IMG/VR virus record: IMGVR_UViG_3300025121_000011
Span: 271,170-335,169 of that record
DNA: 64,000 bases
Reading direction: 5' to 3' (one strand)
Under the pieces are notes generated by a model. The model was given only the letters and a program-made list of their open reading frames with translations. It had not been told where the DNA came from and did not search any database. Both the position numbers and the translations under genes were made by a program. Of the stretch, positions 1 through 64,000 are shown in pieces; position 1 is the first letter of the stretch, and the number at the start of each line of letters is the position of its first letter.

Positions 1-598
1 TGACGGTGTGCAGACAAAAGCATTTGAAAATCTGGTTTCGATCACCGGCAAATCTTCACATGATATCACCGCGGATGATCTCATTGCGCTGGCGGCTGCT
101 GGAACTAAGCTTCGCACGCTTACACAAGCCGATGAAAGGCTTAGTCTGCTTCTTGGCAACTGGGATACGGGCGGTCGTCCACCTCGAACGCATGGTGATG
201 ATATGACAGACGACCCCTCATGGGAAGGCGACCCTGAGACGTTCTCGTCGCAGCCAGTAGACTACGAAGGCGAGTGGAGGGCAGGAGTGTGGCGATGAAG
301 ACAAATCGAGACGACAGCCAGAGCGATTACAACTATGATAGCAGACATGATAGCCGACGCCGACGGACGACGGAGGCGACGACGGCAGCACGACGACAGC
401 GACAGGCCGAAAGAGAGGCGGACGATCGCCGGACGCTGGTCTTGATGATCGGACAGGAGAGATTTGACTCAGATATGGTCTCTACTGTAGAAAAGTAGTG
501 GGAGTGTGCGTGCTAATGAATGAGTACACAGTGTTTGTTCAGTTTGTAGATGGATAAATCCCGGCGCCCGAACCGTATGCCGGGCAGAAGGAGTAGAT

Positions 599-1090
599 AT
601 GATCATCGATTGGCCGTGGAATGGCGAAGAGTTGGCGTTTGCCCATCTTCCCAATGAGGTGGTCTACGCGTGTGAATGCGAAAACCGGACGGCGTACTTC
701 GATGTCGCCGGCATCTGTATTTTGGTTTCTGGCAAATGTGACGTGTATAGGCGTACACCATACCAACTGTTCGTCTGGCGCCCCAATGCCGAAGATGCTG
801 AATGGTGGCAAGATATATTTCGTCACGGAGTTGAAAACCGACTCCGGGGAGAATCTGATTTTGCCCAGCCCCGGTACATTGATCCCTCTAATCAAGTCGC
901 AGAATGGGAAAAGGTTGAATGGCCTATTCCGCGGGAGTGGGTGGCGCATCTACCGCCCCCACTGGTACCTCGCACTTCTGACCCTCAATTTTACGGCGTG
1001 TTCGTCCTTTGTGATGATGAGTGTCACCAGCGCAAACTGTTGGAACGTTTCGCCGGAAATAAGTTTAAATGCCGTGCGTGGAACTTGTAA
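599..1090 (+). CDS. hypothetical protein
   Basis: 163-aa ORF with AAGGAG RBS upstream. Confidence 0.6.
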   Translation: MIIDWPWNGEELAFAHLPNEVVYACECENRTAYFDVAGICILVSGKCDVYRRTPYQLFVWRPNAEDAEWWQDIFRHGVENRLRGESDFAQPRYIDPSNQVAEWEKVEWPIPREWVAHLPPPLVPRTSDPQFYGVFVLCDDECHQRKLLERFAGNKFKCRAWNL

Positions 1091-1153
1091 GGAGAAAACA
1101 TACAAGTGTTCACTCATCGACTCTGGCGGTAAAAACATTACATGTATATGCAT

Positions 1154-1170
1154 TGGCATAGTTTTTGCTT
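1154..1170 (+). promoter_or_regulatory. sigma54 (-24/-12)-like site
   Basis: TGGCATAGTTTTTGCTT fits the TGGCAC-N5-TTGCW consensus; similar sites at 3250, 5429, 8595 and 13700. Confidence 0.5.
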
Positions 1171-1209
1171 AATGCATGTATTGTGCCACCACGATTCCAA
1201 ACACCGCCT

Positions 1210-1263
1210 GGCGGCAAAAGATTTACTATAACTCTAAAAATATATTCTTTGCAGTAACTAAGG
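1210..1263 (+). promoter_or_regulatory. repeated phage promoter-like motif
   Basis: GGCGGCAAAA-N~14-CTCTAAAAATATATT-N-CAGTAA directly upstream of ORF 1285; about 10 copies in 1-12 kb. Confidence 0.7.
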
Positions 1264-1284
1264 ATTACATACAAACATCAAGAG

Positions 1285-2139
1285 ATGAAAAAAATGCCTA
1301 TTTCTCATATAACCTCAGAAGAGACCGCAGAAAATATACGAAGGATTTTCACGGATCGTGTTGGCAAGATTCGTGCATCTACTTCGGAACTCTGTGGGTT
1401 TGTCGACTCGCCCGCCAAAACAGCGAAGATGTTTGGATTCAATCTTGAAGATGATCGCATCTATAGCGATGACGAGTGGTATGACCTCTGTGATGTAATA
1501 TTTTACGTCCGAGATATGACAGAGCTATTCAGGCGTACCACGGGCCTTCTCTCTGGTTGTAACTCTGATGCTGCATTGATGCTCTCTTTCTATGAGATCA
1601 GACTCCTGGCCAATATGCTGCGGTCTCCGAAAGTTGCACTGATGGTGCTGGCTTACATTTACAATGGAGCAATCAATCACGAACTTATGGCGATGTCCTA
1701 TCTCACGGAGATTGGAAAGTGCGTAACCGGAACCGTGGATTGTAAGGCCAACGCTTTCGCAGATGCGGCGTACCTCCTTGGGAACCATGCGGCTAAGCTT
1801 CTCGGGAGGAAGATGCCTGATCCGCTGGAGGGGCAGAGCCAGCAGAGCCACAGGTGGGCGAGTGTGGAAGAGATTCGTCAGTATGAAGATCGGATGCATG
1901 AGAAGTTTCTAAACATCACGCATTCTGCTCTCGAAAACCTCGTTGGTGTTAGCGGCCTAAAGGAAGGAGGACGCGTGTTCATCTTCAAGAGTAATGACTT
2001 GCCAGAGTTTTTGTGGGGGAAGAATGGTACAATCCTTGGTAAAGATGGAGATGACAGTTATTGGATTACACTGGCTCATCCTGGTCCCCAGGGTGAGACT
2101 GAATGGCTGATAGATTATCATTACTTTAGAACGCTGTGA
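1285..2139 (+). CDS. hypothetical protein
   Basis: 284-aa ORF behind promoter motif; C-terminal segment resembles part of ORF 16140. Confidence 0.75.
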   Translation: MKKMPISHITSEETAENIRRIFTDRVGKIRASTSELCGFVDSPAKTAKMFGFNLEDDRIYSDDEWYDLCDVIFYVRDMTELFRRTTGLLSGCNSDAALMLSFYEIRLLANMLRSPKVALMVLAYIYNGAINHELMAMSYLTEIGKCVTGTVDCKANAFADAAYLLGNHAAKLLGRKMPDPLEGQSQQSHRWASVEEIRQYEDRMHEKFLNITHSALENLVGVSGLKEGGRVFIFKSNDLPEFLWGKNGTILGKDGDDSYWITLAHPGPQGETEWLIDYHYFRTL

Positions 2140-2187
2140 GAACGCTTCCATAGACATTCAAATGTATCTGGGCTCATATGAGCCCAA

Positions 2188-2243
2188 GGCGGTAAAAGAT
2201 TTACAGCATCTCTAAAAATATATTCCTCATAGTAAGTAATAGG
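2188..2243 (+). promoter_or_regulatory. repeated phage promoter-like motif
   Basis: GGCGGTAAAA...CTCTAAAAATATATT...TAGTAA. Confidence 0.65.
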
Positions 2244-2296
2244 CAAATGTTTATAAATCCGCCTCATTAAAGTGAAGCATACATAGGGAGATTATC

Positions 2297-2614
2297 ATGT
2301 TTGATATTTGTCCAGGTTGTGGTTCTAATCAGAAAGGTGAACCGATTCCCGAGAAACTCAAACATACCGAGGCGTGTGGTGAAGGTCCATACTTCGGAAA
2401 AGAAGGCACCTGTGTAGATCCGGATCATCATTGTTATGGAAAAGAACAGGAGTATTTCTATCGTAGCGTTGGATATTATGCTTGTGATGTTACGTTGTTT
2501 TCCTTCTGTCCGGATTGTAAGATTGCATGGCATCGTTTTCTAAAGGGCGATTACTATTGGTATCTGGCTGCCAGGTACATGCAAGACGAGGGATATAAAG
2601 TCCATGACGAGTAA
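2297..2614 (+). CDS. Cys-rich hypothetical protein (possible Zn-binding)
   Basis: CPGC and CPDC motifs; GGGAG RBS. Confidence 0.65.
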   Translation: MFDICPGCGSNQKGEPIPEKLKHTEACGEGPYFGKEGTCVDPDHHCYGKEQEYFYRSVGYYACDVTLFSFCPDCKIAWHRFLKGDYYWYLAARYMQDEGYKVHDE

Positions 2615-2676
2615 AATACTGGTCGGATTTGTTCTGGTTGCAGTTGTTTCTGGTCTTATAATGGAGGGAGTGTGTC

Positions 2677-2892
2677 ATGCCTTCTCAAGAAGAACTCCTC
2701 GTGACTAACGGAACAGTCCAAGTTCAAGCTCGAATATGCGGACATCGCTACATGGTAATGAGCACGCCAGTCCAGTGGTCAACATACATCTGTCGGATTT
2801 GCGGCCTGATGACAGACCTGATGGTTGTGCCTATGGAAATGCGTATTCAACAGGCAAGACTTGAGAAAAGAAACGCGCACAAAGCTCAGTAA
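2677..2892 (+). CDS. small Zn-ribbon-like hypothetical protein
   Basis: GGAGG RBS; CGH...CRIC. Confidence 0.55.
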   Translation: MPSQEELLVTNGTVQVQARICGHRYMVMSTPVQWSTYICRICGLMTDLMVVPMEMRIQQARLEKRNAHKAQ

Positions 2893-2973
2893 TCTCAAAA
2901 GCATCTTCTGTGTATTGTGCGTTTAGGATTTTCTGGTAGAAATAACTCGTGCGAAAGCATATGGAGACAACTC

Positions 2974-3138
2974 ATGAACTATGGAAGTAAAGCGAACAAA
3001 GAAAGCATCAAAGCTATTGCTGTTGTTTTGGTAATGTTTTTTGGTGTTGCGGGCATCTTGTATGCCAGTTGGACTTGGGCAGAGTTTACATACGGAGATG
3101 GCACTTGTGCCTTTTCTGATTGTGTAAAACTCAAGTAA
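2974..3138 (+). CDS. small membrane protein
   Basis: GGAG RBS; one hydrophobic helix. Confidence 0.5.
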   Translation: MNYGSKANKESIKAIAVVLVMFFGVAGILYASWTWAEFTYGDGTCAFSDCVKLK

Positions 3139-3294
3139 TCAGTCTTTACTAAGAAAAGGTAGGTACATAATCCTGTGGCTCGAACAGCGCTCCGCCGGAT
3201 TTATGCATGCCCGCTATCTTAGTATTTAAAGATTTTTGGTATAATATCTTGGCATAATTTTTGCTTAATGCAATATGTATGCCACCCTTTTCAA

Positions 3295-3345
3295 GGCGGC
3301 AAAAACTTAACTATAACTCTAAAAATATATCTGTTAGAGTAAGTA
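3295..3345 (+). promoter_or_regulatory. repeated phage promoter-like motif
   Basis: GGCGGCAAAA...CTCTAAAAATATAT...GAGTAA; sigma54-like site at 3250-3266. Confidence 0.65.
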
Positions 3346-3365
3346 TTATACAAAGGAGAGATTCA

Positions 3366-3647
3366 ATGATTACTGCATATTTTATTTATTGTTCTACTGG
3401 TTGCTCATGCTGTTCGTATGACAACCATTTCAGCGGGCCTTTTTCTACGCGAGAGATTGCAGAGAAGATGAGGCAGGAGTTTATTGATGGTAGGAAGTTG
3501 TCCAGCCAGTTTTCTGTAGCTGGCAGATACTTAATCGAGGAAGAAGAAGCTGAACAGCTTTTAGATGGAAGGCTGATTATCAATGATCGAGTTTTTCCTG
3601 GATGGGCTGATGACGATGGGTGGAAAGAGGCATTCAAAGAGTGGTAA
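3366..3647 (+). CDS. hypothetical protein
   Basis: AAAGGAG RBS before ATG 3366. Confidence 0.65.
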   Translation: MITAYFIYCSTGCSCCSYDNHFSGPFSTREIAEKMRQEFIDGRKLSSQFSVAGRYLIEEEEAEQLLDGRLIINDRVFPGWADDDGWKEAFKEW

Positions 3648-3662
3648 TCGGAGGATTGTTCG

Positions 3663-3875
3663 ATGGGTAAGAAGATTAAGCATAGTGGTCAAAACACTGA
3701 AGAAGTAGATCGAGCTACTGCTCAGCGAGGCCAAGATCGCAAAACTCATTTTAAGGAAGGCGGATCAACTGAGGAGTGGACCGGAACCCATCGGGTTCAT
3801 GATTCCCGTCCTCGTGGTTCGCGAAACCGAAGAGATTTGAGAGAACAAGCCATTCGTGAGAGCGCAGAGGAGTAG
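3663..3875 (+). CDS. hypothetical protein
   Basis: GGAGG RBS; tightly packed with neighbours. Confidence 0.6.
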   Translation: MGKKIKHSGQNTEEVDRATAQRGQDRKTHFKEGGSTEEWTGTHRVHDSRPRGSRNRRDLREQAIRESAEE

Positions 3876-3877
3876 TC

Positions 3878-4147
3878 ATGAAAGACGCGAGCATTATCAG
3901 GCTGAAGAAAGAACTTGAAATGCTTGCGCGCAGGCGGCATGCATTGGAAGGGCATCGACTTCTTGCAAATGTTTTAGAAAGCATTAGACGATATGAAGAT
4001 GAAACAGGAGATGTAGTGAGATGTTCCCTTGAATTTGTCGCTGAGCAAGATCAAGATTCTGTACGGCATGAATGGATTGGTGGCGGATTTAAGGCTGAGC
4101 CCCAATGGTATCTGCAAAAGAATCATGTTGTTTTAGAAGAGATATGA
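3878..4147 (+). CDS. hypothetical protein
   Basis: GAGGAG RBS. Confidence 0.6.
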   Translation: MKDASIIRLKKELEMLARRRHALEGHRLLANVLESIRRYEDETGDVVRCSLEFVAEQDQDSVRHEWIGGGFKAEPQWYLQKNHVVLEEI

Positions 4148-4386
4148 GCATGCAAGTACAAGTAGCTCTACCCAAAACAGAGGAAGAGATTCTCGCCTAT
4201 CTTCAGGGATTGCAACCTGGAGAGAGAGTGAGAGAAACTGGTAATTCTATGACAAATCAAGAAGGCGATGTCTCCATCAATGGACGTGGAAGCGTCTGTG
4301 TACTTTGGGATCCATTTGAAGATGGGAACCGGATGGGGACATCTATAACTTATGGCACACGAAGAGTGTCTGATCTAGAGGAATAG
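4144..4386 (+). CDS. hypothetical protein
   Basis: ATGA overlap with the upstream ORF. Confidence 0.55.
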   Translation: MSMQVQVALPKTEEEILAYLQGLQPGERVRETGNSMTNQEGDVSINGRGSVCVLWDPFEDGNRMGTSITYGTRRVSDLEE

Positions 4387-4423
4387 TATGTGATCGCAAT
4401 AAATTAGAGTTAAAATGTTCGCA

Positions 4424-4482
4424 GGCGGCAAAAACTTAACTGCATCTCTAAAAAAATATTCTACATAGTAATATAGGGCTGT
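4424..4482 (+). promoter_or_regulatory. repeated phage promoter-like motif upstream of a ~900-nt non-coding region
   Basis: GGCGGCAAAA...CTCTAAAAAAATATT...TAGTAATATAGGG with no ORF following. Confidence 0.65.
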
Positions 4483-4547
4483 GAGAGGAGCTAACTTGAA
4501 GGGCTAAAGAGTTTGTGGTGATGATAGTGTTAGTTGAGTTAACTTCT

Positions 4548-4622
4548 TTCACAGGACCTGGAGACTTCTCGGAAATATTTAAGATGGTATCATAACCGAC
4601 TGGCAGGGAGCCGCACGGCAAC
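4548..4622 (-). CRISPR. solitary spacer-like segment plus 36-nt repeat-like element
   Basis: 4548-4586 matches each of the three tandem Imm5-like genes at 34/39 (e.g. 24834-24872); 4587-4622 reads GTTGCCGTGCGGCTCCCTGCCAGTCGGTTATGATAC on the minus strand, present once only. Confidence 0.4.
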
Positions 4623-4952
4623 AAAGGGCGTTCACCTTAGGGTGGGGGTCTGCCAAAATGATCAAGCCAAGCCTTGCAGGTAGGAGTGACCGGCGAAACT
4701 CCCGTAACCTGAGTAGGAGAATGGCAAGACGTGAGGGACATGCAGTCGACCCTTAGGGATACGATAATCCCCATTTTTTAACATCGTTACAAATAAGTGT
4801 TTATTGAGTTTCACCAGTATCTCGGATAAAGGCGATGTTAAAGTTAAAACTGGTACTTGTTCTTAGCGGATCCCCGGCTCCGCGTTTGCCCAGAGGAAAG
4901 CCGAGAGACGTATAGTTTCTAACGGGTAGGCAGCATCGCAAGAGTGCCTGAT

Positions 4953-5152
4953 AAAAAGAGGTTATCGGTGGTTGGCTTAGAGGCAGCCATCCTTAATGAG
5001 TGAGACGATTGCCCCAAGGCGCAAAATGTCGGTAAGTGGTAACAGCTATGCCGATGATGTACCGGGGATAAACAGGGAAAGTGAAAGGCACCCCGTAACT
5101 GGTAAGGCCAATCTTCTCTTCAGCGTAATAGCACGCCGATATAATCTCTTTT
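4953..5152 (+). ncRNA. structured RNA resembling 23S rRNA helices 43/44 (L11-binding GTPase-associated centre), with an insertion
   Basis: GGTTGGCTTAGAGGCAGCCATCCTTAATGAGT...GCGTAATAGC, closed by the AAAAGAGGTTATCGGTG / CGCCGATATAATCTCTTTT stem. Confidence 0.65.
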
Positions 5153-5493
5153 AGGTAGGTCCACATGGAATAGCCAAGCGCTATGGGATCGAATATTATC
5201 GCATTTGGGAATGGTACTCTCCCGCTGGTTGTACCACCTTCTTAAGCGTCAGACATTTACAATGCATAATGCCGGTTAATTTTGCCGGTTAAAGTTGTGA
5301 ATGTAGAAAACACTTGTATATATAAGAACACAAGCAGTGACGTAAGTCTGTGATGATTCTATGCAGACACTCTATCATAAATTATAAAAGATGCGCAGCT
5401 TTAAAGCTGCGCATCTTCATTTATGTGTTGGCACAGGAAATGCATTATGCAAAAATCATGCCAGTTAATTATTGTGCAAAAATCAACGTCTCC

Positions 5494-5550
5494 GGCGGCA
5501 AAAACTTAACTTCTCTTCTAAAAAAATATTCTATAGAGTAACATAGGGCT
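5494..5550 (+). promoter_or_regulatory. repeated phage promoter-like motif
   Basis: GGCGGCAAAA...CTAAAAAAATATT...GAGTAACATAGGG; opposed sigma54-like pair at 5429-5463. Confidence 0.65.
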
Positions 5551-5564
5551 GTAGGAGAAACCAA

Positions 5565-5810
5565 ATGCCTTCCATCGATTATTCGGTATATATGAGGACC
5601 AGGTTACTGGACAAGGTAACCATGGCACAGCTGATAAAGGTTTGTAAAGATCGACAAGATCTGACCGTTACTCAGGAAGGTGACGATATCTTTCGTGTCT
5701 ATCTTGATGTTCCAGGAAATCTGAACGCTGTTAGGATTTTGGAAGCGATTCATCGCGCAGATCGTTGGTGGGATGTAGCTTATGATCTTCGTTTCATGAA
5801 AAGCCTATAA
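5565..5810 (+). CDS. hypothetical protein
   Basis: AGGAG RBS after the promoter motif. Confidence 0.65.
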   Translation: MPSIDYSVYMRTRLLDKVTMAQLIKVCKDRQDLTVTQEGDDIFRVYLDVPGNLNAVRILEAIHRADRWWDVAYDLRFMKSL

Positions 5811-5834
5811 TACAATCTTGTATCAGGAGGAAAG

Positions 5835-6095
5835 ATGAAATTTCTTTCAAGTCTTTTCAACAAGCTTTTTGGTCGTCCTGCCGCTGAAATGTATCTTCAT
5901 CGAATGACGACGGCTATCTTGGATGAAGAGTTACAAGCGATGAATTATCGGGCTTGTCTTGAACATTCCGGTATGGATATTGATACATTCTGTGAGAAAA
6001 ACAAGTGTAGTCGTCAATCAATCATCAACGGATGGACGAGAGTATACGGTTCTCCTCCTTCATGGATGAATAAATCTGATTTCATTGGAGAATAA
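5835..6095 (+). CDS. hypothetical protein
   Basis: AGGAGG RBS. Confidence 0.65.
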   Translation: MKFLSSLFNKLFGRPAAEMYLHRMTTAILDEELQAMNYRACLEHSGMDIDTFCEKNKCSRQSIINGWTRVYGSPPSWMNKSDFIGE

Positions 6096-6099
6096 TCAC

Positions 6100-6468
6100 A
6101 TGACAATTCCAAAGCCGAATTATACCGACATTAGGCGTCAAAGGGAAGCGTTGGAGCTTGCTGTTAAACTCCGAAGGCAAAGAGAGGCGGACGAGCTTAA
6201 AGCCGGTCTTGAAAGACAGGAAGCGGAAAGAAACAATGAGTGCTTTGAAGAGCGTGTGCGTTGCGCCATTCAGGAGGGTATTGGAGACGCAATCACAAGA
6301 GGGGTTCCGACCTTCCATGTTCGAGTTGGAAATGTTGATCCCCTTAGTCTTATAGATCTGGCAAACTGGGGACATCAGATTACCTGCTATGGATTTAGGG
6401 TGTGCTTTTCGGCTCTCGATAAATGTAACCCTCCAAATGGAGTTGTGTTTACAGTTTCTGTTGAATAA
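6100..6468 (+). CDS. hypothetical protein (N-terminal coiled coil)
   Basis: GGAG RBS before ATG 6100. Confidence 0.6.
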   Translation: MTIPKPNYTDIRRQREALELAVKLRRQREADELKAGLERQEAERNNECFEERVRCAIQEGIGDAITRGVPTFHVRVGNVDPLSLIDLANWGHQITCYGFRVCFSALDKCNPPNGVVFTVSVE

Positions 6469-6491
6469 ATATAAATGGAGATAGACAAATC

Positions 6492-6869
6492 ATGCCTGAT
6501 TCTTTGGATCTTGCCCTACAACAGATTCGCGACACTTTATGTGTAAGCGGGGATACACATCCCCTTTCACTGGATATCACATTTCAACTTGAAGTAGAGC
6601 GCGGAAATAAAGTTGAGGATAATGATTGGACTATTACATCTCTGGGTGTAGTTGAGGTTTCTTTGCCGCTTAACCGCTTTCTTTGCGGCAAGATGAGTCG
6701 TCCAGACTGGATGACAGAAAGCCAATGGCAAGCATTTGCCATAGTTCAATACGAAACAACCGAAGATCCAGAGTTCAGAGAAAGTTTAGATCATGCTCTG
6801 AATTCTCTTCTCTCAGAACCACACACAGAAGAAGAAGTTTCAAAGTTTCTTGCAACATTTAACCAATAG
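6492..6869 (+). CDS. hypothetical protein
   Basis: GGAG RBS; 125 aa. Confidence 0.65.
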   Translation: MPDSLDLALQQIRDTLCVSGDTHPLSLDITFQLEVERGNKVEDNDWTITSLGVVEVSLPLNRFLCGKMSRPDWMTESQWQAFAIVQYETTEDPEFRESLDHALNSLLSEPHTEEEVSKFLATFNQ

Positions 6870-7054
6870 GGGTTTTATCATGGTCAAGGTTCTTGTATCA
6901 ATCTGTTTCGGGTTTTGTCTTGGTGTGGCTACTTGTGTCTTTGCAAGTGAGGTGGTTTCTTCACAAGTTCACAAGGTGGATGCGGCTGTGACCGCATATC
7001 AGAAGTAAGGAGTCCGAAGAGTAACAGCAGTCGTCTATACATGTATGTAAGTAT

Positions 7055-7139
7055 GGGGGCGTGGCGGAAAGGCAGACGCGTCAGACTTAAAATCTGGTGA
7101 GCTTAGCTCGTGTGGGTTCAAGTCCCACCGCCCCTACCA
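7055..7139 (+). tRNA. tRNA-Leu(TAA)
   Basis: cloverleaf; anticodon arm TCAGA-ctTAAaa-TCTGG; long variable arm; encoded CCA. Confidence 0.93.
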
Positions 7140-7168
7140 TTTTAACTTTAACTTTATCTGAGGTGTTC

Positions 7169-7408
7169 ATGAATCCTTATATCCTTTGTCCTGAATTGAA
7201 CAAGTTGAACAACTATTACAAGAATGATTTCTATAAGAATGATCTCTCTTCTATTGTTATTGTTGGTTCCGTAGTCACACTGAATAGTGGTGGGCCGAAA
7301 ATGACGGTCGCCTCTATCTATAGAGGTAAAAATGTTGTTTGCACTTGGTTTGATGGTGAATATAAGACGTGGTACGGAGTTGTATCGATGCTTACTGTGG
7401 TAAAGTAG
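7169..7408 (+). CDS. DUF2158/YodC-like protein
   Basis: GSVVTLNSGGPKMTV...VVCTWFDG signature; GAGG RBS. Confidence 0.7.
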   Translation: MNPYILCPELNKLNNYYKNDFYKNDLSSIVIVGSVVTLNSGGPKMTVASIYRGKNVVCTWFDGEYKTWYGVVSMLTVVK

Positions 7409-7503
7409 ATTTACTTCAAAGCCTTCTTTATAAAGTCTTCTTTATATAGATAACCGCTTAAGCGGTTATCTATATTTGCGTTTACATACTAATCGCAAAG
7501 CCC

Positions 7504-7562
7504 GGCGGCAAAAGATTTGCAGCATCTCTAAAAAAATATCTTCTATAGTAATACAGAGGTGT
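7504..7562 (+). promoter_or_regulatory. repeated phage promoter-like motif
   Basis: GGCGGCAAAA...CTCTAAAAAAATAT...TAGTAA. Confidence 0.65.
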
Positions 7563-7667
7563 AACCAAGTCGGAGAAGTCCTCCCAATTACATTAATATT
7601 ACGGTTACGGGGTTTGGAGTTTTTCACCTCACGAAAGACCAACATTTTTCAAAGGAGGAATCAAATC

Positions 7668-8015
7668 ATGGATTCGGAACAGTTTGTCAAGGCAGGTGGT
7701 CGTTTTCTTCATTACCGAAGTTCTGCTCAACGTAGAATTACGGTGGCATATCGAGTGGAAAATGGGAATATTCTCTATGGGGCGGAGATTCATCAACCAG
7801 ATGGTCCGGATGATTGCTGGATAAGGAAACAGGCAAATTATCGAGCTTTGTATCGGCTGATTAGCCAGCCGGTGACTATTCCTGATGGGAATATGACAAA
7901 TACCGAGAGGCATAGTTATATCCGAAGTGCTCTTATCAAGTTTGGGTGTTGCCAAAGAGAAGTTCTTTCTGTCAATAAAAATATCGCCGGGAAGGACTTG
8001 AAGAGAAGGGTTTGA
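7668..8015 (+). CDS. hypothetical protein; 3' end runs into the CRISPR-derived locus
   Basis: AAAGGAGG RBS before ATG 7668. Confidence 0.65.
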   Translation: MDSEQFVKAGGRFLHYRSSAQRRITVAYRVENGNILYGAEIHQPDGPDDCWIRKQANYRALYRLISQPVTIPDGNMTNTERHSYIRSALIKFGCCQREVLSVNKNIAGKDLKRRV

Positions 8016-8172
8016 GGGATTTGAGATCAAGAGCTTCAATGGAGGGCCAAGTCTGCGGGGCTGTTTATGCTGCTTATGATAATGCTGCTGTTTATGGTAG
8101 CAAGCCCCTCTCGAACGGGGCCAAGTCTGCTGGTTCCTCAGATGATCTGATTATGCTGTTGAAAAGTAGCAA
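7984..8172 (-). CRISPR. degenerate chimeric CRISPR mini-array (two repeat families, three spacers)
   Basis: partial family-1 repeat 7984-7997, spacer 7998-8032, chimeric repeat 8033-8059, spacer 8060-8096, 37-nt family-2 repeat 8097-8133 (GCCCC/GGGGC hairpin), spacer 8134-8165, partial repeat GTAGCAA 8166-8172. Confidence 0.7.
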
Positions 8173-8662
8173 AAAGCCATCGGTAGCCATGGAGGAGTTT
8201 GTTGGGTCAACCAATAGATGTCGATTCCGAATCTGATGCAAGGCTCGTGTCCCGGATTTGCTTGCGGGAAAAGAGGTGGTGAATTGACCGTCTATGCGTT
8301 ATTACGTGTGGCCCGTCAAACATTGGACCTCATAGTTTGAGTGACGAACCTATTCTCAAACACACTTTACACCAGAAGAGAGTCATGCCTGGACGCAGGA
8401 AGATATACAGAACATAAAAGAATGGGCGCAATTCTCATCCTTCTGGTGTCTTTTATTTTATAATTTAGTCTTCACTTAAGAGTATCATGCTTTTGTCCTT
8501 CTTGTTGATGCGCTGATGCCTGTATTAACTCTGATACTAGACTAATCTGTAGTTACTTATATCAATGTTAAGGCGGCAAAACTTTTGCACATGCAGGCAC
8601 GAAAGCTGCTATATGCAAGAATCATGCCAAGGGTTGAGAGTATTGACGCGACAAGAATTCCT

Positions 8663-8822
8663 GGCGGCAAAAGCTTTACAGCAACTTTAAAAAAATATCC
8701 CCCGTAGTAACTAAGAGGTGCAGGGGCAAGGTTCCAGACTCCAGCCCGGTAGCCCCTGCCGACCGGGCGGCCAAAACGGCCTTCTAACTCTAAAAAAATA
8801 TTCTATAGAGTAATATAAGGCC
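8663..8822 (+). promoter_or_regulatory. two tandem copies of the phage promoter-like motif
   Basis: copies at 8663-8720 and 8766-8822 upstream of ORF 8865. Confidence 0.65.
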
Positions 8823-8864
8823 AGCCGCCTGAGCGGCAAATAACAACAAACAGAGAGGTGTGAG

Positions 8865-9467
8865 ATGGGTAGTTTTAAGTTTAAGATTGGTGCCGCTGCT
8901 GCTGCTCCGACCGAGCGACATCCTGTGGAAGTCATGACGGACTCCGTAAATCTTGTGGATTTCGTTCGAAACGGTGAGCTGGTTCCGGCTTTCGCCTTTG
9001 CAACGGCCGATGGTCGTGGTACGTCTCCGGAAGTCGTTCCCCTTGATGAGATTGAAGAGTATGCGGCAGTTCTGCGAAAGGCCCTTGACGAGGGCATTCC
9101 GGAGCGAGCAGAAGATGATGAAGGTTATATTCCTTCTTATGTTGTTCTTGCAGCGGAACTTCATCAAGGCGAATACACGACGATTCGAAAGGATGCTTCT
9201 GGCGAACCCGTGAAGCTGAATGGTAAGGTGCAGCGCGATGATCATGGTGTGCGGTACTTCTTCCGGAGTAACACTGGACGGGGTGCGAAAACCCAGAAGA
9301 TTCGGCCTGAGCATTTTGAAGATGTGGTTGGATTCGTTGAGGCCCTGATTGACGAGGTTCCTGGCACCCTTGATATGTGGAATAGGGAGCTTCCAAACAT
9401 TATGAAAGCTCGGGCTGAGGCTGAAGCCAAGGCTCAGACTGAGGCTGCCAAGGCTGCCAACGCCTGA
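8865..9467 (+). CDS. hypothetical protein, probably highly expressed
   Basis: 200 aa; GAGG RBS; double promoter motif upstream and hairpins downstream. Confidence 0.8.
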   Translation: MGSFKFKIGAAAAAPTERHPVEVMTDSVNLVDFVRNGELVPAFAFATADGRGTSPEVVPLDEIEEYAAVLRKALDEGIPERAEDDEGYIPSYVVLAAELHQGEYTTIRKDASGEPVKLNGKVQRDDHGVRYFFRSNTGRGAKTQKIRPEHFEDVVGFVEALIDEVPGTLDMWNRELPNIMKARAEAEAKAQTEAAKAANA

Positions 9468-9514
9468 TCGATACGGATGTGATTGTGTGTGATTGGGAAT
9501 TGAAAATGATTTAA

Positions 9515-9583
9515 GATTCAGTCTTTCCCGGCGATAAAAACCGGGAAAGACATCTCTGCTTCCTCAGATGATCGATTAAACTG
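9515..9583 (-). CRISPR. solitary diverged repeat plus spacer
   Basis: 37-nt element 9515-9551 aligns to the family-1 repeat without gaps (22/37, CCCGG/CCGGG stem kept); 9552-9578 is a 27/27 match to 24782-24808. Confidence 0.55.
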
Positions 9584-9587
9584 CTTT

Positions 9588-9615
9588 CGGGACAAGCTTT
9601 CGGGTTTGTCCCGTT
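9588..9615 (+). terminator. GC-rich hairpin, possible terminator
   Basis: CGGGACAAGC...GTTTGTCCCG inverted repeat. Confidence 0.35.
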
Positions 9616-9729
9616 CCTGCGTTTACGATGTCAAATTTTTGCCGCCCACGCATATGTGCAACTCTAAAAAAATATTCCACATAGTAATATAGGGCTGTAA
9701 GCAAACACCATTTCAAAGGAGATTATCCA

Positions 9730-9972
9730 ATGCGATTCCTGACCAGGCTTTTTTCCGCGATCTCTATTATCCTTGCCGCTCTGACTTCGGCCGTGTTTAC
9801 AGCTATTATCACCGGATTTGTTCTGATGCTTCTGTGGAACTGGTTGCTTGTTGGAGCTACCTCTGTGATCGGAGTGGGGCTTCCTGCAATCACTTGGCTT
9901 CAGGGTTGGGGGCTTTGTTTCCTTTGTACTATGCTTTTCAATAGTCGTTCAAAGATCGGGGCTTCTACCTGA
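9730..9972 (+). CDS. membrane protein
   Basis: AAAGGAG RBS; promoter motif at 9662-9697; hydrophobic helices. Confidence 0.7.
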   Translation: MRFLTRLFSAISIILAALTSAVFTAIITGFVLMLLWNWLLVGATSVIGVGLPAITWLQGWGLCFLCTMLFNSRSKIGAST

Positions 9973-9988
9973 CATCTGCCTGAATAAA

Positions 9989-10064
9989 GGGACGTTAACT
10001 CAATTGGTAGAGTAGCGGACTTTTAATCCGTTTGTTTGGGGTTCGAGTCCCCAACGTCCCACCA
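9989..10064 (+). tRNA. tRNA-Lys(TTT)
   Basis: cloverleaf; GCGGA-ctTTTaa-TCCGT; CCA end. Confidence 0.93.
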
Positions 10065-10170
10065 TTTAATAACGAGCGGTTCCGGAAAAAGCTATCCGGA
10101 TAGTGAGAGTGGCGAAGGTCTCACGAACAAGTGGAGTAGCTTCCATACGATCCTGATCCCCATAAGTTAC

Positions 10171-10250
10171 AATCCGGTGGTAGCTCAGCAAGGTTAGAGC
10201 GCTCAGACAACTGAGAAAACGCGGGTTCAATTCCCGCCCCCGTATTACTA
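10171..10250 (+). ncRNA. tRNA-like element with a 4-nt anticodon loop
   Basis: D arm GCTC...GAGC; CTCAG-acaa-CTGAG; T arm GCGGG-TTCAATT-CCCGC; poor acceptor stem. Confidence 0.5.
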
Positions 10251-10405
10251 CGAAAGCGGTGATGGTGAGCAGCCCGAGATCTACAGTAATAGACGTATGA
10301 GTGGATGCGTTAGAGACACCTGCGGAGTCCTTGAGATGTTGATGTAAGGGTCTCACCACTATTTAACTTTTCTAACATTTAACCCTTTTAACAAAGGAGC
10401 TTCCG

Positions 10406-10804
10406 ATGCCTCTTGAAGATAATGAAAACCTTGCCATGGAATTGGTTCGGGTTGCTGATGTGATCCAAATTTCTATTTCCTACTTGACCAGGCTTGTTGA
10501 ATCCTTGGTAGCTCAAAACCCCTCTGATCGTTCAAGGAATGAAGGTGATGCCATCCTTAAGATGATTAATGAAAACAAAGATGCTCTGGCTGAGGGAGTT
10601 GCCGCTATCTATAGCAAGTATTGGTCTCCAGAGGTAATGCAAGCAGCTATTGATTGGAATAATAGTGCTTCATGCATGGAGATGAAGGCGAAAACAGCAG
10701 TTGTCTCTGCGGAAGTAGAACAACTCTCGGGTGTGTGGATGCAACAGATTGTTGCTTCTGTTCTCGGTTCTGATGGTAATCAAACACTCGATACCCTCAA
10801 TTAA
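10406..10804 (+). CDS. DUF2059-like helical protein
   Basis: IYSKYWSPEVMQAAIDWNNS pattern; AAAGGAG RBS. Confidence 0.5.
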   Translation: MPLEDNENLAMELVRVADVIQISISYLTRLVESLVAQNPSDRSRNEGDAILKMINENKDALAEGVAAIYSKYWSPEVMQAAIDWNNSASCMEMKAKTAVVSAEVEQLSGVWMQQIVASVLGSDGNQTLDTLN

Positions 10805-10834
10805 GATTAATTCTTATACTTAAGAGGTGTAGTA

Positions 10835-11350
10835 ATGACTTGTGTAACTATGTATTTGATTGGTGGCCTTCAGTTTCTTGGGATTATAGTTGGAGTGATG
10901 TTAGTAACCGTACTCATTTTTGCCGGACCTGCTCTATTTTGGAGATGGGCTGTAGGCTTTAGGATGGTTGATTTTATCTGGAATGATCAGGACAAGGTAT
11001 ATAAACACGTCTGGATTCGGAAGAATCCGGGATGGCTTATCAGGTTTCTTGATCGTTTGACGCCAGGTTGGATTAAAAAGATTTCATCTTTTCTCTATAC
11101 TTGGTTTGAACGAACCATGCCAAAGTTGTTCATCATTCTGATGGGTTTACTTGTAGTCTCTATTTTGGGATTTGGTTCATACGGATACTCTCAGCAACAA
11201 GTCTTAATTTCATTCTCAGAAGAGTGTGAATACACTTGTCGAGAGGATGAAACCTCTCGACTCTGGGAAGAAGATGGAGATATCAAGTGTGCTTGCACTC
11301 CAGTTGGTGCAGAGGAAGTCTTTATCCTCGGACATATTCCTTGCGGATGA
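10835..11350 (+). CDS. membrane protein
   Basis: two hydrophobic segments; GAGG RBS. Confidence 0.65.
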   Translation: MTCVTMYLIGGLQFLGIIVGVMLVTVLIFAGPALFWRWAVGFRMVDFIWNDQDKVYKHVWIRKNPGWLIRFLDRLTPGWIKKISSFLYTWFERTMPKLFIILMGLLVVSILGFGSYGYSQQQVLISFSEECEYTCREDETSRLWEEDGDIKCACTPVGAEEVFILGHIPCG

Positions 11351-11386
11351 AATGAAAACCAAGGAAGAGTTTCTCAACTCTTCCGC

Positions 11387-11445
11387 GGCGGCAAAAACTT
11401 AACTGCATCTCTAAAAAAATATCCTCCGTAGTAACTAAGGGGTGT
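11387..11445 (+). promoter_or_regulatory. repeated phage promoter-like motif
   Basis: GGCGGCAAAA...CTCTAAAAAAATAT...TAGTAA. Confidence 0.65.
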
Positions 11446-11543
11446 AAATCCAATAGGAATCGGAGATGACAGTGTTCCGAGCGTAAGAATGTTTGACTCT
11501 CCGATTTCTTTTTGGAAAAACCTTTACTACTCAGGAGTATCTA

Positions 11544-11801
11544 ATGTCTTGTACGTGTCGCGATAACACTGGATGTTCAGTTTGTGATCCTTCTTGGGAG
11601 TCTGATTTGGAATCGTTTTTCGATTTCTCGTGTGAAGAGTGGCCGGATTTGTCCAACCTTCTCGATAGGGAGCCTTGGCTTCAAGATGTGATTGCATCGG
11701 CATATCTCAACGGCGCCATGCAAAAAGATGATGATGAAAATGAAGCGGCTTTTGATCAGTATCTGGCGATAGAAGATTACAACATCGATGACTCCGATTG
11801 A
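11544..11801 (+). CDS. very acidic small protein
   Basis: AGGAG RBS; D/E-rich with an N-terminal Cys cluster. Confidence 0.6.
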   Translation: MSCTCRDNTGCSVCDPSWESDLESFFDFSCEEWPDLSNLLDREPWLQDVIASAYLNGAMQKDDDENEAAFDQYLAIEDYNIDDSD

Positions 11802-11867
11802 AATATTCTTTCTGTATTTCCTAAAGACTGTTGGCAAATAGGGCTTATTTTATAAGGAGAATTACTC

Positions 11868-12158
11868 ATGGCTATTTATGTATCAAATGCTGATAGTGTT
11901 CCAAAGTGTCAGCATTGGGCTATTCTCAAGTTTCAAACAATCCATATTCCCGGTGATGAAAGAAGTCGAACAAATCCCGGGCACGGATATGGTCCTTCTA
12001 CAGAAACCACTTGTTCATATGTTGCATATATGAACGAACAGGAGTGGGTGGTAGAAGTTCAAAAACTTGCGTCCCGAGCATTTCCTTCGGATGACTTTAT
12101 TGCAATCAAGGTAATTCCCGCCACAATTACTACAAAGGTAAGCGTTAGCGTATCTTGA
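11868..12158 (+). CDS. hypothetical protein
   Basis: AAGGAG RBS. Confidence 0.65.
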   Translation: MAIYVSNADSVPKCQHWAILKFQTIHIPGDERSRTNPGHGYGPSTETTCSYVAYMNEQEWVVEVQKLASRAFPSDDFIAIKVIPATITTKVSVSVS

Positions 12159-12262
12159 TGGAACTCAAGATCTTTTCAGAAAAGAATATTTGATATGCAA
12201 AGATTTAGAATATGGATTCATTTCTTTGCATAAGTCTTTTTCTCTTGTCTTTACTTTCTCAG

Positions 12263-12364
12263 CTGCATCTTCTGAAAGCATTTGCATATATGTGTTTTTG
12301 TTGTTTTTTCGTCGATTCGCATGTCAAATAATACATATCATACAAGTGCTTTCAGAAGATGCAG
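12263..12364. repeat. 22-bp inverted repeat with a 58-nt loop
   Basis: CTGCATCTTCTGAAAGCATTTG / CAAGTGCTTTCAGAAGATGCAG. Confidence 0.7.
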
Positions 12365-12433
12365 AGAGATACCTATATCTCCGTTCTCTATAATTGTAGA
12401 TGAGATGTCTCGCATATAAACATCCAAAAGTAT

Positions 12434-12778
12434 ATGAGGAGGGTTGATATGTATTATATCATCTTCGAACGAGGACCAGATGCAACAAAGAAGCTTGTTG
12501 TTGGACCATTTTATACGGTTCTAATCACACTCGATTTGTTGCGAGTAGATGATTGCAAAACCTTGGCATCATTTAGTGGATACACGCTCAATAGTGATGT
12601 TCAACCTTATTGGTGGATTGAATATATTTTTCCGCCAGGGATTGAAGATCATTTTCAAGATATAACTATTTCAATCACTTCTCCCACAAACTCTCCAGAC
12701 GGATTCATCGAACTGGATGATAGTGGAGACAATCCTTTGAGGGCAAACTATTGGACGAACCCTACGTATTCAACCTGA
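12434..12778 (+). CDS. hypothetical protein
   Basis: 114-aa ORF. Confidence 0.55.
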   Translation: MRRVDMYYIIFERGPDATKKLVVGPFYTVLITLDLLRVDDCKTLASFSGYTLNSDVQPYWWIEYIFPPGIEDHFQDITISITSPTNSPDGFIELDDSGDNPLRANYWTNPTYST

Positions 12779-13041
12779 CAAATTGCAACGCTGATGTGTG
12801 CGAGCTATTTCCAGCAGACTTGATTAAGGCACAACGCATCGGATTTGCCGATCTCCAGGTTGGAGATTTGATCTTATCCTTTACTGATGATTATAAGCCA
12901 GCGTGGAATGAGGTTACGTTTGTTTCTCGCAAATACGAATTAATGCGCGTGTATTGGAGCGTAGACAACGGTGAGCGATATATGTGTTGGGGTGATACTC
13001 CAATATACATCAAAAAGAAACTAAAACAGGAGGTTGCATGA
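12751..13041 (+). CDS. hypothetical protein, paralogue of 13366-13665
   Basis: shares ADVCE...RI.FA.L..GDLILS..DD..PA.N.V; start uncertain. Confidence 0.6.
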   Translation: MDEPYVFNLTNCNADVCELFPADLIKAQRIGFADLQVGDLILSFTDDYKPAWNEVTFVSRKYELMRVYWSVDNGERYMCWGDTPIYIKKKLKQEVA

Positions 13042-13057
13042 GTCATTATATGAGTTA

Positions 13058-13342
13058 GTATTAATGGGGCCCGGCTTCTGTCGCCGGGAAGGACGAAGTA
13101 TCCGAAGGATTTACGACCGAGAAAAGCTGTTGCTTCAATGGGGCCCGGCTTCTGTCGCCGGGAAGGACTTGAAGAGAAGGGTCCGAAGGATTTGAGACCA
13201 GGAGCTTCAATAGAGGGCCTAAGTCTGCAAGGAACACATCTTTAATCTTATTATATCTCTGCTTCCATAGGTTAGCGAGTCCCTTCCGATAAGGAAGGGA
13301 CTCTGTCTATCTTCAACAGGGGACTTCTGCTGCCGGGAAGAA
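13058..13342 (-). CRISPR. CRISPR mini-array (type I-G/I-C-like 37-nt repeat), no cas genes nearby
   Basis: repeat GTCCTTCCCGGCGACAGAAGCCGGGCCCCATTGAAGC (minus strand) at 13132-13168 and at 13058-13094 (decayed 3' end); spacers of 37 and 35 nt; degenerate repeats at 13204-13231 and 13310-13342. Confidence 0.85.
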
Positions 13343-13365
13343 ATAAGAATAGGAGGTTGTAAGTT

Positions 13366-13665
13366 ATGAGTCACTATTGGAGGTTTAACTCTCAGGATTC
13401 TCATGCAGATGTGTGTGAAGATTATGGAGTAGAACAACTTGGAGTAACACGCATTCGATTTGCCTATCTTAAATTTGGAGATCTAATTCTGTCTATTGAT
13501 GACGATAATAGACCTGCTTATAACTTAGTGGTTTATGTTTTACTAAAGGAAGACAAGGTAATTTGGGAAGTAGAAGGTGTTCGATATATATCTTCAAAAG
13601 AAAGCGCGGTGTATGTAGACAGCGCAGTGCATGTTAAAAATCGAGAAGCAGAAACAAACGGCTGA
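13366..13665 (+). CDS. hypothetical protein, paralogue of 12751-13041
   Basis: AGGAGG RBS; sequence similarity to 12751. Confidence 0.65.
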   Translation: MSHYWRFNSQDSHADVCEDYGVEQLGVTRIRFAYLKFGDLILSIDDDNRPAYNLVVYVLLKEDKVIWEVEGVRYISSKESAVYVDSAVHVKNREAETNG

Positions 13666-15035
13666 TTGATTCTTTGGCGGAAAATTTTAACGCAATATCC
13701 GGCATGATTCTTGCTTGATGCAATATCCATGCCGACCATACAAATCCCAGGCGGCAAAACCTTTACACCAGCTACAGTCGACACTGGGTACAAAAACTTT
13801 GCAGCACAAACAATCCATGGCGGCAAAAGTTTGTCATGCGCATTATTCAACTGGATACAAAAACTTTGCACAAGATATAACCAACTCTTATACATCATCA
13901 TCTTATAAAAAAAATCATGAAGCTAATACAAGGCTGTAAATAGAACGGATTGGTTAGCAATCCATTGGATTGCCTTGATTAATACTAAGGGAGAGTTTCA
14001 GTTATGACATCAATAATCTTTGGCATCATTGCTGCAATGCTTTTTCTGGTATTATTCGTTCTTCTGCTTTATGAGCTTGATACTTTTTATCGAGGACTGC
14101 TCGCAGAGTTTGTGGAGTGGATGGCACAACGACCAAAACGACCAAAGAAATAACAAAGAAAGAATTAAAAAAGAATGGAGTTGATCTTAACTCTCAGCTT
14201 TCTTTATTTGCTGTGGTATTTATTTATTTTTAGAGGAGAATAACATGATGGAATTTTTTCTTATTCTTTTTTTGTGGTTTGGATTCGTCTCTATTCTATA
14301 CTTGCTTTCTGTTATCAGAGGAAATAGAGGAGACGAAGACTGATTACCCATTTGATACCCGTTTGGTCGTAATCCTTTTTGAATAGGGAGCGTAAATGTT
14401 CTGGAAACTTTTGCCGTTGATTATGGTTATCATTTTAACTGCACCTTACTTTTATAACTCGTACAAAGAATCTCTCATTAGAAAGAAGATTCCTGGGAAT
14501 AAAGACTTTTCTGAGGATGGGACTTTTTCTGAGTAATCGACTTTTTCTGAGAATGAAAAGTTTTTAAAGGGGGGGGGGTGCAGTTTTAAAAGTTAAAAGT
14601 AACTGAGTAACGGTTGAAAACTGACCCAGGTACCTTTCTAACTTTATAAAAATATTTACTCCTTTTTATTAAAGCATCGCTGCAAATGCATACCTAAATG
14701 CATACCTAAAAAATATAATCTGGAAATATTTAAAGAAATATCATACAACCTATTCACAGACATGAACATGCGTTTTCTTTCTACTGACACTCGCTTCAAA
14801 CACTCTCCTAAAGAAAGTGAAAGAGTATTTATTACTGAGAGTGAGGATTTGCAGAATAAGCCGTAGAATCATTGTGATACTGTTATTAACAAAAAAGATG
14901 ATCAACGTGTGCGAACATATCACACAGAGTTTCCAGAGTTTCATTAAGGTCCGTATACAGATACGCATATCCGAAAATATATTCTGGAAATTTTTTTTCC
15001 AGATATTTATATAAGACATTCATACGGAAATACTC

Positions 15036-15257
15036 ATGCAAACTATAATCATTCGTATCGCAGACTCTGAATGCGAAGCGGAAGACTCGAATAATTACTC
15101 CGTCATTACCGTTAACCGAGACTATCTTACTTCGGTATTAAAAATACTGAATGAAAGTAACCTGGTTCAGTATTTCTATGTCTCTGATGGAGTTAACTTG
15201 TTTGATCAAGTTTCGCTGGGATATGATCACAATGCTTATCCAAAGTTGGTTAAGTAA
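15036..15257 (+). CDS. hypothetical protein, tandem duplicate 1
   Basis: closely similar to 15328-15564 (YSVITV.R.YLT...YFYVSDGV.LFDQ..LGYD.NAYPK). Confidence 0.7.
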   Translation: MQTIIIRIADSECEAEDSNNYSVITVNRDYLTSVLKILNESNLVQYFYVSDGVNLFDQVSLGYDHNAYPKLVK

Positions 15258-15327
15258 CCTTTGGTGGATTAAGTGACTTTTAACTCTCTTTAGGTAAATA
15301 CAAATTCTCATTCATACGGAGATACTC

Positions 15328-15564
15328 ATGCAAATGGTAATTATTCGCGTCGCATACTTTTCTTTCTACTTTGAAGGTCTAAAAGTAGAAGGGCAAAAGG
15401 GTTATTCGGTCATTACCGTTGAACGATCATATCTTACTCCGATGTTGGAAATGCTGAACGCAAGTGATCGTGTCGAGTATTTCTATGTCTCTGATGGAGT
15501 TGGATTGTTTGATCAGGCTGCGTTAGGATATGATCGCAATGCTTATCCAAAGTGGGCTTACTAA
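15328..15564 (+). CDS. hypothetical protein, tandem duplicate 2
   Basis: paralogue of 15036, including the upstream CATTCATACGGA leader. Confidence 0.7.
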   Translation: MQMVIIRVAYFSFYFEGLKVEGQKGYSVITVERSYLTPMLEMLNASDRVEYFYVSDGVGLFDQAALGYDRNAYPKWAY

Positions 15565-15852
15565 CCTTTAGTGGATTAACTAACCTTTTCGCAAGTTTCC
15601 GCTGAGTCTCGACGCAGAATAACAAGGAGAATAAAGCTATGAAAATTTATATCATTGCAATGTCTGATAACGGTGGATGTTGGATTCCCGGATCGGAATT
15701 TTTTTCAATTTTTGCAATGCAGAAAAAGCTTTAGCTCTCCGCAAGGAGAAGAAACCTTATCTCTGAATCTATACTCTTCGCGCTGTTGATTCTGAAACTC
15801 CCGCTCTTTAGACATGGGCACATATGCGTTCATTTAACCGTAGGAGTATAAA

Positions 15853-16074
15853 ATGTTTTTTCTTTCCAATGCCAGTCTATCGACTCTGATGGATTTGGAG
15901 CTGATGACTTACTTTGATCATAAGAGGGCTCCGGATGATAAGCACGAGGGCGCCTCTAAAAATTATCGAGCTGTTATAACGGAATTGAAACGTCGTGGTA
16001 TTAAACCGCGGGATTTTACAGATCAGTCTGATTATGGTTTCAATCTTTGGGAAAATCAACTGAAATTGGACTAA
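15853..16074 (+). CDS. hypothetical protein
   Basis: AGGAG RBS; resembles the C-terminal domain of 16140. Confidence 0.6.
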   Translation: MFFLSNASLSTLMDLELMTYFDHKRAPDDKHEGASKNYRAVITELKRRGIKPRDFTDQSDYGFNLWENQLKLD

Positions 16075-16139
16075 GCAGAATAGTTAGTGTATGGTTGGAA
16101 GATTTTTTGAAAAGATTACGTTCTTAAGGAGATACACGC

Positions 16140-16736
16140 ATGCCTACTTATCGAATTCCATACACTTTAAGTATGAATAATACTATTCGCACTTTATATA
16201 TGTCTGTGCATGGAGATAACTTGTGTAACGCAGAAAAGACTTTAGAAGAATCTTTTCTTTCTCAAAGCCTTATGGGTAGAGATATTTTATATGGACAAGG
16301 GGTAGAGAAATCTTGTGTGCATATCCCACAAAAGGGCGATCAAGTCTTTATTCTAAAAGACGATTCTCTGCCTAAATCAATTTGGCATAAAATCGGCACT
16401 ATTGATTCTGAACCTATTTCCATTGGAGAAGATGGAGAAGCCAACGGTTCTTATCTGGTTCATTTTACATCGGATACCGAAGGGTATAAGATTCATGTAA
16501 GTCTATTTCATCTGATGAAGGCAGAACCTCTTAAAGAGATCAGCGACTCTGATCTTAAGAGTTTAGAAATACAGGTTTATTACGATTATAAAGCATCTAT
16601 CTCTTCGGGCGGAGAAGGAGTGAGAAGGGCTATTGAAAATTTACAAACACTGCAATGTGAAATGGATCGTCGCAATCTGTCACACGCAGATGCCACAAAT
16701 TTTTTTAAAGTTGTTCCTTGGAAACCACTTGATTGA
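16140..16736 (+). CDS. modular hypothetical protein
   Basis: AAGGAG RBS; 198 aa. Confidence 0.7.
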   Translation: MPTYRIPYTLSMNNTIRTLYMSVHGDNLCNAEKTLEESFLSQSLMGRDILYGQGVEKSCVHIPQKGDQVFILKDDSLPKSIWHKIGTIDSEPISIGEDGEANGSYLVHFTSDTEGYKIHVSLFHLMKAEPLKEISDSDLKSLEIQVYYDYKASISSGGEGVRRAIENLQTLQCEMDRRNLSHADATNFFKVVPWKPLD

Positions 16737-16945
16737 AACCACTTAGTTAATATTTCTAAATGTGCATGTATGCGCAGAGGCGAGTTTTAGATTTATAACA
16801 ATCTCTGTGCATAAACTTAGACACTTTTTATTGACTTCTTTATAATCTCTTTTTAATCCGAACTGAGTTTTCATTCTTTATTCAAACTTTAGAAAACTCA
16901 GATGCACGTAACGATTACTTTTAATAACTCTTAAGGAGGGCCACC

Positions 16946-17302
16946 ATGGATAAAGCTTTAGAGGATAAATTTCTAGAAATTATTGAACAGATTCAAAATC
17001 TTCTTTCCAAAATTGATTTTAATACTGGTTCTAGACTTGTAAATGTTCTATATCCTGATGGCATCTGGAATAAAGATGGTAAACATTTAAGCCTTCAGAC
17101 TGGAGAAATGCCAAGAGTTGGCGATCATATCAATCTTTATGTGGATGGATCGTGGCAAACCTTCCGCGTGGCAGATAAGATATTTGCTCCGGGTTGTACT
17201 CCTCACCTTAGTCTCCATTTGACTTATCCTAATGATTCAGTAATTAAAGTACAAGCAAGACAAGAAGCGGAAGCAGAGAGGTTTATGAGTAGTCATGGGT
17301 AA
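16946..17302 (+). CDS. hypothetical protein
   Basis: TAAGGAGG RBS. Confidence 0.7.
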   Translation: MDKALEDKFLEIIEQIQNLLSKIDFNTGSRLVNVLYPDGIWNKDGKHLSLQTGEMPRVGDHINLYVDGSWQTFRVADKIFAPGCTPHLSLHLTYPNDSVIKVQARQEAEAERFMSSHG

Positions 17303-17651
17303 TCTTTGTAAAACCGGAAAGGCTCGACAAATCGTATATGATGCTATTAAATATGTTCGAGAAACGGGCGAATCTAAGTGGGTTACGTTTGGGAAAAAAC
17401 GTATAAAGATTTATAGAGATAAAGGCTCCGCATACACAAACTCAGAACCTCCTGATAGTTTTGAGTTTGTTGGAAACGAACCTTGCGGCTGGCATCTTGT
17501 TAAACATCATGGACGTGTAATTTTGACTGATGTTTATTCAAAGGATTATACATGGTGCTATCCCCCGGGCTCAAAAACCGCTTGTGTTATTCGACAAAAA
17601 GATCTATTAGCATATGTCCATCAAATTTATGACCGTAACTCGGAAGATTAA
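17295..17651 (+). CDS. hypothetical protein
   Basis: overlaps the upstream stop. Confidence 0.6.
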   Translation: MGNLCKTGKARQIVYDAIKYVRETGESKWVTFGKKRIKIYRDKGSAYTNSEPPDSFEFVGNEPCGWHLVKHHGRVILTDVYSKDYTWCYPPGSKTACVIRQKDLLAYVHQIYDRNSED

Positions 17652-18329
17652 AATGCAAACTTAAAATGCAAACTCACGCTAAACCATATTTACCTGAAAG
17701 GTTTTAGCTGAGTGTTGTTCTGTTTTTATAGATGCACTTCCAATCATTGGCGTTACCAATTCGTGAATATAGGAGTTCCTTGTGATAACTTATAACTTTC
17801 CAATTATCTTTAAAATTCCAAGTGAAGACGGAACAATCAACATGGAAATTTCGCCAAAAACCGTCGCCACAGCTATAGCGAGATCAAATTATGGATCTAA
17901 AAGTGTTTTAGAAGCATTAATCGAAGAAAGGATCAAGAAATGATTGAAGATTACATTTCGCGACATCAATCAAATTTGGATCCGGGTGATGATAATGATT
18001 TTAAATTTTATAAAATTGCAATCCATAGAAATACTGCCAAACTAAAAGAACTGTTAGGCGATGGTTGGTTTTAAACTGGAGTTAAATATATAATGAATAC
18101 ATCAGATCACAAACAGTTACTTGAAACAATTTCCAGATTACTTGAAGAGTTTGAAACAAAACATTCTACGGTGATTGGATGCTTTTTAGACTTAGAAACC
18201 GGAGAAAGATCTCCAGACAGTATCATTTCTCAATCTTTATGGTATGAATGGGGCGGAAAAGCGTTTAATCCATGCCCTAGTTGGAGATTAGAAAAGGTTC
18301 GCAAGGCATAACGCGTTTCGAGGTATATT

Positions 18330-18620
18330 ATGCCGTCTGTTACTATTACGTTCAAACCTGTTTCAAATAAAAAATTCAGAGTTGCGCCAAAAGCAATTCA
18401 TTCAGAAGTTGTAACAGCGCTTTGTGCTATGCTGAAACAAGAAATAAATGAAGCAGAAAGGGAAGGGCGATTACCAGAATTTGTTTCGGGATATTGTGGA
18501 TACTTACCACTTGTTCCAATTAAAGATTACGAAATTCACGACAAATCGATCCCAAAAGAATCAGAGTGGATTGATGATTCAGATACATTTGAAATGGAAA
18601 TTATCAATGGAGATTTATAG
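18330..18620 (+). CDS. hypothetical protein
   Basis: GAGG RBS. Confidence 0.6.
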   Translation: MPSVTITFKPVSNKKFRVAPKAIHSEVVTALCAMLKQEINEAEREGRLPEFVSGYCGYLPLVPIKDYEIHDKSIPKESEWIDDSDTFEMEIINGDL

Positions 18621-18872
18621 ATGGGTAAGTTTAAACAAGTAACGGAAACGAATCACAAACTTGAAATCCAAATTTTAGATGAAAACGGACAACTTACAAA
18701 ATTAGCTTTCGATCTAATTCGGCAAGGTCTTCGTAACTATATGGAAGATGCTTGGGATGATCATCATCGCTCAGCCGTTATAATTCCAGAGAACGCAGAA
18801 TACGCCCTTCAAATCATTGAACCGGATGATAATGATTCTACAAAACTTGTTATCACATGGCATACAAAATGA
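18621..18872 (+). CDS. hypothetical protein
   Basis: GGAG RBS; abuts the upstream gene. Confidence 0.6.
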   Translation: MGKFKQVTETNHKLEIQILDENGQLTKLAFDLIRQGLRNYMEDAWDDHHRSAVIIPENAEYALQIIEPDDNDSTKLVITWHTK

Positions 18873-19450
18873 GTTATGCATTCGAACATCTGTTTTTTCA
18901 GTGAAGCATTTGGTATATAGGAAAGGTTAATAACCTGGAATAAACAGTTACATAGAATTTATTAAGGCTGACAGCAATGTTATTTTGCATGAAGCTAATT
19001 GACTTTGTTGTTAGCCTTAAGTGGTTAACAGCAGTTACCGCTGGTGTAAAAACCCTTACGGGGATTCTACTACTTTGATCTCGTGTCACACTAATTTTTT
19101 TTAATAAAATTTTAAAAAAGTTTGGTGGGGCTGTTTTTTGTTTAGCTTAAAAAGATAATCATCTGTATAATAATGGATTGTGTAGCTCGCCTATGTGTGA
19201 GTTGAGTTTTAACTTGAGGGACCAATAATAATGTTACAACCAGGACCCGCCATTTGGCGCACCGATGTTTATGATGTCGATGTAGAAATCGTTAGATATC
19301 TCGGTACTACAGATGGGGTGCGTTATTATATGATCCGTAATGATTCTGGCGAAACAGGTGTGCCAGAAACTGAGTTGATTGTTAAAAAACAAAATATAAT
19401 TTTTGATTGGGCAGATATCTTTTTCCATGGATGAAATGATGAAATTAATC

Positions 19451-19909
19451 ATGTGGAGAATTTTGGTTCCGGCCTATGGTCGTCAAGAATCATTTTCTTA
19501 TGAACATTATAAGGCGTGGGTGAATTACGTTCACTCTATTGCTGGAGGGTTTACAGTTTCTCAGGGAGTTAAGGGTCAATGGACATCTCCTGATGGAATC
19601 ATCTTTCGAGATAGAATGATTCCAGTGGACATTCTTTGTAGTCGAAAACAGATTAAAAAGATTATTGATTTTACTCTTGTTCATTATAAACAAAAAGCCG
19701 TCTTGGCTTATAAGATTAGTGAAGAAGCTATCATTAGATACAGTGAAGAAGTTCCTGTTGAGCCTGTTGCGGTTGTGAAGCCTCTTCTGTTGCATGATTA
19801 TTCTTATCAATTTGCTCCTGGATGGTATAAGTGTAATTTGTGTGGTCACGAAGTTCATTATAAAAATTATAATTATGTTTATCCCGAGCGTTGTCCCGGA
19901 CCGGAGTAA
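19451..19909 (+). CDS. hypothetical protein with C-terminal Zn ribbon
   Basis: CNLC...C motif; start uncertain. Confidence 0.55.
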   Translation: MWRILVPAYGRQESFSYEHYKAWVNYVHSIAGGFTVSQGVKGQWTSPDGIIFRDRMIPVDILCSRKQIKKIIDFTLVHYKQKAVLAYKISEEAIIRYSEEVPVEPVAVVKPLLLHDYSYQFAPGWYKCNLCGHEVHYKNYNYVYPERCPGPE

Positions 19910-20405
19910 AATTTATGGGAAATCATGCACTTAGACGACAAACTTCTATGGCTCTTAGAGCGGCAGGTTTGCCGCATAAACTTTATCGCGGGAAGAGTCG
20001 TGTCGCATGGAAATATCTACATGCGAAGACTCTTAGAAATATGATTAAGGAAGCGGATCGTCGTGTTGGAGACTTAATTAATGATTGCGATGGATTTAAT
20101 CATCGCATTACAAAGGTGAATGTTTCCTATGGTTGGAATGGTGTTCTAATGTTTAATGCATATAATTTGGAAGATAAACATTGGTCTTGTGGTTGTTCTG
20201 GTCGGTCGGATGATTCAAAGACTGTTGAGCAGATTGTTGCATTTTTTAACGTTACAGATCAACAGGTTGTTGAGATGGGTGATTGGTGGACTGAAAATGA
20301 TCAGAGGTTGCTTGATAAAATTAAAGCAGGCGAGCCAATCTGTGATAAGGATGGGATTAAACTTCCGTTATAAATAAAAAAGATGATGTAAATATAAGGA
20401 GTAAG

Positions 20406-20933
20406 ATGAGTAATCTTGTAGCAGATAAAGCAGCGCGGGGTCGGAAGCATTGTCCCAAGTGTGATAAGTATCCGGGAGTTCGTAGCAATACTTGTCCTAA
20501 TTGTGGATATTTATTTGTGGTGTCTGAAAAACCCAAAGAGTCAGATTCGATTAAAATCAAAATTAAAATAGCGAAAGATATTAGTGTGGATGATGAAACT
20601 TCTCAGGATACTTCGTCAAGAGATAAAGAAGAAGTTAAAAAGATATCTGCACCGGGTTATATTCAGGGACAGGATTACGTTTTGATTCCTGCCGGCAAAT
20701 GTCCTGTTTCTTTGGATGGACAAAGTATTAATGAGATTAGAGTCTGGATGAAGGCGGTTAGAGATGTTTATAATCAAGGATATTTATCCACGGAGGCTCT
20801 TTGTTATTGGGTTAGAAATTTTTATCCATTCTTTTATTTAAAAGATGGTAAGGTTGTAGCTGATGACACTGGAGATAAAATTCGAGCGATCATTGAAAGG
20901 CTTGATGGATCAATTATTTTAGAAAAGGAGTGA
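20406..20933 (+). CDS. Zn-ribbon protein
   Basis: CPKC...CPNC; TAAGGAG RBS. Confidence 0.7.
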   Translation: MSNLVADKAARGRKHCPKCDKYPGVRSNTCPNCGYLFVVSEKPKESDSIKIKIKIAKDISVDDETSQDTSSRDKEEVKKISAPGYIQGQDYVLIPAGKCPVSLDGQSINEIRVWMKAVRDVYNQGYLSTEALCYWVRNFYPFFYLKDGKVVADDTGDKIRAIIERLDGSIILEKE

Positions 20934-20937
20934 AATT

Positions 20938-21480
20938 ATGTTTGGAAAGAAAAAATATGGTTGGTTTAGTGCAAGGGCTGCTGAAGCTTGTGGTACGTTC
21001 GCGTATCACAATATAAGTGGTGAGGTAATCACCGTTACCGTTGTTGGTTCTAATCCGTTTTCCCCTTCAAGTTTTTGGGGAGATGAAGTTTTTATTGGAG
21101 AAGTTTTTGGATATGTAGCAAGTAACTTGAAGCTTAGCTTTTTTGATAAAAATTTGATTTATAAGGAGTCTAAAACGATTAGTAATTATGTGATCGGTAG
21201 TCCTAATCTTAACTCTTCAGATCACTTTGATTATGATAAATTTATCAATTGTGAAATTCCAAAATATATTGGTGTGGATCCGGTTAGGTCGGAGGATCTT
21301 TCTTCATTGGATTTTTCTCCATATGAACAGCATCAAATTTGTGGAGATTTTCGTTTGATTTCAAATCCAAATGATGGATGCGGTGGAGTAAGAAAGTGGG
21401 TTAGCCTTGCAGCTATTCGTTCAGAGGGAGTGTCTGGCGCGTTTTATGACGCGGATATGATGTTTGATCCAACTGAATAA
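20938..21480 (+). CDS. hypothetical protein
   Basis: AAGGAG RBS; 180 aa. Confidence 0.65.
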   Translation: MFGKKKYGWFSARAAEACGTFAYHNISGEVITVTVVGSNPFSPSSFWGDEVFIGEVFGYVASNLKLSFFDKNLIYKESKTISNYVIGSPNLNSSDHFDYDKFINCEIPKYIGVDPVRSEDLSSLDFSPYEQHQICGDFRLISNPNDGCGGVRKWVSLAAIRSEGVSGAFYDADMMFDPTE

Positions 21481-21869
21481 ATTGATTCATAAAATATAAA
21501 TAATCAGGAGGTTATCTTGTATAAGAAAACCGTATTTCATTTTGAGCAACCGTTTTGTAGTTGTAATGTTTTAGATCTTGCTTGGGGTATGGTGGCTGTA
21601 AATGGCGCGCCGTGTATGTCTTTTCAATGTAGGACTTGTGCAACCGCAATTACAATTCCGTTACCAAAACTAAATGCGGGATTTGAATTTAGTTTTAAAG
21701 CAGAAGGAGTTACGGTTAAGGGTGAGGAAAGGGAGATTCCAAATCCAGAGATTATTAAGGAACCGAAAGATAGTGGATTGGTTGTCATTGGTAATGTAAC
21801 GTATGGACCATGGGCGGGTGTTGAAATCCCTGAAGAATAATATAAACAATTTAATTAAAAGAGGTGCTT

Positions 21870-22757
21870 ATGAATATGAGTAAGATGATTCTTGTGATGA
21901 TTGGCGTTGGTATGTTTTCCGGTTGTGTGATTCCGCCGGGAACCGTGGCGATTGAAACCTCTGTATGTGGCGATATGCCTGACGCAGAACGATATACTGT
22001 AGTTCGCAGTGGTCGGGTTTGGTCTGGACCATGTACCGAAATTTATACTCTGCCAACTCGCGAGCAGCGAGCGGTGTGGACTTTAGATCCTACGGATGGT
22101 TCTCCCAATGATGAGAGTATTACTTTTGCGGGAGTAGATGGACAGCCAGTTAATGCGGATATCGGTATTTCATATTCTATTGGAGTTGACGATTCCAGTA
22201 TCATTGCAATGATTAGGACTTATGGCCCTGATCTTGAAAGTACAATCGACTCTAAGGTTCGAGATTATGTTCGAGATTCGCTTAATGCATGCGCCAGCGA
22301 GAATAATCGAACGGTGCAGGATCTTTATGGTGTATTTAAGACTGAGACTGTAGCTTGTGCTCAGGAGCGAACTCAAAAGGAATTTGGGCCAAACGGTTTG
22401 GTGATTAATCGACTGACGCTCAATTCAGAAATTAGACTTCCTGCGAAGATTAAGCAAGCAATGGAAATGGCTCAGGCTGCAACTCAGGAAGCAGATCGAG
22501 TTAGTCGAGAGGTCCAAATGACTGAGGCAGAGGCTCGTAAACAGCTTGTATCTGCTCAGGCTGACGCTGATTCTCTGCGAATTAGATCTGAATCTGAGGC
22601 TGAAGCAAACCGGATTATTACTCAGTCTCTGACAAAGGAAGTGTTGGAGCTTCGCAGGTTGGAGGTAGAAGAGGCTTTGATTGGAAAATGGAATGGTTCC
22701 GTTCCCACTACTGTTTTGAGTGGTGAAAGTAATATGCTATATAATATTGGCAAGTAA
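21870..22757 (+). CDS. SPFH/band 7 (prohibitin-like) lipoprotein
   Basis: lipobox-like FSGC; SPFH core; A/E/Q-rich coiled coil; KWNG..P C-terminal motif. Confidence 0.8.
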   Translation: MNMSKMILVMIGVGMFSGCVIPPGTVAIETSVCGDMPDAERYTVVRSGRVWSGPCTEIYTLPTREQRAVWTLDPTDGSPNDESITFAGVDGQPVNADIGISYSIGVDDSSIIAMIRTYGPDLESTIDSKVRDYVRDSLNACASENNRTVQDLYGVFKTETVACAQERTQKEFGPNGLVINRLTLNSEIRLPAKIKQAMEMAQAATQEADRVSREVQMTEAEARKQLVSAQADADSLRIRSESEAEANRIITQSLTKEVLELRRLEVEEALIGKWNGSVPTTVLSGESNMLYNIGK

Positions 22758-22767
22758 AGGAGATTTT

Positions 22768-23031
22768 ATGGTCTTGGGCATTAGTGGTTTGCTTCTTATT
22801 ATTGTAATCGTAATGCTTGTTTTGGGAATAACAATGATTGTGCCCAAGACTATACTTCTTTATAGTTCATGGAGTTATGATAATAAAATTAAGAAGTTGA
22901 AATTAGAACAAGAAAAGATACACACCAGAGCGTTAGAGGAGTTGGCTATAAATGCACAGCTATCTAACGACTGGTGTAATGTGCGTTCAGATAAAGCGAA
23001 TAAACAAGAAGAATTTAAAGAAAAGATTTAA
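22768..23031 (+). CDS. membrane protein
   Basis: AAAGGAG RBS; N-terminal transmembrane helix. Confidence 0.6.
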   Translation: MVLGISGLLLIIVIVMLVLGITMIVPKTILLYSSWSYDNKIKKLKLEQEKIHTRALEELAINAQLSNDWCNVRSDKANKQEEFKEKI

Positions 23032-23034
23032 GGA

Positions 23035-23403
23035 TTGATTATGCATTACGTGTTATGGATTGATGATGAACCAGCCAGATATAATCTTCTTTGTGGGGAT
23101 TTTTCTGATACACTTTTTATCTTTGCATGTGGTGTAAAGCAAATCAATCATTATCTTAATCATGCAAAAATTAAATGGGATTTGATTTTATTGGACCATG
23201 ATATGGGAAGTGCCATTAATGGGATGGAGGTTTGTAAAAAATTTTTGGGAGAAAGAGGATTTAGAGTTGCTTGTGTTAGTAATAATACACCAAGGCGATT
23301 GGATATGATTGCTTATTTAAAAGAGTATGCCGTTCCGGTATATGACATTTCAGTAACTGATACGAATTTTTCTGCAAAAATAATTCAATTGTTAACCTTA
23401 TAA
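23035..23403 (+). CDS. receiver-like domain protein (cyclic-phosphate-processing receiver family)
   Basis: WIDDE...WDLILLDHDMG...NGMEV motifs. Confidence 0.6.
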   Translation: MIMHYVLWIDDEPARYNLLCGDFSDTLFIFACGVKQINHYLNHAKIKWDLILLDHDMGSAINGMEVCKKFLGERGFRVACVSNNTPRRLDMIAYLKEYAVPVYDISVTDTNFSAKIIQLLTL

Positions 23404-24104
23404 TATATGAGATGCTATAGGAACAAACGCACTCAATTCTCAGGATATTTATAAGGTTCTATTTAAAAAAGAATAATGGAGGGAGTGATGGATCTTAAAG
23501 TTAAAACTATTCATGCAAAGAGTTTGATTTACGGTGCTGCGTTTAAGGCTATGTATTGGACGTTAGGAAAAGAAGATGAGATTACGCGATATACATTAGA
23601 GGTTTATCGCAAAACTCGTAGGCAAATTCCGGGTTGGAAAGATCCTAAGACTGGCCGGTCTACACGTTACGGTGCTAATGAGGCATATGAATCTACTCGA
23701 AAAGATTAAAATGAATTATAAGAAAGCAATTATATGTTTACCGGAAGAGCATATTGTGCTTCGTGACGTATCAGTAAAATCAACTGAAATTGAAGGGTTG
23801 ATTATGATAACCGGGCAGAGGAAAATTGTAGCAGAAGAAAGGTTGGCGAGTAAATTTCAAATCAAAGTAGAAGTGCAAAGATCTAAGTGGTCAATATGGC
23901 GGCTGTTTGGATTTCAGACTTATTTTAAGTATGAAATAAATTTGCCAAGTGATTGGAATGCAAAATATAGTTGTTATGTTGATGATTATATTTGCATCAG
24001 ATATGAATATATTACAAAAAGCTACATCGTATCTATATATTCTACACAGATTTTCTTTGAAGAAGTTGTCTAAGTTTTACCTATTCCAACTGAATTGCGA
24101 GAGC

Positions 24105-24438
24105 GAAAAAGAGTGGATTGATTTTTATTATGGTTTATCAGTCCTCCTTCATATTTAGTTATATAATTGCTTATACGGTTGTTTTAGATGTTTTGTCTAT
24201 ATTTAAATAGCAATATACAAAAGATATACGTCTAAGAAAAGTTTGAATTAAGTAAAAATATTTAGATAGCGATAAAATTCAGTATCTGTTGAGTTTGTTA
24301 GAGAAATTTATACACAAATTGATGAAGTTAATATCATTGGGTATTATTCTTCTTATGATGTTATTCATGTTGATGTTAACCGATGAACAGAAGAAATCGG
24401 TGATATATAATATGGATGCAATTGGAGGTTGGAAATGA
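24105..24438 (+). pseudogene. decayed copy of the Imm5-like tandem gene
   Basis: retains ATTGCTTATACGGTT...CTAAGAAAAG and GTTAACCGATGAACAGAAGAAA...ATGGAT, but is broken by stops and frameshifts. Confidence 0.65.
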
Positions 24439-24935
24439 TCTCATCAAGAGATTTGATTCTTTTTATTAATCCTCCAAAATATTTATCCGTATTGATTGCT
24501 TATACAGTTGCCGCAGATGTTCTGCCTATATTTGAAAAGCATTTTCCGAAGGATTTGAGACCGAGAAAAGCTGTTGAAGCGTCTAAGATGTATTTGGATG
24601 GATATGCGGTTGATGCTGCTGCTTATGTTGATGCTCCTTCTGCTCATTATGCTCCTTCTGCTCATTATGCTGCTGTTGCTGTTAATGCTGCTGATGCTTA
24701 TGCTGCTGCTAATGCTGCTGCTAATGCTGTTTATTTTACGGCCAAAGATTCTTCCGAAGAACACATCTTTAACCTAATTTTATCTCTGCTTCCTCAGATG
24801 ATCGATTATGCTGTTGAAAATCAAGTTAAGTTATTCACCGGGTCTGGAGACTTCTCAGAAATATTTGAGATGTTAACCGATGAACAGAAGAAGCTGGTGA
24901 TATACAATATGGATGTAATTGGGAATTGGAAATGA
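24435..24935 (+). CDS. Ala-rich Imm5-like protein, tandem copy 1
   Basis: A..VLPIFEK.FPKDLRPRKAVEA followed by an Ala/Tyr-rich tract; GGAGG RBS. Confidence 0.75.
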   Translation: MISSRDLILFINPPKYLSVLIAYTVAADVLPIFEKHFPKDLRPRKAVEASKMYLDGYAVDAAAYVDAPSAHYAPSAHYAAVAVNAADAYAAANAAANAVYFTAKDSSEEHIFNLILSLLPQMIDYAVENQVKLFTGSGDFSEIFEMLTDEQKKLVIYNMDVIGNWK

Positions 24936-25489
24936 TTTCATCAAAAGATTTGGTTTTATTCATTAATCCTCCTAAATATTTATCCGTATTGATTGCTTAT
25001 ACAGTTGCCGCAGATGTTCTGCCTATATTTGAAAAGCATTTTCCGAAGGATTTGAGACCGAGAAAAGCTGTTGAAGCGTCTAAGATGTATTTGGATGGAT
25101 ATGCGGTTGATTCTGCTACCGCTGTTAATGCTGCTAATGCTGCTGCTAATGCTGCTTATGCTGCTGTTAATACTGCTGCTAATGCTGCTGCTAATGCTGC
25201 TGCTTATGCTGCTGCTTATGCTGCTGCTTATGCTGTTTATTATGTTGATGCTACTGATGTTGCTGCTAATGCTGCTTATGCTGCTTGTTATGCAGCCAAA
25301 GCCTCTTCCGAAGAACACATCTTTAATCTTATTCTATCTCTGCTTCCTCAGATGATCAATTATGCTGTTGAAAATCAAATCAAGTTGTTCACCGGACCTG
25401 GAGATTTCTCAGAGATATTTGAGATGTTAACCGATGAACAGAAGAAGCTGGTGATATACAATATGGATGTAATTGGGAATTGGAAATGA
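24932..25489 (+). CDS. Ala-rich Imm5-like protein, tandem copy 2
   Basis: near-identical flanks, longer Ala-rich tract; ATGA coupling. Confidence 0.75.
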   Translation: MISSKDLVLFINPPKYLSVLIAYTVAADVLPIFEKHFPKDLRPRKAVEASKMYLDGYAVDSATAVNAANAAANAAYAAVNTAANAAANAAAYAAAYAAAYAVYYVDATDVAANAAYAACYAAKASSEEHIFNLILSLLPQMINYAVENQIKLFTGPGDFSEIFEMLTDEQKKLVIYNMDVIGNWK

Positions 25490-25995
25490 TTTCATCAAAA
25501 GATTTGGTTTTATTCATTAATCCTCCTAAATATTTATCTGTATTGATTGCTTATACAGTTGCCGCAGATGTTCTGCCTATATTTGAAGAGAAGTATCCGA
25601 AGGATTTAAGACCGAGAAAAGCTGTTGAAGTTGCTAAGATGTATTTGGAAGGATATGCTGCTGATGCTTATGATGCTGCTATTTATTATGTTACTGATGC
25701 TGCTTATGCTATTGATGCCACTGTTTATGCTGCTAATGCTGCTTATTATGCTGCTTATGCTGCTTATGCTGTTACTTATAATTCTGATGCTGCCTATGCC
25801 GCTTATTATGCAGCTAAAGCTTCTTCCGAAGAACACATCTTCAACCTGATTTTATCTCTGCTTCCTCAGATGATCAATTATGCTGTTGAAAATCAAATTA
25901 AGTTATTCACAGGACCCGGAGATTTCTCAGGAATATTTGAGATGTTAACCGATGAACAGAAGAAGCTGGTGATATTCAATATGGATGTAATTTAA
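25486..25995 (+). CDS. Ala-rich Imm5-like protein, tandem copy 3
   Basis: near-identical flanks; ATGA coupling. Confidence 0.75.
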   Translation: MISSKDLVLFINPPKYLSVLIAYTVAADVLPIFEEKYPKDLRPRKAVEVAKMYLEGYAADAYDAAIYYVTDAAYAIDATVYAANAAYYAAYAAYAVTYNSDAAYAAYYAAKASSEEHIFNLILSLLPQMINYAVENQIKLFTGPGDFSGIFEMLTDEQKKLVIFNMDVI

Positions 25996-26025
25996 ACAAT
26001 AATCTGAACAATAGAGGATAATGAT

Positions 26026-26991
26026 ATGAAGCTTGAAGAAATTGGTTTTTATAGTTTGCACGATGAGCGAGCCAAAAATACTTCGTCCTCTTCTCCTATG
26101 CAACGATGCGAAGTTTTAATTACGGAGGATTGCAATTTTAGTTGTCCTTATTGCAAGATGAAGAAGAATAGTTCTTATCTTTCTTTTGAAGATGCAAAAA
26201 CCCTTATTGATTATTGGGCAGATGATGGATTAGTTAATATTCGATTCTCCGGAGGAGAGCCGACTATGAATCCGTATCTTTATCAGATGGTAGAATATGC
26301 TAAGAGTCGCGAGATTAAACGGATAGCTATTTCTACCAATGGCTCCATGGTAACCGAGGTTTATCACGATCTGGTTCAAGCGGGAGTAAATGACTTCTCT
26401 ATTTCACTTGATGCTTGTTGTGCATCTGATGGAGATATTATGGCAGGTGGTGTTGAGGGCTCTTTTAATAGGGTGATTGAAAATATCAAATATTTGTCAG
26501 CAAGAACATATGTTACGGTAGGAGTTGTTATTACTCATGAGAATGTTTCTAATGTGGCGAATATTGTTCGTTTTGCTCATGAACTTGGAGTTGCGGATAT
26601 TCGCTTGATTTCTGCTGCACAATATAATGTTCTTTTAAAAGGAGTAGAGGATATCGATCCACAGATACTTGAGGCTCACCCGATTCTTAAGTATCGAGTT
26701 AATAATATTTTAGCCGGCCATAATGTGCGCGGTATGAAAGATTGTGATTCTCATACTTGTTATTTAATTCAGGACGATTCTGTGGTAGTTAATGGGAAGC
26801 ATTATCCTTGTGTTATTCATATGAGGGAAAGTGGTAAACCAATTGGAAAGATTGGACCAAATATGCGACAGGAAAGAATTGCTTGGATGAAAAATCATGA
26901 TCCTCATGATGACCCGATATGCAGATCGAATTGCTTGGATATTTGTATTCTATACTCTAATAAGGTAAGATCATTTCACAAGGACATTTAA
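26026..26991 (+). CDS. radical SAM protein (MoaA/SPASM-twitch-like)
   Basis: CNFSCPYC, SGGEP, STNG motifs; C-terminal Cys cluster. Confidence 0.85.
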   Translation: MKLEEIGFYSLHDERAKNTSSSSPMQRCEVLITEDCNFSCPYCKMKKNSSYLSFEDAKTLIDYWADDGLVNIRFSGGEPTMNPYLYQMVEYAKSREIKRIAISTNGSMVTEVYHDLVQAGVNDFSISLDACCASDGDIMAGGVEGSFNRVIENIKYLSARTYVTVGVVITHENVSNVANIVRFAHELGVADIRLISAAQYNVLLKGVEDIDPQILEAHPILKYRVNNILAGHNVRGMKDCDSHTCYLIQDDSVVVNGKHYPCVIHMRESGKPIGKIGPNMRQERIAWMKNHDPHDDPICRSNCLDICILYSNKVRSFHKDI

Positions 26992-27028
26992 ACTAGTTAA
27001 ACATAAAAACTAAAAATATGAGGTAATA

Positions 27029-28117
27029 ATGCGATTTATTCATTTTCCAAAAATTGGTCAATTCAAGGATGCTATTCATTCGATTCGTCAACGAGGCGCT
27101 TATGTAGGTAGAGATGTTAATGGCGATATTATTTATGATAGTTCTATTTTGATGCCAAAAATTACATTCATTGGTTCTGTTAAAATGCATGGTACTAATT
27201 CTGCTGTATCTTTTCATCGTATGGAAGGAGTGAGGCAGGCTCAATCTAGGAATAAGATTTTATCTATAGAATCAGATAACAATGGATTTTGTAGATTTAC
27301 AGAGTCTATTCCCGAAGATGTTTGGGATTTTCTTTTTAATTCTCTATTATCTCCACTAATTACTGAGCCATATCTTTTTGGACGAGTAACGGTTTTTGGA
27401 GAATGGATTGGTCCCGGTGTTCAGGGTGGTGAAATTGGTATTAAATATCTTCCGAATAAAATCTTTGTAGTGTTCGGAGTATATGTTGGGGAGCGTGATG
27501 AATTAGAAGATAAAACTCCCACCGGATACTTTGTTCCTCTTTGTGATATTCCATCTTTCAATGATGAATCTTATCATCTGAATGATAATAGAATTTATTT
27601 AATTACTGATTTAGCTCCAACTTTCAAAATAGAAGTCGATTGTAATTATCCAGAAATTTCTAGGAATAAGTTGGTCGAATTAACTATGCAAGTTGAAGCT
27701 AAGTGCCCAGTCGCCAATTACTTTGGAATTGAAGGAACGGGAGAGGGCATCGTATGGTGCTCAATTACGGAAGGGTGGATGGGTCCAGATTTTTGGTTTA
27801 AGACCAAGGGAGAAAAGCATTCCGCTTCAAAGATAAAAAAGATAGCCGAAGTAGATGTAACAAAGGTAGAGGGAGTAATTGCGTTTTTAGAAGAGACTCT
27901 AACTGAAGTTAGATTGAATCAAGCTTTGGAATACTTAAAAGAAAAAGAGATGCCTATCGATCGAAGTAGCACAGGCGAGTTTGTTCGGTGGATGATCAAT
28001 GACGTTACTACTGAAGAGGCTATAATGATGGAAGCCTCAGGACTTACAGTAAAAGAAGTTGGTCCCAAATTAGGCACAGCCGCCAGGCAGTGGTTTTTTA
28101 ATCAACTTAATAAGTAG
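27029..28117 (+). CDS. RNA ligase, Rnl2 family
   Basis: nucleotidyltransferase motifs KMHGTN, FGEW, EGIVW, FKTKGEKH. Confidence 0.8.
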   Translation: MRFIHFPKIGQFKDAIHSIRQRGAYVGRDVNGDIIYDSSILMPKITFIGSVKMHGTNSAVSFHRMEGVRQAQSRNKILSIESDNNGFCRFTESIPEDVWDFLFNSLLSPLITEPYLFGRVTVFGEWIGPGVQGGEIGIKYLPNKIFVVFGVYVGERDELEDKTPTGYFVPLCDIPSFNDESYHLNDNRIYLITDLAPTFKIEVDCNYPEISRNKLVELTMQVEAKCPVANYFGIEGTGEGIVWCSITEGWMGPDFWFKTKGEKHSASKIKKIAEVDVTKVEGVIAFLEETLTEVRLNQALEYLKEKEMPIDRSSTGEFVRWMINDVTTEEAIMMEASGLTVKEVGPKLGTAARQWFFNQLNK

Positions 28118-28358
28118 GAGATGTCCATGTCTTTTACATTTGTTAATGTACTTTTCATTCTCTTTATTTATATGATAGTTTTTGGTTATCCACTTCGTGG
28201 TATAATTTTATTATTTTTATGGATAATAGATTGTTTTCCAGAAACAAAACATGATCGTTTGTTAATAATTTCTTCATGTATACTTCCAGTATTTGGAGAG
28301 TGTGTGGTTCTTTGGTTCTTAATTAAGCAAATGATTAAGTGGATAAAGGAGGGAAAAG

Positions 28359-28685
28359 GTGATTAAAATTAACGGTAAAACATTTTTTACAACTAATATT
28401 TCAAATGTTTCTATTCGTAATAATGAAATATATATCGACGGAAAGTTGGTAGGCGATAGTAAAGATGCAGAACAGGGTATTCTTACTGTCAAGATTGAGG
28501 GTAATTTGGTTAGCTTAATTTGTGATGCAACAGTAGAAGTAACAGGCAATGTAAATGGTAGCATTAGCGCTGGTAACTCTGTTTACTGTGGTAATGTTAA
28601 TGGAAATGTTAATTGTGGAAATTCTGCTCATTGTAATAATATTGAAGGCAATGTAACTGCTGGAAATTCGGTTCATAAATTATAA
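28359..28685 (+). CDS. beta-helix (bactofilin-like) protein
   Basis: repeated GNV.G.(I/V)..GNS..C units. Confidence 0.55.
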   Translation: MIKINGKTFFTTNISNVSIRNNEIYIDGKLVGDSKDAEQGILTVKIEGNLVSLICDATVEVTGNVNGSISAGNSVYCGNVNGNVNCGNSAHCNNIEGNVTAGNSVHKL

Positions 28686-28980
28686 AGAATTGATTCTTGT
28701 AATAAAATTTATGTAGTCGAAAAGATTATTATCTTAGAAAAAAAAGTATCAAGATAATGTATCGATATAAAGCCACGGGATTGCTTTGATTTAGCGTAAG
28801 GATGGCGGACTCAGGTCCGCTATTTGGCGCATTGGTTGTCATGGATTAATAGAGGTGATAATTGTATAATAAAAGTTTTATTGATCTTAGTAAAGATAAG
28901 TCAATGAATTGTAGCTAAGGTTTTATTATTTTGATTCGAAAATCGATTGTTCAATACTCAGGATAGAAAGGGAAATAATA

Positions 28981-30342
28981 ATGATTATACGATTTACATC
29001 GACCAATCCAAACGCACTTGATATTCTTAAAAAGAATCCAGAAAGTTTTTCAGGTATTCAATTGAGAAGTCATAAAAATGGTGTGGCTATAGGTAGGATT
29101 ATTTCCGCAAAGATTCCTATTGAATATCATATGATCTTTCAAGATACTAAATATAGTTACTCTCAGGATTCCTCTAATCAGATTGATTTTCAAAGTTATT
29201 GCAATCCTCGTGCAGCACTTGGTTTAATTGGAGAGTTACTCCGGCACGTATTAGTATCAGATCAAGATTGGCGGGATACAGATATTCCATGGCTTAACTC
29301 TACAATTGGAGAAGTTGATACAAGAGACTTTAACCACACTATTATAGTAGATAATTTATATGCAGATGGTTTTAACTTAGATGGAGGGCTGGTTTTAGAA
29401 AAGTATTTTAAGGAGATTTCTCTAAAAAGAAATGGTCAGAATCAGTTTGAGCTAAAGATAGATGTCTGTCGAGATACAATACATTATACCATTAATTTAT
29501 TGGCTTTTGTATGTATGTATTTGGCGGCAACTAATAAACAGCCTTGGTATCTTAACCGAGATATAGCATCAAAATACATTAGAGTTTTAGAAAATATTGG
29601 TGACGTGCCATATTTTATTTTATATCTTTTTGCCCGTTCCTGTCTTCCATCGGAAGAATTATTTAATGAATTCGCTCCTCGATTGGAGAATATTTTTTAC
29701 AGCTATGATGATCGAGCAAATGATCTAACTATGGTATATGGAAATACTCAATCAATGAGATTGCGAAGTATTTCTGATTTGCTTTTAACTAATGATAAAA
29801 TTTTTTCTAACATTATAGAAATTGGTTGTGGCGATGGAGATTATCCTCGCCGATTAGCAAAGAAGTTGAATAATGGATTAAGTTGGTGGTCATATGATAT
29901 TGAAGATCATAGTTATCTTAATCGTAAAATTCCAGAAATGATGGGAAAATTAGCAACATTTAAATTTACTCAAGAGTGGGATCAAATTCCTTTATTGGAT
30001 AACCCTATAGTATTGTTAGTAGAAGTAATTGAGCATATGTCGGTTGAAGAAGCGATAGAATTAATCTGTCGAATTTTAGATAAGCACTCTCCGACACAAT
30101 TAATTATTACTACTCCAAATAGGACATTTAATAATTATTATCGGTTTGATCCCGAAGATGATGGATTTAGACACAGCGATCACAATTTTGAAATGACTCA
30201 GGAGCAATTTAAAGAATATATTCTTAGTATCATTAAATTGCTCCCATATGATGCATCCTTTTTCGGAATTGGTGATCGAATTGATGCAGATTATACTACT
30301 CAAGGAGTGGTATTAACTCGTAAAGATCCTGGGTCAAGCTAA
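28981..30342 (+). CDS. hen1: Hen1-type RNA 3'-terminal 2'-O-methyltransferase
   Basis: EIGCGDG SAM-binding motif; EVIEH, ITTPN and FRHSDHNFE motifs; N-terminal activation domain. Confidence 0.85.
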   Translation: MIIRFTSTNPNALDILKKNPESFSGIQLRSHKNGVAIGRIISAKIPIEYHMIFQDTKYSYSQDSSNQIDFQSYCNPRAALGLIGELLRHVLVSDQDWRDTDIPWLNSTIGEVDTRDFNHTIIVDNLYADGFNLDGGLVLEKYFKEISLKRNGQNQFELKIDVCRDTIHYTINLLAFVCMYLAATNKQPWYLNRDIASKYIRVLENIGDVPYFILYLFARSCLPSEELFNEFAPRLENIFYSYDDRANDLTMVYGNTQSMRLRSISDLLLTNDKIFSNIIEIGCGDGDYPRRLAKKLNNGLSWWSYDIEDHSYLNRKIPEMMGKLATFKFTQEWDQIPLLDNPIVLLVEVIEHMSVEEAIELICRILDKHSPTQLIITTPNRTFNNYYRFDPEDDGFRHSDHNFEMTQEQFKEYILSIIKLLPYDASFFGIGDRIDADYTTQGVVLTRKDPGSS

Positions 30343-30800
30343 TGTGGGGCATTAGTCGTAAAGATTCTAGCCCATGTAATGTAGTACCACCACTTTTTAT
30401 TAAATATTTAGATTATTTAGTGAGAGATGGACAATTATATTATATGAAGAGAAATTCTATAAGTCCATCTGTAATGATTCCAGATTCAGCTTACAGTTGG
30501 GGCTGGGATAATGCCGGGAATTATGGATTTGTTTGGCGCGGACCTAATGCCTATGAAGGGAATTTGCCATCCGATTTAGCTGGAATATTTCCACTGTGGG
30601 ATATAATTTGGTCTTTTGCTTATCGTTATGAAAGACATCTTGTAGCAGAACAGAATTGGAATGCAACTCAAAGAGAATACTTTTATATCCTTCCTGATAG
30701 ATTTTTGGAATTAGAAGAAATAAGAGAGTTATGCGAACAAAATCTTTGGGTTGAGGCCGCTTCTTTATATGAGGTTAAGAAAAAAATATGGTGCGATTAA
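30342..30800 (+). CDS. hypothetical protein
   Basis: translationally coupled to hen1. Confidence 0.6.
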   Translation: MWGISRKDSSPCNVVPPLFIKYLDYLVRDGQLYYMKRNSISPSVMIPDSAYSWGWDNAGNYGFVWRGPNAYEGNLPSDLAGIFPLWDIIWSFAYRYERHLVAEQNWNATQREYFYILPDRFLELEEIRELCEQNLWVEAASLYEVKKKIWCD

Positions 30801-30998
30801 CTTTGAAATTTCCAAATATTACTGCTGATATTTTAGAGGAAAAGTTAAAGGATGCTGTTGAAAAATTTACATTATCCGCAGAGTATTCTGATGGCGAAGT
30901 AATCATTATTGGATCAAAAGAGGCAATTCATATAATTCAAAAGGCATATAAAATACAACAGATGCTTTCATCTATGACAGTCAATTAGTGAGGCTTGC

Positions 30999-31409
30999 AT
31001 GTCTGATTATGAGTTTGAATCAAATAGTTTGTTAAATGCTCTTCAACACATTGATTGGGATAAGTTAGTTCTTAATAAAAATTCAGGTATGGCACGTTTG
31101 CTTACTGGAAGAGATGATTCTATTCCACTTAATAAAATACAAGTGAAGATTGTGTATTCAGATTATAATCCGGTTGGATGGGCTTGGGTTTTTCCATATA
31201 TTGATTATGATGGCCGTCGGCGCCTCGGATTTATGATTTTTATTCAAAGAGAATATCGTCGCAAAGGCTTGGGATCTAAATTGTTAGATTGGGGTCGAAA
31301 CATTGCACGTCAAAAGCACATTAAATTTATTGTATATCCATGGGATAAAAAAGGACATTTGTTTTTTGAATCAGCCGGAATAACAAGTAGAAACAAAGGG
31401 GACTGGTAA
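30999..31409 (+). CDS. GNAT acetyltransferase
   Basis: YRRKGLGSKLL acetyl-CoA-binding motif A. Confidence 0.75.
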   Translation: MSDYEFESNSLLNALQHIDWDKLVLNKNSGMARLLTGRDDSIPLNKIQVKIVYSDYNPVGWAWVFPYIDYDGRRRLGFMIFIQREYRRKGLGSKLLDWGRNIARQKHIKFIVYPWDKKGHLFFESAGITSRNKGDW

Positions 31410-32635
31410 TGGGTAAACGATATTTAACTGAAAAAGAAGAGGGGCGTATTCGTCGAGCTATTAAGCAGAAGATTCAGTTTTTTTCGCCTACTATCTCTCC
31501 AGCTCCAAAAGATATGACTCGTAGAGAGATTGAAAGCATTCGTTCTGCAATCATGATTTATCATGAAGCTGGTATGAAAGGTGTTGTTATTCAACCAAAG
31601 TATATGGGTTCTTATTGTGATATTTATTTGCATCGAGATCTTGATAAGACTAAATTTTATTCTCGTCGTGGTTATGAAGTTAGACTTGATTTTGAAATCT
31701 TGATTCAAGCAGTTAAATATTTGCATAATAAGTTTTTTTCCGATGAGTGTGAAATTAATTTTAAAGATGCAGAATTAATCATTATTCAATCCGAGCTTAT
31801 GCCTTGGCATGCTTTAGGTGGAGGATTAATTGAGCGAGATTTTGGAGGGTATGAAATCTCTCACCGTATTCACCAAAGGTATTTTGCATCTACTGGCATT
31901 AAAAAAGATGTAGAGTCTTTAACAGAAGATCCGATTTATCGTCAATTTTTAGAAGATAAGTGTGTTATGGATCGTAAGACACTTCTTAAAAAGTATCCAA
32001 TGCATATTGCTTCTCAATATGAAGCTTTAGAAGCTCTTGCTTTTCCAGATGTAGAACAGTATCTTCAAGATATTGAAGTTTATTCCGAACAGCTTTCTCT
32101 ATATGGTTCGGCAGGAGAATTGCATTTTAAACCTTTTAATATTTTAAAGATTGTATATTGTGATGGGCGGGAGGTAATTCCTGGTGATCATAAATTTGGA
32201 TTTTTATCAGTGAGATTAAATCAAGAAGAAAATCCAATGTTTGAAATCGATTTCTCAACACCAGAATTGGATAAACAAATCGATTTAGCTTATAAATTCT
32301 TTAATACATTAACTGATGATAAAAAGATGGAGGGAGTAATTATCAAGCCGATTGGGATATGGAATCCTGATGTTGCACCAATGTTTAAGGTTCGAAATAA
32401 TAATTACTTACAAATGATTTATGGTGTCAATTTTCAGCGTGAGTATGATTATTATCTTAATAAACGAAGCATTGGTGGAAAAGTAAGGGCTTCTAAAAAC
32501 CAATGGAATATTGCACAAGAAATTATTAAAATTCCTATGACGGAAATTAGTGATGACAATGTTAATTACACCAAATTAATTCGTGGTAGAATTTATGAAG
32601 AAGATTATGAGAGGTTGTTAGATTCTAGATTATAA
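31409..32635 (+). CDS. Pnkp-type RNA ligase domain, stand-alone (no kinase or phosphatase module)
   Basis: QPKYMGS, SELMPW, EGVIIKP and KVRNNNYLQMIYG motifs; C-terminal DSRL; close to hen1. Confidence 0.8.
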   Translation: MGKRYLTEKEEGRIRRAIKQKIQFFSPTISPAPKDMTRREIESIRSAIMIYHEAGMKGVVIQPKYMGSYCDIYLHRDLDKTKFYSRRGYEVRLDFEILIQAVKYLHNKFFSDECEINFKDAELIIIQSELMPWHALGGGLIERDFGGYEISHRIHQRYFASTGIKKDVESLTEDPIYRQFLEDKCVMDRKTLLKKYPMHIASQYEALEALAFPDVEQYLQDIEVYSEQLSLYGSAGELHFKPFNILKIVYCDGREVIPGDHKFGFLSVRLNQEENPMFEIDFSTPELDKQIDLAYKFFNTLTDDKKMEGVIIKPIGIWNPDVAPMFKVRNNNYLQMIYGVNFQREYDYYLNKRSIGGKVRASKNQWNIAQEIIKIPMTEISDDNVNYTKLIRGRIYEEDYERLLDSRL

Positions 32636-32651
32636 ACAAAAGGTGGTGTAG

Positions 32652-33146
32652 ATGTCTTCTGGTCATGATTCTCAATTGCAAGATGTATTAAGACTTTATG
32701 GTTATAAATGTTTTTGGTGCAGAACTGATATAGTCAGGGTTTCTTCTTATAGAAAGATGTCTTCGCATGAAAAATCTAAATATAGGGTTGCTACGATAGA
32801 TCATCTTCTTCCGCAATCTTTTGCTGGCACCAATAATTTAAAAAATTTACGACCATCTTGTACTGATTGTAATGGGGCGCGAGGTAATGGTTGGCATAAA
32901 GATGAGGCAGAAGTTTTCCCAAGTTGTCCATTATTGCAAAAGTTAGAGAAGGAAAAGAAAAATCTCAATATTAAACTTAGTTTTCCGGATTCTACAAAGT
33001 GGCATGCTAAGTGGGGTTCTCGTTTGAGATATACAATTCTTCCTTATGTATCGAAACAGGAGGGAGAAGATACGGAGATTAAACTGGATTTAATTTCCGA
33101 AGAAATGAATCTGGAGATTCTTAATGAAGGCTCTGAATTGGATTAA
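32652..33146 (+). CDS. HNH endonuclease
   Basis: CFWC...TIDHLLP...N...NL..SC..CN..RG. Confidence 0.8.
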   Translation: MSSGHDSQLQDVLRLYGYKCFWCRTDIVRVSSYRKMSSHEKSKYRVATIDHLLPQSFAGTNNLKNLRPSCTDCNGARGNGWHKDEAEVFPSCPLLQKLEKEKKNLNIKLSFPDSTKWHAKWGSRLRYTILPYVSKQEGEDTEIKLDLISEEMNLEILNEGSELD

Positions 33147-33362
33147 AGTTATTAAAGCAGAAGAAAATGATGATGAAACTTTTTATCAACTTCGTAAGTT
33201 AATTCGTGTTTCAGATATTCGTGATATAGATGAGTTAACTTATGAAAATGATGATGGAGAATCTGAGTTTTCTGGATGTTTAATTAATTTTTATGATGGA
33301 GACTCCATTAGAGTCTTTGATTCTTATGAGGAGCTTTACGAAAGTTTAGAAGGAGTTTTAAA

Positions 33363-33902
33363 ATGACGCCAATTTTAGTATTGCTTATTATGATGTTTAT
33401 TCAAATAGGATTTGGAATAATTTGGTCTATACTGAAATATAAAAAGAATACGAAAAATAGCGGTTCTCTTGAATCTGAAGTAGAATTTTTGGAAAAGAAG
33501 ATTAATGAACTTAATAAATATAATTCAAAGTTAGAAAAAAAAGTTACGTCTCAGTTAGATTCCTTGAATAAATTCGTAGAAGCTTCAAAAACTCAGACGG
33601 TTAAGTATGTAAACCCAAAAATTGAAGAACTTGAAGATAAACCCCATTTGTTTACTTATAGAGGAAGTATTGTAAAGAATTTAAAGATAATGGAAGAAGA
33701 TTTAAAATCTTTATCAAATGGCGGGCGATGCAAGGTTGAGTTAACGGTTAAGGTGATTGGAGGATGGAAAGCTCACCTTATGAAGACTTGGACTTGTCCA
33801 AAGACTGAGCACAGATATGATATATTATCAGAGCATATAAAAATATCTCCTTATAGAGGCACAGCAGATCAGATTATAAGTGAGATAAAAGGAGTCTGTT
33901 AG
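33363..33902 (+). CDS. membrane-anchored coiled-coil protein, apparently continuing in the -1 frame to 34216
   Basis: N-terminal transmembrane helix; start-less open frame 33884-34216. Confidence 0.6.
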   Translation: MTPILVLLIMMFIQIGFGIIWSILKYKKNTKNSGSLESEVEFLEKKINELNKYNSKLEKKVTSQLDSLNKFVEASKTQTVKYVNPKIEELEDKPHLFTYRGSIVKNLKIMEEDLKSLSNGGRCKVELTVKVIGGWKAHLMKTWTCPKTEHRYDILSEHIKISPYRGTADQIISEIKGVC

Positions 33903-34508
33903 ATCCGTTTTGGGGTCTCGCTAAAGATGGTGAATATATTTTTGATTATCCAATCATATTTGAAGTCGGCGTATATCTTGATACTTCTAATAGGATTGCT
34001 CCTGAAGTACATGAGGTTCAAATTGCAATTCCAGTTGTCACAGTAGAAATTGTAGAGAAGCCAATTTTCATAGAGGTGGAACCAGAATCTACTCTTGATA
34101 TGCAGGAGGTCAAAGATCTAATTGCCTCGCAATTAGAAGTTGAGCTATCTCTGTTAGATGCTTCTAAGAAGAAAAATTTAGCATCACATTCAGGCATTAG
34201 GACTATTGGAGGCTGAAGTTGGTGTCAATATTGATGATACTTGTTGATTTAGCAGAGTTACGGACTAATGTTGACTTGTCATGCAGTTCTTATCGTATAA
34301 GACTTGGGTGTTCTAATGGCAATAGATGGGCGAAGTTGAGGCAAATTATCTCAACTTCGCCCAAAGGCGGCAAAAACTTGGCAGTGCAATTACTACTAAG
34401 TTTAGTTATTGTCTTATTAAAAAAAATGCCGTCGTAATACATGGGCATAAAGAACAAGATAACCAAAACCCTTAGCTGGAAGTATATTGACTTTACTCGG
34501 AGGAAATC

Positions 34509-34853
34509 ATGGGTGACCGTATTAAATTTGATTGGGTGACAGGAAAAACCTGTAATGTTTCAGAACTTGAACGAGATATCGATGAGTATCTTAGGGATAA
34601 TGCTGGAGCGTCAAATATTGTTAAGCTAAGGACCGCCACAGAAGGTGGAAAGAATTTTACTACACCTCGAAAGACTATTGTAGAGGCGAAAGTTAGAATT
34701 CCAATTTTTCAAGGTGTTCGTCGATTTAAAAAGCTTGAAATTAAAACTGACGAACAGATTGCGGAAGAAAAGAAACTTGCTGAAAATGAAGCGAGGTTAG
34801 TTGAGCGTCGTCGTCAACGTGCGGAAAGAGTTCTCATGGAGAAGGCTGGATAA
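34509..34853 (+). CDS. hypothetical protein
   Basis: GGAGG RBS; promoter-motif variant at 34366-34445. Confidence 0.7.
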   Translation: MGDRIKFDWVTGKTCNVSELERDIDEYLRDNAGASNIVKLRTATEGGKNFTTPRKTIVEAKVRIPIFQGVRRFKKLEIKTDEQIAEEKKLAENEARLVERRRQRAERVLMEKAG

Positions 34854-34914
34854 TCATAAATAATAGACCACTTTAATTAAAGTAGTAAATTTATAAAATT
34901 TTTCGGAGGAAACC

Positions 34915-35259
34915 ATGATTGACACTAATGAAGTTATTATTAAAACTGAGATTGGAACCTTTGCTCTTGTTCGGGATATGGAGCGATTTGAGCGATATTG
35001 GATTACTCGTGATGGACGGTGTCCCGGTGCGCTAAAAAACGATAATATCGGGATGGTTGTTCCAGCTATATTTAGTATGGAACTTTATGCCATGGCTTTG
35101 GAAGAGGGATATTCTGTAGATTCTTTGTCTACACCTAAGCGTCCGATCAAGGAACATACTTCTAATCCGCGTGAGGCAAAGGCCCCGTCTGGTAAGCTGA
35201 AGATTAAGATTTCTATGAAGCCTCGTATTGTAACTCGTGGTGAAGCCATTATTAATTAG
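34915..35259 (+). CDS. hypothetical protein
   Basis: GGAGG RBS. Confidence 0.7.
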   Translation: MIDTNEVIIKTEIGTFALVRDMERFERYWITRDGRCPGALKNDNIGMVVPAIFSMELYAMALEEGYSVDSLSTPKRPIKEHTSNPREAKAPSGKLKIKISMKPRIVTRGEAIIN

Positions 35260-35297
35260 TTTAATGCATAGTGCTCAACCTATGATAAGAGGTTAAT

Positions 35298-35858
35298 ATG
35301 ATTGATGTTGAGGCTTTGTATTTAGAGATAAATGCTGCGCATTTTAAAAATAGTCTACCCGCGGATCTTCCAATCGAATGGAATTATAGTTTGCGCACAA
35401 CAGCGGGAAGGTGTCATTATAGAGGCATAGGTTATAGAGTTTCCCCAACCAAGATTGATCTAAATCCACGATTGTTAGATTCTGATGAAAAAATTAGAAA
35501 CACTTTAACTCATGAGATGGTGCATGCCTGGTTGATGCTTGATACCGGAGAGTATCATGGTCATGATGTATTTTTTCAACGGAAGATGGATGAAATTGTA
35601 GGATACAAGTGTTCACACACGTATCATCAGTATGATGTTTCTGATTTGCAGGAGGTGCGAGGTATTGAATATCATTGTCCGAAGCACGGAGTTGTTGGCC
35701 ATAGAGCCAGAATGCCTCGTGCATATGATCTTAATCGCTATGTCTGCGATTACTGTGGTAGCAGAATTGAGTTTGTGGATACGCGACCTCCGACTTCTGC
35801 TGCTGCATCTCGTAAACAAAAGTCGGGAAAATTATCTATTAAGATACGACTTAAATGA
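35298..35858 (+). CDS. SprT-like zinc metalloprotease
   Basis: TAGRC, HEMVH, H..FF; C-terminal Zn ribbon. Confidence 0.85.
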   Translation: MIDVEALYLEINAAHFKNSLPADLPIEWNYSLRTTAGRCHYRGIGYRVSPTKIDLNPRLLDSDEKIRNTLTHEMVHAWLMLDTGEYHGHDVFFQRKMDEIVGYKCSHTYHQYDVSDLQEVRGIEYHCPKHGVVGHRARMPRAYDLNRYVCDYCGSRIEFVDTRPPTSAAASRKQKSGKLSIKIRLK

Positions 35859-35870
35859 GTCTAAATTAAA

Positions 35871-36575
35871 ATGATTTGGTATATTGGAGATGTTCATTGT
35901 CGAGTTAAAGATATTAAAAAAATCGCCAATGATGCAGAATCGTCTTGTAATCCTCCTGCTGTGTTAATTCAAGTTGGAGATTTCGGATGTTTTTGGCCAA
36001 ATTATACAAAAGAAATGGATGCCTGGATCCATGCCCGCGCGTTAACGCGGGAATGGTCTATTCCAATTATTACATGCGGAGGAAATCACGATAATTGGAA
36101 TTTATTTCTAAAGCTAGAATCAGAAAGTGATGCAGATTTACTAGAGATTATTCCAGATTCTGGAATTTTTTATGCTCGTCGTGGGTCTGTAATAGATATT
36201 GGCGGCATATCTCACGGATTTTTAGGTGGAGCATTTTCAACAAATCAGTCTTCTCTTATAGAAAACATAGATTGGTGGCGTCGTGAGGAACCAAATCGAG
36301 AAGAGTTCGACAGATTTTATCAAAATCTTTTAACATATCATCCAGATACAATCATTACGCATGAAGCTCCACGCTGTGTTTCTTATGATAGAATAGGAAG
36401 AAATTCAAATACCACAGTTAGGATGTTGGATAATTTGTTTTGGATGGCAATGAAAGATGGATATCAACCGAAACGACATTACTACGGACATCATCATATA
36501 TTAGAAAAAAGAAAAATAGCTGGAACAAAATTTTTCTGTTGTGGATACCACGGGGAATATTGGATTCGAGATTAG
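35871..36575 (+). CDS. calcineurin-like metallophosphoesterase
   Basis: GDVH, GDFG, GNHD, THEAP, GHHH motifs. Confidence 0.85.
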   Translation: MIWYIGDVHCRVKDIKKIANDAESSCNPPAVLIQVGDFGCFWPNYTKEMDAWIHARALTREWSIPIITCGGNHDNWNLFLKLESESDADLLEIIPDSGIFYARRGSVIDIGGISHGFLGGAFSTNQSSLIENIDWWRREEPNREEFDRFYQNLLTYHPDTIITHEAPRCVSYDRIGRNSNTTVRMLDNLFWMAMKDGYQPKRHYYGHHHILEKRKIAGTKFFCCGYHGEYWIRD

Positions 36576-38185
36576 ATTTAAAAAGGAGGCAACTAATGGG
36601 CGTGTGGTATCTATGCTGTTTGGCTATCATAAATATTTATCTAATAAAAATATGTTATGATGTAATCCCAAAAGCAAGAAACTTTGGTGAAAAGTTTCGG
36701 GCCTGGGTTGGGCTCGTGGCAAATATTTTTGCTTTAATTGTTTCTGTTATATTTTTAGTGACATACCTAACTATCTAGGAGGGTTTAAAATGTTGGGGTA
36801 TTTAATTTTCTGGATTGTTTCTAGAATTATTATATTTATTCTAATTTCAAAAAAATTCTATATTTCAAGAAATACAGAGTTGCCATCTGTTGTATGCTTT
36901 CTGTCTATACCTATTGTTGGTGAAATGGTTGTAATTCTAGAAGTTTTATTTTTTACATATGACATCCTTATTCCACGTATTATGATGCGGGTTGGTGGTG
37001 TTTGTAACAATCTCACAAGGAAAAAATAATGGAATTTATTATTCTATATATTCTTAATAGTCCCGCTGGACTTGTTGTGGTTACCGCCATTATGTTATGG
37101 GGGTTGTATGTGGTGGCGGGTATGGGTATGCGTGCATATCGAGATAATGATTTGGCGACAGGCTTATCATCATTATTGGCGATTTTAATGTATCTTTGTT
37201 GTTTTGGCAGCTTTATTCTATAATAGGATATTATAATGTCTACACCGGCTATTATTTATTTAGTGCTTGTTATAATGCAACTCTTTTATATGTGGGTTAG
37301 GTATTGTCTTGATGTAAATGTAGATGCTCCAGTCGATACGTTGTCGATCATTATGATTTGTTTGTTATTGCTTTGGGGAGGGTTTTTCGATCCTCCTCAT
37401 AAAGAGGTTGATTGTTCTACAGATGATGTTGTTGTGGCAATTCCAAATGGTTATCATCTGGAAAAGATTCAAACTAACATAAAAGATTTAGACTCGGGAA
37501 TTTAAAGGTATCTAGGTTTATAGTAACTTATAAAAATATATCTCACGGTAAACTTAAATAGAATAATATAGGATTATTATATCTCAGTGGAAGCTGAGAA
37601 TTTTGTATTTTAATAAACTAAATATAGGAGATATTACAGTGGATAAATATGATGATATGGCCGGATTACCACTTTGGAGTATCCCAAAATCTTCGTCTGA
37701 GACTCGTTTGCAGTTTATTAAGGATTCTGAAAAAGATTTATCTGATATTAAATCGATAGATCTAAGAACTCAGGATGGAGTAAAGCTGTTTCATCAAACG
37801 ATGAATAAATTTGGTTTTCAATTTACTGAAGGCACAAAGGAAGATGAGAAAATTCTCAAGATTCAACAGGATAATGCTTGTATTATCATGGAGAGTTTAA
37901 TTGAGGCAGCAAAGATTGGAAAAGAGGGACAAACAGTTTTAATAGCTACATATCAAAAGGATGTTTTATACGGATTATGTTTTGACTTAGAAAATAAAAG
38001 AGTATATAAAACATCGGTTAAGATTGATATGACTAAGTATACCAATCAAGATGCTGTTTTGAAAGAAATCTCAGATCTTACAATTGGGTTAACACTTGAA
38101 GCATGGGCAAAGCAACAGAATGCTGTTATTGCTTGGGATGCTGTAAGTATTTTATGCGGTTGTGCTTTTTAAAAGGAAAAAATAA

Positions 38186-39361
38186 ATGACTACATCACTT
38201 GAAGATCTTACCACTGCATTACCAACTTTATATGCTTTAGACAGCAGCGGACGTATCAAGGTCTGGTCCGTTAGCATATGCATACATTTGGATCAATCCG
38301 CTACATATACAGTAATTCACGGGCTTTTAGATGGAAAGAAACAGAGAAGCCCGCGCAAAATTACCAGCGGGAAAAATATTGGGAAAGCTAATGAAACTTC
38401 CCCATATGCTCAAGCGTTATCAGAAGCTCAAAGCAAATGGAAAAAACAGATTGACAAGGGATATGTAGAAGATGTGAATAACATTCCTGTCTGCACAGAG
38501 GTAGAATATTTTCTTCCGATGCTTGCTCAAAAATATACTGAGCGTAGTAAGCACATGAAATATCCTGCGTATGTGCAGCCAAAGTTCGATGGTTATCGAG
38601 CACTTAGTCGAAGAATCGGTAAGCAAGTTGTTCTATGGTCTAGAACCGGGAAGCCATTTTTTACCCTGGATATTATCGTTTCTGAATTAGAATCGATAAT
38701 AAGTTCAAATGAATGTTTAGATGGGGAAGTTTATAGGCATGACTGGAGAAGTCCATCTAATGAGCCCGACTTTCAAAGAGTTTCTTCGGCAATTAAAAAG
38801 AGAAAGGCAGATACAGATTTGTTAGAATATCATGTTTATGATCGTCCAATTCCAGAGAAGCCTGAAGCCTCATTCTATGAGCGGTTTTATAAACCAGCGT
38901 TCATTGACGGCACTTTAGTTGGCAGTGACCATGTTAAAATTGTCCCCACTGCATTGGTGGCATCAGAAGAAGAAATGATGCTTCTTTTTAATCAATGGGT
39001 CAGTGAAGACCTTCCGTATGAAGGTGCTATCGTTAGAAATGCTTCTGGTGTATATGGATTTGACACCAGAAGCAATGATCTTCTGAAGGTAAAGGATTTT
39101 CAAGAAGAAGAGTATGAAATCATTGGAGCTAAAGAAGGTACCGGAAAAGACGAGGGTACTGCAATCTTCTTATGTAAGATGAAGGATGGTACAGAATTTG
39201 ATAGTCGTCCGGTAGGCTCTTATGAGCAGAGAGCAGAATATTTAACTAACATTAGTAAATATATAGGCAGATATCTTCGGGTAAGATTTAATGGTCTGTC
39301 TAATCTTGGGGTTCCACGCTTTAATCGTGGCGTAGGTATCAGAGAAGAATGGGATATGTAA
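38186..39361 (+). CDS. lig: ATP-dependent DNA ligase
   Basis: QPKFDGYR, LDGEV, YEGAIVR and LLKVK motifs; OB-fold C-terminus. Confidence 0.9.
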   Translation: MTTSLEDLTTALPTLYALDSSGRIKVWSVSICIHLDQSATYTVIHGLLDGKKQRSPRKITSGKNIGKANETSPYAQALSEAQSKWKKQIDKGYVEDVNNIPVCTEVEYFLPMLAQKYTERSKHMKYPAYVQPKFDGYRALSRRIGKQVVLWSRTGKPFFTLDIIVSELESIISSNECLDGEVYRHDWRSPSNEPDFQRVSSAIKKRKADTDLLEYHVYDRPIPEKPEASFYERFYKPAFIDGTLVGSDHVKIVPTALVASEEEMMLLFNQWVSEDLPYEGAIVRNASGVYGFDTRSNDLLKVKDFQEEEYEIIGAKEGTGKDEGTAIFLCKMKDGTEFDSRPVGSYEQRAEYLTNISKYIGRYLRVRFNGLSNLGVPRFNRGVGIREEWDM

Positions 39362-39677
39362 TGTATAGCATAGTAATTTTATTGTTTGGCTTTTGTGTTA
39401 TGATGCTTTTGATAAAACTTGGCATGTTGAGTAGTGTGCATGATCTTGATCGCACTAATAAGCTTCTTAAGATTGCTAAGAATCAATTAAAAGAATTATT
39501 TGAAGCAGAACAGATTTTAGGAAGAGCTCTCGGATATCCCACGTATGATCCTGTTTTATTTCCAGATGCAGATGGCGATGTTTGTACTGGTGAAAACACT
39601 GTAGTAACTTTGGCATTGGAAGCAGCGGACTTAATTGCAAATTTGGATACAACTGACAAAGTATTAGTGGAGATTTA

Positions 39678-40178
39678 ATGATTTTTTATATTGGTACATA
39701 TAATGATGGAGTTGTAAAACATGAGGGCTGTGAAAACTTAAAGGAGGCAGTAAGATTTTTCTCTAGAGATGTTATGGGTCATACTTTAAATAGTATTACA
39801 GATTATAATTACAATTTGTTATGGTCTATAGATGGAGGATACAAACCCTATCAGAGTAGCTCCATTAGGGCTATTGATGAGGTAGAAGTATCTCATATTA
39901 TAGATTATCTAAAAAATTCAGAAGAGGAATTATTTACCTTCTTAGTTGAAGACTCTAAGTTAAAGACAAAAGGGTATCGAACTGGTGCAAGCTTTACTTT
40001 TGAAGATGGAGTGTTTGTGTTAAAAGATTCAGAAATGCAACCACGTAAAATGATTAAGATTTCAATAGACGTAGTTGATATTATGAAACATAGGTTCAAT
40101 GCTGAATACTTATGTGAGAATTGTAATAGGAGCATGCTAGATATGGAAGATCCAACCGGATTTTGTAATTCAATTTAA
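39678..40178 (+). CDS. hypothetical protein
   Basis: GGAG RBS; 166 aa. Confidence 0.6.
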   Translation: MIFYIGTYNDGVVKHEGCENLKEAVRFFSRDVMGHTLNSITDYNYNLLWSIDGGYKPYQSSSIRAIDEVEVSHIIDYLKNSEEELFTFLVEDSKLKTKGYRTGASFTFEDGVFVLKDSEMQPRKMIKISIDVVDIMKHRFNAEYLCENCNRSMLDMEDPTGFCNSI

Positions 40179-40192
40179 AAGAGATATTTAAT

Positions 40193-40636
40193 ATGAACTC
40201 CTATCAGCGAAGAAAAAATCGTCGTTTTTTTAGCAAACTAATTAAAGCCCATCAAAATGGGCGACGAGGTAATTGGGCTTACTCTAGGGGCGGTAAGAAA
40301 TATGATTGTGAAGTATTTTTTGGTGTAGATAGAATAAGTTTATTATCAAAAGATAGGCGAAGTGTAGTTGTAACTTGGACACCCTCTTTCCCCATGCAGA
40401 TACGAAGTTTAAAGTTTTTAGAAGAATATTATGGAGAGGATTCTGAGCTGAGATTCTTTCCTGCCTTTAGATTAAAAAATACCGATTATGTTATTATTCC
40501 GGGATTGCTAAAGGGTTCTATACAGTGGATCTCCCTCCCATTATTAAGAAATGCTTCTTTTGATGAAGTATTTAATGTTCTGACTAGTGCTCAGAAGAAG
40601 GAAATCATTTGGGTTTTTGATATACTTAGAGGATAG
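40193..40636 (+). CDS. hypothetical protein sharing its C-terminal tail with the Imm5-like family
   Basis: SFDEVFNVLTSAQKKEIIWVFDI versus DFSEIFEMLTDEQKKLVIYNMDV. Confidence 0.6.
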   Translation: MNSYQRRKNRRFFSKLIKAHQNGRRGNWAYSRGGKKYDCEVFFGVDRISLLSKDRRSVVVTWTPSFPMQIRSLKFLEEYYGEDSELRFFPAFRLKNTDYVIIPGLLKGSIQWISLPLLRNASFDEVFNVLTSAQKKEIIWVFDILRG

Positions 40637-40640
40637 TGTA

Positions 40641-41462
40641 ATGAAAAAAATTGCAATAATTGGAGATATTCATGGTCGTTTAGATATGTTGATGAAAATG
40701 CATCTGAAAATCAGAGATGCATATGGAGATTTACAATTATATTCAACAGGTGATTTAATTGATCGAGGACCTGATGCCAGTGGTGTGATACAATATTGTA
40801 TTGATAATAATGTAAAGGCTGTTAGAGGCAATCATGATGATTGGCTTAGACAATTATGTGTAAATTATACATTTGACTCTCTTTCTATGCACGAGGTAAT
40901 GGGAGGTAGATATACCGCCGTCTCTTATGGAGTTCAATCGGCAATTGTAGGGGAAAATAATAGGGAGATTGCCGAAGACCTTTTTAAAAAGGTTCCTACT
41001 TCACATAAGAATTGGTTATCTGCACTACCTATTTATTGTAAAATAGTAATGGATTCTGGAGAAGTTTATTGGATAACGCATGCGGGTTTAACAATCCCTA
41101 TGGCAAACGATTTAACAGATGGTTTGTCAAAAGTTTCTGACGATATGCTTATGGCTAGCATTAATACTCCTGATCTTATTGAAACCTTTATATGGACTCG
41201 GCCAAATTTTCCAAAAATATTTGATGAGTCTACACCAGTTAAAAAAAGTACGCATGGCAACAATCTATACCATTTTAAAAATGGAGCTATTCAGGTATTT
41301 GGTCATAGCGTAACTGGATATCCAGTTATAGATAAACATTATATCGCAATTGATACTGGATGTGGAACACTTAAACGGGAGAAGTTAACCGCAGTTGTTT
41401 TACCAGATAATGTATTTATTACAGTGGACGATTTTGAATTGAGTGGAGATCAGAGCAAATGA
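40641..41462 (+). CDS. PPP-family metallophosphatase (Pnkp-phosphatase/PrpA-like)
   Basis: GDIHG, GDLIDRG, GNHD, HAG, FGH, IDTG motifs. Confidence 0.85.
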   Translation: MKKIAIIGDIHGRLDMLMKMHLKIRDAYGDLQLYSTGDLIDRGPDASGVIQYCIDNNVKAVRGNHDDWLRQLCVNYTFDSLSMHEVMGGRYTAVSYGVQSAIVGENNREIAEDLFKKVPTSHKNWLSALPIYCKIVMDSGEVYWITHAGLTIPMANDLTDGLSKVSDDMLMASINTPDLIETFIWTRPNFPKIFDESTPVKKSTHGNNLYHFKNGAIQVFGHSVTGYPVIDKHYIAIDTGCGTLKREKLTAVVLPDNVFITVDDFELSGDQSK

Positions 41463-41926
41463 AAAAGTGGGTAATTTTAGTTTCACAAGTGGTGTTAGGA
41501 AAATCAAAAGCTCCAGAGAAATCTCCTAGCAAAGGGCCAAAGTGGTCTAGACACAAACCTTATCCATATTCTGATTCCTGGGAAGATCATAAAATTTTAT
41601 ATTCTAAAAGCTTTTCCGCTACAGAAGAAGATGCCAAAGCTGAAGCAGAAAGAGTTAATGCTGCGATGTTTAATACTTATATTATGGGTATGGGAAAGAC
41701 GGATAATTGTTGTGTTAAAGAATATAAAGTGATTTTGCATAATGCATCTGATGATGTATCTTTGGATATGGGCGGAACACTTAAAGCGAATGCTGGACAG
41801 CTATGGCCTAATGAGAGTGGTTCATTTGTTTCAAGTGGGCAACTCAAAAATTGGGGAGTCATTCCGTATGATCCATCAAATGCATTATACAAAATTTTAC
41901 TTGATAAGCAGAGAAAAATTACATGA
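41459..41926 (+). CDS. hypothetical protein
   Basis: ATGA coupling. Confidence 0.6.
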   Translation: MKKWVILVSQVVLGKSKAPEKSPSKGPKWSRHKPYPYSDSWEDHKILYSKSFSATEEDAKAEAERVNAAMFNTYIMGMGKTDNCCVKEYKVILHNASDDVSLDMGGTLKANAGQLWPNESGSFVSSGQLKNWGVIPYDPSNALYKILLDKQRKIT

Positions 41927-42627
41927 AGCCATCCAATAAGTCTAGATGCTATATTCCATCCTCTTATTCAAAAATAAGGGTACAAGGTGCTAGTATAGAA
42001 TTTGACTCTTGTATTAAAGATTTGGAGATGATTTTATCTTTGACAATGGATGGTAAAATTAAGTGGCATAGGTTCGCTTTTTATCGAAAGAAACAAGATG
42101 TCGAAAGAACATATGCCAGAATTGGAGCCGTTAAAGATAAAGTTGAAATGACAAGTATCAGTCTAAATCATGTTGGCTCAAATAGAGACGGCAGATTCTT
42201 CTCTAATAAGAATCTTGATAAAATATCTGAATTTCAAACATGCAGTGGTAAGTTGAAGAAACAAAGTCGTGTGCTTACAAAGCAACTTAATAAAGAACGA
42301 AAGTCTTTAGCTAAGACTGCTATAACACACTGGAAATCAGTTAAGAAGTTTTGCATTAGGACAAGTAATTTTGTAATAGTATTAGAAGATCATAAAAATG
42401 AAAATGTATTTGCACATTTTTATATCAGAACTATGGGTTCTTTTTTTAGCGATGATGATACATATGATAATATGGATTTTAAATATCCATATTTATCATT
42501 AACAGATGATGACTGTCCAAGTTTAATTACATTAATAATGATACTCAAAGGTGGTCAAGCGCTGGTTGATAATGAATTTGAGAATTCAATGTATGACAAT
42601 ATGTATATATTAAACAGCTGTTTTTGA
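41923..42627 (+). CDS. hypothetical protein
   Basis: ATGA coupling; 234 aa. Confidence 0.6.
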   Translation: MKPSNKSRCYIPSSYSKIRVQGASIEFDSCIKDLEMILSLTMDGKIKWHRFAFYRKKQDVERTYARIGAVKDKVEMTSISLNHVGSNRDGRFFSNKNLDKISEFQTCSGKLKKQSRVLTKQLNKERKSLAKTAITHWKSVKKFCIRTSNFVIVLEDHKNENVFAHFYIRTMGSFFSDDDTYDNMDFKYPYLSLTDDDCPSLITLIMILKGGQALVDNEFENSMYDNMYILNSCF

Positions 42628-42771
42628 TTCTAAAATAGAATTTACAGTTTGATGGCGGCAAAAACTTGATAACCAATTTATCCATACGATAAAGTTTTAA
42701 CTTATTTAAATATATTTCAAAGTAAGAATGCGTTATGGAGATGAACATTTGCTTTAACCAAAGAGATAATC

Positions 42772-43146
42772 ATGACGCCGAGACTTTTTACGAAAGCAAA
42801 AACCCTTGCCTTGTCTAATGGGCATGACTATCATTTGGTTGCAATCTTGCAGAGAAGGAAACAGATTATAAGAGTCGGTACGAATTCGTACAAGACTCAT
42901 CCAAAATACCCGAGGTATTATAGAACTGGTCCAAAACTGGTTTATCATCTTCATGCAGAAATGGCTGTTCTAAGATTTGCCCAGCCTGGAGATAAAATAT
43001 TGGTGTTGAGATTTAAAGCAGACGGATCACTTTCCATGGGGAGGCCCTGTATTGAATGTCAAAAACATATTAAGGCAGCGGGGATTAGAGAGGTGGAATA
43101 TTCTGATTGGGATGGAAATATTGTAAGGCTCGAAGATGTAGAGTAA
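42772..43146 (+). CDS. cytidine/deoxycytidylate deaminase-like protein
   Basis: HAE...PCIEC zinc-binding motif. Confidence 0.8.
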   Translation: MTPRLFTKAKTLALSNGHDYHLVAILQRRKQIIRVGTNSYKTHPKYPRYYRTGPKLVYHLHAEMAVLRFAQPGDKILVLRFKADGSLSMGRPCIECQKHIKAAGIREVEYSDWDGNIVRLEDVE

Positions 43147-43186
43147 AATTTATTGTAAAAAAAAATCTAAAGTAGTAAGATGGTGT

Positions 43187-43272
43187 AGGGTGGTATGCAA
43201 ATGGTTAAGTAGTTAGTTTGATAAGCTGGTGCCTTCATAGTATATGAGTTTAAATCTTATTTGTCCCTACCA
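43187..43272 (+). pseudogene. degenerate tRNA (GAT loop, Ile-like)
   Basis: weak cloverleaf; ttGATaa loop; ends ACCA; promoter-motif variant just upstream. Confidence 0.4.
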
Positions 43273-43291
43273 TTAAATGATATTTGATAAA

Positions 43292-43666
43292 TCATTTTAA
43301 ATGTAAATTGAAATGGGTTTGTCTGTGACAATTAGCGCACAGTAAGATACATTTATCAAGTTCAGTTTTGATCTTATCAAGTTTGGTGCCTTTATAATTA
43401 GATATGGAGAAGTCTTTTTGAATTGGATTTCTATGGTGAAATTCTAAGGCGGCATCGCAAGTATTGTATCCGCATTCTTGACAATTACCACCAAGATATT
43501 CAATAGCTTCATGTTTTAATTTTCCAAAACAATCGATTCTAATGTTGTTCCAACAACTCCTACAATAGGAATAGGAGCGACCGTCACTTTTTATATAGAA
43601 ATCCTTAATGAGAAGTACCTGTTCACATTTTGTACAATATCTGGTGTTACCTGGTTCTTTTAACAC
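43292..43666 (-). CDS. HNH homing-type endonuclease
   Basis: CTKC and CRSC Zn motifs; LEFHH...ELDKCILLCANCH. Confidence 0.85.
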   Translation of the reverse strand: MLKEPGNTRYCTKCEQVLLIKDFYIKSDGRSYSYCRSCWNNIRIDCFGKLKHEAIEYLGGNCQECGYNTCDAALEFHHRNPIQKDFSISNYKGTKLDKIKTELDKCILLCANCHRQTHFNLHLK

Positions 43667-43823
43667 TTTGGTATTGTGGCCACCAAATGGTGAACATTCT
43701 AAACAATATTTCCGCGATTGGAGGTTTTTAGTCTTTCCATCGATGTTAATTGAAAATGGAAAGAGTTTGTTGCATTTTTTTGCAAAGTTTTGGCATGTGG
43801 CTGTCTCCTGAAGATACGATATG

Positions 43824-43858
43824 GACCCTTAGCTCAGTTGGTTAGAGCGTTCGCCTTA
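43824..43858 (+). pseudogene. 5' half of a tRNA, truncated at the anticodon loop by an HNH gene
   Basis: GGACCCTTAGCTCAGTTGGTTAGAGCGTTCGCC followed by the HNH 3' end. Confidence 0.6.
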
Positions 43859-43862
43859 ACTA

Positions 43863-44288
43863 TTAAGAATCTTCTGAAACTATTTTCCTAGAATTGAATG
43901 TTCTTATTCTGTGGCAGTTAGCGCAAACTAATTCGCATTTTGAAATTTCGTTTGACAGTCTTGCTAAAGATACTCCTTTGTTTCGAGCAATACTAATATT
44001 AAATTCCTTATTTTTAAGGTGGTCAAAATCCATCACATAAGTTGGGTATGTGATACCACAATCAGTACATGGAGCGTCTTTTGCCTTTGCAATTACATCT
44101 AGTATAGATTGTTCTCTAATACTTTTCCTCTTTCGATAAGCATCTTTGTTAGATTGATAATGAGCTTTACTCATAATCTTATTGCACTCTCGACATCGAT
44201 TATGACGCTTGTTTAAAGATTTGTTTTCAAATGGGAAATCAGTAAGTAATAGGGTTTCGTGACATACATTACATTCTTTGGTAAGCAT
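43863..44288 (-). CDS. HNH homing-type endonuclease
   Basis: PCTDC...MDFDH...EISKCELVCANCHRIRT. Confidence 0.85.
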   Translation of the reverse strand: MLTKECNVCHETLLLTDFPFENKSLNKRHNRCRECNKIMSKAHYQSNKDAYRKRKSIREQSILDVIAKAKDAPCTDCGITYPTYVMDFDHLKNKEFNISIARNKGVSLARLSNEISKCELVCANCHRIRTFNSRKIVSEDS

Positions 44289-44341
44289 AAATCCTCCGTA
44301 TAATTTATGCTTATAAATTAGTAGATTCTTTAGTAAATTTT

Positions 44342-44418
44342 AGGGCCATAACTCAATTGGTTAGAGTGTCGCTCTCATAAAGCGAATGTTCTGAGTTCGA
44401 GTCTCAGTGGCCCTACCA
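44342..44418 (+). tRNA. tRNA(CAT): Ile2 (TilS substrate) or Met
   Basis: cloverleaf; TCGCT-ctCATaa-AGCGA; ends ACCA. Confidence 0.88.
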
Positions 44419-44597
44419 TTTTAATCTTAAATAATAAAGCCTTGTTGAGTCGCTAAAATCTGGGTTGGCTTCCCAGCTTCCCAGCTCCTCGCTCTGGAGT
44501 AGGTACGAGTCAAAGAGAATGCCTGCCCGGGTTTCCCCCGGCTGGGAGCCGGATTAAGTTCTCATAGTAGTGTGATGGTCCTATTCACTACATTCCT

Positions 44598-44662
44598 GGA
44601 ACAAATAGTTTAATTGGGAGAACATTGACGAAAGGTGTGGGTTCGAGTCCTGCTTTGATTTT
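44598..44662 (+). ncRNA. tRNA-like RNA lacking an anticodon arm (degenerate copy)
   Basis: D-loop-like segment and T arm GTGGG-TTCGAGT-CCTGC; paralogue of 44939. Confidence 0.4.
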
Positions 44663-44693
44663 TTATATTAATCTTAAAATCGCGAGGAGTAAT

Positions 44694-44906
44694 ATGACTG
44701 TATTTCTTGTTGTAAAAGATTACAATCGTGAGTGTCCAAAGGACATAATTATGTCAGCCTTTTATAATAAAGAGGATGCCAAGACTTTTATGAAAAATAC
44801 TTTTGAAGAGATATGTAATTGTCCTGATCGGCAGACTGATGAAGATGAATTGGGATGTTTCAGATGTTGCTTGTGGATTGGTATTGATTCGATAGAGGTA
44901 AAATAA
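44694..44906 (+). CDS. small hypothetical protein
   Basis: GAGGAG RBS. Confidence 0.55.
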   Translation: MTVFLVVKDYNRECPKDIIMSAFYNKEDAKTFMKNTFEEICNCPDRQTDEDELGCFRCCLWIGIDSIEVK

Positions 44907-44938
44907 CATAGTGATCATCCTATTCATTACATATTAAT

Positions 44939-45009
44939 GGGCCAAATAGTTCAAGTGGGAGAATATCGTCGCGAGAAGATGTAGGTTCAAATCCTACTTT
45001 GAGCCCCCA
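44939..45009 (+). ncRNA. tRNA-like RNA with a truncated anticodon arm
   Basis: GGGCCAAA/TTTGAGCCC acceptor; T arm GTAGG-TTCAAAT-CCTAC; CCA end. Confidence 0.55.
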
Positions 45010-45026
45010 ATTTCATATTCATAGTT

Positions 45027-45079
45027 TGGGTACATTCAGCATAAATTTTTTTTACCATATAAAAACAAATCGTACCCAG
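45027..45079 (+). ncRNA. stem-CAGCA motif RNA, copy a
   Basis: TGGGTAC att CAGCA...GTACCCA G. Confidence 0.55.
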
Positions 45080-45118
45080 TGATTTAATCCTGGCTTTTGC
45101 CATTTAATGAGGTGTTTA

Positions 45119-45334
45119 ATGTGGAAGAATATTTTGGTTATGCTAATGCTTATGGGTTGCCCTACTGTTGAATCAGTTTCTGATGATGCAGCAGTAGTGG
45201 ATGATGCAGTAGTAGTTGAGACTCCGGTAGTTCAGTCTGATGCAGCAGTTGATGCGACTGTTACTACTCCGGTAGTTGATGAAAATGATGTTACTGCTGA
45301 TGTTGTAGAAAATGTTCCAGTTGCAACTGAGTAA
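45119..45334 (+). CDS. small acidic Val/Asp-rich lipoprotein
   Basis: signal peptide with LMGC lipobox. Confidence 0.6.
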   Translation: MWKNILVMLMLMGCPTVESVSDDAAVVDDAVVVETPVVQSDAAVDATVTTPVVDENDVTADVVENVPVATE

Positions 45335-45499
45335 ATAGGGAATAGGCATCACGGTCGCCTTTAAGTACGCCGTCATAGGTAAGTTTAGTTTTGGGTTGAT
45401 AACTATATTTAAGCAAACCTTAAACAGTTCATAATTTTAAGAAGAGATTTCTTATTATTCACAAATGAATGAGCCAATGATTGTGTCAGTTGGCATCGG

Positions 45500-45583
45500 T
45501 GCGGAGTATACAAGTGGTCAAAGTAGAGGCGCTCATAACGCTTTGCTATAGCTTCATGGGTTCGAATCCCATTTCCGCTCCCA
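45500..45583 (+). tRNA. tRNA(CAT) with a long variable arm and 1:72 mismatch (Met/fMet/Ile2 unresolved)
   Basis: AGGCG-ctCATaa-CGCTT; T arm ATGGG-TTCGAAT-CCCAT; CCA end. Confidence 0.75.
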
Positions 45584-45845
45584 ATGCTTGCACGAATATA
45601 GGTTCCGGTCGAAACACCTACAAAGTTTCGTAAAATCCTGTGAGTTTAGCCATCTGTAACCAACCAGGTCGGGTCAGGATTAAGCAACCGCAAGCGGGTC
45701 ATGCTAATATATTCTCATAACCTTTAGAAGTAGGATCGGAAAGAAATCCGGTAGGCAAGGTCGACTTACCCTGGTAAACTTCTTAAAGTGCTGCACTGGA
45801 ATAAAAAGCATACAGTTGGGTGATTGTCCTAGTCCCAACATCTTT

Positions 45846-46081
45846 AAGCCTTAACAGTTGGAGTTCTGTTTTTCATGAGTAAGCAGTGTCGGAGATTTAA
45901 TTTATTAAATCAATGACTAGGCTGAAAGTCGCTTTGCTGAATTTGATGATGCTTGTGTCAAAAGTATCTGATCTGAAAGCTTCAGACTTGATTGAATGCG
46001 AAAGTCATGGTTCTTAATTGACACTCCCCATGACAGTTAGTAAATCCAAGAGACGGTTAGGTTCGAATCCTAGGAGGCTTA
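45846..46081 (+). ncRNA. large tRNA-like RNA (acceptor stem and T arm enclosing ~200 nt)
   Basis: AAGCCTT/GAGGCTT acceptor; TTAGG-TTCGAAT-CCTAG T arm. Confidence 0.45.
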
Positions 46082-46086
46082 TTATT

Positions 46087-46434
46087 ATGAAAAAGCAAAA
46101 GGGTTGGATTATTATTGGTTTAAAACGAAACGGAGATTATGTTGGTTACATTGAAAATTCTTTTTCAATGGGACGCAGTTTAGAACGGGTTTTAGTTTTT
46201 CGTCCAAATCCTCTTTCTGAAAAAGAACATCCAAATAAGAGTGCTGTAGATAATGCTCGTTCACATTTAGCAAAACTTCAGGCTCTTGATGACCACACTG
46301 AGTGGTGGTTGTATCGAGTTGGTTCTTGTACTTGTCCCGTCAAAATTGATTGGGGTTCTTTATACGAAGAATATCGAGGAAGTACAAGAGTAAGTAATTT
46401 TAACTGGAGAAATCTTAAATTCAGTCGGAAATAG
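46087..46434 (+). CDS. hypothetical protein
   Basis: AGGAGG RBS overlapping the 3' end of the tRNA-like element. Confidence 0.6.
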   Translation: MKKQKGWIIIGLKRNGDYVGYIENSFSMGRSLERVLVFRPNPLSEKEHPNKSAVDNARSHLAKLQALDDHTEWWLYRVGSCTCPVKIDWGSLYEEYRGSTRVSNFNWRNLKFSRK

Positions 46435-46709
46435 AAGTATATTATTTGTTACCTGAGGGGATTTAAATGTCTGTGCCGAATGTAATTCAAAAGGCTTTTG
46501 ATCTTGATGAGAGGATTATTGCCGTGGCTTGGGATAAGATTGAGCCAGTGCTGATTTTATCTAAACCATGGCTCGAAAGTGCCGAAGAGGAGATGGTTCA
46601 AGAAGAGTTTTTAAGGCAAAGTGAAACATATCTATTATTTGATGAACTATGGCGATTTTTTGAAGATTGTGAATCAACTAGATATGATAGAGAATAGTTT
46701 TTGTTTTGA

Positions 46710-46866
46710 TGCCATGTAGCAAAGTAGGTAAATGCAAGTGTGGACTAAGCCAATATGGATGGTCTTGTAATCGAGAGAACAAGTTCCGGGATCATGGTGA
46801 AACCCATTGTTATTATTTAGCCCGACGAATAATGACGCGCTGGTTCGAGTCCAGCCATGGCAACTA
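46710..46866 (+). ncRNA. tRNA-like RNA with ~100 nt in place of the anticodon and variable arms
   Basis: TGCCATG/CATGGCA acceptor; D arm; GCTGG-TTCGAGT-CCAGC T arm; ends ACTA. Confidence 0.6.
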
Positions 46867-46871
46867 TTTTT

Positions 46872-46988
46872 TGCGGAATAGTGTAGTAGGGAGCACGCGT
46901 ATAATGTATCTTGATAAAGATGTATACAGCAATCAAACAAATCCATTGGGTGGACGAAGTATAGGTTCGAGTCCTATTTCTGCAACTA
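46872..46988 (+). ncRNA. tRNA-like RNA carrying a permuted stem-CAGCAA motif in the anticodon arm
   Basis: TGCGGAA/TTCTGCA acceptor; GTGT/GCAC D stem; ATAGG-TTCGAGT-CCTAT T arm; insert GTATCTTG-ataa-AGATGTATACAGCAA. Confidence 0.65.
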
Positions 46989-47027
46989 TTTGAGAAGACA
47001 TAACACTTAACAAAAGGAGATAATTAA

Positions 47028-47279
47028 ATGAAGAATTTTATGATTATTTTGGCAGCACTGTTTGCTTTTGGATGTGCAGAATCTAAGGTGATTAATGGTG
47101 TGGAGTATGAGCCATGTGGATTGCTGGATGACTCAGACTGTAAGGATCCTTCTATTCGTTATGAAGCTAACATTGGAAATGTCATCTGGGGAGTTATTTT
47201 GGTTGAGACTGTGGTTGTTCCGATTTGGCTTTTTGGGTTTGAGCTTTATGAGCCAACTTATGCAAAGCCGATCAAGTAA
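47028..47279 (+). CDS. small lipoprotein/membrane protein
   Basis: AAAAGGAG RBS; FAFGC lipobox; transmembrane segment. Confidence 0.7.
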   Translation: MKNFMIILAALFAFGCAESKVINGVEYEPCGLLDDSDCKDPSIRYEANIGNVIWGVILVETVVVPIWLFGFELYEPTYAKPIK

Positions 47280-47355
47280 GTAAAAATAATATAAAAATCT
47301 TTTGATTATTTTTAAAACGTAGCGTATGCTAAATGTAGCAATCAATTAAATTTAT

Positions 47356-47434
47356 GCCTCTGTAGCTCAGGATTGAGAGTGCCTGGCGTTTCGCTGGGAG
47401 GGTCGTTAGGTTAAAGTCTTAACCGGAGGCACCA
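47356..47434 (+). ncRNA. atypical tRNA-like RNA (cgTTTcg loop)
   Basis: GCCTCTG/CGGAGGC acceptor; ends ACCA; non-canonical anticodon and T loops. Confidence 0.55.
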
Positions 47435-47534
47435 TACAGGTTTGAGGGGAACGCGAAGAGATAGTCCTTAACGTAAGTATTCTATCGTGAGATAGAGTAG
47501 CCTACTACAATCATTTTATATAGATGTCATTTAT

Positions 47535-47627
47535 ATTTGAATAGCTTAGTGTCAAAGCGTTTGCGGCCTACTTCTTCGGATTCAAAAGCCGTAAAAGTCA
47601 TAGGTTAGATTCCTATTTCAAATACTA
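47535..47627 (+). ncRNA. tRNA-like RNA with an enlarged anticodon arm
   Basis: ATTTGAA/TTCAAAT acceptor; TTTGCGGC...GCCGTAAA stem with a 20-nt loop; ends ACTA. Confidence 0.55.
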
Positions 47628-47716
47628 TTTAAACTATAGGTTCACGGAACACACTCTTTCACGGTGGTTACTCACTTTAAATTGAAATATTTTTAGGTCT
47701 ATAGTTTAAATTTTTA

Positions 47717-47838
47717 AGGGATGCAATCAGCAATTAAATTTTTCTTTATGTAAAAACAAATCGCACCCTGATTTTTTTAGGATACAAACAGCAAATAAAC
47801 ATTCAACTTGTTTTTGAAAAACGTTTAATTGTATCCTG
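47717..47838 (+). ncRNA. two tandem stem-CAGCAA motif RNAs, copies b and c
   Basis: AGGGATGC aat CAGCAA...GCACCCTG; AGGATACAA a CAGCAA...TTGTATCCTG. Confidence 0.6.
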
Positions 47839-47870
47839 TTTATTATTAGTAGTAGCATTAAGGTGATAAT

Positions 47871-48161
47871 ATGATTCAAGCTATGACTGTATTGACAGCA
47901 GAACCGCATCCTAATGCGGATAGATTAAAAGTCTATACTCTACGTGCAAGTTATGATGAGCCAATTCTTCAGGTGTGTGCTAATCTAACCAATGTTTATA
48001 GTGTTGGTAATGTTGTAGCTGTTTGTTTAATTGGTCATGCATATGATGGTATGGTTATCAAATCCCGGAAGGTGCGTGGGGTTCTGTCTCAAGGAATGAT
48101 GATTGGTACTACAAAGGCTGTTTCAGGTTCTGATGTTACTGATTCATTTGTGATTGTGTAA
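47871..48161 (+). CDS. tRNA-binding OB-fold protein (Trbp111/PheT N-terminal-like)
   Basis: PHPNADRL...QVC...N...G..VAV...KVRGVLSQGM. Confidence 0.8.
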   Translation: MIQAMTVLTAEPHPNADRLKVYTLRASYDEPILQVCANLTNVYSVGNVVAVCLIGHAYDGMVIKSRKVRGVLSQGMMIGTTKAVSGSDVTDSFVIV

Positions 48162-48213
48162 AATATATAATTTAAAGTAATCTTCTTATGAATATTGTTA
48201 ATTTGTTTTTGTT

Positions 48214-48267
48214 TGGGTGCAACCAGCAAACTAAATAATTCAGGCTACTATTCTAAATTGCACCCAG
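48214..48267 (+). ncRNA. stem-CAGCAA motif RNA, copy d
   Basis: TGGGTGCAA c CAGCAA...TTGCACCCA G. Confidence 0.6.
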
Positions 48268-48343
48268 CTTTTAATTTTTACTTATAAATATATAATCAGA
48301 AGTAACTATCCTATGAAATTAAAAACATACCAGGAGGTATGCC

Positions 48344-48952
48344 ATGTTAAGGATGGTTGGGCCCAAAATTCCTATGGATATTTATGTGGCGGCTTCTGGT
48401 GGACCAGACAGCATGGCTGTCTTGGATTTTCTTATTCGTGGTGGTCGTAAAATTACAGTTTTACATTTTGATCATGGGACTAAACATGGAGAAGATGCTA
48501 GAGAGTTTATTAGGGAGTATTGTCAGTCGAGAGATATTAAACTGATTATTGGAAATGAGATTAGAGAGCGAGACTCTAACGAGTCTATGGAAGAATATTG
48601 GCGTGATATGCGATATCAGTTTCTTGATCAGTATTCAGATAAGCCAATTGTCATGGCACATAATCTTGATGATCAGGTGATGAGTTGGGTATTTACTTCT
48701 TTGAATGGATTGCCAAAACTTATTCCTTATAACAGAAGGAACGTTATCCGTCCTTTCATTGTAACTTCTAAGCAGAATATGATTGATTGGTGTGAGCGAA
48801 ATGGGGTTCCGTATTTAACGGACCCAAGTAATGATGATACAAGATATATGAGAAATTTTATTAGAAAAGAAATTCTTCCTTCAGCTTTAGTTGTTAATCC
48901 AGGATTATATAAAGTAATCTTAAAGAAGATTTTAAGAAATTTTGAAGGATAA
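48344..48952 (+). CDS. tilS: tRNA(Ile)-lysidine synthetase (PP-loop domain only)
   Basis: SGGPDS, DHG, RY.F, AHNLDDQ, IRP, DPSN...RNFIR. Confidence 0.88.
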   Translation: MLRMVGPKIPMDIYVAASGGPDSMAVLDFLIRGGRKITVLHFDHGTKHGEDAREFIREYCQSRDIKLIIGNEIRERDSNESMEEYWRDMRYQFLDQYSDKPIVMAHNLDDQVMSWVFTSLNGLPKLIPYNRRNVIRPFIVTSKQNMIDWCERNGVPYLTDPSNDDTRYMRNFIRKEILPSALVVNPGLYKVILKKILRNFEG

Positions 48953-48964
48953 ATAATTATATTT

Positions 48965-49000
48965 TGGATATATGCAGCAATTAAATCACAAACTATCCAG
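48965..49000 (+). ncRNA. stem-CAGCAA motif, copy e, abutting the RBS of the DUF2828 gene
   Basis: TGGATA tatg CAGCAA...TATCCA G, then AGAGG and ATG 49013. Confidence 0.55.
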
Positions 49001-49012
49001 TAGAGGTGAAAT

Positions 49013-50464
49013 ATGAGTTTTGTAGACGCAATGACTTCTAATGATATGCTTACAGAAAATGGTGCCGTTACTCACAGCACCTCAGGAAAAGCAATTATGG
49101 ATATGTTTTTCCAGATCGGTGGTATGCGTGGCCATAGTGGTGAAGATGTAATTTCTTTATTTACTAAGGCTCTTGGAGAAGATCCTTTAACGGCAATGAA
49201 GATCTTGTTTTATAACCGCGATATTCGTGGTGGACAAGGAGAGCGGCAAACTTTTCGTTATATTATGTCTTATCTTGCTCAGTATCATCCGGAGCTTATT
49301 CGAAAGAATATGCATTTGATTCCGGAATACGGTCGGTGGGATGATATGTTTGTGTTTGTTGGAACCGGATTGGAGAATGATGCTTTTGCTTTAATTCGCA
49401 CTGCATTGCATGAGCAAAACGGTTTAGCCGCAAAGTGGTGTCCTCGTTTGAAGTCTTCTAAAAAGATTTTAGCAGCAAAACTGTGTGCATATCTTGGAAT
49501 GACTCCGAAGCAATATCGTCAAACGCTTGCGAGACTTACCAAGGTTGTTGAAACTCCAATGTGCGCTAATCAGTGGGAAGATATTAACTTTAGTCAGGTC
49601 CCTTCGGTAGCAATGAAAAATTATCGCAAGTCATTTGCGAGACATACTCCCAACGAGTGGGAACAGTATCTTGCTGCTTTAGAAAAGGGCGACCCGGCTG
49701 TTAAGATTAATGCAAGCGCTATTTTCCCACATGACATTATCAAACAGTGGGTTGCTGGTTCAGTCGGTTATTATAGGGTTACATCTCCAGATCGTCAAGA
49801 GATTCGCGCAGCCGAAGCACAGTGGAATGCTTTGCCTGATTATATGGGTGAGAATTCTGGAAAGGTATTGGTTATGGCCGATGTTTCGGGTTCTATGTAT
49901 TCTGGTTTAAATCCCAGTTTAGCTCCAATTCAGGCTTCCGTTTCTTTGGCGCTGTATTGTGCCGAACGATGTAAGGGGCCTTTTAAGAATTTTTACATGA
50001 GTTTTTCTGGAAATCCAGAATTTGTAAAGGTTCAAGGAAGTAATATTTACGAAAAAGTTATTAATATCAACAATAAAAATGTTGGATATAACACTGATAT
50101 TAATCGTGCTTTTGCGGTATTGTTGAGTCGCGCAAAGCAGCACTCTGTTTCACAGGCCGACATGCAAGAAACTTTATTGATTCTTTCAGATATGCAATTT
50201 GATTGCAGCGAAATTAGTGGAAAGACTAATTTTGAAACGATTCGAGATCAGTACCGTGCATCTGGTTATCAACTTCCTCAGATTGTTTTTTGGAATTTGA
50301 ATTCTAAGGGTGGTGTTCCGGTAAAAATAACTGATGATGGAGTAGCTTTAGTGTCCGGGTTTAGCCCAAGTATTCTTACTGCAATCCTGGGTGGAGAAGT
50401 ATCGCCCATGGCAGTTTTGAATAGGGCAATTCATAGTGGACGATATGATGCGGTAACTCTTTGA
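49013..50464 (+). CDS. DUF2828 family protein with C-terminal vWA domain (Ro60/TROVE-like architecture)
   Basis: TENG, RDIRGGQGER, YGRWDD, AAKWCPR; MIDAS DVSGSM; ILSDMQFD, IVFWNL, VSGFSP. Confidence 0.82.
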   Translation: MSFVDAMTSNDMLTENGAVTHSTSGKAIMDMFFQIGGMRGHSGEDVISLFTKALGEDPLTAMKILFYNRDIRGGQGERQTFRYIMSYLAQYHPELIRKNMHLIPEYGRWDDMFVFVGTGLENDAFALIRTALHEQNGLAAKWCPRLKSSKKILAAKLCAYLGMTPKQYRQTLARLTKVVETPMCANQWEDINFSQVPSVAMKNYRKSFARHTPNEWEQYLAALEKGDPAVKINASAIFPHDIIKQWVAGSVGYYRVTSPDRQEIRAAEAQWNALPDYMGENSGKVLVMADVSGSMYSGLNPSLAPIQASVSLALYCAERCKGPFKNFYMSFSGNPEFVKVQGSNIYEKVININNKNVGYNTDINRAFAVLLSRAKQHSVSQADMQETLLILSDMQFDCSEISGKTNFETIRDQYRASGYQLPQIVFWNLNSKGGVPVKITDDGVALVSGFSPSILTAILGGEVSPMAVLNRAIHSGRYDAVTL

Positions 50465-50495
50465 TAAGGGATTGATGTTTATTGAATAAGTTTTA

Positions 50496-50628
50496 AGGAT
50501 ACATTAACAGCAAAACAAAAGACTACATGATGCAATTAATTAGGTCTTCGGATCGGAATTAATATGAGTGGCGGCGGGAAGGCATGACGCCACTCATTAA
50601 AAAAATAAATAGATGTCTATGTATCCTG
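50496..50628 (+). ncRNA. stem-CAGCAA motif RNA, copy f, with an internal hairpin
   Basis: AGGATACAT taa CAGCAA...ATGTATCCT G, enclosing ATGAGTGGCG/CGCCACTCAT. Confidence 0.6.
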
Positions 50629-50656
50629 ATTTTAATATTTTTATATAGAGGAATTA

Positions 50657-51292
50657 ATGCGAATTTGCACCTCAAATCCCGGCAAGGTATCTGAGTTTGG
50701 AGGGCTTCTCGCACCTCTAGATATTAACCTAGATGTGTCTGGAGATTACGATATTCCAGAAACCGGTATAACTTTTGCAGATAACTCGCGAGAAAAAATT
50801 CTGGGTTATGCCAAGCATTATTCTGGAGAATGGTTATTGGCAGATGATTCTGGATTAGTAATTCCAGCTTTAAATAATTTGCCAGGCCCATTTAGCGCGC
50901 GATTTAGTGATCTTGATCTTGATACGTTAATGATTGTATCAAGTGGAGATGATCGAGAAGTAATTGATTTAAAAAATAACAATCGTGTATTAGAGTTACT
51001 TAGTAATATTCCTCACGATAATCGTGGAGCTTACTTTGTGGCTTGTATTACTGTTTTAAATCCAGATGGAAAAGTTTCTTTCCAAGTAGAACGCAGAGCG
51101 TATGGTTATATTTCCAAAGAACTTCGTGGGAAAAATGGATTTGGATATGATCCTCTTTTCATTTCAGATAATAGCTTTGGCAAAACATGGGCAGAAATTG
51201 ATAAGGCTAGAAAGTCTTTAATCAGTCATCGATCTAAAGCTATTTGGGATTTCTTGGCTTGGATCTGCTCTACATCTGAGGTTATTTCATGA
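50657..51292 (+). CDS. rdgB: RdgB/HAM1 non-canonical purine NTP pyrophosphatase
   Basis: TSNPGK, DDSGL, PG..SAR, FGYDP, SHR motifs. Confidence 0.9.
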   Translation: MRICTSNPGKVSEFGGLLAPLDINLDVSGDYDIPETGITFADNSREKILGYAKHYSGEWLLADDSGLVIPALNNLPGPFSARFSDLDLDTLMIVSSGDDREVIDLKNNNRVLELLSNIPHDNRGAYFVACITVLNPDGKVSFQVERRAYGYISKELRGKNGFGYDPLFISDNSFGKTWAEIDKARKSLISHRSKAIWDFLAWICSTSEVIS

Positions 51293-51332
51293 GTATTCAG
51301 TTTACAATTAATGTCGTAGTAACTCGGTTTTA

Positions 51333-51917
51333 ATGATGGAATCAATACTTTTGCATTTTGATTCGGTTATAAATTCAATTAAGATTGGAATGCCAACAGG
51401 TAGGCTCCGTGTGCCAGATATAATTTCTGTGCTTGGCGTCGAACCACCTAAGAGAATTGGGCGTGAATTGTTTCTTGCAAGTGGGCGATTTGTTTATTTT
51501 TATTCTAGAACAAAAGTTTATCCACAAATGGTTGCCATGAATGATCTTGATGTGGCCTTTGTTGGGTCGGACGCCTTAGAGGCTGGTCCTTATGCTCAAC
51601 AGTGTAATGTTGTTTGGTCAGAGCTACAGCAAGGCGTAAGAGTAGTCCTGGCTGGCTCTACACAAATCTCTAAGGGTAAGCTGCTCCGAGTAGTTACCCC
51701 ATTTCCAGAATGGGCTCAGAAGGTCATTGGCGAGCTAGGAATTCCTCATACGATTTACGCAGTAACGGGCGGATCAGAGGGTTTGGTTGCTCATGGTTTG
51801 GCTGATGCCGTATTTGATATTGTTGAGACTGGAGAAACATTAAGAGATAATGGATTGGAAATTTTAATGGATTTCGGACAACTTCATACATGCTGTATTG
51901 TTAAGAGTAAGCCATGA
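51333..51917 (+). CDS. hisG: ATP phosphoribosyltransferase (short form, divergent)
   Basis: PTGRL, D.AFVG.D, G..E and ADAVFDIVETGETLRDNGL motifs. Confidence 0.8.
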   Translation: MMESILLHFDSVINSIKIGMPTGRLRVPDIISVLGVEPPKRIGRELFLASGRFVYFYSRTKVYPQMVAMNDLDVAFVGSDALEAGPYAQQCNVVWSELQQGVRVVLAGSTQISKGKLLRVVTPFPEWAQKVIGELGIPHTIYAVTGGSEGLVAHGLADAVFDIVETGETLRDNGLEILMDFGQLHTCCIVKSKP

Positions 51918-52798
51918 TTGAACTAGATTCTATGACGATGGATACATTTCGCCAACAACCATTAGTAGTAGAAGGTGAAAGCAAAGAAATTAGAGAGCAT
52001 CCAGAAGATCCAGAAAAAGTATTAATTTGGTTAAAGCCCACAATCTATAGCTTCACAGAAAATCGTTGTGCTTGGGTCGAAGGATCAAATCTTTTGAGAG
52101 CAAGAGCTATGAAAATCATTGTTCCTTTATTGCAAAGTAAAGGAATAGATCATGCTTATCAAGATATTTCCGATGTAACTGGTTTGATTTCGGCCAGAAA
52201 AATCCATCCGTCAGAAGACCCAAATGTAGAGGTAATCGTAAAGAGATTTAATAGTGGCACATCTTATCATCGTTATTATGGAATGGCGGCTAAGCCAACG
52301 AGGGGATCTCATAAGTTATGGCCCGGGGAAGTTGTTGGAAAGTATGAGCCATATCGTGGACCAAAGATTAGGTTTGACTGGAGGAATCCATTCTGGATTC
52401 CAGAATTAGTAATGAAGCTTCGTAAGACTAATCCGTTACTTCCAGCGGAAGTTTATAAGTGGCCTGATGAATTGCGTCAAGGCATTATGATGCGTGATGA
52501 AGTCTTGGGAGAGGATTTTGCTTCCGAGCTAATTGATACAAAGCAAGCTAGGAAAACTGCTCTATGGACATATGCAGTTTTACAAAATTATATGGGTGAA
52601 AGAAATATCGTTATATATGATATGTGTTTGTTTATTACATCAGATGGTAAAACTGTATATGGTGAAATCAATCAAGACTCTGGACGATTTAGACATTTAG
52701 ATTATGGAATGTTGGATAAGGATGTCTGGAGAGCAGGAGGCTCCATTGGAGATGTTTTAGAAAAATGGCAGATGCTAACTGTTATGTTACAAGAATAA
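51914..52798 (+). CDS. purC: SAICAR synthetase (PurC)-like protein, divergent
   Basis: EGESKEI, VEVIVK...GT, GEINQDSGR, LDKDVWR. Confidence 0.65.
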   Translation: MIELDSMTMDTFRQQPLVVEGESKEIREHPEDPEKVLIWLKPTIYSFTENRCAWVEGSNLLRARAMKIIVPLLQSKGIDHAYQDISDVTGLISARKIHPSEDPNVEVIVKRFNSGTSYHRYYGMAAKPTRGSHKLWPGEVVGKYEPYRGPKIRFDWRNPFWIPELVMKLRKTNPLLPAEVYKWPDELRQGIMMRDEVLGEDFASELIDTKQARKTALWTYAVLQNYMGERNIVIYDMCLFITSDGKTVYGEINQDSGRFRHLDYGMLDKDVWRAGGSIGDVLEKWQMLTVMLQE

Positions 52799-52818
52799 TG
52801 ACAGAAGGTTTGTGAAAT

Positions 52819-54066
52819 ATGATTATACCAAGTATTGATATTCAGGGCGGCAAAGTAGTTCAGCTTATTGAGGGCAGGGAGTTAGCATTAACTGTAGATG
52901 TTCCATACGCTTTAGCTGAAAAGTTTTCTCGCGTTGGAGAGTTTGCTGTTATAGATTTAGACGCTGCTATGGGTTTGGGTAATAATCGAGAGATTGTAGA
53001 ATCTTTAGTAAGAAAATATCCAGTTAGAGTTGGTGGTGGTATTAGGAATATATCAGATGCATTATATTGGTTAAATGCCGGGGCGTCAAAGATTATTATT
53101 GGAACCGCCGCTGTTCCAAATTTTATTTCACAACTTCCTCGTGATCGAATTATTGTAGCTTTAGATTCTTATAATGACGATGTTGTTATAAATGGTTGGA
53201 CTACAAGAACTGGACGTAATGTTGCCCAAGCTATGCAAGATGTTTTACCATATACATCTGGATTCTTAATTACTTTTGTAGAGAAAGAAGGAAGGTTAGA
53301 TGGCACAAACTTAGACAGGACTAAGTTTTTAGTTGATGCCGCAAATGGTGCGCGCATCACTTTTGCAGGAGGAATTACAACTGCTAATGATATAGCATAT
53401 CTAGATTCTATTGGTGCCGATTCGCAGGTCGGAATGGCTCTTTACACTGGAAAGCTTTTATTATCGGAAGGGTTCGCTTCTGTTTTGAAAAGTGATCGAA
53501 GCGATGGACTTTGGCCAACAGTTGTTCAAGATGAATCTGGAGTATTAGGTTTAGTATATTCAAATCAAGAAAGTCTTCATACATCAATTGAATCTGGTGA
53601 AGGTGTATATTGGTCAAGAAGAACCGGTTTATGGAAGAAGGGAAACTTTTCTGGCAATACACAATCAATAGTAAATATTAAAGTAGATTGTGATCGAGAT
53701 GCTTTGCTTTTTACAGTAAAGCAGCATGGTGAGGGATTCTGTCATACCGGTTCTTATCAATGTTTTAATTCAATGGATGCACTATTTGAACTTGAACAAA
53801 CATTAGAGCGCAAGAAACATTCTAATGATTTAGAATCTTATACATATAACTTATTTGAGCAATCAAATATCTTAAGAAATAAGATCATGGAAGAGGCGGC
53901 TGAATTATGTGACGCCCATAGTAATAGTGAGGTTATTCATGAGGCGGCAGATCTGATATATTTTATGATGACTTATCTTTCTTTACATGATGTAACTTTA
54001 GCTGATATTAAGAAAGAAATTAAACGTCGGTCATTAGTGATTGCAAGAAGGAAAAGTAAAGAGTGA
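52819..54066 (+). CDS. hisA: HisA-HisI-HisE fusion (ProFAR isomerase, PR-AMP cyclohydrolase, PR-ATP pyrophosphatase)
   Basis: IIPSIDIQGGKVVQL, VGGGIR; YWSRR...DCDRDALL...CHTG...C; KIMEEAAE...EAADL. Confidence 0.85.
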   Translation: MIIPSIDIQGGKVVQLIEGRELALTVDVPYALAEKFSRVGEFAVIDLDAAMGLGNNREIVESLVRKYPVRVGGGIRNISDALYWLNAGASKIIIGTAAVPNFISQLPRDRIIVALDSYNDDVVINGWTTRTGRNVAQAMQDVLPYTSGFLITFVEKEGRLDGTNLDRTKFLVDAANGARITFAGGITTANDIAYLDSIGADSQVGMALYTGKLLLSEGFASVLKSDRSDGLWPTVVQDESGVLGLVYSNQESLHTSIESGEGVYWSRRTGLWKKGNFSGNTQSIVNIKVDCDRDALLFTVKQHGEGFCHTGSYQCFNSMDALFELEQTLERKKHSNDLESYTYNLFEQSNILRNKIMEEAAELCDAHSNSEVIHEAADLIYFMMTYLSLHDVTLADIKKEIKRRSLVIARRKSKE

Positions 54067-54683
54067 CCAAGCCTTCCGAGGTTAGCTAAATTCTTTTGTT
54101 TCAAATATTGGAGAAATCTTATGAATAGCAGCGTGTTATATGCTCCAAGTCTTATTAGATTAGTGCGAGTTTTAAACTCGCAAACCAGTTCTTATAACTA
54201 TATTGATATGACAAAAGATAAGTGGGCGGAGCAAGGATATGTTGAGTGGAGTACTAGGTTAAGACTATTACAGTATAATAAAAAGTCTAGATGGTGTGGG
54301 CCAAATATTAGAGTGGTTATACCTGTTCGTAAAATAGCTCTAGACCGAAAGATAGCATACGATGAGGGACTTGTTGCCGGTGGCAACATTGTAGTGGCTG
54401 AACGTACAAGAGTATCCAAGATTCAGCAAAATTATAATTATGAAAATAATAAATATAAGCCTATCATACAGGAACTTTATACAATTGAGTTGCCACCAAA
54501 ATCCTCTAGTGGTGAGCTTTATAATGCTATTATGACTCTTAGAGAGGCAACGGGAAGGCCAATGGAAAAGCCTTGGTGGAATAAACATAAAAATTATATG
54601 TTGAATGATCATCTAACTTATTTAATCAGCCAAATATCTTAAGAGATAAGATCATGGAAGAGGAGGCTGAATTATGTGACGCC
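53864..54683 (+). repeat. 53-bp direct repeat (53864-53916 and 54631-54683)
   Basis: 51/53 identical. Confidence 0.8.
54121..54642 (+). CDS. hypothetical protein
   Basis: GGAG RBS. Confidence 0.65.
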   Translation: MNSSVLYAPSLIRLVRVLNSQTSSYNYIDMTKDKWAEQGYVEWSTRLRLLQYNKKSRWCGPNIRVVIPVRKIALDRKIAYDEGLVAGGNIVVAERTRVSKIQQNYNYENNKYKPIIQELYTIELPPKSSSGELYNAIMTLREATGRPMEKPWWNKHKNYMLNDHLTYLISQIS

Positions 54684-54778
54684 GGAGCCACCAACTTAAA
54701 AATATTTTCAAGCAAGAAATATAGGAAAGCGTCATATTTGATGATTCCGTTATCAATCGTGTAAGAGGAGAAGCTAAA

Positions 54779-55051
54779 ATGTCTTTGCCAAATTTCGATC
54801 AAGAATGTTATATAATTATTACATTAAAGAGCAGAACGGTTCATCATGAAGAGAGAGATTATGGCGAGTCATGGGGTCCGATGCCAGCGCATAACAGCAT
54901 CGAAGAATATTTACATACAGAAATGTATACAAGTAAACCTAAGTGGTTGGATGACCTAAAGAAGATTGAAGCGTCCGGCAGCGAATACTATGCCGGGATA
55001 TGTTCGCCAGTTGAAGTAAGATTCAGTATAACTCCAACAAAGGATATTTAA
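54779..55051 (+). CDS. hypothetical protein
   Basis: GAGGAG RBS. Confidence 0.6.
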   Translation: MSLPNFDQECYIIITLKSRTVHHEERDYGESWGPMPAHNSIEEYLHTEMYTSKPKWLDDLKKIEASGSEYYAGICSPVEVRFSITPTKDI

Positions 55052-55052
55052 A

Positions 55053-56156
55053 ATGTCTTTTATTCCGTTGATGACTGCTCTGGAGACTTCTGAATGGAAA
55101 TATCGCATTAAGGCACCTTCACAACTTATATGTGAGGAACCATATAAGGCGGCTAAAATTGTGCGATCTATGTATCGCGCTAGATTGATTGAACTTGCTA
55201 AAGAAAGACCGCACGAATATCTTGCAAATCTAATTGTGTTGATTTCTTCAAGGGTTACAAGGGGTCAAGTAAAGCTTGAGTTGGCATACAGTGAATATGA
55301 CGTTAATGATGTAACGACATGGAATACTCCGGAGGGACGATGGTGGACGGATAAGTTTCTAGAAGCTGTGGCCAATATGCCTCTTAATTATGCTATGAGT
55401 GCTGCTATCAGATATCTACGAGGAAATGGTAAGCAGGCAAAGATAAAGAGTCCTGGCGTTGGTATTATGTCCGCTGATACTGGTTGGAAAAACAGTGAAG
55501 TATCTAGGCTAACTGACATTTTTTTTAGTGGAGATTTTGGGGCGCCTTGTTATGATCCGGAATATATCGGGAATTATAGTGAGTTTAATTACACATGCAC
55601 AGCAGAAGAATTAGATGCTATGTGGGAAAAGGGAGTTAATATGTTTGCCCTTATGAGGGCAGAGAAAGATTTGAATTTTATTGCAGAGCTTCGTTCAATG
55701 TTGAAGTCTTTGGGCATGACTGCTCCCGCTCCTTTGAAAACAAAAGCTTTACCGAAGCCACGCAAAGTAAAGCAGTACTCTGTTGGTGATAAACTTGTTA
55801 AAAGTTCGCTTAGGGATCTTCCGGATGGAACAATTATTGTAAATAATAATGGTCCAATTAAATATCGATGTGCGACTCAAGAAGCTTGGGATGTTGGGTG
55901 GGGAACGGCAAATAAGAAAAACATTTGTGTGAAATGTAAGGATGATCTAAACTTTTACCATGAAACTGCACCTGGTTTGGGAGTTAAGTATCAACAGCCG
56001 TATATTTGGCGTCCATGTTTTGACAAGCATGATAAAGTTATTTGTAGGGTAGAGGATCCTACGGCTGATTCTAAAAGTTATTTTAAGGTTCTAAATGTTA
56101 CCGCTAATTTTATTAGCAACGGGTTTGTTGTGGTAACCCTACCACAAAAGCATTAA
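55053..56156 (+). CDS. hypothetical protein
   Basis: 367-aa ORF; AAGGA RBS. Confidence 0.75.
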   Translation: MSFIPLMTALETSEWKYRIKAPSQLICEEPYKAAKIVRSMYRARLIELAKERPHEYLANLIVLISSRVTRGQVKLELAYSEYDVNDVTTWNTPEGRWWTDKFLEAVANMPLNYAMSAAIRYLRGNGKQAKIKSPGVGIMSADTGWKNSEVSRLTDIFFSGDFGAPCYDPEYIGNYSEFNYTCTAEELDAMWEKGVNMFALMRAEKDLNFIAELRSMLKSLGMTAPAPLKTKALPKPRKVKQYSVGDKLVKSSLRDLPDGTIIVNNNGPIKYRCATQEAWDVGWGTANKKNICVKCKDDLNFYHETAPGLGVKYQQPYIWRPCFDKHDKVICRVEDPTADSKSYFKVLNVTANFISNGFVVVTLPQKH

Positions 56157-56188
56157 AAACTCAATGATAGAGGGCGCTATTAGCGGAG

Positions 56189-56779
56189 ATGCTTAAAAAA
56201 TTGACGCCAGAAGAATTTATACGGTTTGTTAATCCTGATCCATCCTTATCTTTAAGGATATCTATGATGATGGCGGAAGGTGTAATTGATTTTTATTACA
56301 TTAGATATCCACACAATCAACTTCCCAAACAATTGATGAAACAATGTCAAGATATATTAAGTAGTAAGCATATTAATATGTATGGCCAATTATATGAAAT
56401 GGAATTAACAGAACATAATGCGGTGCAATTTGCAGAAGATCATCCATTTGATACAATAAGCGTTCAAGCAGCACAAGCAGCTAAGGTTATTACATCAGTT
56501 TGTTCTGTTTCCTGCTATGCTAGTGAGTATCTGGTTACGAAGCCGAATATTTATTTGTATAATGCATGTTCTTATTATGTCGCGTATACTGTGCAATTGG
56601 CTACAGATCTTATTGATACGGAATCAATGATTGCATATTTAATTCCTGAAATTATTGATTACGCTATTAAAAATGAAGTGAGGATGTTTTCTGGGATAGG
56701 AGATTTTTCTAAATTTTTTGACACTTTATCTCCAGAGTTAAAAGATAAAGTAGTTTACAATATTAATTTATTTGGATAA
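56189..56779 (+). CDS. diverged member of the Imm5-like family
   Basis: FVNP, LIPEIIDYAIKNEVRMFSGIGDFSKFF...VVYN; lacks the Ala-rich tract. Confidence 0.7.
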   Translation: MLKKLTPEEFIRFVNPDPSLSLRISMMMAEGVIDFYYIRYPHNQLPKQLMKQCQDILSSKHINMYGQLYEMELTEHNAVQFAEDHPFDTISVQAAQAAKVITSVCSVSCYASEYLVTKPNIYLYNACSYYVAYTVQLATDLIDTESMIAYLIPEIIDYAIKNEVRMFSGIGDFSKFFDTLSPELKDKVVYNINLFG

Positions 56780-56901
56780 ATAAAATGATTATTTTGAGTA
56801 TCGAAAGCAAAATAAAGTTCTATTAAAGCTGGAACAAATGGGTAAGATATAAAAAAATAATATAACGTAATATAAGCTTGGATTATGAAACAAAATAAAA
56901 T

Positions 56902-56988
56902 GGCCGAGTGGCGGAGTAGGTAGACGCGCCAGACTCAAAATCTGGTTCTCAAAAGGGAGTGAGGGTTCGATTCCCTCCTCGGCCACCA
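56902..56988 (+). tRNA. tRNA-Leu(CAA)
   Basis: CCAGA-ctCAAaa-TCTGG; long variable arm; ends ACCA. Confidence 0.95.
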
Positions 56989-57183
56989 TTTTCTTTTTCA
57001 ATAGGTTAGCTTTGATAAAGCAGCTTCTATAAGCCAAATAATTATTTTAATTACATATGGCAATCGATGTAGATGTGGTGATGAAGTTGTTGGTAAAGAG
57101 GTTATGTTATGATATCTCAATAAAACTTTTATTCGCCAACGATGAAGATATTATTAAATATGTAATAAAGTATCGGAGAAATA

Positions 57184-57576
57184 ATGATGAAGACTGATTC
57201 TATAAAAAGATACCAAGACTGTGGGATTCTAGAAAAGATTTATCGACGCCGATACTATTTGGGGATTCCATATCATACGCTAAGTATGTGGATTAAAAAT
57301 AAATTCGCTGAAGAAGATTCAGAAGAAGATTTAGGCATTTTTTGGTCTATTTCAATCGGCTTAGCTCAGTTTAAAATGCACTGGTATTATACATTTGAAG
57401 AGGCGGGAGAATATTTTCGAAATTCCTCGGCGGCAAAAATCTCACCCACACGACGCTTTTTTAGATACTTTGTTGATTTATTCCGTAAGGAAGTAGTAGA
57501 GGAAGAGGAAATGGTAGTAGAGGAAGACAAGATAGATGTTTCCGATACAGAACGACACGAAGAGTTCCTATCTTAA
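57184..57576 (+). CDS. hypothetical protein
   Basis: GGAG RBS. Confidence 0.6.
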   Translation: MMKTDSIKRYQDCGILEKIYRRRYYLGIPYHTLSMWIKNKFAEEDSEEDLGIFWSISIGLAQFKMHWYYTFEEAGEYFRNSSAAKISPTRRFFRYFVDLFRKEVVEEEEMVVEEDKIDVSDTERHEEFLS

Positions 57577-57651
57577 TAAAAAAAGATCCAAGGTAAGAAG
57601 ATTGTAGAAATAGTTATTGTCTGCATTTTATTAGCTGTCTTTGTTTTATAT

Positions 57652-57726
57652 GGGCTCATAGTGAAAGGGATATCACAAGAAACTTCTAATTTCTAGTTCC
57701 AAGTTCGAATCTTGGTGGGCCTACCA
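57652..57726 (+). tRNA. tRNA-Arg(TCT)
   Basis: AGAAA-ctTCTaa-TTTCT; ends ACCA. Confidence 0.9.
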
Positions 57727-57744
57727 TTTATTGGAGATAATTAA

Positions 57745-58161
57745 GTGAATAAACGAAGTTGGATCATTTCTAATTCTGGCGAATGGAAAGCTATGCGTCA
57801 AGAAATGATTAAAGAATTGGAATCATCTTTAGAAACAGGAGAGGTTTATATTTTTAGTATCAGTCCTTGGATTAATGATGGAAGAAGGTTTGAGACTAGA
57901 AAGAAGAAGGATAGAACAATTCTTTATCTTGATATTCCATGTCCAATGGGTGAGGTTGTTGAAATTAATGGTGAGAAGAATATTGGCAATTTATTTTCAG
58001 TATTAGAGGACTTTAAAAGATATTATGTGAAACATGAGAAGCGAATAAGTTATTTGGTATCTGTTACGGATATCAAATATACCTCATGGTCAGAGGCTAC
58101 AGTGATTGGTCGAACAAGAAATGTATTGGTTTCTGGAACTATCTTGGAATATAAGGAGTAA
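57745..58161 (+). CDS. hypothetical protein
   Basis: GGAG RBS; GTG start. Confidence 0.6.
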   Translation: MNKRSWIISNSGEWKAMRQEMIKELESSLETGEVYIFSISPWINDGRRFETRKKKDRTILYLDIPCPMGEVVEINGEKNIGNLFSVLEDFKRYYVKHEKRISYLVSVTDIKYTSWSEATVIGRTRNVLVSGTILEYKE

Positions 58162-58231
58162 ATGTATCAATGGATTATGTTTGGATGTAAAAGATAACCA
58201 TGATAAGGAGCGTAAAAGTTATTAATGAAAA

Positions 58232-58606
58232 ATGTTTATTCCAGAAATTGGTGATGAGATTCAGCTTACTGAAGATTGGAATTTTAATCTTTATTTAGAG
58301 TCTCGTAATGAATCTTTGATTTCTTATTTAGGATTAAGTGAAGAGAGTTTTCCAAAACAAATCGGGAAATATTGGGAACCAAATTTTAAAATGGTATATA
58401 TATCAGCGAGTCTTCCTGCTGGTTCTATTTTTAGAATAGATCGAATTTATATTAGAAAAGGTCGTAGTGAATTTAGCTCCATTTCTTTTATCATGCAAGG
58501 AGTGACAACACAGAAATCTTATTCGTCTGATAAGACAAAAGAAATTCGTGTACGATTTTGGGCGAAACTTTCTGATATTAATCAGATTAATTTTAAATTT
58601 CTATAA
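58232..58606 (+). CDS. phage hypothetical protein
   Basis: IPEIGD...DW.F.L..E.RN...IDRIYIRKG...RFWAKL. Confidence 0.65.
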   Translation: MFIPEIGDEIQLTEDWNFNLYLESRNESLISYLGLSEESFPKQIGKYWEPNFKMVYISASLPAGSIFRIDRIYIRKGRSEFSSISFIMQGVTTQKSYSSDKTKEIRVRFWAKLSDINQINFKFL

Positions 58607-58840
58607 ATAATAGGAGAAGTTGTGATTCCTTACAGGGTGACGTTTAAATTAGAAGATCATGAATCTGTTGATGTAGAATATATTGTAGAAGAATTAGAGC
58701 ATCTTCTTGAAGATTGGTGTGAGAAATTGAATACATTGAATATTAAAATTAGATTTAATCCTGAATCGTTAACTGTTATTGATATGCCACTTGTCAAGTA
58801 ATAGCACATATATACATATATGTGTGCGCAAATTGATTAT

Positions 58841-58917
58841 TCCCACTTAGTTCAGTTGGTTAGAACATCTGACTGTTAATCAGAGGGTCCACAGTTCAAG
58901 TCTGTGAGTGGGAGCCA
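58841..58917 (+). tRNA. tRNA-Asn(GTT)
   Basis: TCTGA-ctGTTaa-TCAGA; ends GCCA. Confidence 0.93.
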
Positions 58918-59049
58918 TAATAAATTTAAATGTTCTCAGAGTAAAAGCATGGCTTTTTAGCCAGGAAATTAACCTGAAAGATGGTTAGTCACAATCTAAC
59001 CTTTATTATCTTATAATTATAAGAATTTGTTAAAAAGTAAGTTGAATAT

Positions 59050-59112
59050 GGATGTTAACAGCAAGTTAAAAACTCTTTGATTCATTCTCAAAATAAGTAA
59101 ATATACATCCTG
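59050..59112 (+). ncRNA. stem-CAGCAA motif RNA, copy g, just 5' of tRNA-Glu
   Basis: GGATGT taa CAGCAA...ACATCC TG. Confidence 0.55.
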
Positions 59113-59116
59113 TTTT

Positions 59117-59191
59117 GCTGCGGTCTTCTAATGGTAGGAAAACAGCCCTTCAAGCTGTAGAATACGAGTTCGAGTCTCGTTCGCAGTGCCA
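59117..59191 (+). tRNA. tRNA-Glu(TTC)
   Basis: ACAGC-ccTTCaa-GCTGT; ends GCCA. Confidence 0.88.
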
Positions 59192-59217
59192 TCACGATTA
59201 AATCAGAGGATATAACC

Positions 59218-60423
59218 ATGTCTATTAAAACACAACTTTATATGCGAAATGGTAGAGATTTTTCCGTTACATCTGATGATGCAACGGAAATACATACAAA
59301 ACTCCCCGTTGGAATTTATCGTTTAGCATCTTATCCTTTTGTAGGATGGGTATTTGAGCGAATTGATGATTTTAATTTGCCTTTAAAACTATATGGTGAT
59401 TTATCAAATCAGGCGGATAGAATTTTAAAAACTTATAAACATAGACTTAGTGGAGGACATTCAACTGGAGTTTTGTTGCATGGAGATAAGGGAGCTGGGA
59501 AAACGCTCTTAGCAAAGAAGGTGGCAAATGATAGTGATCTTCCTGCAATTGTTATTAATCAAGCTTTTTATGATGATTCGTTTAAAGAATTAATTGCTGG
59601 ACTCGGAGAGTGTGTTGTTATTTTTGATGAATTTGAAAAAGTTTATTCTGATGCAGACAAGCAGAATGCGTTATTAACTCTTTTTGATGGCGTGTTTAAT
59701 GTTCAGGCATTAATGTTTGTGATTGTAAATGAACGGACTGGATTAGTCGGACCGCTGTTAAACCGCCCCGGTCGTCTATATTATTCGTTGGAATATCGAG
59801 GACTAGATAAGAAGTTTATACAAGATTATTGTGAGGATCGACTTGATAATCAAGATGGAATTATCGGCGTGTTGTCTGTGGCTACCATGTTTTTAAGTTT
59901 TAATTTCGATATGTTACAAGCATTGGTAGAAGAGATGAATAGATATAAAGAGCTGGCATCAGATGCAGTAAAATATTTAAATATTCAGAATCCATATGAA
60001 ATAATTAACGCGCGATATAAAGTTCAAGCTTTTGATATGACAAATGAGCGAGAATATTCTTTAACAAAGCAAGAGGAGATATTTCGAGGTTCTCCTATTG
60101 GTGGTGGAGGAGCTTTTGTTAAATATATTTATACTGGTAAAAAATTAAGTGATGATGAGGAAGAGTGTAAAGAAATTTATGTTACTTATATTGAAAGTAA
60201 TTTGGTTGGTATAGATCCAGTTAAAGAGGTTTTTATTTATGAGTATATGGGTACTAGAGTCATTCTAACAAAAGATAATGGAATGGACGGATTTGTTCTT
60301 GGAAACACTATGCGTCTTAATTATGATCGTTGGAATTCGGAAAGACAGTTTGAGGAGTGTCTTGAGCCGATAAAGTTAACTCCTAATGGGAGTGTTGCTA
60401 GGGCGGCACAAGTTTATAAATAA
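59218..60423 (+). CDS. AAA+ ATPase
   Basis: Walker A GDKGAGKT; Walker B IFDEFEK; RPGR arginine finger. Confidence 0.88.
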   Translation: MSIKTQLYMRNGRDFSVTSDDATEIHTKLPVGIYRLASYPFVGWVFERIDDFNLPLKLYGDLSNQADRILKTYKHRLSGGHSTGVLLHGDKGAGKTLLAKKVANDSDLPAIVINQAFYDDSFKELIAGLGECVVIFDEFEKVYSDADKQNALLTLFDGVFNVQALMFVIVNERTGLVGPLLNRPGRLYYSLEYRGLDKKFIQDYCEDRLDNQDGIIGVLSVATMFLSFNFDMLQALVEEMNRYKELASDAVKYLNIQNPYEIINARYKVQAFDMTNEREYSLTKQEEIFRGSPIGGGGAFVKYIYTGKKLSDDEEECKEIYVTYIESNLVGIDPVKEVFIYEYMGTRVILTKDNGMDGFVLGNTMRLNYDRWNSERQFEECLEPIKLTPNGSVARAAQVYK

Positions 60424-60692
60424 GATTAATGGAAGAGATATTTATTTTTAGCATAATCAAGAGGACTTTAAATGTTACCAACGAAACTTCATTCGATTTT
60501 TGATTCAGTGATCAAGGGAGAAATTTTGGAGGTTAGAGTAAATGAATACGATGATTGTGATTCTTATCTGCTTGCCGCCAAAATTGATGGAGATCATGTA
60601 ATATTTAATGTTATAGATTATGAAGATGGTATAGTAGAAATTAGGGATTCAGAGTCTGAAATAATCTGGTCCGGAAGATTTGGAGAATTGTA

Positions 60693-61295
60693 ATGCGACT
60701 TGTTGGAATTACCGGTGGGATTGCCACTGGAAAATCATCTGTTTCTAAAATGTTACAGGAGTATTATGGAGTACCTGTAATTTATACAGATCAAGCGGCA
60801 AGGATTGTTGTTGAGCCTGGTTCCGATACTCTTAAGAAATTGGTAGAAGCATTTGGGTTAGATATTCTAACTGTGTCTGGAGAAATGGACAGATCAAAGG
60901 TGAGGCAATTAACGATTCATGATTCAGATAAGATGAAGATTTTAACCCAAATAATGTGGCCTGCAATTTCTAGACGAGTTAATCATATGATGAACAACTT
61001 TGAGCGTGCTGGTTATCATACGGTTTGCATAGAAAACGCAATGTTAATTGAATTTGGAAATCAAAAACTCTATGATAAGATTGTAGTTGTAACATGTGAT
61101 CCAGAAATTCAATTGGCTCGGGTTATGGAAAGGGATAACCAAAGCAAAGAAGATGCTATAGCAATGATTAACCAACAAATGCCCTTGGAAGAGAAGGAGA
61201 AGCATGCGGATTTTTTAGTTGTTAACAATGGTTCTGTTACTACATTAAGAAAACAAGTAGATGCATTATATAGAAAAATTATTCAAGAAGAGTGA
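60693..61295 (+). CDS. coaE: dephospho-CoA kinase
   Basis: VGITGGIATGKS, RVMERD, QMPLEEK...ADF.V.N.G. Confidence 0.9.
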   Translation: MRLVGITGGIATGKSSVSKMLQEYYGVPVIYTDQAARIVVEPGSDTLKKLVEAFGLDILTVSGEMDRSKVRQLTIHDSDKMKILTQIMWPAISRRVNHMMNNFERAGYHTVCIENAMLIEFGNQKLYDKIVVVTCDPEIQLARVMERDNQSKEDAIAMINQQMPLEEKEKHADFLVVNNGSVTTLRKQVDALYRKIIQEE

Positions 61296-61309
61296 AAAAT
61301 AGGTGAAGC

Positions 61310-61786
61310 ATGGATATCGGCTCCGGAAAAATAGGTTCATCTGGCGGTTTATCAAATTTCCGTCCAAGAGTTTTTATTTTTGACGGAATAGAATGTGCTT
61401 CCATGGAAGGTCTTCTTCAATCTTTTAAATTTGATAAACCTCATATTCAAGAGCATGTTTGCTCTTTGGTTGGATTGCGCGCAAAGCGTAAAGGACAAAA
61501 AAGAAATAAGGCATGGAAATCTAAACAAAATTTATGGTGGAAGGAAGAGGTTTATAAGCGAGATTCAAAAGAGTATCAGGATCTTTTGGATGCAGCTTTT
61601 TTTTCTTTAGCTATGCAGAATAAGGGTTTTCAGCGAGCATTATTACAATCTGGTGATGCAGTGTTGAGACATTCTATTGGTAAAAGTAAAACTCAAGATA
61701 CTGTATTGACTGAGGCAGAGTTTTGTTCAAGATTAACATGGTTGAGGACGCAATTAAACAATGGCGTGATCAAAATTATAGAATAA
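61310..61786 (+). CDS. NADAR/YbiA-like protein (T4 gp30.3-like)
   Basis: LSNF.P..F.FDG.ECASMEG.LQS.KF...L.H.IG..K...TVLT..EF. Confidence 0.7.
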   Translation: MDIGSGKIGSSGGLSNFRPRVFIFDGIECASMEGLLQSFKFDKPHIQEHVCSLVGLRAKRKGQKRNKAWKSKQNLWWKEEVYKRDSKEYQDLLDAAFFSLAMQNKGFQRALLQSGDAVLRHSIGKSKTQDTVLTEAEFCSRLTWLRTQLNNGVIKIIE

Positions 61787-62199
61787 TTTATTGTATGCCT
61801 TGCTTTATTAATAGCAGGGCTACTGCTTTTTCTGGTGAATCAGTTGATTCAGTTAGTTTTAAGTAATTAGAATTTCTAATGTAGAAGTTATCTTCGGAGC
61901 CATCAACAGTGTAATTGTTTAAGAACTTAGTGTAGTCACCATGAAGCATAAGCAGATTAGCGATTTCTTCTTGAATCTTTTGTAATTCTTGTAAGTTCGC
62001 AGTCCTGATTAACTCACTAATGGCTAATTCGATTTCACTATCTATCCGAGTGTCTCCGGCAATACTTCGAATCATTAGATCGACATAGTTAGCTCGCACA
62101 GAAAGGCCGATCCAATTTAGTTGCTTAGACAATGCTTTTAGTTCTTGTAGCATGAAAGCTCCTGTTAAGATTCCAAATATTACTATATGGGAGAAACAT

Positions 62200-62505
62200 A
62201 TGATTGAGGTACGGATTAGTTCACAAGATTTTATGGCAACTTTTGAATGTGATTGTGATTCAGAATTAGAATCATACATTTATTATATAGATAAGTTTCT
62301 TCAGAAAATGGAGGAAACATATGGCTGTATTAATTACAGTGATTCTGATACGTCGGAAGAATACGATGCTATCGAGCTTGCTTATATTGCTGATGAACTT
62401 GGATTAGAGCAGGTAGTGATGTTAACAGAGTTGGCTCAAAAGATTTATGATCATATGGAGAAGCGATATTATGTTTCAAATCTACATGTCATACGGCATT
62501 CTTAA
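62200..62505 (+). CDS. acidic hypothetical protein
   Basis: GGAG RBS before ATG 62200. Confidence 0.55.
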   Translation: MIEVRISSQDFMATFECDCDSELESYIYYIDKFLQKMEETYGCINYSDSDTSEEYDAIELAYIADELGLEQVVMLTELAQKIYDHMEKRYYVSNLHVIRHS

Positions 62506-63004
62506 ATATGATCCGCGACATAGTAAGACTCGGCAAGAAGATTGGTGGTTGGTGGCTGAGTGTAGTCGCGGGTTGGTTTTAACATATAAATGGTTACTCG
62601 AAAGAGAGGGTATAAAATCTGTTAAAGCAAGCAAATTCTTTCAAGGTGATTATAATTGGCAGGTTACTCAAAAGGGAATTAAAGTAGCAGAGTCAGCTTG
62701 GAATGCTCATATTTCTGTTGTTCGCGGAGAGACTCCACTTAATCAAAATGCTTGGAAGAAATATCAAGGAGAAAGAATAGAGTTTGAGTATTCACCTATT
62801 CTTCAGAGTAATGGTGCTCATTGGTGGCTTCCAGTAGTATCAAAAGACTTGGATGATATTCGTAGCGAACTTGGATTACCAAAAGTATCATCTAGTTATA
62901 TTTCGGAATATTTTAATGATCAAGGACTTGTTATGCGTTGTCCTGCGCAATTTCATTTGACAATTGGTAAAGATATAGATTCTCCTCCAAAAAGAAAGCA
63001 GTAA
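62471..63004 (+). CDS. putative 2H phosphoesterase
   Basis: two Hx[S/T]x motifs (AHISV, FHLTI) about 80 aa apart. Confidence 0.55.
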   Translation: MFQIYMSYGILKYDPRHSKTRQEDWWLVAECSRGLVLTYKWLLEREGIKSVKASKFFQGDYNWQVTQKGIKVAESAWNAHISVVRGETPLNQNAWKKYQGERIEFEYSPILQSNGAHWWLPVVSKDLDDIRSELGLPKVSSSYISEYFNDQGLVMRCPAQFHLTIGKDIDSPPKRKQ

Positions 63005-63056
63005 GATTTGTTATAAAAATAAATTTAATATGGTAATCAATCTATAGGAATTTAAA

Positions 63057-63545
63057 ATGTTTATAATACGCCCGCCAAATAAAATCTCAAATGATGTAGA
63101 ATGCTTGGTAATATTTTTAGCTGGAAGCATTGAGATGGGTGCGGCACAAGATTGGCAAAAGATTATAGAAACCGAATTAGACGGAATAGATTGTGTTTTA
63201 TTAAATCCAAGACGTTCTAATTGGAATAGTGAATGGGTGCAATCTATAGATAATTCTCAATTTACAGACCAAGTAACTTGGGAGATGGATGGAATTGAAT
63301 CAGCTGGACTTGTGATTTTTTATTTTGATCCAAAAACTAAGTCACCTGTTTCACTTGCTGAATTAGGTTTGGTGGCGGGTTTGGGAAAGAAAGCTATAGT
63401 ATGCTGCCCAAATGATTTTTGGCGGAAAGGAAATGTGGATATTATTTCTCTTAGGTATGGATTTCAAATGATAGAATCTATTGATGATTTTATTATTGCA
63501 ATTAAGCGTTATATTAAAGTTGTTGGATTAAAGGGGATTAAATGA
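63057..63545 (+). CDS. nucleoside 2-deoxyribosyltransferase-like protein
   Basis: IFLAGSI, DWQ, NPRR, QVTWE, SPVSLAELG, WRKGNV. Confidence 0.8.
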   Translation: MFIIRPPNKISNDVECLVIFLAGSIEMGAAQDWQKIIETELDGIDCVLLNPRRSNWNSEWVQSIDNSQFTDQVTWEMDGIESAGLVIFYFDPKTKSPVSLAELGLVAGLGKKAIVCCPNDFWRKGNVDIISLRYGFQMIESIDDFIIAIKRYIKVVGLKGIK

Positions 63546-63840
63546 TATATAGAAAGATTGAATCCAATACGGGCGCAAAATGTGTTTATGATTTCGAGTG
63601 TATACGTTATCCCAAGGGAAGGATAAATGGACGGAGAACTTATACTATTAATAAAGGAGAGTTTGCGTTATACTCCAATGACCATTGGGTCTGTTCGGAT
63701 TGTATTGTAAAATACATTAATCAACAGTTTGTGAATTTAATTGAAGTTTCCAAACAAATTATTGCAGAAGGTAATGCTGAAATGACAGAAGCAATTATAT
63801 TTAACTTGGGAGAGGTGGAAGAAATTCTTAAAGAAAAGAA

Positions 63841-64000
63841 ATGATTTCATCAAAGAATTTGGTTTTCTTCATCAATCCTCCTAAATATTTATCTGTATTG
63901 ATTACTTATACAGTTGCCGCAGATGTTCTGCCTATATTTGAAAAGCATTTTCCGAAGGATTTAAGACCAAGAAAAGCTGTTGAAGCGTCTAAGATGTATT
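63841..64000 (+). CDS. Imm5-like family paralogue (5' part, truncated by the window end)
   Basis: nearly identical to the 5' end of 24932-25489. Confidence 0.8.
   Translation, partial: MISSKNLVFFINPPKYLSVLITYTVAADVLPIFEKHFPKDLRPRKAVEASKMY

What the first reader, a model, noticed from the sequence alone, without database searches (positions are those of the whole stretch)
45027..59112. Seven copies of a stem-CAGCA(A) RNA motif clustered around a DUF2828/Ro60-like gene
Seen: copies at 45027, 47717, 47779, 48214, 48965, 50496 and 59050 share GGRTRY-like-N3-4-CAGCA(A)...variable loop...complementary strand-WG. The stems covary (GGGTAC/GTACCC, GGATAC/GTATCC, GGGTGC/GCACCC, GGATGT/ACATCC) while loops range from about 20 to 115 nt. 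Two copies bracket the DUF2828-vWA gene, one touching its RBS; the others lie next to tilS, the tRNA-binding gene, tRNA-Glu and a tRNA-like RNA. Established: Ro60 (TROVE plus vWA) binds Y RNAs through a terminal stem and is often encoded near RNA-repair genes. Inference: these are Y-RNA-analogue ligands or operators of the DUF2828 protein, forming a phage ribonucleoprotein or regulon I cannot assign to a known family.
Basis: partly seen in the sequence, partly recalled or inferred. Interest (0 to 1): 0.85.

Follow-up and report, generated by a model that had tools for sequence, protein, structure and literature searches.

The report
Phage Y-like RNAs beside Ro60-like gene
The repeated stem-plus-CAGCAA elements are real small-RNA modules found next to a Ro60-like (DUF2828) gene in very diverse phages, and they most likely are that protein's RNA partners, displaying pieces of tRNA on a shared handle.

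Summary
All seven copies exist at the stated places, on the + strand and between genes. Two covariance models find six of them; one model was built only from other phage lineages. The seventh fits the pattern and has orthologues.

The shared handle is a 7-bp closing helix (P1), a 3-nt spacer, single-stranded CAGCAA, a variable insert, the complementary arm, then G. An eighth copy sits in closed form inside a tRNA-like gene (46872-46985). A ninth (18962-19020) is possible.

The DUF2828 protein has no Pfam TROVE match, but its confident model matches full-length Ro60.

Across 159 DUF2828 loci, the handle is about 150-fold enriched in the 500 nt upstream of the gene, on its strand. It also lies beside the gene in relatives of Felix O1 and in Listeria, Bacillus, Campylobacter, Sinorhizobium and Mycobacterium phages. 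P1 differs between lineages but stays paired.

Inserts are often anticodon-arm-like hairpins or YrlA-like tRNA elbow domains. No Rfam family covers the handle.

Best reading: a Y-RNA-like family that docks on a Ro60-like phage protein. This is a new variant of a known kind. Binding and function are untested.

The parts
45027..45079 (+). Handle RNA copy 1. P1 is UGGGUAC/GUACCCA, spacer AUU, core CAGCAU, then G. The insert holds a 5-bp/7-nt-loop hairpin (UUUUU-ACCAUAU-AAAAA).
   Evidence: Sequence; R1 40.6 bits E 9.5e-8; R2 27.7 bits E 3.9e-4; hairpin.
47717..47770 (+). Handle RNA copy 2. P1 is AGGG(A)UGC/GCACCCU with one bulged A, spacer AAU, CAGCAA, then G. It lies in tandem with copy 3.
   Evidence: Not in the training set of either model. 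R1 41.2 bits E 6.9e-8; R2 28.9 bits E 2e-4.
47779..47838 (+). Handle RNA copy 3. P1 is AGGAUAC/GUAUCCU, spacer AAA, CAGCAA, then G. The insert has an anticodon-arm-like hairpin UUCAA-CUUGUUU-UUGAA. It lies upstream of the tRNA_bind gene.
   Evidence: R1 56.5 bits E 1e-11; R2 44 bits E 3.7e-8; hairpin.
48214..48267 (+). Handle RNA copy 4. P1 is UGGGUGC/GCACCCA, spacer AAC, CAGCAA, then G. It lies upstream of the TilS-like gene.
   Evidence: R1 42.2 bits; R2 31.3 bits E 5e-5.
48965..49000 (+). Handle RNA copy 5, the shortest. P1 is UGGAUA(U)/(C)UAUCCA, CAGCAA at 48975-48980, and the final G at 49000, 2 nt before the Shine-Dalgarno of the DUF2828 gene.
   Evidence: Not in either training set. R1 26.7 bits E 2.8e-4; R2 21.1 bits E 0.016. 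It sits where the family is about 150-fold enriched.
50496..50628 (+). Handle RNA copy 6. P1 is AGGAUAC/GUAUCCU, spacer AUUAA, CAGCAA, then G. The 108-nt insert has two hairpins, one strongly conserved (GGCGGCGGGAAGGCAUGACGCC). It lies just downstream of the DUF2828 gene.
   Evidence: Pattern scan; fold z-score -5.3; orthologues at L081 11693-11835 and L083 12325-12469. The covariance models miss it because of the long insert.
59049..59112 (+). Handle RNA copy 7. P1 is GGAUGU/ACAUCC, spacer UAA, CAGCAA, then G. The insert has the hairpin UUUGA-UUCAUUC-UCAAA (CAU at the anticodon position). It lies between tRNA-Asn and tRNA-Glu.
   Evidence: R1 48.3 bits E 1e-9; R2 31.7 bits E 4e-5; hairpin; a near-identical design at L081 757-827.
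46872..46985 (+). tRNA-like gene with an acceptor stem, D arm and T arm. Its anticodon arm is replaced by the handle in closed form: P1 hairpin 46906-46912/46917-46923 with loop GAUA, spacer AUA, CAGCAA at 46927-46932. This is the window's counterpart of the YrlA-like copies.
   Evidence: Rfam tRNA 40.8 bits, 114 nt; sequence and fold; 39 genes of the same design in DUF2828 loci of other genomes.
49013..50464 (+). Gene for a 483-aa DUF2828/DUF7788 protein (PHROG 850 'RNA-binding protein'). It has a Ro60-like fold: a TROVE-type helical-repeat ring plus a vWA domain with an intact MIDAS motif. It is the proposed protein partner.
   Evidence: Pfam; PHROGs; invariant D290/S292/S294/T361/D393 and Arg-rich N-terminal motifs; model pLDDT 91.7; Foldseek top 12 hits all Ro60/TROVE.
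18962..19020 (+). Possible further copy. P1 is UUAAGGC/GCCUUAA, spacer UGA, CAGCAA, then G. It lies in a 780-nt intergenic stretch 30 kb from the DUF2828 gene. Uncertain.
   Evidence: R2 19.4 bits E 0.045; not found by R1.
47871..48161 (+). Context gene for a tRNA_bind (PF01588) protein. It is syntenic in related jumbo phages and is not shown to be part of the RNP.
   Evidence: Pfam; synteny in L081 and L083.
48344..48952 (+). Context gene for a PP-loop ATPase (PF01171, TilS-like). It lies directly upstream of the DUF2828 gene, also in L081 and L083. It is not shown to be part of the RNP.
   Evidence: Pfam; synteny.

Best explanation
The elements are modules or genes for small non-coding RNAs that share one protein-docking handle.

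The handle is a 7-bp helix formed by the two ends (P1), a 3-nt spacer, a single-stranded CAGCAA on the 5' side, and a G just after the 3' arm. I propose that the handle is bound by the phage's Ro60-like DUF2828 protein, as Y RNAs are bound by Ro60 through a terminal stem with a conserved 5'-strand bulge.

The variable insert is cargo. In this window it is short hairpins, three of them built like anticodon arms. One further copy is a whole tRNA-like body whose anticodon arm has been replaced by the handle. In relatives the cargo is anticodon-arm mimics, YrlA-like tRNA elbow domains, or larger conserved RNAs.

The RNAs are probably cut out of long co-directional tRNA/mRNA transcripts. The resulting RNP would present tRNA parts to tRNA-binding enzymes or nucleases, as a tether or a decoy.

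Shown here:
- the motif itself;
- covariation in P1;
- the Ro60-like fold of the protein;
- tight, strand-specific co-location with the gene across distant lineages;
- the tRNA-like cargo.

Inferred: that the DUF2828 protein binds the handle, that the RNAs are processed to discrete species, and what the RNP does.
For: Motif and helix:
- R1 and the lineage-independent R2 both pick the window copies on the + strand only.
- In the unbiased anchor test, 308 of 554 anchors have their own complement, against 39.6 with swapped arms.
- All P1 positions show compensatory changes.

Protein:
- The Foldseek top 12 matches are all Ro60/TROVE+vWA.
- The MIDAS motif is invariant.

Co-occurrence:
- 260 strict handles lie in the 500 nt upstream on the gene's strand, 3.57 per kb. 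Inside the gene and downstream the density is about 0.02 per kb, and there are none on the opposite strand in that 500-nt bin.
- In the bacterial and archaeal genome set there are 128 same-strand hits and 13 opposite-strand hits.
- Of 89 pattern hits with a closing arm in viral contigs, 40 have DUF2828 in the fetched stretch. Of 27 hits without a closing arm, 1 does.
- The handle lies beside the gene in Salmonella phage Mushroom (a Felix O1 relative) and in Mycobacterium, Bacillus, Campylobacter, Listeria and Sinorhizobium phages, with lineage-specific P1 sequences.
- The T5 tRNA array, with no DUF2828 in the 50 kb examined, has none.

Cargo:
- 46 of 116 short copies carry a 5-bp/7-nt YU-NNN-R-N hairpin, against 8 of 2320 shuffles.
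- Sub-threshold YrlA hits align on the T/acceptor/D domain.
- tRNA-like genes with a closed handle are common in DUF2828 loci.

Precedent:
- Ro60 Y RNAs lie within 4 kb of the gene on its strand and carry a 5' motif in a stem-bulge (PMC4201824).
- Thermus phage Ro60 binds Yrl RNAs that have a CGAA bulge (PMC12135203).
Against: - There is no binding, expression or RNA-end data. No RNA run was listed as holding the window, and the three runs labelled metatranscriptomic from the same study held none of it.
- Vibrio phage D479 has the gene but no handle within 8 kb. 20 of 80 genome loci have no strict hit.
- 49 of 89 viral-contig loci with a closed handle show no DUF2828 in the fetched 1-15 kb, so the link over whole genomes is not measured.
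- The strong upstream position would also fit a cis-acting leader of the gene.
- In this window no copy has its own promoter- or terminator-like signal.
- The test of G.U against A.C mismatches, which would prove RNA-level pairing, was inconclusive (33 against 20, noisy).
Confidence: 0.72

Rival explanations
1. The elements are cis-acting operators in mRNA leaders. The DUF2828 protein, or another factor, binds them to control translation of the downstream genes, including its own. This would be a regulon rather than a set of free small RNAs.
For: In the window most copies precede an ORF, and copy 5 ends 2 nt before the Shine-Dalgarno of the DUF2828 gene. Family-wide, the peak is in the 500 nt upstream of the gene on its strand. 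No separate promoters or terminators were found.
Against: In Mycobacterium phage Jubie the three copies lie downstream of the gene and end at a terminator-like GC-rich hairpin followed by a T run. In the Felix O1 relative Mushroom the copies sit in the tRNA array after the gene. Copy 7 precedes a tRNA, not an ORF. Two to five tandem copies with tRNA-like cargo are not what an operator needs. The closed form sits inside tRNA-like genes. Autoregulation through the nearest copy could still coexist with the main explanation.
Confidence: 0.12
2. The elements are processing punctuation: structured sites for host RNases that cut long tRNA/mRNA transcripts, with no link to the DUF2828 protein.
For: The copies abut tRNAs. 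Copy 7 ends 4 nt before tRNA-Glu, and L081 5512 starts 4 nt after tRNA-Lys. The flanks (UUU upstream, GUU downstream) are conserved in this clade.
Against: The same CAGCAA and G are invariant in phages of hosts with very different RNase sets. The constant neighbour is DUF2828, not the tRNAs. The T5 tRNA array lacks the motif. An invariant single-stranded hexamer points to a sequence-specific binder.
Confidence: 0.06
3. The handle is bound by another co-encoded tRNA-related protein, such as the tRNA_bind or TilS-like protein, and DUF2828 is a bystander.
For: In the window and its two closest relatives, the tRNA_bind and TilS-like genes are syntenic with the copies. Three window inserts are built like anticodon arms, and two of these (copies 1 and 7) carry CAU, the TilS substrate anticodon.
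Against: The annotated stretches around the handle clusters of Mushroom, Jubie, PJN02, F367, AG20 and phiM7 list no TilS or tRNA_bind gene next to them. The DUF2828 gene is the only shared neighbour.
Confidence: 0.06
4. The elements act at the DNA level, as recombination sites, hairpin promoters or miniature mobile elements with inverted ends.
For: Inverted repeats of variable spacing between genes recall integron attC sites. The TAAA after CAGCAA in several window copies recalls a late-promoter box.
Against: The arms differ between copies yet stay complementary within each copy, which means selection for pairing rather than copying. The elements are strictly strand-specific and co-oriented with genes and tRNAs. 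The inserts hold T-loop, D-loop and anticodon-loop features, and some align to YrlA. The TAAA is not conserved in other lineages.
Confidence: 0.02

Closest known systems
Bacterial and phage Ro60 (Rsr) with Y RNAs: YrlA/YrlB (Rfam RF02553; PMC4201824) and Yrl1/Yrl2 of Thermus phage phiLo (PMC12135203)
   Same: - A ring-shaped TROVE+vWA protein.
- Several small RNAs encoded within a few kb on the same strand.
- The RNA ends pair into a stem next to a conserved 5'-side single-stranded motif.
- One RNA per genome carries a T-arm/closed-acceptor/D-arm tRNA mimic, and the others are long hairpins with small loops.
   Different: - The protein belongs to Pfam DUF2828/DUF7788 and has no TROVE profile match even at E<=10. 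It is 12-17% identical to solved Ro60s.
- The RNA motif is CAGCAA three nt after a 7-bp helix plus a 3' G, not GNCGAAN0-1G or CGAA.
- Rfam YrlA scores are 27-40 bits against a cut-off of 69, and the model does not align the handle.
- There are up to eight or nine copies per locus.
- Many inserts mimic anticodon arms.
- The handle occurs in two topologies, with open or closed ends.
Bas63 gp130, a Ro60-like protein of a Felix O1-type coliphage that counters the Ppl defence system (PhageMaP preprint, PMC11482910)
   Same: A phage protein with structural similarity to Ro60, encoded directly upstream of a run of tRNA genes. The authors guess that some of those 'tRNAs' are Y RNAs. The Felix O1-type phage examined here (Mushroom) has the DUF2828 gene in that position, followed by four handle RNAs. 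That RNA cluster is kept in Felix O1 itself and in more than 230 relatives.
   Different: The preprint identifies no RNA, motif or structure. I did not check that gp130 is the DUF2828 orthologue; this is inferred from gene order and taxonomy. Nothing is known about any anti-defence role for the window's protein.
Stable tRNA-like RNAs of unknown function in phage tRNA clusters, such as the T5 RNAs called RNA1, RNA2, RNA3, RNAI, RNAIII and RNAIV in the record's annotation
   Same: Small stable RNAs interspersed with phage tRNA genes, some of them tRNA-like, and probably cut from the same transcripts.
   Different: The T5 tRNA region has no CAGCAA handle in the array, and there is no DUF2828 gene in the 50 kb examined.

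Membership tests
Ro60 / TROVE protein family | [quoted passage not shown] | tested here: met
   AlphaFold model with pLDDT 91.7 and pTM 0.91. The Foldseek PDB top 12 hits are all Ro60/TROVE chains (9kop, 2i91, 9nep, 2nvo, 1yvr, 9l5y and others), with E 4e-10 to 4e-6, TM 0.47-0.63 and about 500-575 aligned columns.
Ro60 / TROVE protein family | Sequence match to the Pfam TROVE profile | tested here: not met
   Only DUF2828 (PF11443) and DUF7788 (PF25043) match. There is no TROVE hit even at E<=10. phmmer against PDB sequences finds no Ro60.
Ro60 / TROVE protein family | MIDAS motif (DxSxS...T...D) in the vWA domain | tested here: met
   D290, S292, S294, T361 and D393 are invariant in 60 homologues.
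Ro60 / TROVE protein family | Binds Y RNA on the outer ring surface and single-stranded RNA ends in the central hole | not testable with these tools
   This needs binding assays or a structure of the complex. The only pointer is a set of invariant Arg-rich N-terminal motifs (R69, R72, R78, R108, R145, R169).
YrlA / bacterial Y RNA (Rfam RF02553) | Reaches the Rfam gathering score (69 bits) | tested here: not met
   There is no hit in the window at gathering or at E<=1. Copies with tRNA-like inserts in relatives score 27-40 bits.
YrlA / bacterial Y RNA (Rfam RF02553) | 5' motif GNCGAAN0-1G (CGAA) in the Ro-binding stem-bulge | tested here: not met
   The invariant hexamer is CAGCAA in all lineages. 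The YrlA model aligns the handle in a different register. The motif definition is from PMC4201824 and PMC12135203.
YrlA / bacterial Y RNA (Rfam RF02553) | Encoded within about 4 kb of the Ro gene on the same strand | tested here: met
   Window copies 1-6 and the closed copy lie from -4.0 kb (copy 1) to about 160 nt past the stop codon (copy 6), on the gene's strand. Copy 7 starts 8.6 kb downstream of the stop codon. Family-wide, 260 of 356 same-strand hits lie in the 500 nt upstream.
YrlA / bacterial Y RNA (Rfam RF02553) | tRNA-like domain (T arm, D arm, acceptor-like stem) joined to the protein-binding stem through the anticodon-stem position | tested here: met
   In relatives: L017 5319-5441, L203 5509-5636, L202 10422-10546, L204 5764-5890 and L207 5280-5403. 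In the window only in the normal tRNA order: 46872-46985, with the handle as a closed hairpin.
Functional tRNA (for the short copies) | Cloverleaf with D and T arms and a 7-bp acceptor stem, recognised by tRNA finders | tested here: not met
   ARAGORN and Rfam tRNA do not call copies 1-7. The short copies have no D or T arm.
Integron attC-like recombination site | Conserved R''/R' boxes (RYYYAAC ... GTTRRRY) at the ends of an imperfect palindrome | tested here: not met
   The ends are W-GG-R-U... and ...A-Y-CC-W-G in this clade and differ in other lineages. No GTTRRRY box is present. The attC consensus is recalled from general knowledge.

The most novel reading that the evidence does not exclude
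Phages carrying a DUF2828 Ro60-like protein run a modular 'tRNA-part display' system. One protein docks a universal handle, and the handle RNAs present separate tRNA pieces. These pieces are anticodon arms of particular tRNAs (UUU, UGU, UCU, GCA, UGA, GCU, GUA and CAU are seen), tRNA elbows, or whole tRNA bodies. They would act as decoys or tethers that neutralise host tRNA-targeting defences such as anticodon nucleases, or that steer tRNA repair and modification enzymes. This would explain why a Felix O1-type homologue counters a defence system.
Probability: 0.25. Interest if true: 0.9.

Novelty: new variant of a known kind. Interest (0 to 1): 0.8.

Why it matters
DUF2828 proteins are very common. 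They occur in 702 cultured-phage records, including relatives of Felix O1, A511/P100-type Listeria phages, Campylobacter phages and mycobacteriophages, yet they have no described RNA partner.

A defined handle (7-bp helix, 3-nt spacer, CAGCAA, then G) gives three things:
- It supplies concrete RNAs to test for binding.
- It explains many 'pseudo-tRNA', 'tRNA with insertion' and unannotated gaps in phage tRNA clusters.
- It shows that Ro60-type RNPs use at least two different recognition motifs.

If the anticodon-arm and elbow inserts act as decoys or tethers, this would be a new route by which phages deal with tRNA-directed host defences. It could be tested directly in laboratory phages.

Tried and rejected
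- **Sigma-54-type promoter (GG...GC).** The spacing varies (9-11 nt) and the downstream complementary arm is unexplained. Rejected by eye.
- **Late-promoter-like TAAA(T) after CAGCAA.** Present in five or six window copies but not conserved in other lineages. In several copies it is simply the 5' strand of a second helix.
- **Integron attC-like sites or miniature mobile elements.** Rejected because each copy has its own compensating arms.
- **Rfam.** No family covers the handle in the window or in 20 related loci.
- **Expression.** Only DNA runs (groundwater and soil metagenomes) hold the window. Three runs labelled metatranscriptomic from the same study held none of it.
- **G.U against A.C mismatches in P1, to prove RNA-level pairing.** 33 against 20, with heavy background. 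Inconclusive.
- **A loose hand pattern (7-bp stem, CAGCA, G).** It gives about 3.4 hits per shuffled window, so on its own it cannot call copies. The covariance models were used instead.
- **MFE folding of single copies.** Most z-scores are weak because the inserts are AU-rich. Comparative evidence was needed.
- **Promoter and terminator scan of 44-51.5 kb.** Not above shuffles.
- **Vibrio phage D479.** It has the gene but no handle within 8 kb. The rest of that genome was not searched.

Full report
**Setting.** The window is the last 64 kb of a 335-kb viral contig, IMGVR_UViG_3300025121_000011. The DNA runs that hold it are labelled groundwater or soil metagenomes. Nearly all genes are on the + strand. 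The region from 44 to 59 kb mixes tRNA genes, odd tRNA-like sequences and small ORFs. It also holds a tRNA_bind gene (47871-48161), a TilS-like PP-loop gene (48344-48952), a DUF2828/DUF7788 gene (49013-50464) and a Ham1 gene.

- Pair counts on that alignment show all four Watson-Crick types at the two inner P1 positions (AU30/GC23/CG8/UA3 and CG37/GC16/UA7/AU4). They also show compensatory changes at two other positions, including one pair my search had not required.
- My element finder demands pairing, so I ran a test that does not. I anchored only on GG-N4-N2-5-CAGCAA. Of 554 non-redundant anchors, 308 have the complement of their own four variable bases, followed by CC-W-G, within 600 nt. 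With arms swapped among anchors the mean is 39.6, sd 5.3.
- Model R1 scanned the whole window without filters. It finds six copies (56.5 to 26.7 bits, E 1e-11 to 2.8e-4). Two of them were not in its training set. Nothing comparable appears elsewhere or on the minus strand.
- Copy 6 has a 108-nt insert and is missed by the model. It fits the pattern and is conserved, handle and insert, in two related 400-kb phages.

**More copies.**
- The tRNA-like gene at 46872-46985 (Rfam tRNA 40.8 bits, 114 nt) has a normal acceptor stem, D arm and T arm. In place of the anticodon arm it carries a 7-bp hairpin (46906-46912 with 46917-46923, loop GAUA), then AUA, then CAGCAA. This is the same handle with the helix closed by a loop, and the G is still the first base after the 3' arm. 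The RNA ends are moved to the acceptor stem. I found 39 genes of this design in DUF2828 loci of other genomes.
- A ninth candidate at 18962-19020 fits the general pattern and scores 19.4 bits (E 0.045) with model R2. It remains uncertain.

**The protein.**
- It matches only the Pfam families DUF2828 and DUF7788, with no TROVE match even at E<=10. PHROGs calls it 'RNA-binding protein'.
- An AlphaFold model built from 60 homologues is confident (pLDDT 91.7). Its twelve best PDB matches are all Ro60/TROVE+vWA structures: Thermus phage phiLo Ro60, Xenopus, human and Deinococcus Ro60. They have E from 4e-10 to 4e-6 over about 500-575 columns at 12-17% identity.
- The MIDAS residues of the vWA domain and several N-terminal arginines are invariant.
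- So the fold is Ro60's, while sequence-level membership in TROVE is not met.

**Does the RNA go with the protein?**
- In 80 viral contigs that encode homologues only about 44% identical to the window's protein, the handle is abundant on the gene's strand (134 hits against 13). Two conserved handle RNAs usually sit directly upstream of the gene.
- A blind scan of viral contigs with the 5' half of the motif gave 116 new loci. Of 89 with a closing arm, 40 had DUF2828 in the fetched stretch. Of 27 without a closing arm, 1 did.
- In 80 DUF2828 loci from bacterial and archaeal genome assemblies, a strict lineage-neutral pattern hits 128 times on the gene's strand, in 60 loci, and 13 times on the other strand. 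These assemblies include isolates such as Ruminococcus flavefaciens FD-1.
- Over all 159 loci the density is 3.57 per kb in the 500 nt upstream on the gene's strand. It is about 0.02 per kb inside the gene and downstream, and zero on the opposite strand in that 500-nt bin.
- 702 cultured-phage records encode the protein. I examined seven lineages. The handle lies beside the gene in six:
  - Salmonella phage Mushroom, a Felix O1 relative: four copies, P1 AGACCNN.
  - Mycobacterium phage Jubie: three copies, UGGACNN, followed by a terminator-like hairpin and T run.
  - Bacillus phage PJN02: five copies.
  - Campylobacter phage F367: two copies.
  - Listeria phage AG20: three copies.
  - Sinorhizobium phage phiM7: two or three copies.
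  - Vibrio phage D479 has none within 8 kb.
- The Felix O1-type RNA cluster is kept in Felix O1 itself and in more than 230 relatives, where it is unannotated or called hypothetical.
- The T5 tRNA array, with no DUF2828 in the 50 kb examined, has no handle. The motif is therefore not a general feature of phage tRNA clusters.
- Model R2 was built only from these other lineages, leaving out every AGGAU-type arm. It returns the six short window copies as its six best hits. In its training alignment all seven P1 pairs show compensatory changes, and only CAGCAA is invariant; the G after the 3' arm is conserved in at least 90% of rows.

**What the inserts are.**
- In relatives, one copy per genome often holds a T arm, a closed acceptor-like stem and a D arm in permuted order. 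Rfam's YrlA model aligns to this part below threshold: 40.1 bits in L017 and 39.3 bits in phage Jubie, against a cut-off of 69. The model does not recognise the handle.
- Of 116 short copies, 46 contain a hairpin with a 5-bp stem and a 7-nt loop of the form YU-NNN-R-N. Only 8 of 2320 shuffles do. The 'anticodons' seen are UUU, UGU, UCU, GCA, UGA, GCU, GUA, CAU and others.
- In the window, copies 1, 3 and 7 have hairpins of this size but with atypical loop positions 33 or 37 (ACCAUAU, CUUGUUU, UUCAUUC).
- Copy 6 carries a conserved GC-rich hairpin. The tRNA-like body at 46872-46985 stands in for the YrlA-like member.

**Most likely mechanism.** The anatomy mirrors Ro60 and its Y RNAs.
- Y RNAs are encoded within a few kb of the gene on its strand. 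Their ends pair, and a conserved 5'-strand motif sits at a bulge. [quoted passage not shown]
- A Thermus phage Ro60 binds two such RNAs that carry a CGAA bulge (PMC12135203).
- Here the motif is CAGCAA and the protein family differs. I therefore read these as the Y-RNA-like partners of a divergent Ro60-type protein, with the insert acting as an exchangeable tRNA-part cargo.
- What the RNP does is inferred only. A preprint reports that Bas63 gp130, a Ro60-like protein encoded just upstream of that Felix O1-type phage's tRNA genes, counters the Ppl defence system. It guesses that some of the 'tRNAs' are Y RNAs (PMC11482910). I did not verify that gp130 is the DUF2828 orthologue.

**Rivals.**
- A purely cis-acting operator role fits copy 5 and the upstream peak. 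It does not fit downstream clusters, copies in tRNA arrays, tandem arrays or tRNA-like cargo.
- Processing signals independent of the protein do not explain invariance across hosts or the link to the gene.
- Another binder, such as the TilS-like or tRNA_bind protein, is unlikely, because only DUF2828 is a constant neighbour.
- DNA-level elements are contradicted by copy-specific compensation, strand specificity and the RNA-like inserts.

**Limits.** There are no RNA data for this phage. The mismatch-type test was inconclusive. Co-occurrence over whole genomes was not measured. I found no paper describing the handle: 'DUF2828' occurs in five unrelated papers, and the searches on Y RNA, Ro60 and phage found only the works cited. 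Subscription journals are not covered by these searches.

Noticed in passing
window 44599-44661 and 44940-45005: Two short tRNA-like sequences (63 and 66 nt; Rfam tRNA 37.3 and 32.1 bits) have acceptor, D and T arms but almost no anticodon arm. ARAGORN does not call them. They look like the counterpart of the anticodon-arm-only handle RNAs.
   Followed up: partly
window 45584-46086: A noncoding stretch of about 500 nt follows tRNA-Met (45500-45583). It ends in a T-arm-like GGUUAGGUUCGAAUCCUAGG that overlaps the ribosome-binding site of the ORF at 46087. No Rfam hit at E<=1.
   Followed up: no
window 46706-46870: This sequence has tRNA-like ends (GCCAUG...CAUGGCA with a GGUUCGAGUCC T loop) but about 80 extra bases inside. 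Neither ARAGORN nor Rfam calls it. It could be a tRNA with a large insertion or another tRNA-like RNA.
   Followed up: no
window 47357-47435 and 47535-47624: Two more atypical tRNA-like genes. One ends in CCA but ARAGORN does not call it. The other is 90 nt long and scores 49.1 bits with Rfam tRNA. Both lie just upstream of copies 2 and 3.
   Followed up: no
window 50657-54066 and 60693-61295: A phage-encoded metabolic block: Ham1 (ITPase), a HisG-like gene, a SAICAR-synthetase-like gene, and one 415-aa ORF (52819-54066) matching the His_biosynth, PRA-CH and PRA-PH families. A dephospho-CoA kinase gene lies further on.
   Followed up: partly
window 24429-25995: Neighbouring ORFs are built on tandem 9-12-nt repeats (AGCAGCATT and similar on the minus strand). 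These produced most of the false CAGCA hits on the minus strand.
   Followed up: no
L003-L080, about -480 to -85 relative to the DUF2828 start: In the freshwater and marine clade, two conserved larger RNAs sit in tandem just upstream of the gene, each enclosed by the handle (inserts of about 140 nt and about 205 nt). Their inserts match no Rfam family.
   Followed up: partly
L225 3720-3837: In a contig binned as Pacearchaeota, one open handle encloses what scores as a normal-order tRNA (Rfam tRNA 45.4 bits at 3756-3828).
   Followed up: no
L015 about 763, L069 about 509, L031 about 869: Adjacent handle RNAs often share the same P1 sequence. The 3' arm of one can therefore pair with the 5' arm of the next, which gives an alternative hairpin in the precursor.
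   Followed up: no
L288 (phage T5, record positions 30284-41566): The T5 record annotates eight 'stable RNAs with unknown functions' in its tRNA cluster, some of them tRNA-like. None carries the CAGCAA handle.
   Followed up: partly
L206 (Listeria phage AG20), locus 10069-16179: Downstream of the DUF2828 gene and its three handle RNAs lie an RtcB-type 'tRNA splicing ligase', an RNA ligase, a phosphohydrolase and a phosphoesterase. This RNA-repair neighbourhood resembles bacterial rsr-rtcBA operons.
   Followed up: no

What the first reader, a model, noticed from the sequence alone, without database searches (positions are those of the whole stretch)
46872..46988. tRNA mimic with the CAGCAA motif circularly permuted into its anticodon arm
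Seen: intact acceptor, D and T arms, but the anticodon arm is a ~55-nt insert holding the motif halves in swapped order (GTATCTTG-ataa-AGATGTATACAGCAA). The element ends ACTA rather than ACCA. Established: bacterial YrlA Y RNAs join a tRNA-like domain to the Ro60-binding stem at the anticodon-stem position. Inference: a parallel design for DUF2828, supporting an RNA-level protein-binding role for the motif.
Basis: partly seen in the sequence, partly recalled or inferred. Interest (0 to 1): 0.8.

Follow-up and report, generated by a model that had tools for sequence, protein, structure and literature searches.

The report
tRNA mimic carrying a Ro-type handle
A jumbo phage encodes a tRNA-shaped RNA whose anticodon stem carries a conserved hairpin-plus-CAGCAA module, and the same module marks many small RNAs and the mRNA leader of a neighbouring DUF2828 protein that is predicted to fold like the RNA-binding ring Ro60, pointing to an undescribed Ro/Y-RNA-like particle.

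Summary
Window 46872-46988 (+) has tRNA acceptor, D and T arms (Rfam tRNA 40.8 bits; ARAGORN silent). A 42-53-nt insert sits in the 5' strand of its anticodon stem, and it ends ACUA, whereas all 8 canonical tRNAs in the window encode CCA.

It is not a one-off. A covariance model built from 12 relatives, without the window, scores it 69.5 bits; window tRNAs score 30.8 or less. In 27 family members, 19 of 22 base pairs show compensatory changes.

The insert holds the stem+CAGCAA module as a local hairpin, in the same register as the long-range closing stems of at least 6 other window RNAs. Relatives also hold the opposite topology, YrlA-like: ends in the module stem and the acceptor closed by a loop. 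Rotating those in silico aligns them end to end with this type.

The module sits in 80 of 84 DUF2828 mRNA leaders. Clusters of this tRNA-like type lie directly downstream of DUF2828 in a second clade. The DUF2828 model matches Ro60 over its full length (Z 13-19).

Best reading: a Y-RNA-like tRNA mimic bound by a Ro60-like protein. Binding, expression and end processing are untested. An excised-insert tRNA remains a live rival. I rate it a new variant of a known kind.

The parts
46872..46988 (+). Whole tRNA-like element (type i): acceptor 46872-78 / 46978-84, discriminator A 46985, CUA 46986-88
   Evidence: Rfam tRNA 40.8 bits. R1 69.5 bits, full length. In the 27-sequence alignment every acceptor pair has compensatory changes.
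46881..46896 (+). D arm (GUGU-AGUAGGGA-GCAC) with G18G19
   Evidence: D-stem pairs covary across the family. U8 is invariant; A14 and G18 are nearly invariant.
46900..46941 (+). Insert within the 5' strand of the anticodon stem (linker, module hairpin, spacer, CAGCAA, A-rich linker)
   Evidence: Read from the sequence. Position and content are conserved in 26 relatives.
46907..46922 (+). Module hairpin UAUCUU-GAUA-AAGAUG, the local (permuted) form of the closing stem
   Evidence: The hairpin pairs covary across the family: UA 13 / CG 12 at one pair, plus ACCUU/AAGGU and AAUCU/AGAUU variants.
46927..46932 (+). CAGCAA, 4 nt after the hairpin
   Evidence: Present in 26 of 27 family members and invariant in 39 long-range modules.
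46942..46956 (+). Residual anticodon-arm-like hairpin UCC-AUUGGGU-GGACG; the closing C-G and G-C pairs use 46898-99
   Evidence: Read from the sequence. The outer pairs covary by eye (CGU/ACG, GCUU/AAGU, CUA/UAG). The loop matches AUUGGGG in L285b.
46961..46977 (+). T arm AUAGG-UUCGAGU-CCUAU
46711..46868 (+). Upstream tandem tRNA-like with a ~105-nt insert and the same ACUAUUU tail. It is a likely co-transcript and carries no CAGCAA.
   Evidence: R1 22 bits.
47717..47770 (+). Long-range module C (AGGGAUGC...GCACCCU-G)
47779..47839 (+). Long-range module D (AGGAUACAA-A-CAGCAA...UUGUAUCCU-GU)
48214..48267 (+). Long-range module E (UGGGUGCAA-C-CAGCAA...UUGCACCCA)
48965..49000 (+). Module F in the DUF2828 mRNA leader; its 3' strand abuts the RBS
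   Evidence: There is a homologous leader module in 80 of 84 relatives.
49013..50464 (+). DUF2828+DUF7788 protein, predicted Ro60-like ring plus vWA domain with MIDAS DxSxS (D290, S292, S294)
   Evidence: Pfam, invariant columns, AF2 model with pLDDT 76, Foldseek and VIA-align against Ro60 structures.
50496..50628 (+). Module G with ~100-nt structured cargo, just after the DUF2828 gene
   Evidence: Fold z-score -4.8.
59050..59112 (+). Module H, ending ACAUCC-UG four nt before tRNA-Glu

Best explanation
The element is a non-coding tRNA mimic of the Y-RNA kind.

**Processing (inferred).** It is probably transcribed with its tandem neighbour 46711-46868. Its ends are probably cut by tRNA-processing enzymes: RNase P at the 5' end, and RNase Z or exonucleases after discriminator A, since no CCA is encoded.

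**Fold (supported by covariation).** It folds into an L-shaped tRNA body. A side module projects from the 5' strand of the anticodon stem. The module is a 6-bp hairpin followed by a 4-nt spacer and single-stranded CAGCAA.

**Partner (inferred).** The module is the binding platform for the DUF2828/DUF7788 protein encoded 2 kb downstream, which is a Ro60-like ring plus vWA domain. The same platform, formed by long-range 5'/3' pairing, closes at least 6 other small RNAs in the window. It also sits in the protein's own mRNA leader next to the RBS, which suggests autoregulation.

**Role of the tRNA body (inferred, weakest step).** It serves as tether or decoy, as proposed for YrlA. It may bring tRNA-recognising enzymes or damaged tRNAs to the ring, in a phage that carries large tRNA arrays.
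For: **Family membership**
- R1, built without the window, scores the element 69.5 bits; window tRNAs score 30.8 or less.
- The 27-member alignment has 19 of 22 pairs with compensatory changes, including the module hairpin.

**Same module in two topologies**
- The closing stems of 39 long-range modules are 97.7% paired, against 29-57% in slid controls, with 5 of 7 pairs compensatory.
- The rotation test shows circular permutation.

**Link to the protein**
- The module is in 80 of 84 DUF2828 leaders.
- One to four type-i copies start within about 140-300 nt of the DUF2828 stop codon in L285, L298, L342 and L344. In L285, three are scored by R1 and a fourth is read by eye.
- Tandem hairpin-form repeats lie beside 25-28%-identical DUF2828 genes.

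**Protein fold**
- The top 13 Foldseek hits are all Ro60/TROVE (best E 8e-9).
- VIA-align gives Z 18.8 (phage phiLo Ro60), about 14 (Xenopus and human Ro60) and 12.9 (Rsr), all over residues ~26-482. vWA-only matches score 10.3 or less.
- The MIDAS residues are invariant.

**Not ordinary tRNAs**
- Canonical tRNAs with the same anticodons are present in the same loci.
- Some members have 8-nt or other non-standard loops.
- Some opposite-topology members, read by eye, have acceptor hairpins of only 4-5 bp.

**Context and precedent**
- An RNA-healing-like gene set follows DUF2828 in L015: AAA_33 kinase, Metallophos, PTP-like phosphatase.
- Phage Ro60 proteins with adjacent Y-like RNAs are a known precedent (PMC4201824, PMC12135203).
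Against: - There is no binding, expression or end-mapping data. No RNA run was listed as holding the stretch, and three metatranscriptome runs gave no reads.
- With the insert removed, the window copy gives a canonical 5-bp stem and a 7-nt loop with U33, UGG, G37 and A73. Several relatives also give canonical loops, and one clade encodes CCA. That looks like selection for real tRNA features.
- The window copy lies 2 kb and three genes away from DUF2828.
- It has A-U where the GGAU-type modules have an invariant G-C.
- The closest protein relative (L083, 64% identity) has no CAGCAA in its leader.
- The protein gives no Pfam TROVE hit, and its profile reaches a TROVE chain only at E 0.087.
- The canonical Ro-binding motif GNCGAAN0-1G is not conserved here.
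Confidence: 0.6

Rival explanations
1. It is an interrupted tRNA gene (tRNA-Pro(UGG)-like). The module is an intron-like insert that is cut out, or is tolerated, and the product decodes. The module and perhaps DUF2828 serve processing rather than forming a stable RNP.
For: - Removing 46900-46941 leaves a canonical anticodon arm (CGUCC/GGACG, loop AUUGGGU with U33 and G37) and A73 (read).
- Relatives give loops such as AUGUCAA with G73, AUGAUAA with A73 and AUUCUAA.
- The GGAU clade encodes NCCA in 12 of 14 members.
- The opposite topology recalls the permuted tRNA genes of some algae (my own knowledge).
Against: - No known bacterial or phage mechanism removes a 42-53-nt insert at nt 28/29.
- No bulge-helix-bulge motif can be drawn at the junctions, and there is no group I intron hit.
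- The insert is the most conserved part of the molecule: CAGCAA is present in 26 of 27 members.
- Canonical tRNAs with the same anticodons sit in the same loci.
- Several members have 8-nt or other non-standard loops, read by eye from the alignments. Several opposite-topology members have 4-5-bp acceptor hairpins and no discriminator/CCA.
- The same module occurs without any tRNA, in mRNA leaders and in tandem repeats.
Confidence: 0.15
2. The module is real RNA, but it is recognised by something other than DUF2828. Candidates are a processing nuclease, the tRNA_bind protein at 47871, or a folding insulator between tRNAs in long precursors. On this view the linkage to DUF2828 only reflects shared residence in tRNA arrays.
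For: - Modules fill the spacers between tRNAs: they start just after CCA and end in UGUUUU before the next tRNA.
- The 5' strand, with the conserved T before it (TAGRWT), resembles a -10 hexamer.
- In 79 relatives, type-i copies lie within 6 kb of DUF2828 in only 3 loci.
Against: - The leader module stands at a fixed distance from the DUF2828 RBS in 80 of 84 loci.
- In the AUCU clade the RNA cluster directly follows the gene, with a promoter-like TTGACA-TATAAT pair of its own, read by eye.
- The motif stays beside DUF2828 genes at only 25-28% identity, outside tRNA arrays.
- Stem covariation rules out a purely DNA-level signal.
Confidence: 0.15
3. The window copy is a decaying tRNA pseudogene that picked up a repeated, possibly mobile, intergenic element. 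It has no function of its own.
For: - It deviates from the GGAU consensus at one pair, lacks CCA, and is the only type-i copy in the 64-kb window.
- The only other assembly of this phage is identical, so conservation within the lineage cannot be judged.
Against: - Both deviations are clade features shared by functional-looking relatives that lie beside DUF2828.
- All helices are intact and tRNA tertiary positions are kept (U8, A14, G18G19, T loop).
- R1 gives 69.5 bits over the full length.
Confidence: 0.08

Closest known systems
YrlA-type bacterial and phage Y RNAs with Ro60/Rsr (Rfam RF02553; Chen et al. 2014, PMC4201824; Thermus phage phiLo Ro60-Yrl, PMC12135203)
   Same: - A tRNA-like domain (D and T arms) is joined through the anticodon-stem position to a protein-binding stem.
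- The RNAs are encoded next to the gene of a ring-plus-vWA protein.
- There are several RNAs per locus.
- The opposite-topology relatives here have exactly the YrlA layout: ends in the stem and the acceptor closed by a loop.
   Different: - The partner protein is DUF2828/DUF7788, not a Pfam TROVE protein.
- The conserved RNA motif is stem+CAGCAA with a UG after the 3' strand, not GNCGAAN0-1G / CGAA.
- Rfam YrlA does not reach threshold: no hit in the window, and 29-31 bits against a gathering score of 69 in relatives.
- The window element has its ends in a full 7-bp acceptor stem, and the platform is a local hairpin.
- A copy of the module sits in the protein's mRNA leader.
Canonical tRNA (Rfam RF00005)
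   Same: Acceptor, D and T arms, tertiary-interaction nucleotides, a discriminator base, and a residual anticodon stem-loop.
   Different: A 42-53-nt conserved insert in the anticodon stem, no encoded CCA, no ARAGORN call, and redundancy with canonical tRNAs in the relatives.
Intron-containing and circularly permuted tRNA genes of archaea and red or green algae (bulge-helix-bulge splicing; my own knowledge, plus the review PMC4090602 listed)
   Same: Both an interrupted and a permuted arrangement of one tRNA body occur, with the break at the same place.
   Different: There is no bulge-helix-bulge motif. The context is bacterial-type phage. The intervening part is sequence-conserved and also occurs without any tRNA. 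Many permuted copies cannot give a tRNA.

Membership tests
tRNA (RF00005) | Cloverleaf scoring above the Rfam gathering threshold | tested here: met
   40.8 bits against 29.
tRNA (RF00005) | Contiguous 5-bp anticodon stem with a 7-nt loop | tested here: not met
   53 nt replace 11 model positions. A split stem can be drawn only by skipping 46900-46941. ARAGORN makes no call.
tRNA (RF00005) | 3' CCA (encoded in all canonical tRNAs of this phage window) | tested here: not met
   The element ends ACUA, while 8 of 8 canonical tRNAs end NCCA. Post-transcriptional addition is not testable here.
YrlA / Y RNA | Match to the Rfam YrlA model at gathering score | tested here: not met
   No hit at E of 1 or less in 44000-48200. 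Relatives reach 29-31 bits against 69.
YrlA / Y RNA | tRNA-like domain with D and T arms | tested here: met
YrlA / Y RNA | The 5' and 3' ends pair to form the protein-binding stem | tested here: not met
   In the window element the ends form the acceptor stem and the platform is a local hairpin. The feature is met by opposite-topology relatives (L139:3084-3200 and others).
YrlA / Y RNA | Conserved Ro-binding sequence GNCGAAN0-1G / GGUCCGA | tested here: not met
   GACGAAG occurs at 46953-59, but it is not conserved in the family alignment. The conserved motif is CAGCAA.
YrlA / Y RNA | Encoded next to a Ro60-type gene | tested here: met
   The element lies 2.0 kb upstream of a Ro60-fold gene in the window. 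In L285, L298, L342 and L344 the copies directly follow the gene.
YrlA / Y RNA | Bound by the Ro60-type protein | not testable with these tools
   Needs EMSA or pull-down.
Ro60 / TROVE proteins (for the 49013 protein) | Pfam TROVE domain by sequence | tested here: not met
   Only DUF2828 and DUF7788 match at E of 0.01 or less. The profile against PDB sequences reaches a TROVE chain at E 0.087.
Ro60 / TROVE proteins (for the 49013 protein) | Alpha-helical repeat ring followed by a vWA domain with a MIDAS motif | tested here: met
   The predicted model (pLDDT 76) aligns over residues 26-482 to 9kop, 9l5y, 1yvr, 2nvo and 9nen with Z 12.9-18.8. D290, S292 and S294 are invariant.
Intron-containing tRNA gene | Recognisable excision signal (group I core or bulge-helix-bulge) | tested here: not met
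   There is no intron family hit, the insert is too short for a group I intron, and no bulge-helix-bulge motif can be drawn by eye at 46899/46900 and 46941/46942.

The most novel reading that the evidence does not exclude
DUF2828 proteins are a second, sequence-divergent branch of Ro60. They have their own modular Y-like RNA system, spread across jumbo phages and giant-virus-labelled contigs. One RNA class in that system is a complete tRNA body, in some clades with encoded CCA and canonical anticodon loops of several specificities, carrying a Ro-type handle. Such handle-tagged tRNAs could be chargeable or could be recognised by anticodon nucleases. The ring would then guard, repair or decoy the phage's tRNA supply during infection.
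Probability: 0.25. Interest if true: 0.9.

Novelty: new variant of a known kind. Interest (0 to 1): 0.78.

Why it matters
- **A function for DUF2828.** It would give this domain of unknown function, which the papers found mention in plants and a tardigrade and which also occurs in viruses, its first functional handle: a Ro60-like RNA-binding ring with a defined RNA site.
- **A wider Ro/Y-RNA principle.** It would extend that principle to a new protein branch and a new RNA motif.
- **Topology independence.** One protein-binding module is used in two circularly permuted topologies on the same tRNA scaffold. This is a natural experiment showing that the three-dimensional arrangement matters, not the strand connectivity.
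- **A testable phage system.** It ties the system to the large tRNA arrays and RNA-healing genes of jumbo phages, and so to the contest over tRNA integrity between phage and host. The candidate RNP has clear ligands to test.

Tried and rejected
- **Megablast against INPHARED phages.** 44000-50500 gave no match.
- **The 11-mer GTATACAGCAA with 2 mismatches.** It is not enriched (18 found against 18.2 expected). The signal lies in CAGCAA plus the register of the stem.
- **MFE fold of the element alone.** It is unremarkable (z -1.2) and pairs CAGC with GCG of the anticodon stem. That pairing is not conserved in the family, so I did not use it.
- **Closest protein relative, L083 (64% identity).** The contig is short, with no CAGCAA in the leader and no type-i copy. 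It is no help for orthology.
- **L082.** It is an identical second assembly and gives no variation.
- **Strict 7/7 closing-stem scan.** It was noisy and missed most tRNA-bearing modules. I replaced it with targeted scans.
- **Promoter and terminator consensus scan.** Counts were not above shuffles.
- **Public RNA runs.** None was listed as holding the stretch, and three metatranscriptomes from the same study gave no reads.
- **Literature.** I found nothing on DUF2828 RNA partners or on permuted tRNAs in phages.
- **GACGAAG (46953-59) as a YrlA-type Ro site.** It is not conserved in the family.
- **Extra pairing between linker 1 and the sequence after CAGCAA.** GUAUA/UAUAC, GUAAA/UUUAC and GUAG/CUAC pair in only some members. 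In the window the partner lies before CAGCAA. This is left open.

Full report
**1. What is at 46872-46988**

The window comes from a 335-kb jumbo-phage contig, IMGVR_UViG_3300025121_000011. DNA runs holding it are groundwater and soil metagenomes.

Rfam's tRNA model matches 46872-46985 on the + strand at 40.8 bits (gathering 29). The match spans the whole model but has 53 nt in place of 11 anticodon-arm positions. ARAGORN does not call it.

Read directly from the sequence, the parts are:

| Part | Sequence | Coordinates |
|---|---|---|
| Acceptor | UGCGGAA / UUCUGCA | 46872-78 / 46978-84 |
| U8, A9 | | |
| D arm | GUGU-AGUAGGGA-GCAC | 46881-96 |
| T arm | AUAGG-UUCGAGU-CCUAU | 46961-77 |
| Discriminator, then 3' end | A, then CUA | 46985, 46986-88 |

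Between D and T arms lie, in order:
- G26, then CG;
- the linker UAUAAUG;
- the hairpin UAUCUU-GAUA-AAGAUG (46907-22);
- the spacer UAUA, then CAGCAA (46927-32);
- an A-rich linker;
- UCC-AUUGGGU-GGACG.

All 8 canonical tRNAs in the window encode NCCA. This element and two other insert-bearing tRNA-likes (46711-46868, only 4 nt upstream, and 47535-47627) end ACUAUUU.

I add one refinement. CG (46898-99) plus UCC (46942-44) can pair with GGACG (46952-56). The insert (46900-46941, 42 nt) therefore sits inside the 5' strand of an otherwise canonical anticodon arm, whose 7-nt loop AUUGGGU has U33, UGG and G37.

**2. The CAGCAA module in the window**

CAGCAAWYWAA occurs five times on the + strand between 46927 and 48985, against 0.71 expected in the whole window.

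Apart from the mimic, each copy is preceded by the 5' strand of a stem that is closed 13-100 nt later by a complementary strand followed by G or UG:

| Module | Coordinates | Note |
|---|---|---|
| C | 47717-47770 | |
| D | 47779-47839 | GGAUACAA / UUGUAUCC |
| E | 48214-48267 | GGGUGCAA / UUGCACCC |
| F | 48965-49000 | directly before the RBS of the 49013 gene |
| G | 50496-50628 | just after that gene; ~100-nt structured cargo; fold z -4.8 |
| H | 59050-59112 | ends 4 nt before tRNA-Glu |

The genes nearby are:
- a tRNA-binding-domain protein (47871);
- a TilS-like PP-loop ATPase (48344);
- DUF2828+DUF7788 (49013-50464);
- Ham1, followed by histidine-biosynthesis genes.

**3. The module is a conserved RNA structure tied to DUF2828**

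About 160 loci encoding relatives of the 49013 protein (43-45% identity) were fetched. They sit at the ends of arrays of 20-35 tRNA genes.

In 80 of 84 distinct sequences, a module lies within 110 nt upstream of the DUF2828 start codon. Its 3' strand runs straight into the RBS, as in ...ACAUUCU-G-U-AAAGG...AUG.

On an alignment of 39 modules (35 leaders plus 4 window modules), the 7-bp closing stem behaves as follows:
- 97.7% of cells are paired, against 29-57% when the partner is slid by 1-3 columns.
- 5 of 7 pairs carry changes on both sides (AGAAUGU/ACAUUCU, AGGUUAU/AUAACCU, AGAAUGC/GCAUUCU, GGAUAC/GUAUCC).
- CAGCAA is invariant.

No Rfam family matches these modules. The paper library holds nothing on DUF2828 in phages.

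**4. The window element belongs to a family, and the permutation is real**

*Finding the family.* A pattern scan of IMG/VR for the hairpin form ATCCTG-N-AGGAT-N-CAGCAA returned 14 tRNA-like elements with the same layout. Their order is:
- acceptor, D arm;
- a linker such as ACGUAUAAAAGGUU;
- AUCC-UGNNA-AGGAU;
- a 4-5-nt spacer, then CAGCAA;
- a second linker, a residual anticodon hairpin, T arm, acceptor.

*Scoring the window copy.* A covariance model was built from 12 of them, leaving the window out (R1). It scores the window element 69.5 bits (E about 2e-17) over all 121 positions. The best canonical tRNA in the window scores 30.8 bits.

*A second clade.* A second scan with the window's own variant (ATCTTG...AAGAT...CAGCAA) found a clade using AUCU/AGAU and other stems.
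- None of L285, L298, L342, L344 and L382 encodes CCA. Their ends are AUUA, ACUU, UUUA, AUCA and so on.
- The window's two deviations (A-U instead of G-C at stem position -9, and ACUA) are therefore clade features.
- The window copy is nearest to L285b, L285c and L298. Their linker is CGUAAAAUAU-AUCUUG; the window has CGUAUAAUGU-AUCUUG. L285b's loop is AUUGGGG; the window's is AUUGGGU.

*Covariation.* In the 27-sequence alignment, RNAalifold finds 22 pairs, of which 19 have compensatory changes. These include:
- all seven acceptor pairs;
- four of five T-stem pairs;
- three of four D-stem pairs;
- five of six module-hairpin pairs (for example UA 13 / CG 12 at one pair).

U8 and the core T-loop positions are invariant; A14 and G18 are nearly so. 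This argues for a tRNA-type elbow.

*The opposite topology.* The relatives also contain the reverse arrangement. L139:3084-3200 reads, 5' to 3':
- GGAUAC-UAA-CAGCAA, then a linker;
- UCGA-CUGCAAA-UCGA, then a variable region;
- T arm;
- UUUACGC-UUCG-GCGUGAA, then UA;
- D arm, then a linker;
- GUAUCC-UGUU.

This is the same set of parts in the same cyclic order. The ends lie in the module stem, and the acceptor is closed by a loop. That is the YrlA layout.

*Formal test.*
- Thirteen such elements, rotated in silico at the acceptor loop, each align to the type-i HMM in one piece. The alignments begin at HMM positions 4-30 and run to about 108, scoring 19-30 bits.
- In native order they give two swapped pieces: HMM 49-109 at the start of the sequence and HMM 4-45 at its end.

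*Register.* The register of the module is the same in both forms: stem from -10 to -4 or -5 relative to CAGCAA, U at -6, and UG following the 3' strand.

**5. The partner protein has a Ro60 fold**

- Pfam sees only DUF2828 and DUF7788 in the 49013 protein.
- A profile of 18 homologues reaches a TROVE-domain chain only at E 0.087.
- An AlphaFold2 model (mean pLDDT 76, pTM 0.68) gives Ro60/TROVE structures as its top 13 Foldseek hits, all about full length (best E 8e-9).
- VIA-align over residues ~26-482 gives Z 18.8 and 17.4 for Thermus phage phiLo Ro60, 14.1-14.7 for Xenopus and human Ro60, and 12.9 for Deinococcus Rsr. Matches to vWA domains alone score 10.3 or less.
- The MIDAS residues D290, S292 and S294 are invariant in the family.

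**6. Genomic linkage in three clades**

- **43-45% clade:** the leader module.
- **37-39% clade:** type-i elements start about 140-300 nt after the stop codon of DUF2828, interleaved with simple modules.
  - L285 has three copies scored by R1 plus a fourth read by eye, behind a promoter-like TTGACA-TATAAT pair also read by eye.
  - L344 has three copies; L342 and L298 have one each.
- **25-28% clade (L186, L274, L352; L186 and L352 are labelled GVMAG):** tandem 53-76-nt repeats each hold the hairpin form (GUAUCC-UGUAU-AGGAUAC-AUC-CAGCAA). They lie divergently about 100-200 nt from the gene.

In L015 the genes after DUF2828 encode a PTP-like phosphatase, a calcineurin-like phosphoesterase, an AAA_33 kinase and an AAA ATPase. 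This set resembles RNA end-healing enzymes.

**7. Interpretation**

The simplest account is a Ro60/Y-RNA-like system.
- The stem+CAGCAA module is the protein's RNA site.
- It is carried by many small RNAs, including tRNA mimics in two permuted topologies, and by the protein's own mRNA leader.
- The window element is the acceptor-ended form.

*Shown here:* family membership, structure conservation, the permutation, genomic linkage and the protein fold.

*Inferred:* binding, autoregulation, maturation by tRNA-processing enzymes, and any role in tRNA surveillance or repair.

*Published precedent:*
- YrlA RNAs beside Ro60 in bacteria and phages, with a GNCGAAN0-1G motif, where Ro60 mainly contacts the 5' strand (PMC4201824).
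- phiLo Ro60 binding two upstream Y-like RNAs that carry a CGAA motif (PMC12135203).
- TROVE proteins with a tRNA-like partner, noted in jumbo phages as part of RNA repair (PMC7824862).

The motif, the Pfam family and the acceptor-ended topology found here all differ from those precedents.

**8. The main rival**

If the insert is removed, the window copy looks like tRNA-Pro(UGG), with G37 and A73. Several relatives likewise leave canonical loops with fitting discriminators: GUC with G73, and GAU with A73. One clade encodes CCA. An excised or tolerated insert therefore cannot be dismissed.

Against this rival:
- No excision signal or known mechanism exists for this site in bacteria or phages.
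- The insert is the most conserved part of the molecule.
- Canonical tRNAs with the same anticodons lie in the same loci. Examples are Asp-GUC in L237 and L163, Ile-GAU in L170, Ser-GCU in L069 and L227, and Pro-UGG and Cys-GCA in L285.
- Some members have non-standard loops, read by eye from the alignments: 8 nt in L015, L177, L234, L241 and L259, and 9 nt in L344c.
- Several permuted copies, also read by eye, have 4-5-bp acceptor hairpins that could not yield a tRNA (L015:602-718, L039, L163:1479).
- The module also occurs where no tRNA is present.

No RNA data exist to settle the question.

**9. Verdict**

The finding is a new variant of a known kind: a Ro60/Y-RNA-type system with a new protein branch, a new RNA motif and a new topology. 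It is of high interest, because it gives DUF2828 a concrete, testable function and provides a natural circular-permutation pair.

Noticed in passing
window 46711-46868 (+): A tRNA-like element with acceptor UGCCAUG/CAUGGCA, a T arm GCUGG-UUCGAGU-CCAGC and a ~105-nt insert without CAGCAA. It ends A-CUAUUUU, 4 nt before the mimic, and scores 22 bits with R1.
   Followed up: partly
window 47535-47627 (+): A tRNA-like element (Rfam 49.1 bits) whose anticodon stem is extended to 8 bp with a 20-nt loop holding a UUCG mini-hairpin. It also ends ACUAUUU.
   Followed up: partly
window 47356-47434 (+): A cloverleaf ending ACCA, with a 7-bp stem and UUU triloop in place of the anticodon arm. Neither Rfam nor ARAGORN calls it. 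A degenerate motif (GUAGCAAUCAAUUAAAU, 47334-50) lies just upstream.
   Followed up: partly
window 44599-44661 and 44940-45005 (+): Two tRNA-likes with only 4 or 7 nt where the anticodon arm should be (Rfam 37.3 and 32.1 bits). Each is preceded by a similar ~30-nt box, and each is followed by a small ORF.
   Followed up: no
window 44420-44598 and 45584-46086: ORF-poor stretches inside the tRNA cluster. The first is GC-rich. The second ends in a T-arm-like GGTTCGAATCC at about 46060, directly before the RBS of the 46087 ORF. They may be further structured RNAs.
   Followed up: no
window 50657-54066: The phage carries Ham1 (ITPase) and a run of histidine-biosynthesis genes: a HisG-like gene, a weak SAICAR-synthetase-like gene, and a HisA/F-HisIE fusion.
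   Followed up: no
L003:5680-5700, L012:960-980 and many relatives: A local hairpin abuts CAGCAA (UAGUCAU-AGG-AUGACUA; in L012 UGAUCAU/AUGAUCA). It overlaps the 5' strand of the long-range closing stem, so the two are mutually exclusive. This may be a folding switch.
   Followed up: no
L186:13793-14014, L274:44-170, L352:1-94: Tandem 53-76-nt repeats each contain the hairpin form of the module. They lie divergently next to DUF2828 genes of only 25-28% identity. L186 and L352 are labelled giant-virus MAGs. The host domain is unclear.
   Followed up: partly
L285:7950-8243 and 9930-9958: ARAGORN calls a tmRNA just upstream of the DUF2828 promoter region. A near-consensus TTGACA-17-TATAAT pair precedes the cluster of tRNA mimics after the gene.
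   Followed up: no
L083:1270-1300: In the closest protein relative (64% identity), the leader keeps a small hairpin GGAU(U)AC-CAU-GUAUCC but has no CAGCAA. It may be a remnant of the module.
   Followed up: no

What the first reader, a model, noticed from the sequence alone, without database searches (positions are those of the whole stretch)
50657..54066. rdgB-hisG-purC-like-hisA/I/E: first half of histidine synthesis coupled to purine enzymes
Seen: four adjacent genes encode a HAM1 pyrophosphatase, short HisG, a divergent PurC with insertions and a HisA-HisI-HisE fusion. No hisF/H/B/C/D or hisZ is in the window. Established: HisG, E, I and A turn ATP and PRPP into PRFAR, which HisFH splits into AICAR (ZMP) and IGP; PurC ligates aspartate to CAIR; short HisG normally needs HisZ. 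Inference: the cluster is unlikely to make histidine. It may feed ZMP or purine pools, or build an unusual imidazole nucleotide (base modification or signal), with RdgB cleaning the NTP pool.
Basis: partly seen in the sequence, partly recalled or inferred. Interest (0 to 1): 0.72.

Follow-up and report, generated by a model that had tools for sequence, protein, structure and literature searches.

The report
Phage operon making purine-analogue nucleotide
A groundwater jumbo phage carries a four-gene operon that runs the first four steps of histidine synthesis into a divergent PurC-like enzyme next to an ITP-destroying enzyme; the same undescribed module, often fused into one protein, recurs in Lak megaphages, giant viruses and tiny symbiotic bacteria, and most likely makes a coformycin-like purine-analogue nucleotide, not histidine.

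Summary
Window 50657-54066 holds four tightly packed + strand genes: an active-looking Ham1/RdgB, a short HisG, a SAICAR-synthetase-fold protein that no PurC model recognises, and a HisA-HisI-HisE fusion. The complete 335 kb phage genome has no HisF, HisH, HisB, HisD or HisZ, so histidine is not the product.

These genes belong to a conserved, apparently undescribed module: HisG, HisE/I/A, PurC-like, Ham1 and usually an NMP kinase. In CPR bacteria, DPANN archaea and Myxococcota it is a regular operon. In many proteins the domains are fused, up to six in one chain. All 15 Lak megaphages and several giant-virus MAGs carry versions of it.

The only characterised pathway with this enzyme logic is pentostatin/coformycin synthesis: a HisG homologue, host HisI/E/A, then a SAICAR-synthetase homologue. 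I therefore infer a coformycin-type purine-analogue nucleotide. It may protect adenine nucleotides from deaminases, with Ham1 removing (d)ITP.

The weak points: no reductase is present, direct relatedness to PenC/CofB could not be tested, and a few carrier genomes lack his genes. Novelty: new variant of a known kind. Interest is high.

The parts
50657..51292 (+). Ham1/RdgB-type non-canonical purine NTP (ITP/dITP/XTP) pyrophosphatase, predicted active
   Evidence: Pfam Ham1p_like E 9.8e-44; NCBIfam XTP/dITP diphosphatase E 1e-39. Alignment to solved RdgB/dITPases keeps SNPGK, ETG.TF.N, ADDSGL, GFGYDP.F and SHR motifs. Ham1 is linked to the PurC-like gene in 37 of 80 loci and fused to it in several proteins.
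51333..51917 (+). Short-form ATP phosphoribosyltransferase (HisG) with no regulatory C-terminal domain; the genome has no HisZ
   Evidence: Pfam HisG E 6.5e-20. NCBIfam hisG 69 bits, below the 75.75 cut-off. The nearest solved protein is the short HisG of L. lactis (1z7m), and the PRPP-loop signature DIVETGETL is kept. No HisZ-type domain in the genome. In the sister clade the same gene is a kinase-HisG fusion.
51914..52798 (+). PurC-like protein: SAICAR-synthetase fold, member of a small distinct family; proposed to consume the HisA product
   Evidence: Pfam SAICAR_synt E 1.8e-4 only; no NCBIfam match. AF2 pLDDT 91 and Foldseek TM 0.85 to PurC structures. Only 252 representatives among 1.84 billion proteins. 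Own motifs are GESKEIR, KPTIYSFTxNR, VRFDWRNP, GEISQDCGRFRH and LDKDVWRAGGS. Its start overlaps the hisG stop by 4 nt.
52819..53481 (+). HisA-type (ProFAR isomerase) barrel domain of the fusion protein (residues about 1-221)
   Evidence: Pfam His_biosynth 1-213, E 9.4e-40; NCBIfam HisA 152 bits vs HisF 41 bits. The beta1 Asp (PSIDI) and beta5 Asp (VALDS) are kept. The subfamily signature is TF[VH]xxEG in place of TDIxRDG.
53482..53778 (+). HisI (phosphoribosyl-AMP cyclohydrolase) domain of the fusion (residues about 222-320)
   Evidence: Pfam PRA-CH 245-317, E 3.9e-27. Aligns end to end with solved HisIE 6j2l, E 3.4e-25.
53779..54066 (+). HisE (phosphoribosyl-ATP pyrophosphohydrolase) domain of the fusion (residues about 321-415, plus stop)
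   Evidence: Pfam PRA-PH 324-404, E 1.9e-15; NCBIfam HisIE 159 bits; alignment to 6j2l.

Best explanation
The four genes are one operon and a phage version of a widespread, so far undescribed nucleotide-analogue module. Its members are HisG, HisE, HisI, HisA, a PurC-like enzyme, Ham1 and usually an NMP kinase.

Proposed mechanism. HisG joins PRPP to ATP or dATP. It is the short form, with no feedback domain and no HisZ. HisE, HisI and HisA then convert the adduct to PRFAR, an aminoketone. There is no HisF/HisH, so the PurC-like enzyme takes PRFAR. By analogy with PenC/CofB of the pentostatin/coformycin pathway, it closes a seven-membered 1,3-diazepine ring to give an 8-oxo-coformycin-type 5'-monophosphate. 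In most relatives a fused or adjacent NMP kinase would phosphorylate this product further; this phage lacks that kinase. Ham1 hydrolyses 6-oxopurine-like NTPs (ITP, dITP, XTP) to monophosphates.

Proposed role. The module would protect the adenine-nucleotide pool during infection in two ways. Its product would block adenosine/AMP/ATP-type deaminases, and Ham1 would remove their toxic or signalling product (d)ITP. The phage's own PurA and PurB could then turn IMP back into AMP.

Shown: gene content, operon structure, absence of the other his genes, fold, fusions, co-occurrence and distribution. Inferred: the substrate of the PurC-like enzyme, the diazepine product and the biological role.

My step-wise odds: not histidine 0.9; one pathway through PRFAR 0.75; diazepine-type product 0.45; anti-deaminase role 0.25-0.3.
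For: (1) The genome is complete and has no HisF, HisH, HisB, HisD or HisZ, and no PurE.

(2) Rosetta-stone fusions tie the activities together. Kinase-PurCL-HisA-HisI-HisE-HisG occurs in 13 representatives, HisG-kinase-PurCL in 19 and kinase-PurCL in 32. There are also PurCL-Ham1(-HisG-kinase) and HisA-HisI-HisE-HisG-kinase-PurCL forms.

(3) In 80 loci, the genes within 10 kb of the PurC-like gene include a kinase in 52, HisG in 40, Ham1 in 37 and HisA/I/E in about 19. The window's other neighbours are not co-conserved. CPR, DPANN and Myxococcota loci show the operon hisAIE-hisG-purCL-ham1-kinase with overlapping stops and starts.

(4) Published pathway logic: PenA (a HisG homologue) condenses dATP/ATP with PRPP, HisI/E/A convert the product, and the SAICAR-synthetase homologue PenC then acts on it (PMC11611020; PMC12648386). 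SAICAR-synthetase and hisG/priA homologues are core genes of the pentostatin, coformycin and adechlorin clusters (PMC13055916). Fungal Cns3 is a kinase-HisG fusion tied to pentostatin (PMC8719641), the same architecture as in the sister clade.

(5) HisA is retained, with its acid/base residues. Its only chemical effect is to create the enolisable aminoketone that either HisF or a CofB-type ring closure needs (inference).

(6) The PurC-like protein has the SAICAR synthetase fold and keeps the nucleotide/Mg motifs shared with PurC, yet no PurC equivalog model recognises it.

(7) Ham1 is catalytically intact. Defence by adenine-nucleotide deamination is established for RADAR, for Cad1 (from Bacteroidales, the order of the Lak hosts) and for Kongming, where dITP is the signal. 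Pentostatin and its 5'-phosphate are transition-state analogues of adenosine and AMP deaminases (PMC12273558).

(8) The phage also encodes PurA-type, PurB and IMPDH-family enzymes.
Against: No short-chain reductase (the CofA/PenB equivalent) is in the operon, in any fusion or among conserved neighbours. The only SDR-like gene in this phage is a sugar-nucleotide epimerase about 136 kb away. The ring hydroxyl made by that reductase is what mimics the attacking water in deaminases, so an 8-oxo product would need reduction or hydration by something else.

Direct relatedness to PenC/CofB was not tested. No actinomycete sequence appeared among 59 genome loci found with the family's motifs, nor in two top-120 homologue lists.

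Lak-C1 has HisG but no HisA. Two Saccharibacteria MAGs with kinase, PurCL and Ham1 have neither HisA nor HisG, although MAGs are incomplete.

In CPR genomes the operon sits among housekeeping genes, with PurA as the only recurrent neighbour. That suggests ordinary purine metabolism as much as warfare.

A kinase and an NTP pyrophosphatase in one module look antagonistic. The PurC-like family also keeps the LDKDxxR and E..D..R motifs of true ligases, so ATP- and aspartate-dependent ligation is not excluded.
Confidence: 0.45

Rival explanations
1. Purine-pool remodelling without a special product. The module converts adenine nucleotides into an ordinary purine intermediate (IMP or an AICAR-type ribotide). 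For example, the carboxamide nitrogen could close back onto the formimino carbon and release the aminoribulose phosphate. The product would feed the phage's or cell's PurA/PurB/IMPDH enzymes, and Ham1 would return ITP to IMP.
For: PurA is the only recurrent neighbour of the operon in cellular genomes (8 loci; 3 of 35 flanking genes). This phage encodes PurA-type, PurB and IMPDH/GMP-reductase-family enzymes. The module sits among housekeeping genes in CPR and DPANN organisms, which lack de novo purine synthesis. Three family members carry an N-terminal formamidase-family domain, which fits formimino/formamido chemistry.
Against: No HisF/HisH is present to release AICAR and no PurE. PurH was not searched. 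Ring re-closure to IMP would not need HisA, yet HisA is conserved in the fusions. A simple deaminase would do the same job far more cheaply. The NMP kinase has no obvious role.
Confidence: 0.2
2. Precursor of a modified base. The module makes a non-canonical purine NTP or dNTP that polymerases put into phage DNA or RNA, in the way PurZ/MazZ/DatZ supply dZTP.
For: NMP kinases of at least three different families (Adk-, Tmk- and Gmk-like) were recruited next to or fused with the PurC-like enzyme. That suggests the product is wanted as a di- or triphosphate. PenA is reported to use dATP.
Against: This phage has no partner kinase. The module also occurs in chromosomes of CPR bacteria, DPANN archaea, Myxococcota and giant viruses. 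An active Ham1 in the same operon would be expected to destroy a non-canonical purine NTP. No dedicated dATP-clearing enzyme was seen, and the PurA homologue is PurA-type, not PurZ.
Confidence: 0.1
3. Signal or cofactor mimic. The product is a small nucleotide messenger or an NAD-like dinucleotide that interferes with host signalling.
For: Lak phages insert a cytidylyltransferase-like nucleotidyltransferase (the NMNAT/PPAT superfamily) between Ham1 and the PurC-like gene. That enzyme could adenylate a ribotide carrying a carboxamide or oxo ring.
Against: The nucleotidyltransferase is confined to the Lak lineage (8 of 80 loci) and is absent from the window's operon. No receptor or effector gene is linked to the module.
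Confidence: 0.08
4. An ordinary auxiliary metabolic gene set. The phage boosts the first half of host histidine synthesis, and an unrelated canonical PurC and RdgB merely lie beside it.
For: Each protein taken alone has a housekeeping-type Pfam assignment.
Against: The same genes are fused into single proteins elsewhere. The PurC-like protein matches no PurC equivalog model, and the family has only 252 representatives. The HisG, HisA and HisIE parts all score below their equivalog cut-offs. The module occurs in Saccharibacteria and giant viruses, which have no histidine pathway context.
Confidence: 0.04

Closest known systems
Pentostatin (pen) cluster of Streptomyces antibioticus and coformycin (cof) cluster of S. 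kaniharaensis
   Same: A dedicated HisG homologue, the histidine enzymes HisE/HisI/HisA as middle steps, and then a SAICAR-synthetase-fold enzyme in place of HisF/HisH. The pen cluster, like Lak phages and the sister clade here, borrows HisI/E/A from the host.
   Different: The phage/CPR module has no short-chain reductase (PenB/CofA) and no phosphatase or export step. It adds Ham1 and usually an NMP kinase, so the end product is probably a nucleotide and not a secreted nucleoside. The PurC-like protein has its own signature motifs, which were not found in any actinomycete genome scanned. Whether it is related to PenC/CofB is untested.
Adechlorin (ade) cluster, with its recruited HisA/PriA homologue AdeK and HisG homologues AdeC/AdeL
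   Same: A specialised HisA-type isomerase and HisG homologue are recruited beside a SAICAR-synthetase homologue. Here too the module's HisA forms its own subfamily (TF[VH]xxEG signature).
   Different: There are no halogenase or tailoring genes. The hosts are viruses and ultra-small symbionts, not actinomycetes. HisI and HisE are fused to HisA.
Cns3 of the Cordyceps militaris cordycepin/pentostatin cluster
   Same: An N-terminal nucleoside/nucleotide kinase is fused to a C-terminal HisG domain linked to pentostatin formation. The sister clade of the window's operon has the same kinase-HisG architecture.
   Different: Cns3 is a fungal protein, and its kinase part serves cordycepin synthesis. 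No Ham1 or PurC-like partner is described in that cluster.
Canonical histidine operon (hisGDCBHAFIE) and housekeeping PurC
   Same: The first four reactions and their catalytic motifs, and the SAICAR synthetase fold.
   Different: HisF, HisH, HisB, HisD and HisZ are absent (HisC was not searched), and no PurE accompanies the PurC-like gene. Every component scores below its NCBIfam equivalog cut-off, and the PurC-like protein matches no model.
Phage nucleotide-pool counter-defence and pool-rewriting pathways (PurZ/MazZ/DatZ for dZ; T5 Dmp against Kongming)
   Same: Small operons of recruited nucleotide-metabolism enzymes, including an NTP pyrophosphatase and kinases, which reshape the purine pool during infection. 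Dmp blocks dITP signalling.
   Different: Here the chemistry starts from the histidine pathway, and the PurA homologue is not PurZ. No phage-made deaminase inhibitor turned up in the literature searches, which covered open-access papers and preprints only.

Membership tests
Pentostatin/coformycin-type pathway | Dedicated HisG (ATP/dATP phosphoribosyltransferase) homologue in the cluster | tested here: met
   Pfam HisG E 6.5e-20, PRPP loop kept. HisG is linked or fused to the PurC-like gene in 40 of 80 loci.
Pentostatin/coformycin-type pathway | HisE, HisI and HisA activities available to reach PRFAR | tested here: met
   The HisA-HisI-HisE fusion lies directly downstream, and its catalytic motifs align with solved enzymes.
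Pentostatin/coformycin-type pathway | SAICAR-synthetase-fold enzyme adjacent, in place of HisF/HisH | tested here: met
   AF2 model pLDDT 91; Foldseek TM 0.85 to PurC structures. No HisF or HisH in the genome.
Pentostatin/coformycin-type pathway | That enzyme belongs to the PenC/CofB/AdeA clade | tested here: inconclusive
   No PenC/CofB sequence could be obtained. No actinomycete locus carries the family's two signature motifs, and none appears in two top-120 homologue lists. A proper tree was not possible.
Pentostatin/coformycin-type pathway | NAD(P)H-dependent short-chain reductase (CofA/PenB) that makes the 8-hydroxyl | tested here: not met
   None in the operon, the fusions or the conserved neighbours. 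The only adh_short-like hit in the genome is a sugar epimerase/dehydratase about 136 kb away.
Pentostatin/coformycin-type pathway | A 1,3-diazepine nucleoside or nucleotide is produced | not testable with these tools
   Needs enzymology and LC-MS.
Histidine biosynthesis operon | HisF/HisH, HisB and HisD present | tested here: not met
   One His_biosynth barrel only, and it is HisA-type. No GATase, IGPD or histidinol dehydrogenase in the complete genome. HisC was not searched.
Histidine biosynthesis operon | A short HisG is accompanied by HisZ | tested here: not met
   No tRNA-synt_His (HisZ) domain in the genome.
Housekeeping PurC (SAICAR synthetase of de novo purine synthesis) | Recognised by curated PurC models, and pathway partners present | tested here: not met
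   Pfam 21.8 bits against a cut-off of 20, C-terminal part only. No NCBIfam match at E 1e-3. No PurE, although PurB is present. The family has only 252 representatives among 1.84 billion proteins.
Active RdgB/Ham1 (d)ITP/XTP pyrophosphatase | Catalytic Asp and the phosphate- and base-binding motifs | tested here: met
   SNPGK, ETG.TF.N, ADDSGL, GFGYDP.F and SHR align with solved RdgB/dITPases. This contrasts with the catalytically dead Kongming KomB. NCBIfam TIGR00042 scores 130.7, below its 145 cut-off.
Z-genome (PurZ) phage | The PurA homologue is PurZ-type | tested here: not met
   E 2e-60 to PurA against 2.5e-13 to 2.8e-6 for solved PurZ. GDExKGK and GGNNAGHT are kept. The NCBIfam PurZ model scores 94 against a cut-off of 300.

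The most novel reading that the evidence does not exclude
The module is a small-molecule counter-defence and pool-protection system. Viruses (jumbo phages, Lak megaphages, giant viruses) and obligate symbionts or predators would synthesise a phosphorylated coformycin-type transition-state inhibitor from ATP or dATP. This would shut down adenine-nucleotide deaminases of the host, such as RADAR RdrB, Cad1 and Kongming KomA. The linked Ham1 would destroy the (d)ITP that those enzymes make. I found no described case of a virus-encoded biosynthetic pathway for an enzyme-inhibitor natural product.
Probability: 0.2. Interest if true: 0.95.

Novelty: new variant of a known kind. Interest (0 to 1): 0.8.

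Why it matters
If the inference holds, a nucleoside-antibiotic type of chemistry known from actinomycetes and fungi is also used, in nucleotide form, by the largest known phages. These include all 15 Lak megaphage genomes in GenBank, from human and animal guts. Giant viruses and CPR/DPANN symbionts would use it too. That would add a metabolite-based layer to virus-host conflict over the purine pool, beside three recently described defences that deaminate ATP, dATP or dAMP. It would also assign a function to a conserved multi-domain enzyme family that is currently annotated only as 'SAICAR synthase' or hypothetical.

Even if the product differs, the fusions define a seven-activity pathway that starts from PRFAR and has no described end product. 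This can be tested directly with purified enzymes.

Tried and rejected
1. Direct comparison with PenC/CofB failed. There is no solved structure. The primary paper (Ren et al. 2020) is not held. No actinomycete hit appeared in the genome scan, in either homologue search or in plasmids.

2. The search for a reductase found none. The own-genome adh_short hit is a sugar epimerase. No SDR appeared among clustered neighbours or operon flanks. The unassigned parts of the fusions gave only a formamidase-family domain, a guanylate kinase or nothing. The ~320 aa linker in five kinase-PurCL-x-HisG proteins folded poorly (pLDDT 46), so it was not searched and stays unassigned. The 367-aa ORF downstream in the window has no recognisable fold.

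3. The Z-genome idea, raised by a short PurA homologue, was rejected: it is PurA-type.

4. The window's other neighbours (TilS-like, DUF2828, and the ORFs at 54121, 54779, 55053 and 56189) are not co-conserved with the module.

5. Promoter and terminator scans gave no more sites than shuffled sequence.

6. No RNA run holding the region was found, so there is no expression evidence, and read laying was not used.

7. AlphaFold DB cluster hits carried no organism names and gave no lead to PenC.

8. Another genetic code (TAG=Q) was used only to list ORFs in the Lak-C1 locus. The five Lak module genes contain no recoded codon, and the window reads cleanly under table 11.

Full report
**What is there.** The window is the last 64 kb of a complete 335,169-bp virus record with direct terminal repeats. 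The phage recurs in groundwater and soil metagenomes from several studies. At 50657-54066 four + strand ORFs are packed with gaps of 40 and 20 nt and one 4-nt overlap. They are a Ham1/RdgB pyrophosphatase, a 194-aa short-form HisG, a 294-aa protein with a marginal SAICAR_synt match, and a 415-aa HisA-HisI-HisE fusion. The identical third protein, with the same gene order, is present in at least 24 independent assemblies.

**State of the individual enzymes.**
- Ham1 keeps all catalytic, phosphate-binding and base-binding motifs of solved RdgB/dITPases.
- HisG is closest to the short HisG of L. lactis and keeps the PRPP loop. It has no regulatory domain, and the genome has no HisZ.
- The barrel of the fusion is HisA and not HisF (152 vs 41 bits), and the HisIE part aligns end to end with a solved HisIE.
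- Module-associated HisA domains form a subfamily of their own. The beta1 Asp is invariant, and the usual TDIxRDG motif reads TF[VH]xxEG.
- The third protein folds with high confidence (pLDDT 91) as a SAICAR synthetase (TM 0.85 by target, 13-21% identity). It shares the G-x-S-K, E..D..R and LDKDxxR motifs with PurC. No NCBIfam model recognises it.
- An exhaustive search of 1.84 billion representatives finds only 252 relatives. This is a small family distinct from housekeeping PurC.

**Not histidine, not canonical purine synthesis.** The complete genome has a single His_biosynth barrel. It has no GATase (HisH), IGPD (HisB), histidinol dehydrogenase (HisD) or HisZ, and no PurE. HisC and PurH were not searched. 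Without HisF/HisH, PRFAR cannot yield imidazole-glycerol phosphate or AICAR.

**One pathway.** Long members of the PurC-like family are fusion proteins:

| Architecture | Representatives |
|---|---|
| kinase-PurCL | 32 |
| HisG-kinase-PurCL | 19 |
| kinase-PurCL-HisA-HisI-HisE-HisG | 13 |
| HisA-HisI-HisE-HisG-kinase-PurCL | 2 |
| forms with Ham1 (PurCL-Ham1, HisG-PurCL-Ham1, kinase-HisG-PurCL-Ham1, PurCL-Ham1-HisG-kinase) | several |

In 80 loci from genome and virus collections, the genes within 10 kb of the PurC-like gene are as follows:

| Neighbour | Loci (of 80) |
|---|---|
| Tmk/Adk-like kinase | 52 |
| HisG | 40 |
| Ham1 | 37 |
| HisA/I/E | about 19 |

None of the window's other neighbours is co-conserved. 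CPR bacteria, a Woesearchaeote and Myxococcota carry a regular operon, hisAIE-hisG-purCL-ham1-kinase, with overlapping stops and starts. Its flanks are unrelated housekeeping genes, and only PurA recurs. The kinases come from different NMP-kinase families: Adk-, Tmk- and Gmk-like.

**Distribution.** The family occurs in:
- all 15 Lak megaphage genomes, the only hits among 50,697 GenBank phage records, with no hit in any plasmid;
- other virus contigs of 140-660 kb;
- giant-virus MAGs, as HisG-kinase-PurCL fusions;
- many CPR lineages, DPANN archaea, Myxococcota, Bdellovibrionota and Oligoflexia;
- a distant branch in Bradyrhizobium, Devosia and a Nostocales strain. There it sits beside HAD phosphatase, P450, aminotransferase, SAH-hydrolase-like, HD and GATase genes, a context typical of nucleoside natural-product clusters.

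In a FastTree of the domain, the window's copy is sister to the Lak-type copies (support 0.94) and nested among the Ham1-bearing CPR/Myxococcota operons. All 37 Ham1-linked copies fall in one 42-tip group, but that node is unsupported.

The closest relatives of the window's gene (64-71% identity) have Ham1, a kinase-HisG fusion and PurCL without HisA-I-E. They occur on phage contigs up to 0.5 Mb and in a Leptospiraceae MAG. The window's phage has instead lost the kinase and carries its own HisA-I-E.

**Closest precedent and proposed mechanism.** In pentostatin synthesis the HisG homologue PenA joins dATP/ATP to PRPP, HisI, HisE and HisA convert the product, the SAICAR-synthetase homologue PenC acts next, and the short-chain reductase PenB finishes (PMC11611020; PMC12648386). 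SAICAR-synthetase, hisG and priA/hisA homologues are the shared core of the pentostatin, coformycin and adechlorin clusters (PMC13055916). Fungal Cns3 is a kinase-HisG fusion tied to pentostatin (PMC8719641).

From my own knowledge of Ren et al., PNAS 2020 (not held in the library): CofB converts the HisA product into 8-ketocoformycin-5'-phosphate, releasing ammonia and erythronate-4-phosphate, with ATP acting only as an activator.

I therefore propose the route ATP or dATP + PRPP -> PRFAR -> 8-oxo-coformycin-type nucleotide. The retention of HisA supports this (inference). HisA's only effect is to create the enolisable aminoketone, which is needed either by HisF (absent here) or by a CofB-type carbon-carbon ring closure.

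**Possible role.** Pentostatin and its 5'-phosphate are transition-state analogues of adenosine and AMP deaminases (PMC12273558). Three bacterial defences act by deaminating adenine nucleotides:
- RADAR converts ATP/dATP to ITP/dITP (PMC9994260).
- Cad1 converts ATP to ITP, and was characterised from a Bacteroidales locus, the order of the Lak hosts (PMC11645235).
- Kongming uses dITP as its signal, sensed by a catalytically dead HAM1 (bioRxiv 10.1101/2024.12.20.629578).

An active phage Ham1 would remove exactly those products. A kinase would raise a monophosphate inhibitor to the level of the deaminases' di- and triphosphate substrates. The phage's PurA-type, PurB and IMPDH-family enzymes could recycle IMP.

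The module also lies in a part of the genome rich in tRNAs, RNA and DNA ligases, phosphoesterases and a TilS-like gene. This is weak contextual support for a host-conflict role. All of this paragraph is inference.

**Weak points.**
- No reductase is found anywhere in the module, the fusions or the flanks. The hydroxyl it would make is what mimics the attacking water.
- PenC/CofB could not be compared directly and do not appear among the family's detectable relatives.
- Lak-C1 has no HisA; its host could supply it, as in Streptomyces. Two Saccharibacteria MAGs carrying kinase, PurCL and Ham1 have neither HisA nor HisG.
- The housekeeping context in CPR genomes and the PurA linkage fit a plain purine-interconversion role about as well.
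- A kinase and an NTP pyrophosphatase together are not obviously coherent.

I put the full chain at 0.45 and keep a purine-salvage reading at 0.2.

**Novelty.** Full-text searches of about 8.4 million open-access papers and preprints found nothing linking coformycin or pentostatin, or this gene combination, to phages, giant viruses or CPR bacteria. Subscription journals are mostly not covered. I rate it a new variant of a known kind of pathway, with a real chance of a new biological use.

Noticed in passing
L093:12107-13675 (own genome, C1:34106-35674, outside the window): An IMPDH/GMP-reductase-family gene interrupted by an intein (Hint and intein-splicing domains at residues about 195-352). 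Without the intein it is about 360 aa and has no CBS pair, so whether it is a GuaB or a GuaC type is undecided.
   Followed up: partly
L093:8765-9805 and L094:5168-6481 (own genome): The phage encodes a short (346 aa) PurA-type adenylosuccinate synthetase and a full PurB (TIGR00928, 491 bits). Together with Ham1 they form an IMP-to-AMP route. The PurA homologue is not PurZ.
   Followed up: yes
window 48344-48952 and 49013-50464: Just upstream lie a TilS N-terminal-type PP-loop ATPase (lysidine synthetase domain, above the NCBIfam cut-off) and a DUF2828/DUF7788 protein (phrog_850, 'RNA-binding protein'). Neither is co-conserved with the module.
   Followed up: partly
window 7055-59191 (8 tRNA genes); 26026-28117; 35871-36575; 38186-39361; 40587-41462: The region holds eight tRNA genes, including two tRNA-Met(CAT). 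It also holds a radical-SAM protein, an RNA ligase, a DNA ligase and two phosphoesterases, an RNA-repair and translation-support neighbourhood.
   Followed up: no
L001:5324-9554 (Lak-C1) and L063-L068: The Lak megaphage version of the module is HisG, small kinase, Ham1, a cytidylyltransferase-like nucleotidyltransferase and PurC-like, preceded by an RNA-ligase-family gene. The nucleotidyltransferase is specific to the Lak lineage, and the complete Lak-C1 genome has no HisA.
   Followed up: partly
P0243:1-320, P0253:1-325, P0264:1-361: Three PurC-like family members carry an N-terminal acetamidase/formamidase-family domain (FmdA_AmdA). This hints at formimino or formamido chemistry in some branches.
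   Followed up: no
L043:6645-13494; L047:6748-14385: The distant Bradyrhizobium/Nostocales branch lies in clusters that look like nucleoside natural-product clusters. Partners include a MetRS-like protein, aminotransferase, HAD phosphatase and P450, or an SAH-hydrolase-like protein, HD, HAD, GATase and PhoD. These are cultivable organisms that could be tested.
   Followed up: partly
L004 (contig CALVSI010000024.1, labelled 'uncultured Bacilli bacterium' MAG): Its PurC-like gene groups inside the Lak-type phage clade, and the contig is only 9.7 kb. It is probably a Lak-like phage contig binned into a bacterial MAG.
   Followed up: no
P0181:418-738, P0194:432-739, P0195:416-738, P0196:413-716, P0218:417-759: Five kinase-PurCL-x-HisG proteins have a conserved ~320 aa middle segment with no Pfam match and a poor AlphaFold model (pLDDT 46). 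It may be a very divergent HisA/HisI or something new.
   Followed up: partly
window 1-12000: G+C is 0.42-0.50 in the first 12 kb, against 0.32-0.39 in the rest of the window. The cause was not examined.
   Followed up: no
hisA domains in L077, P0187, P0191 and other six-domain proteins: In the six-domain fusion type, the HisA beta5 motif reads (V/I)ELS(V/I) where the window's type has VALD. A residue usually counted as catalytic is thus replaced in that branch.
   Followed up: no
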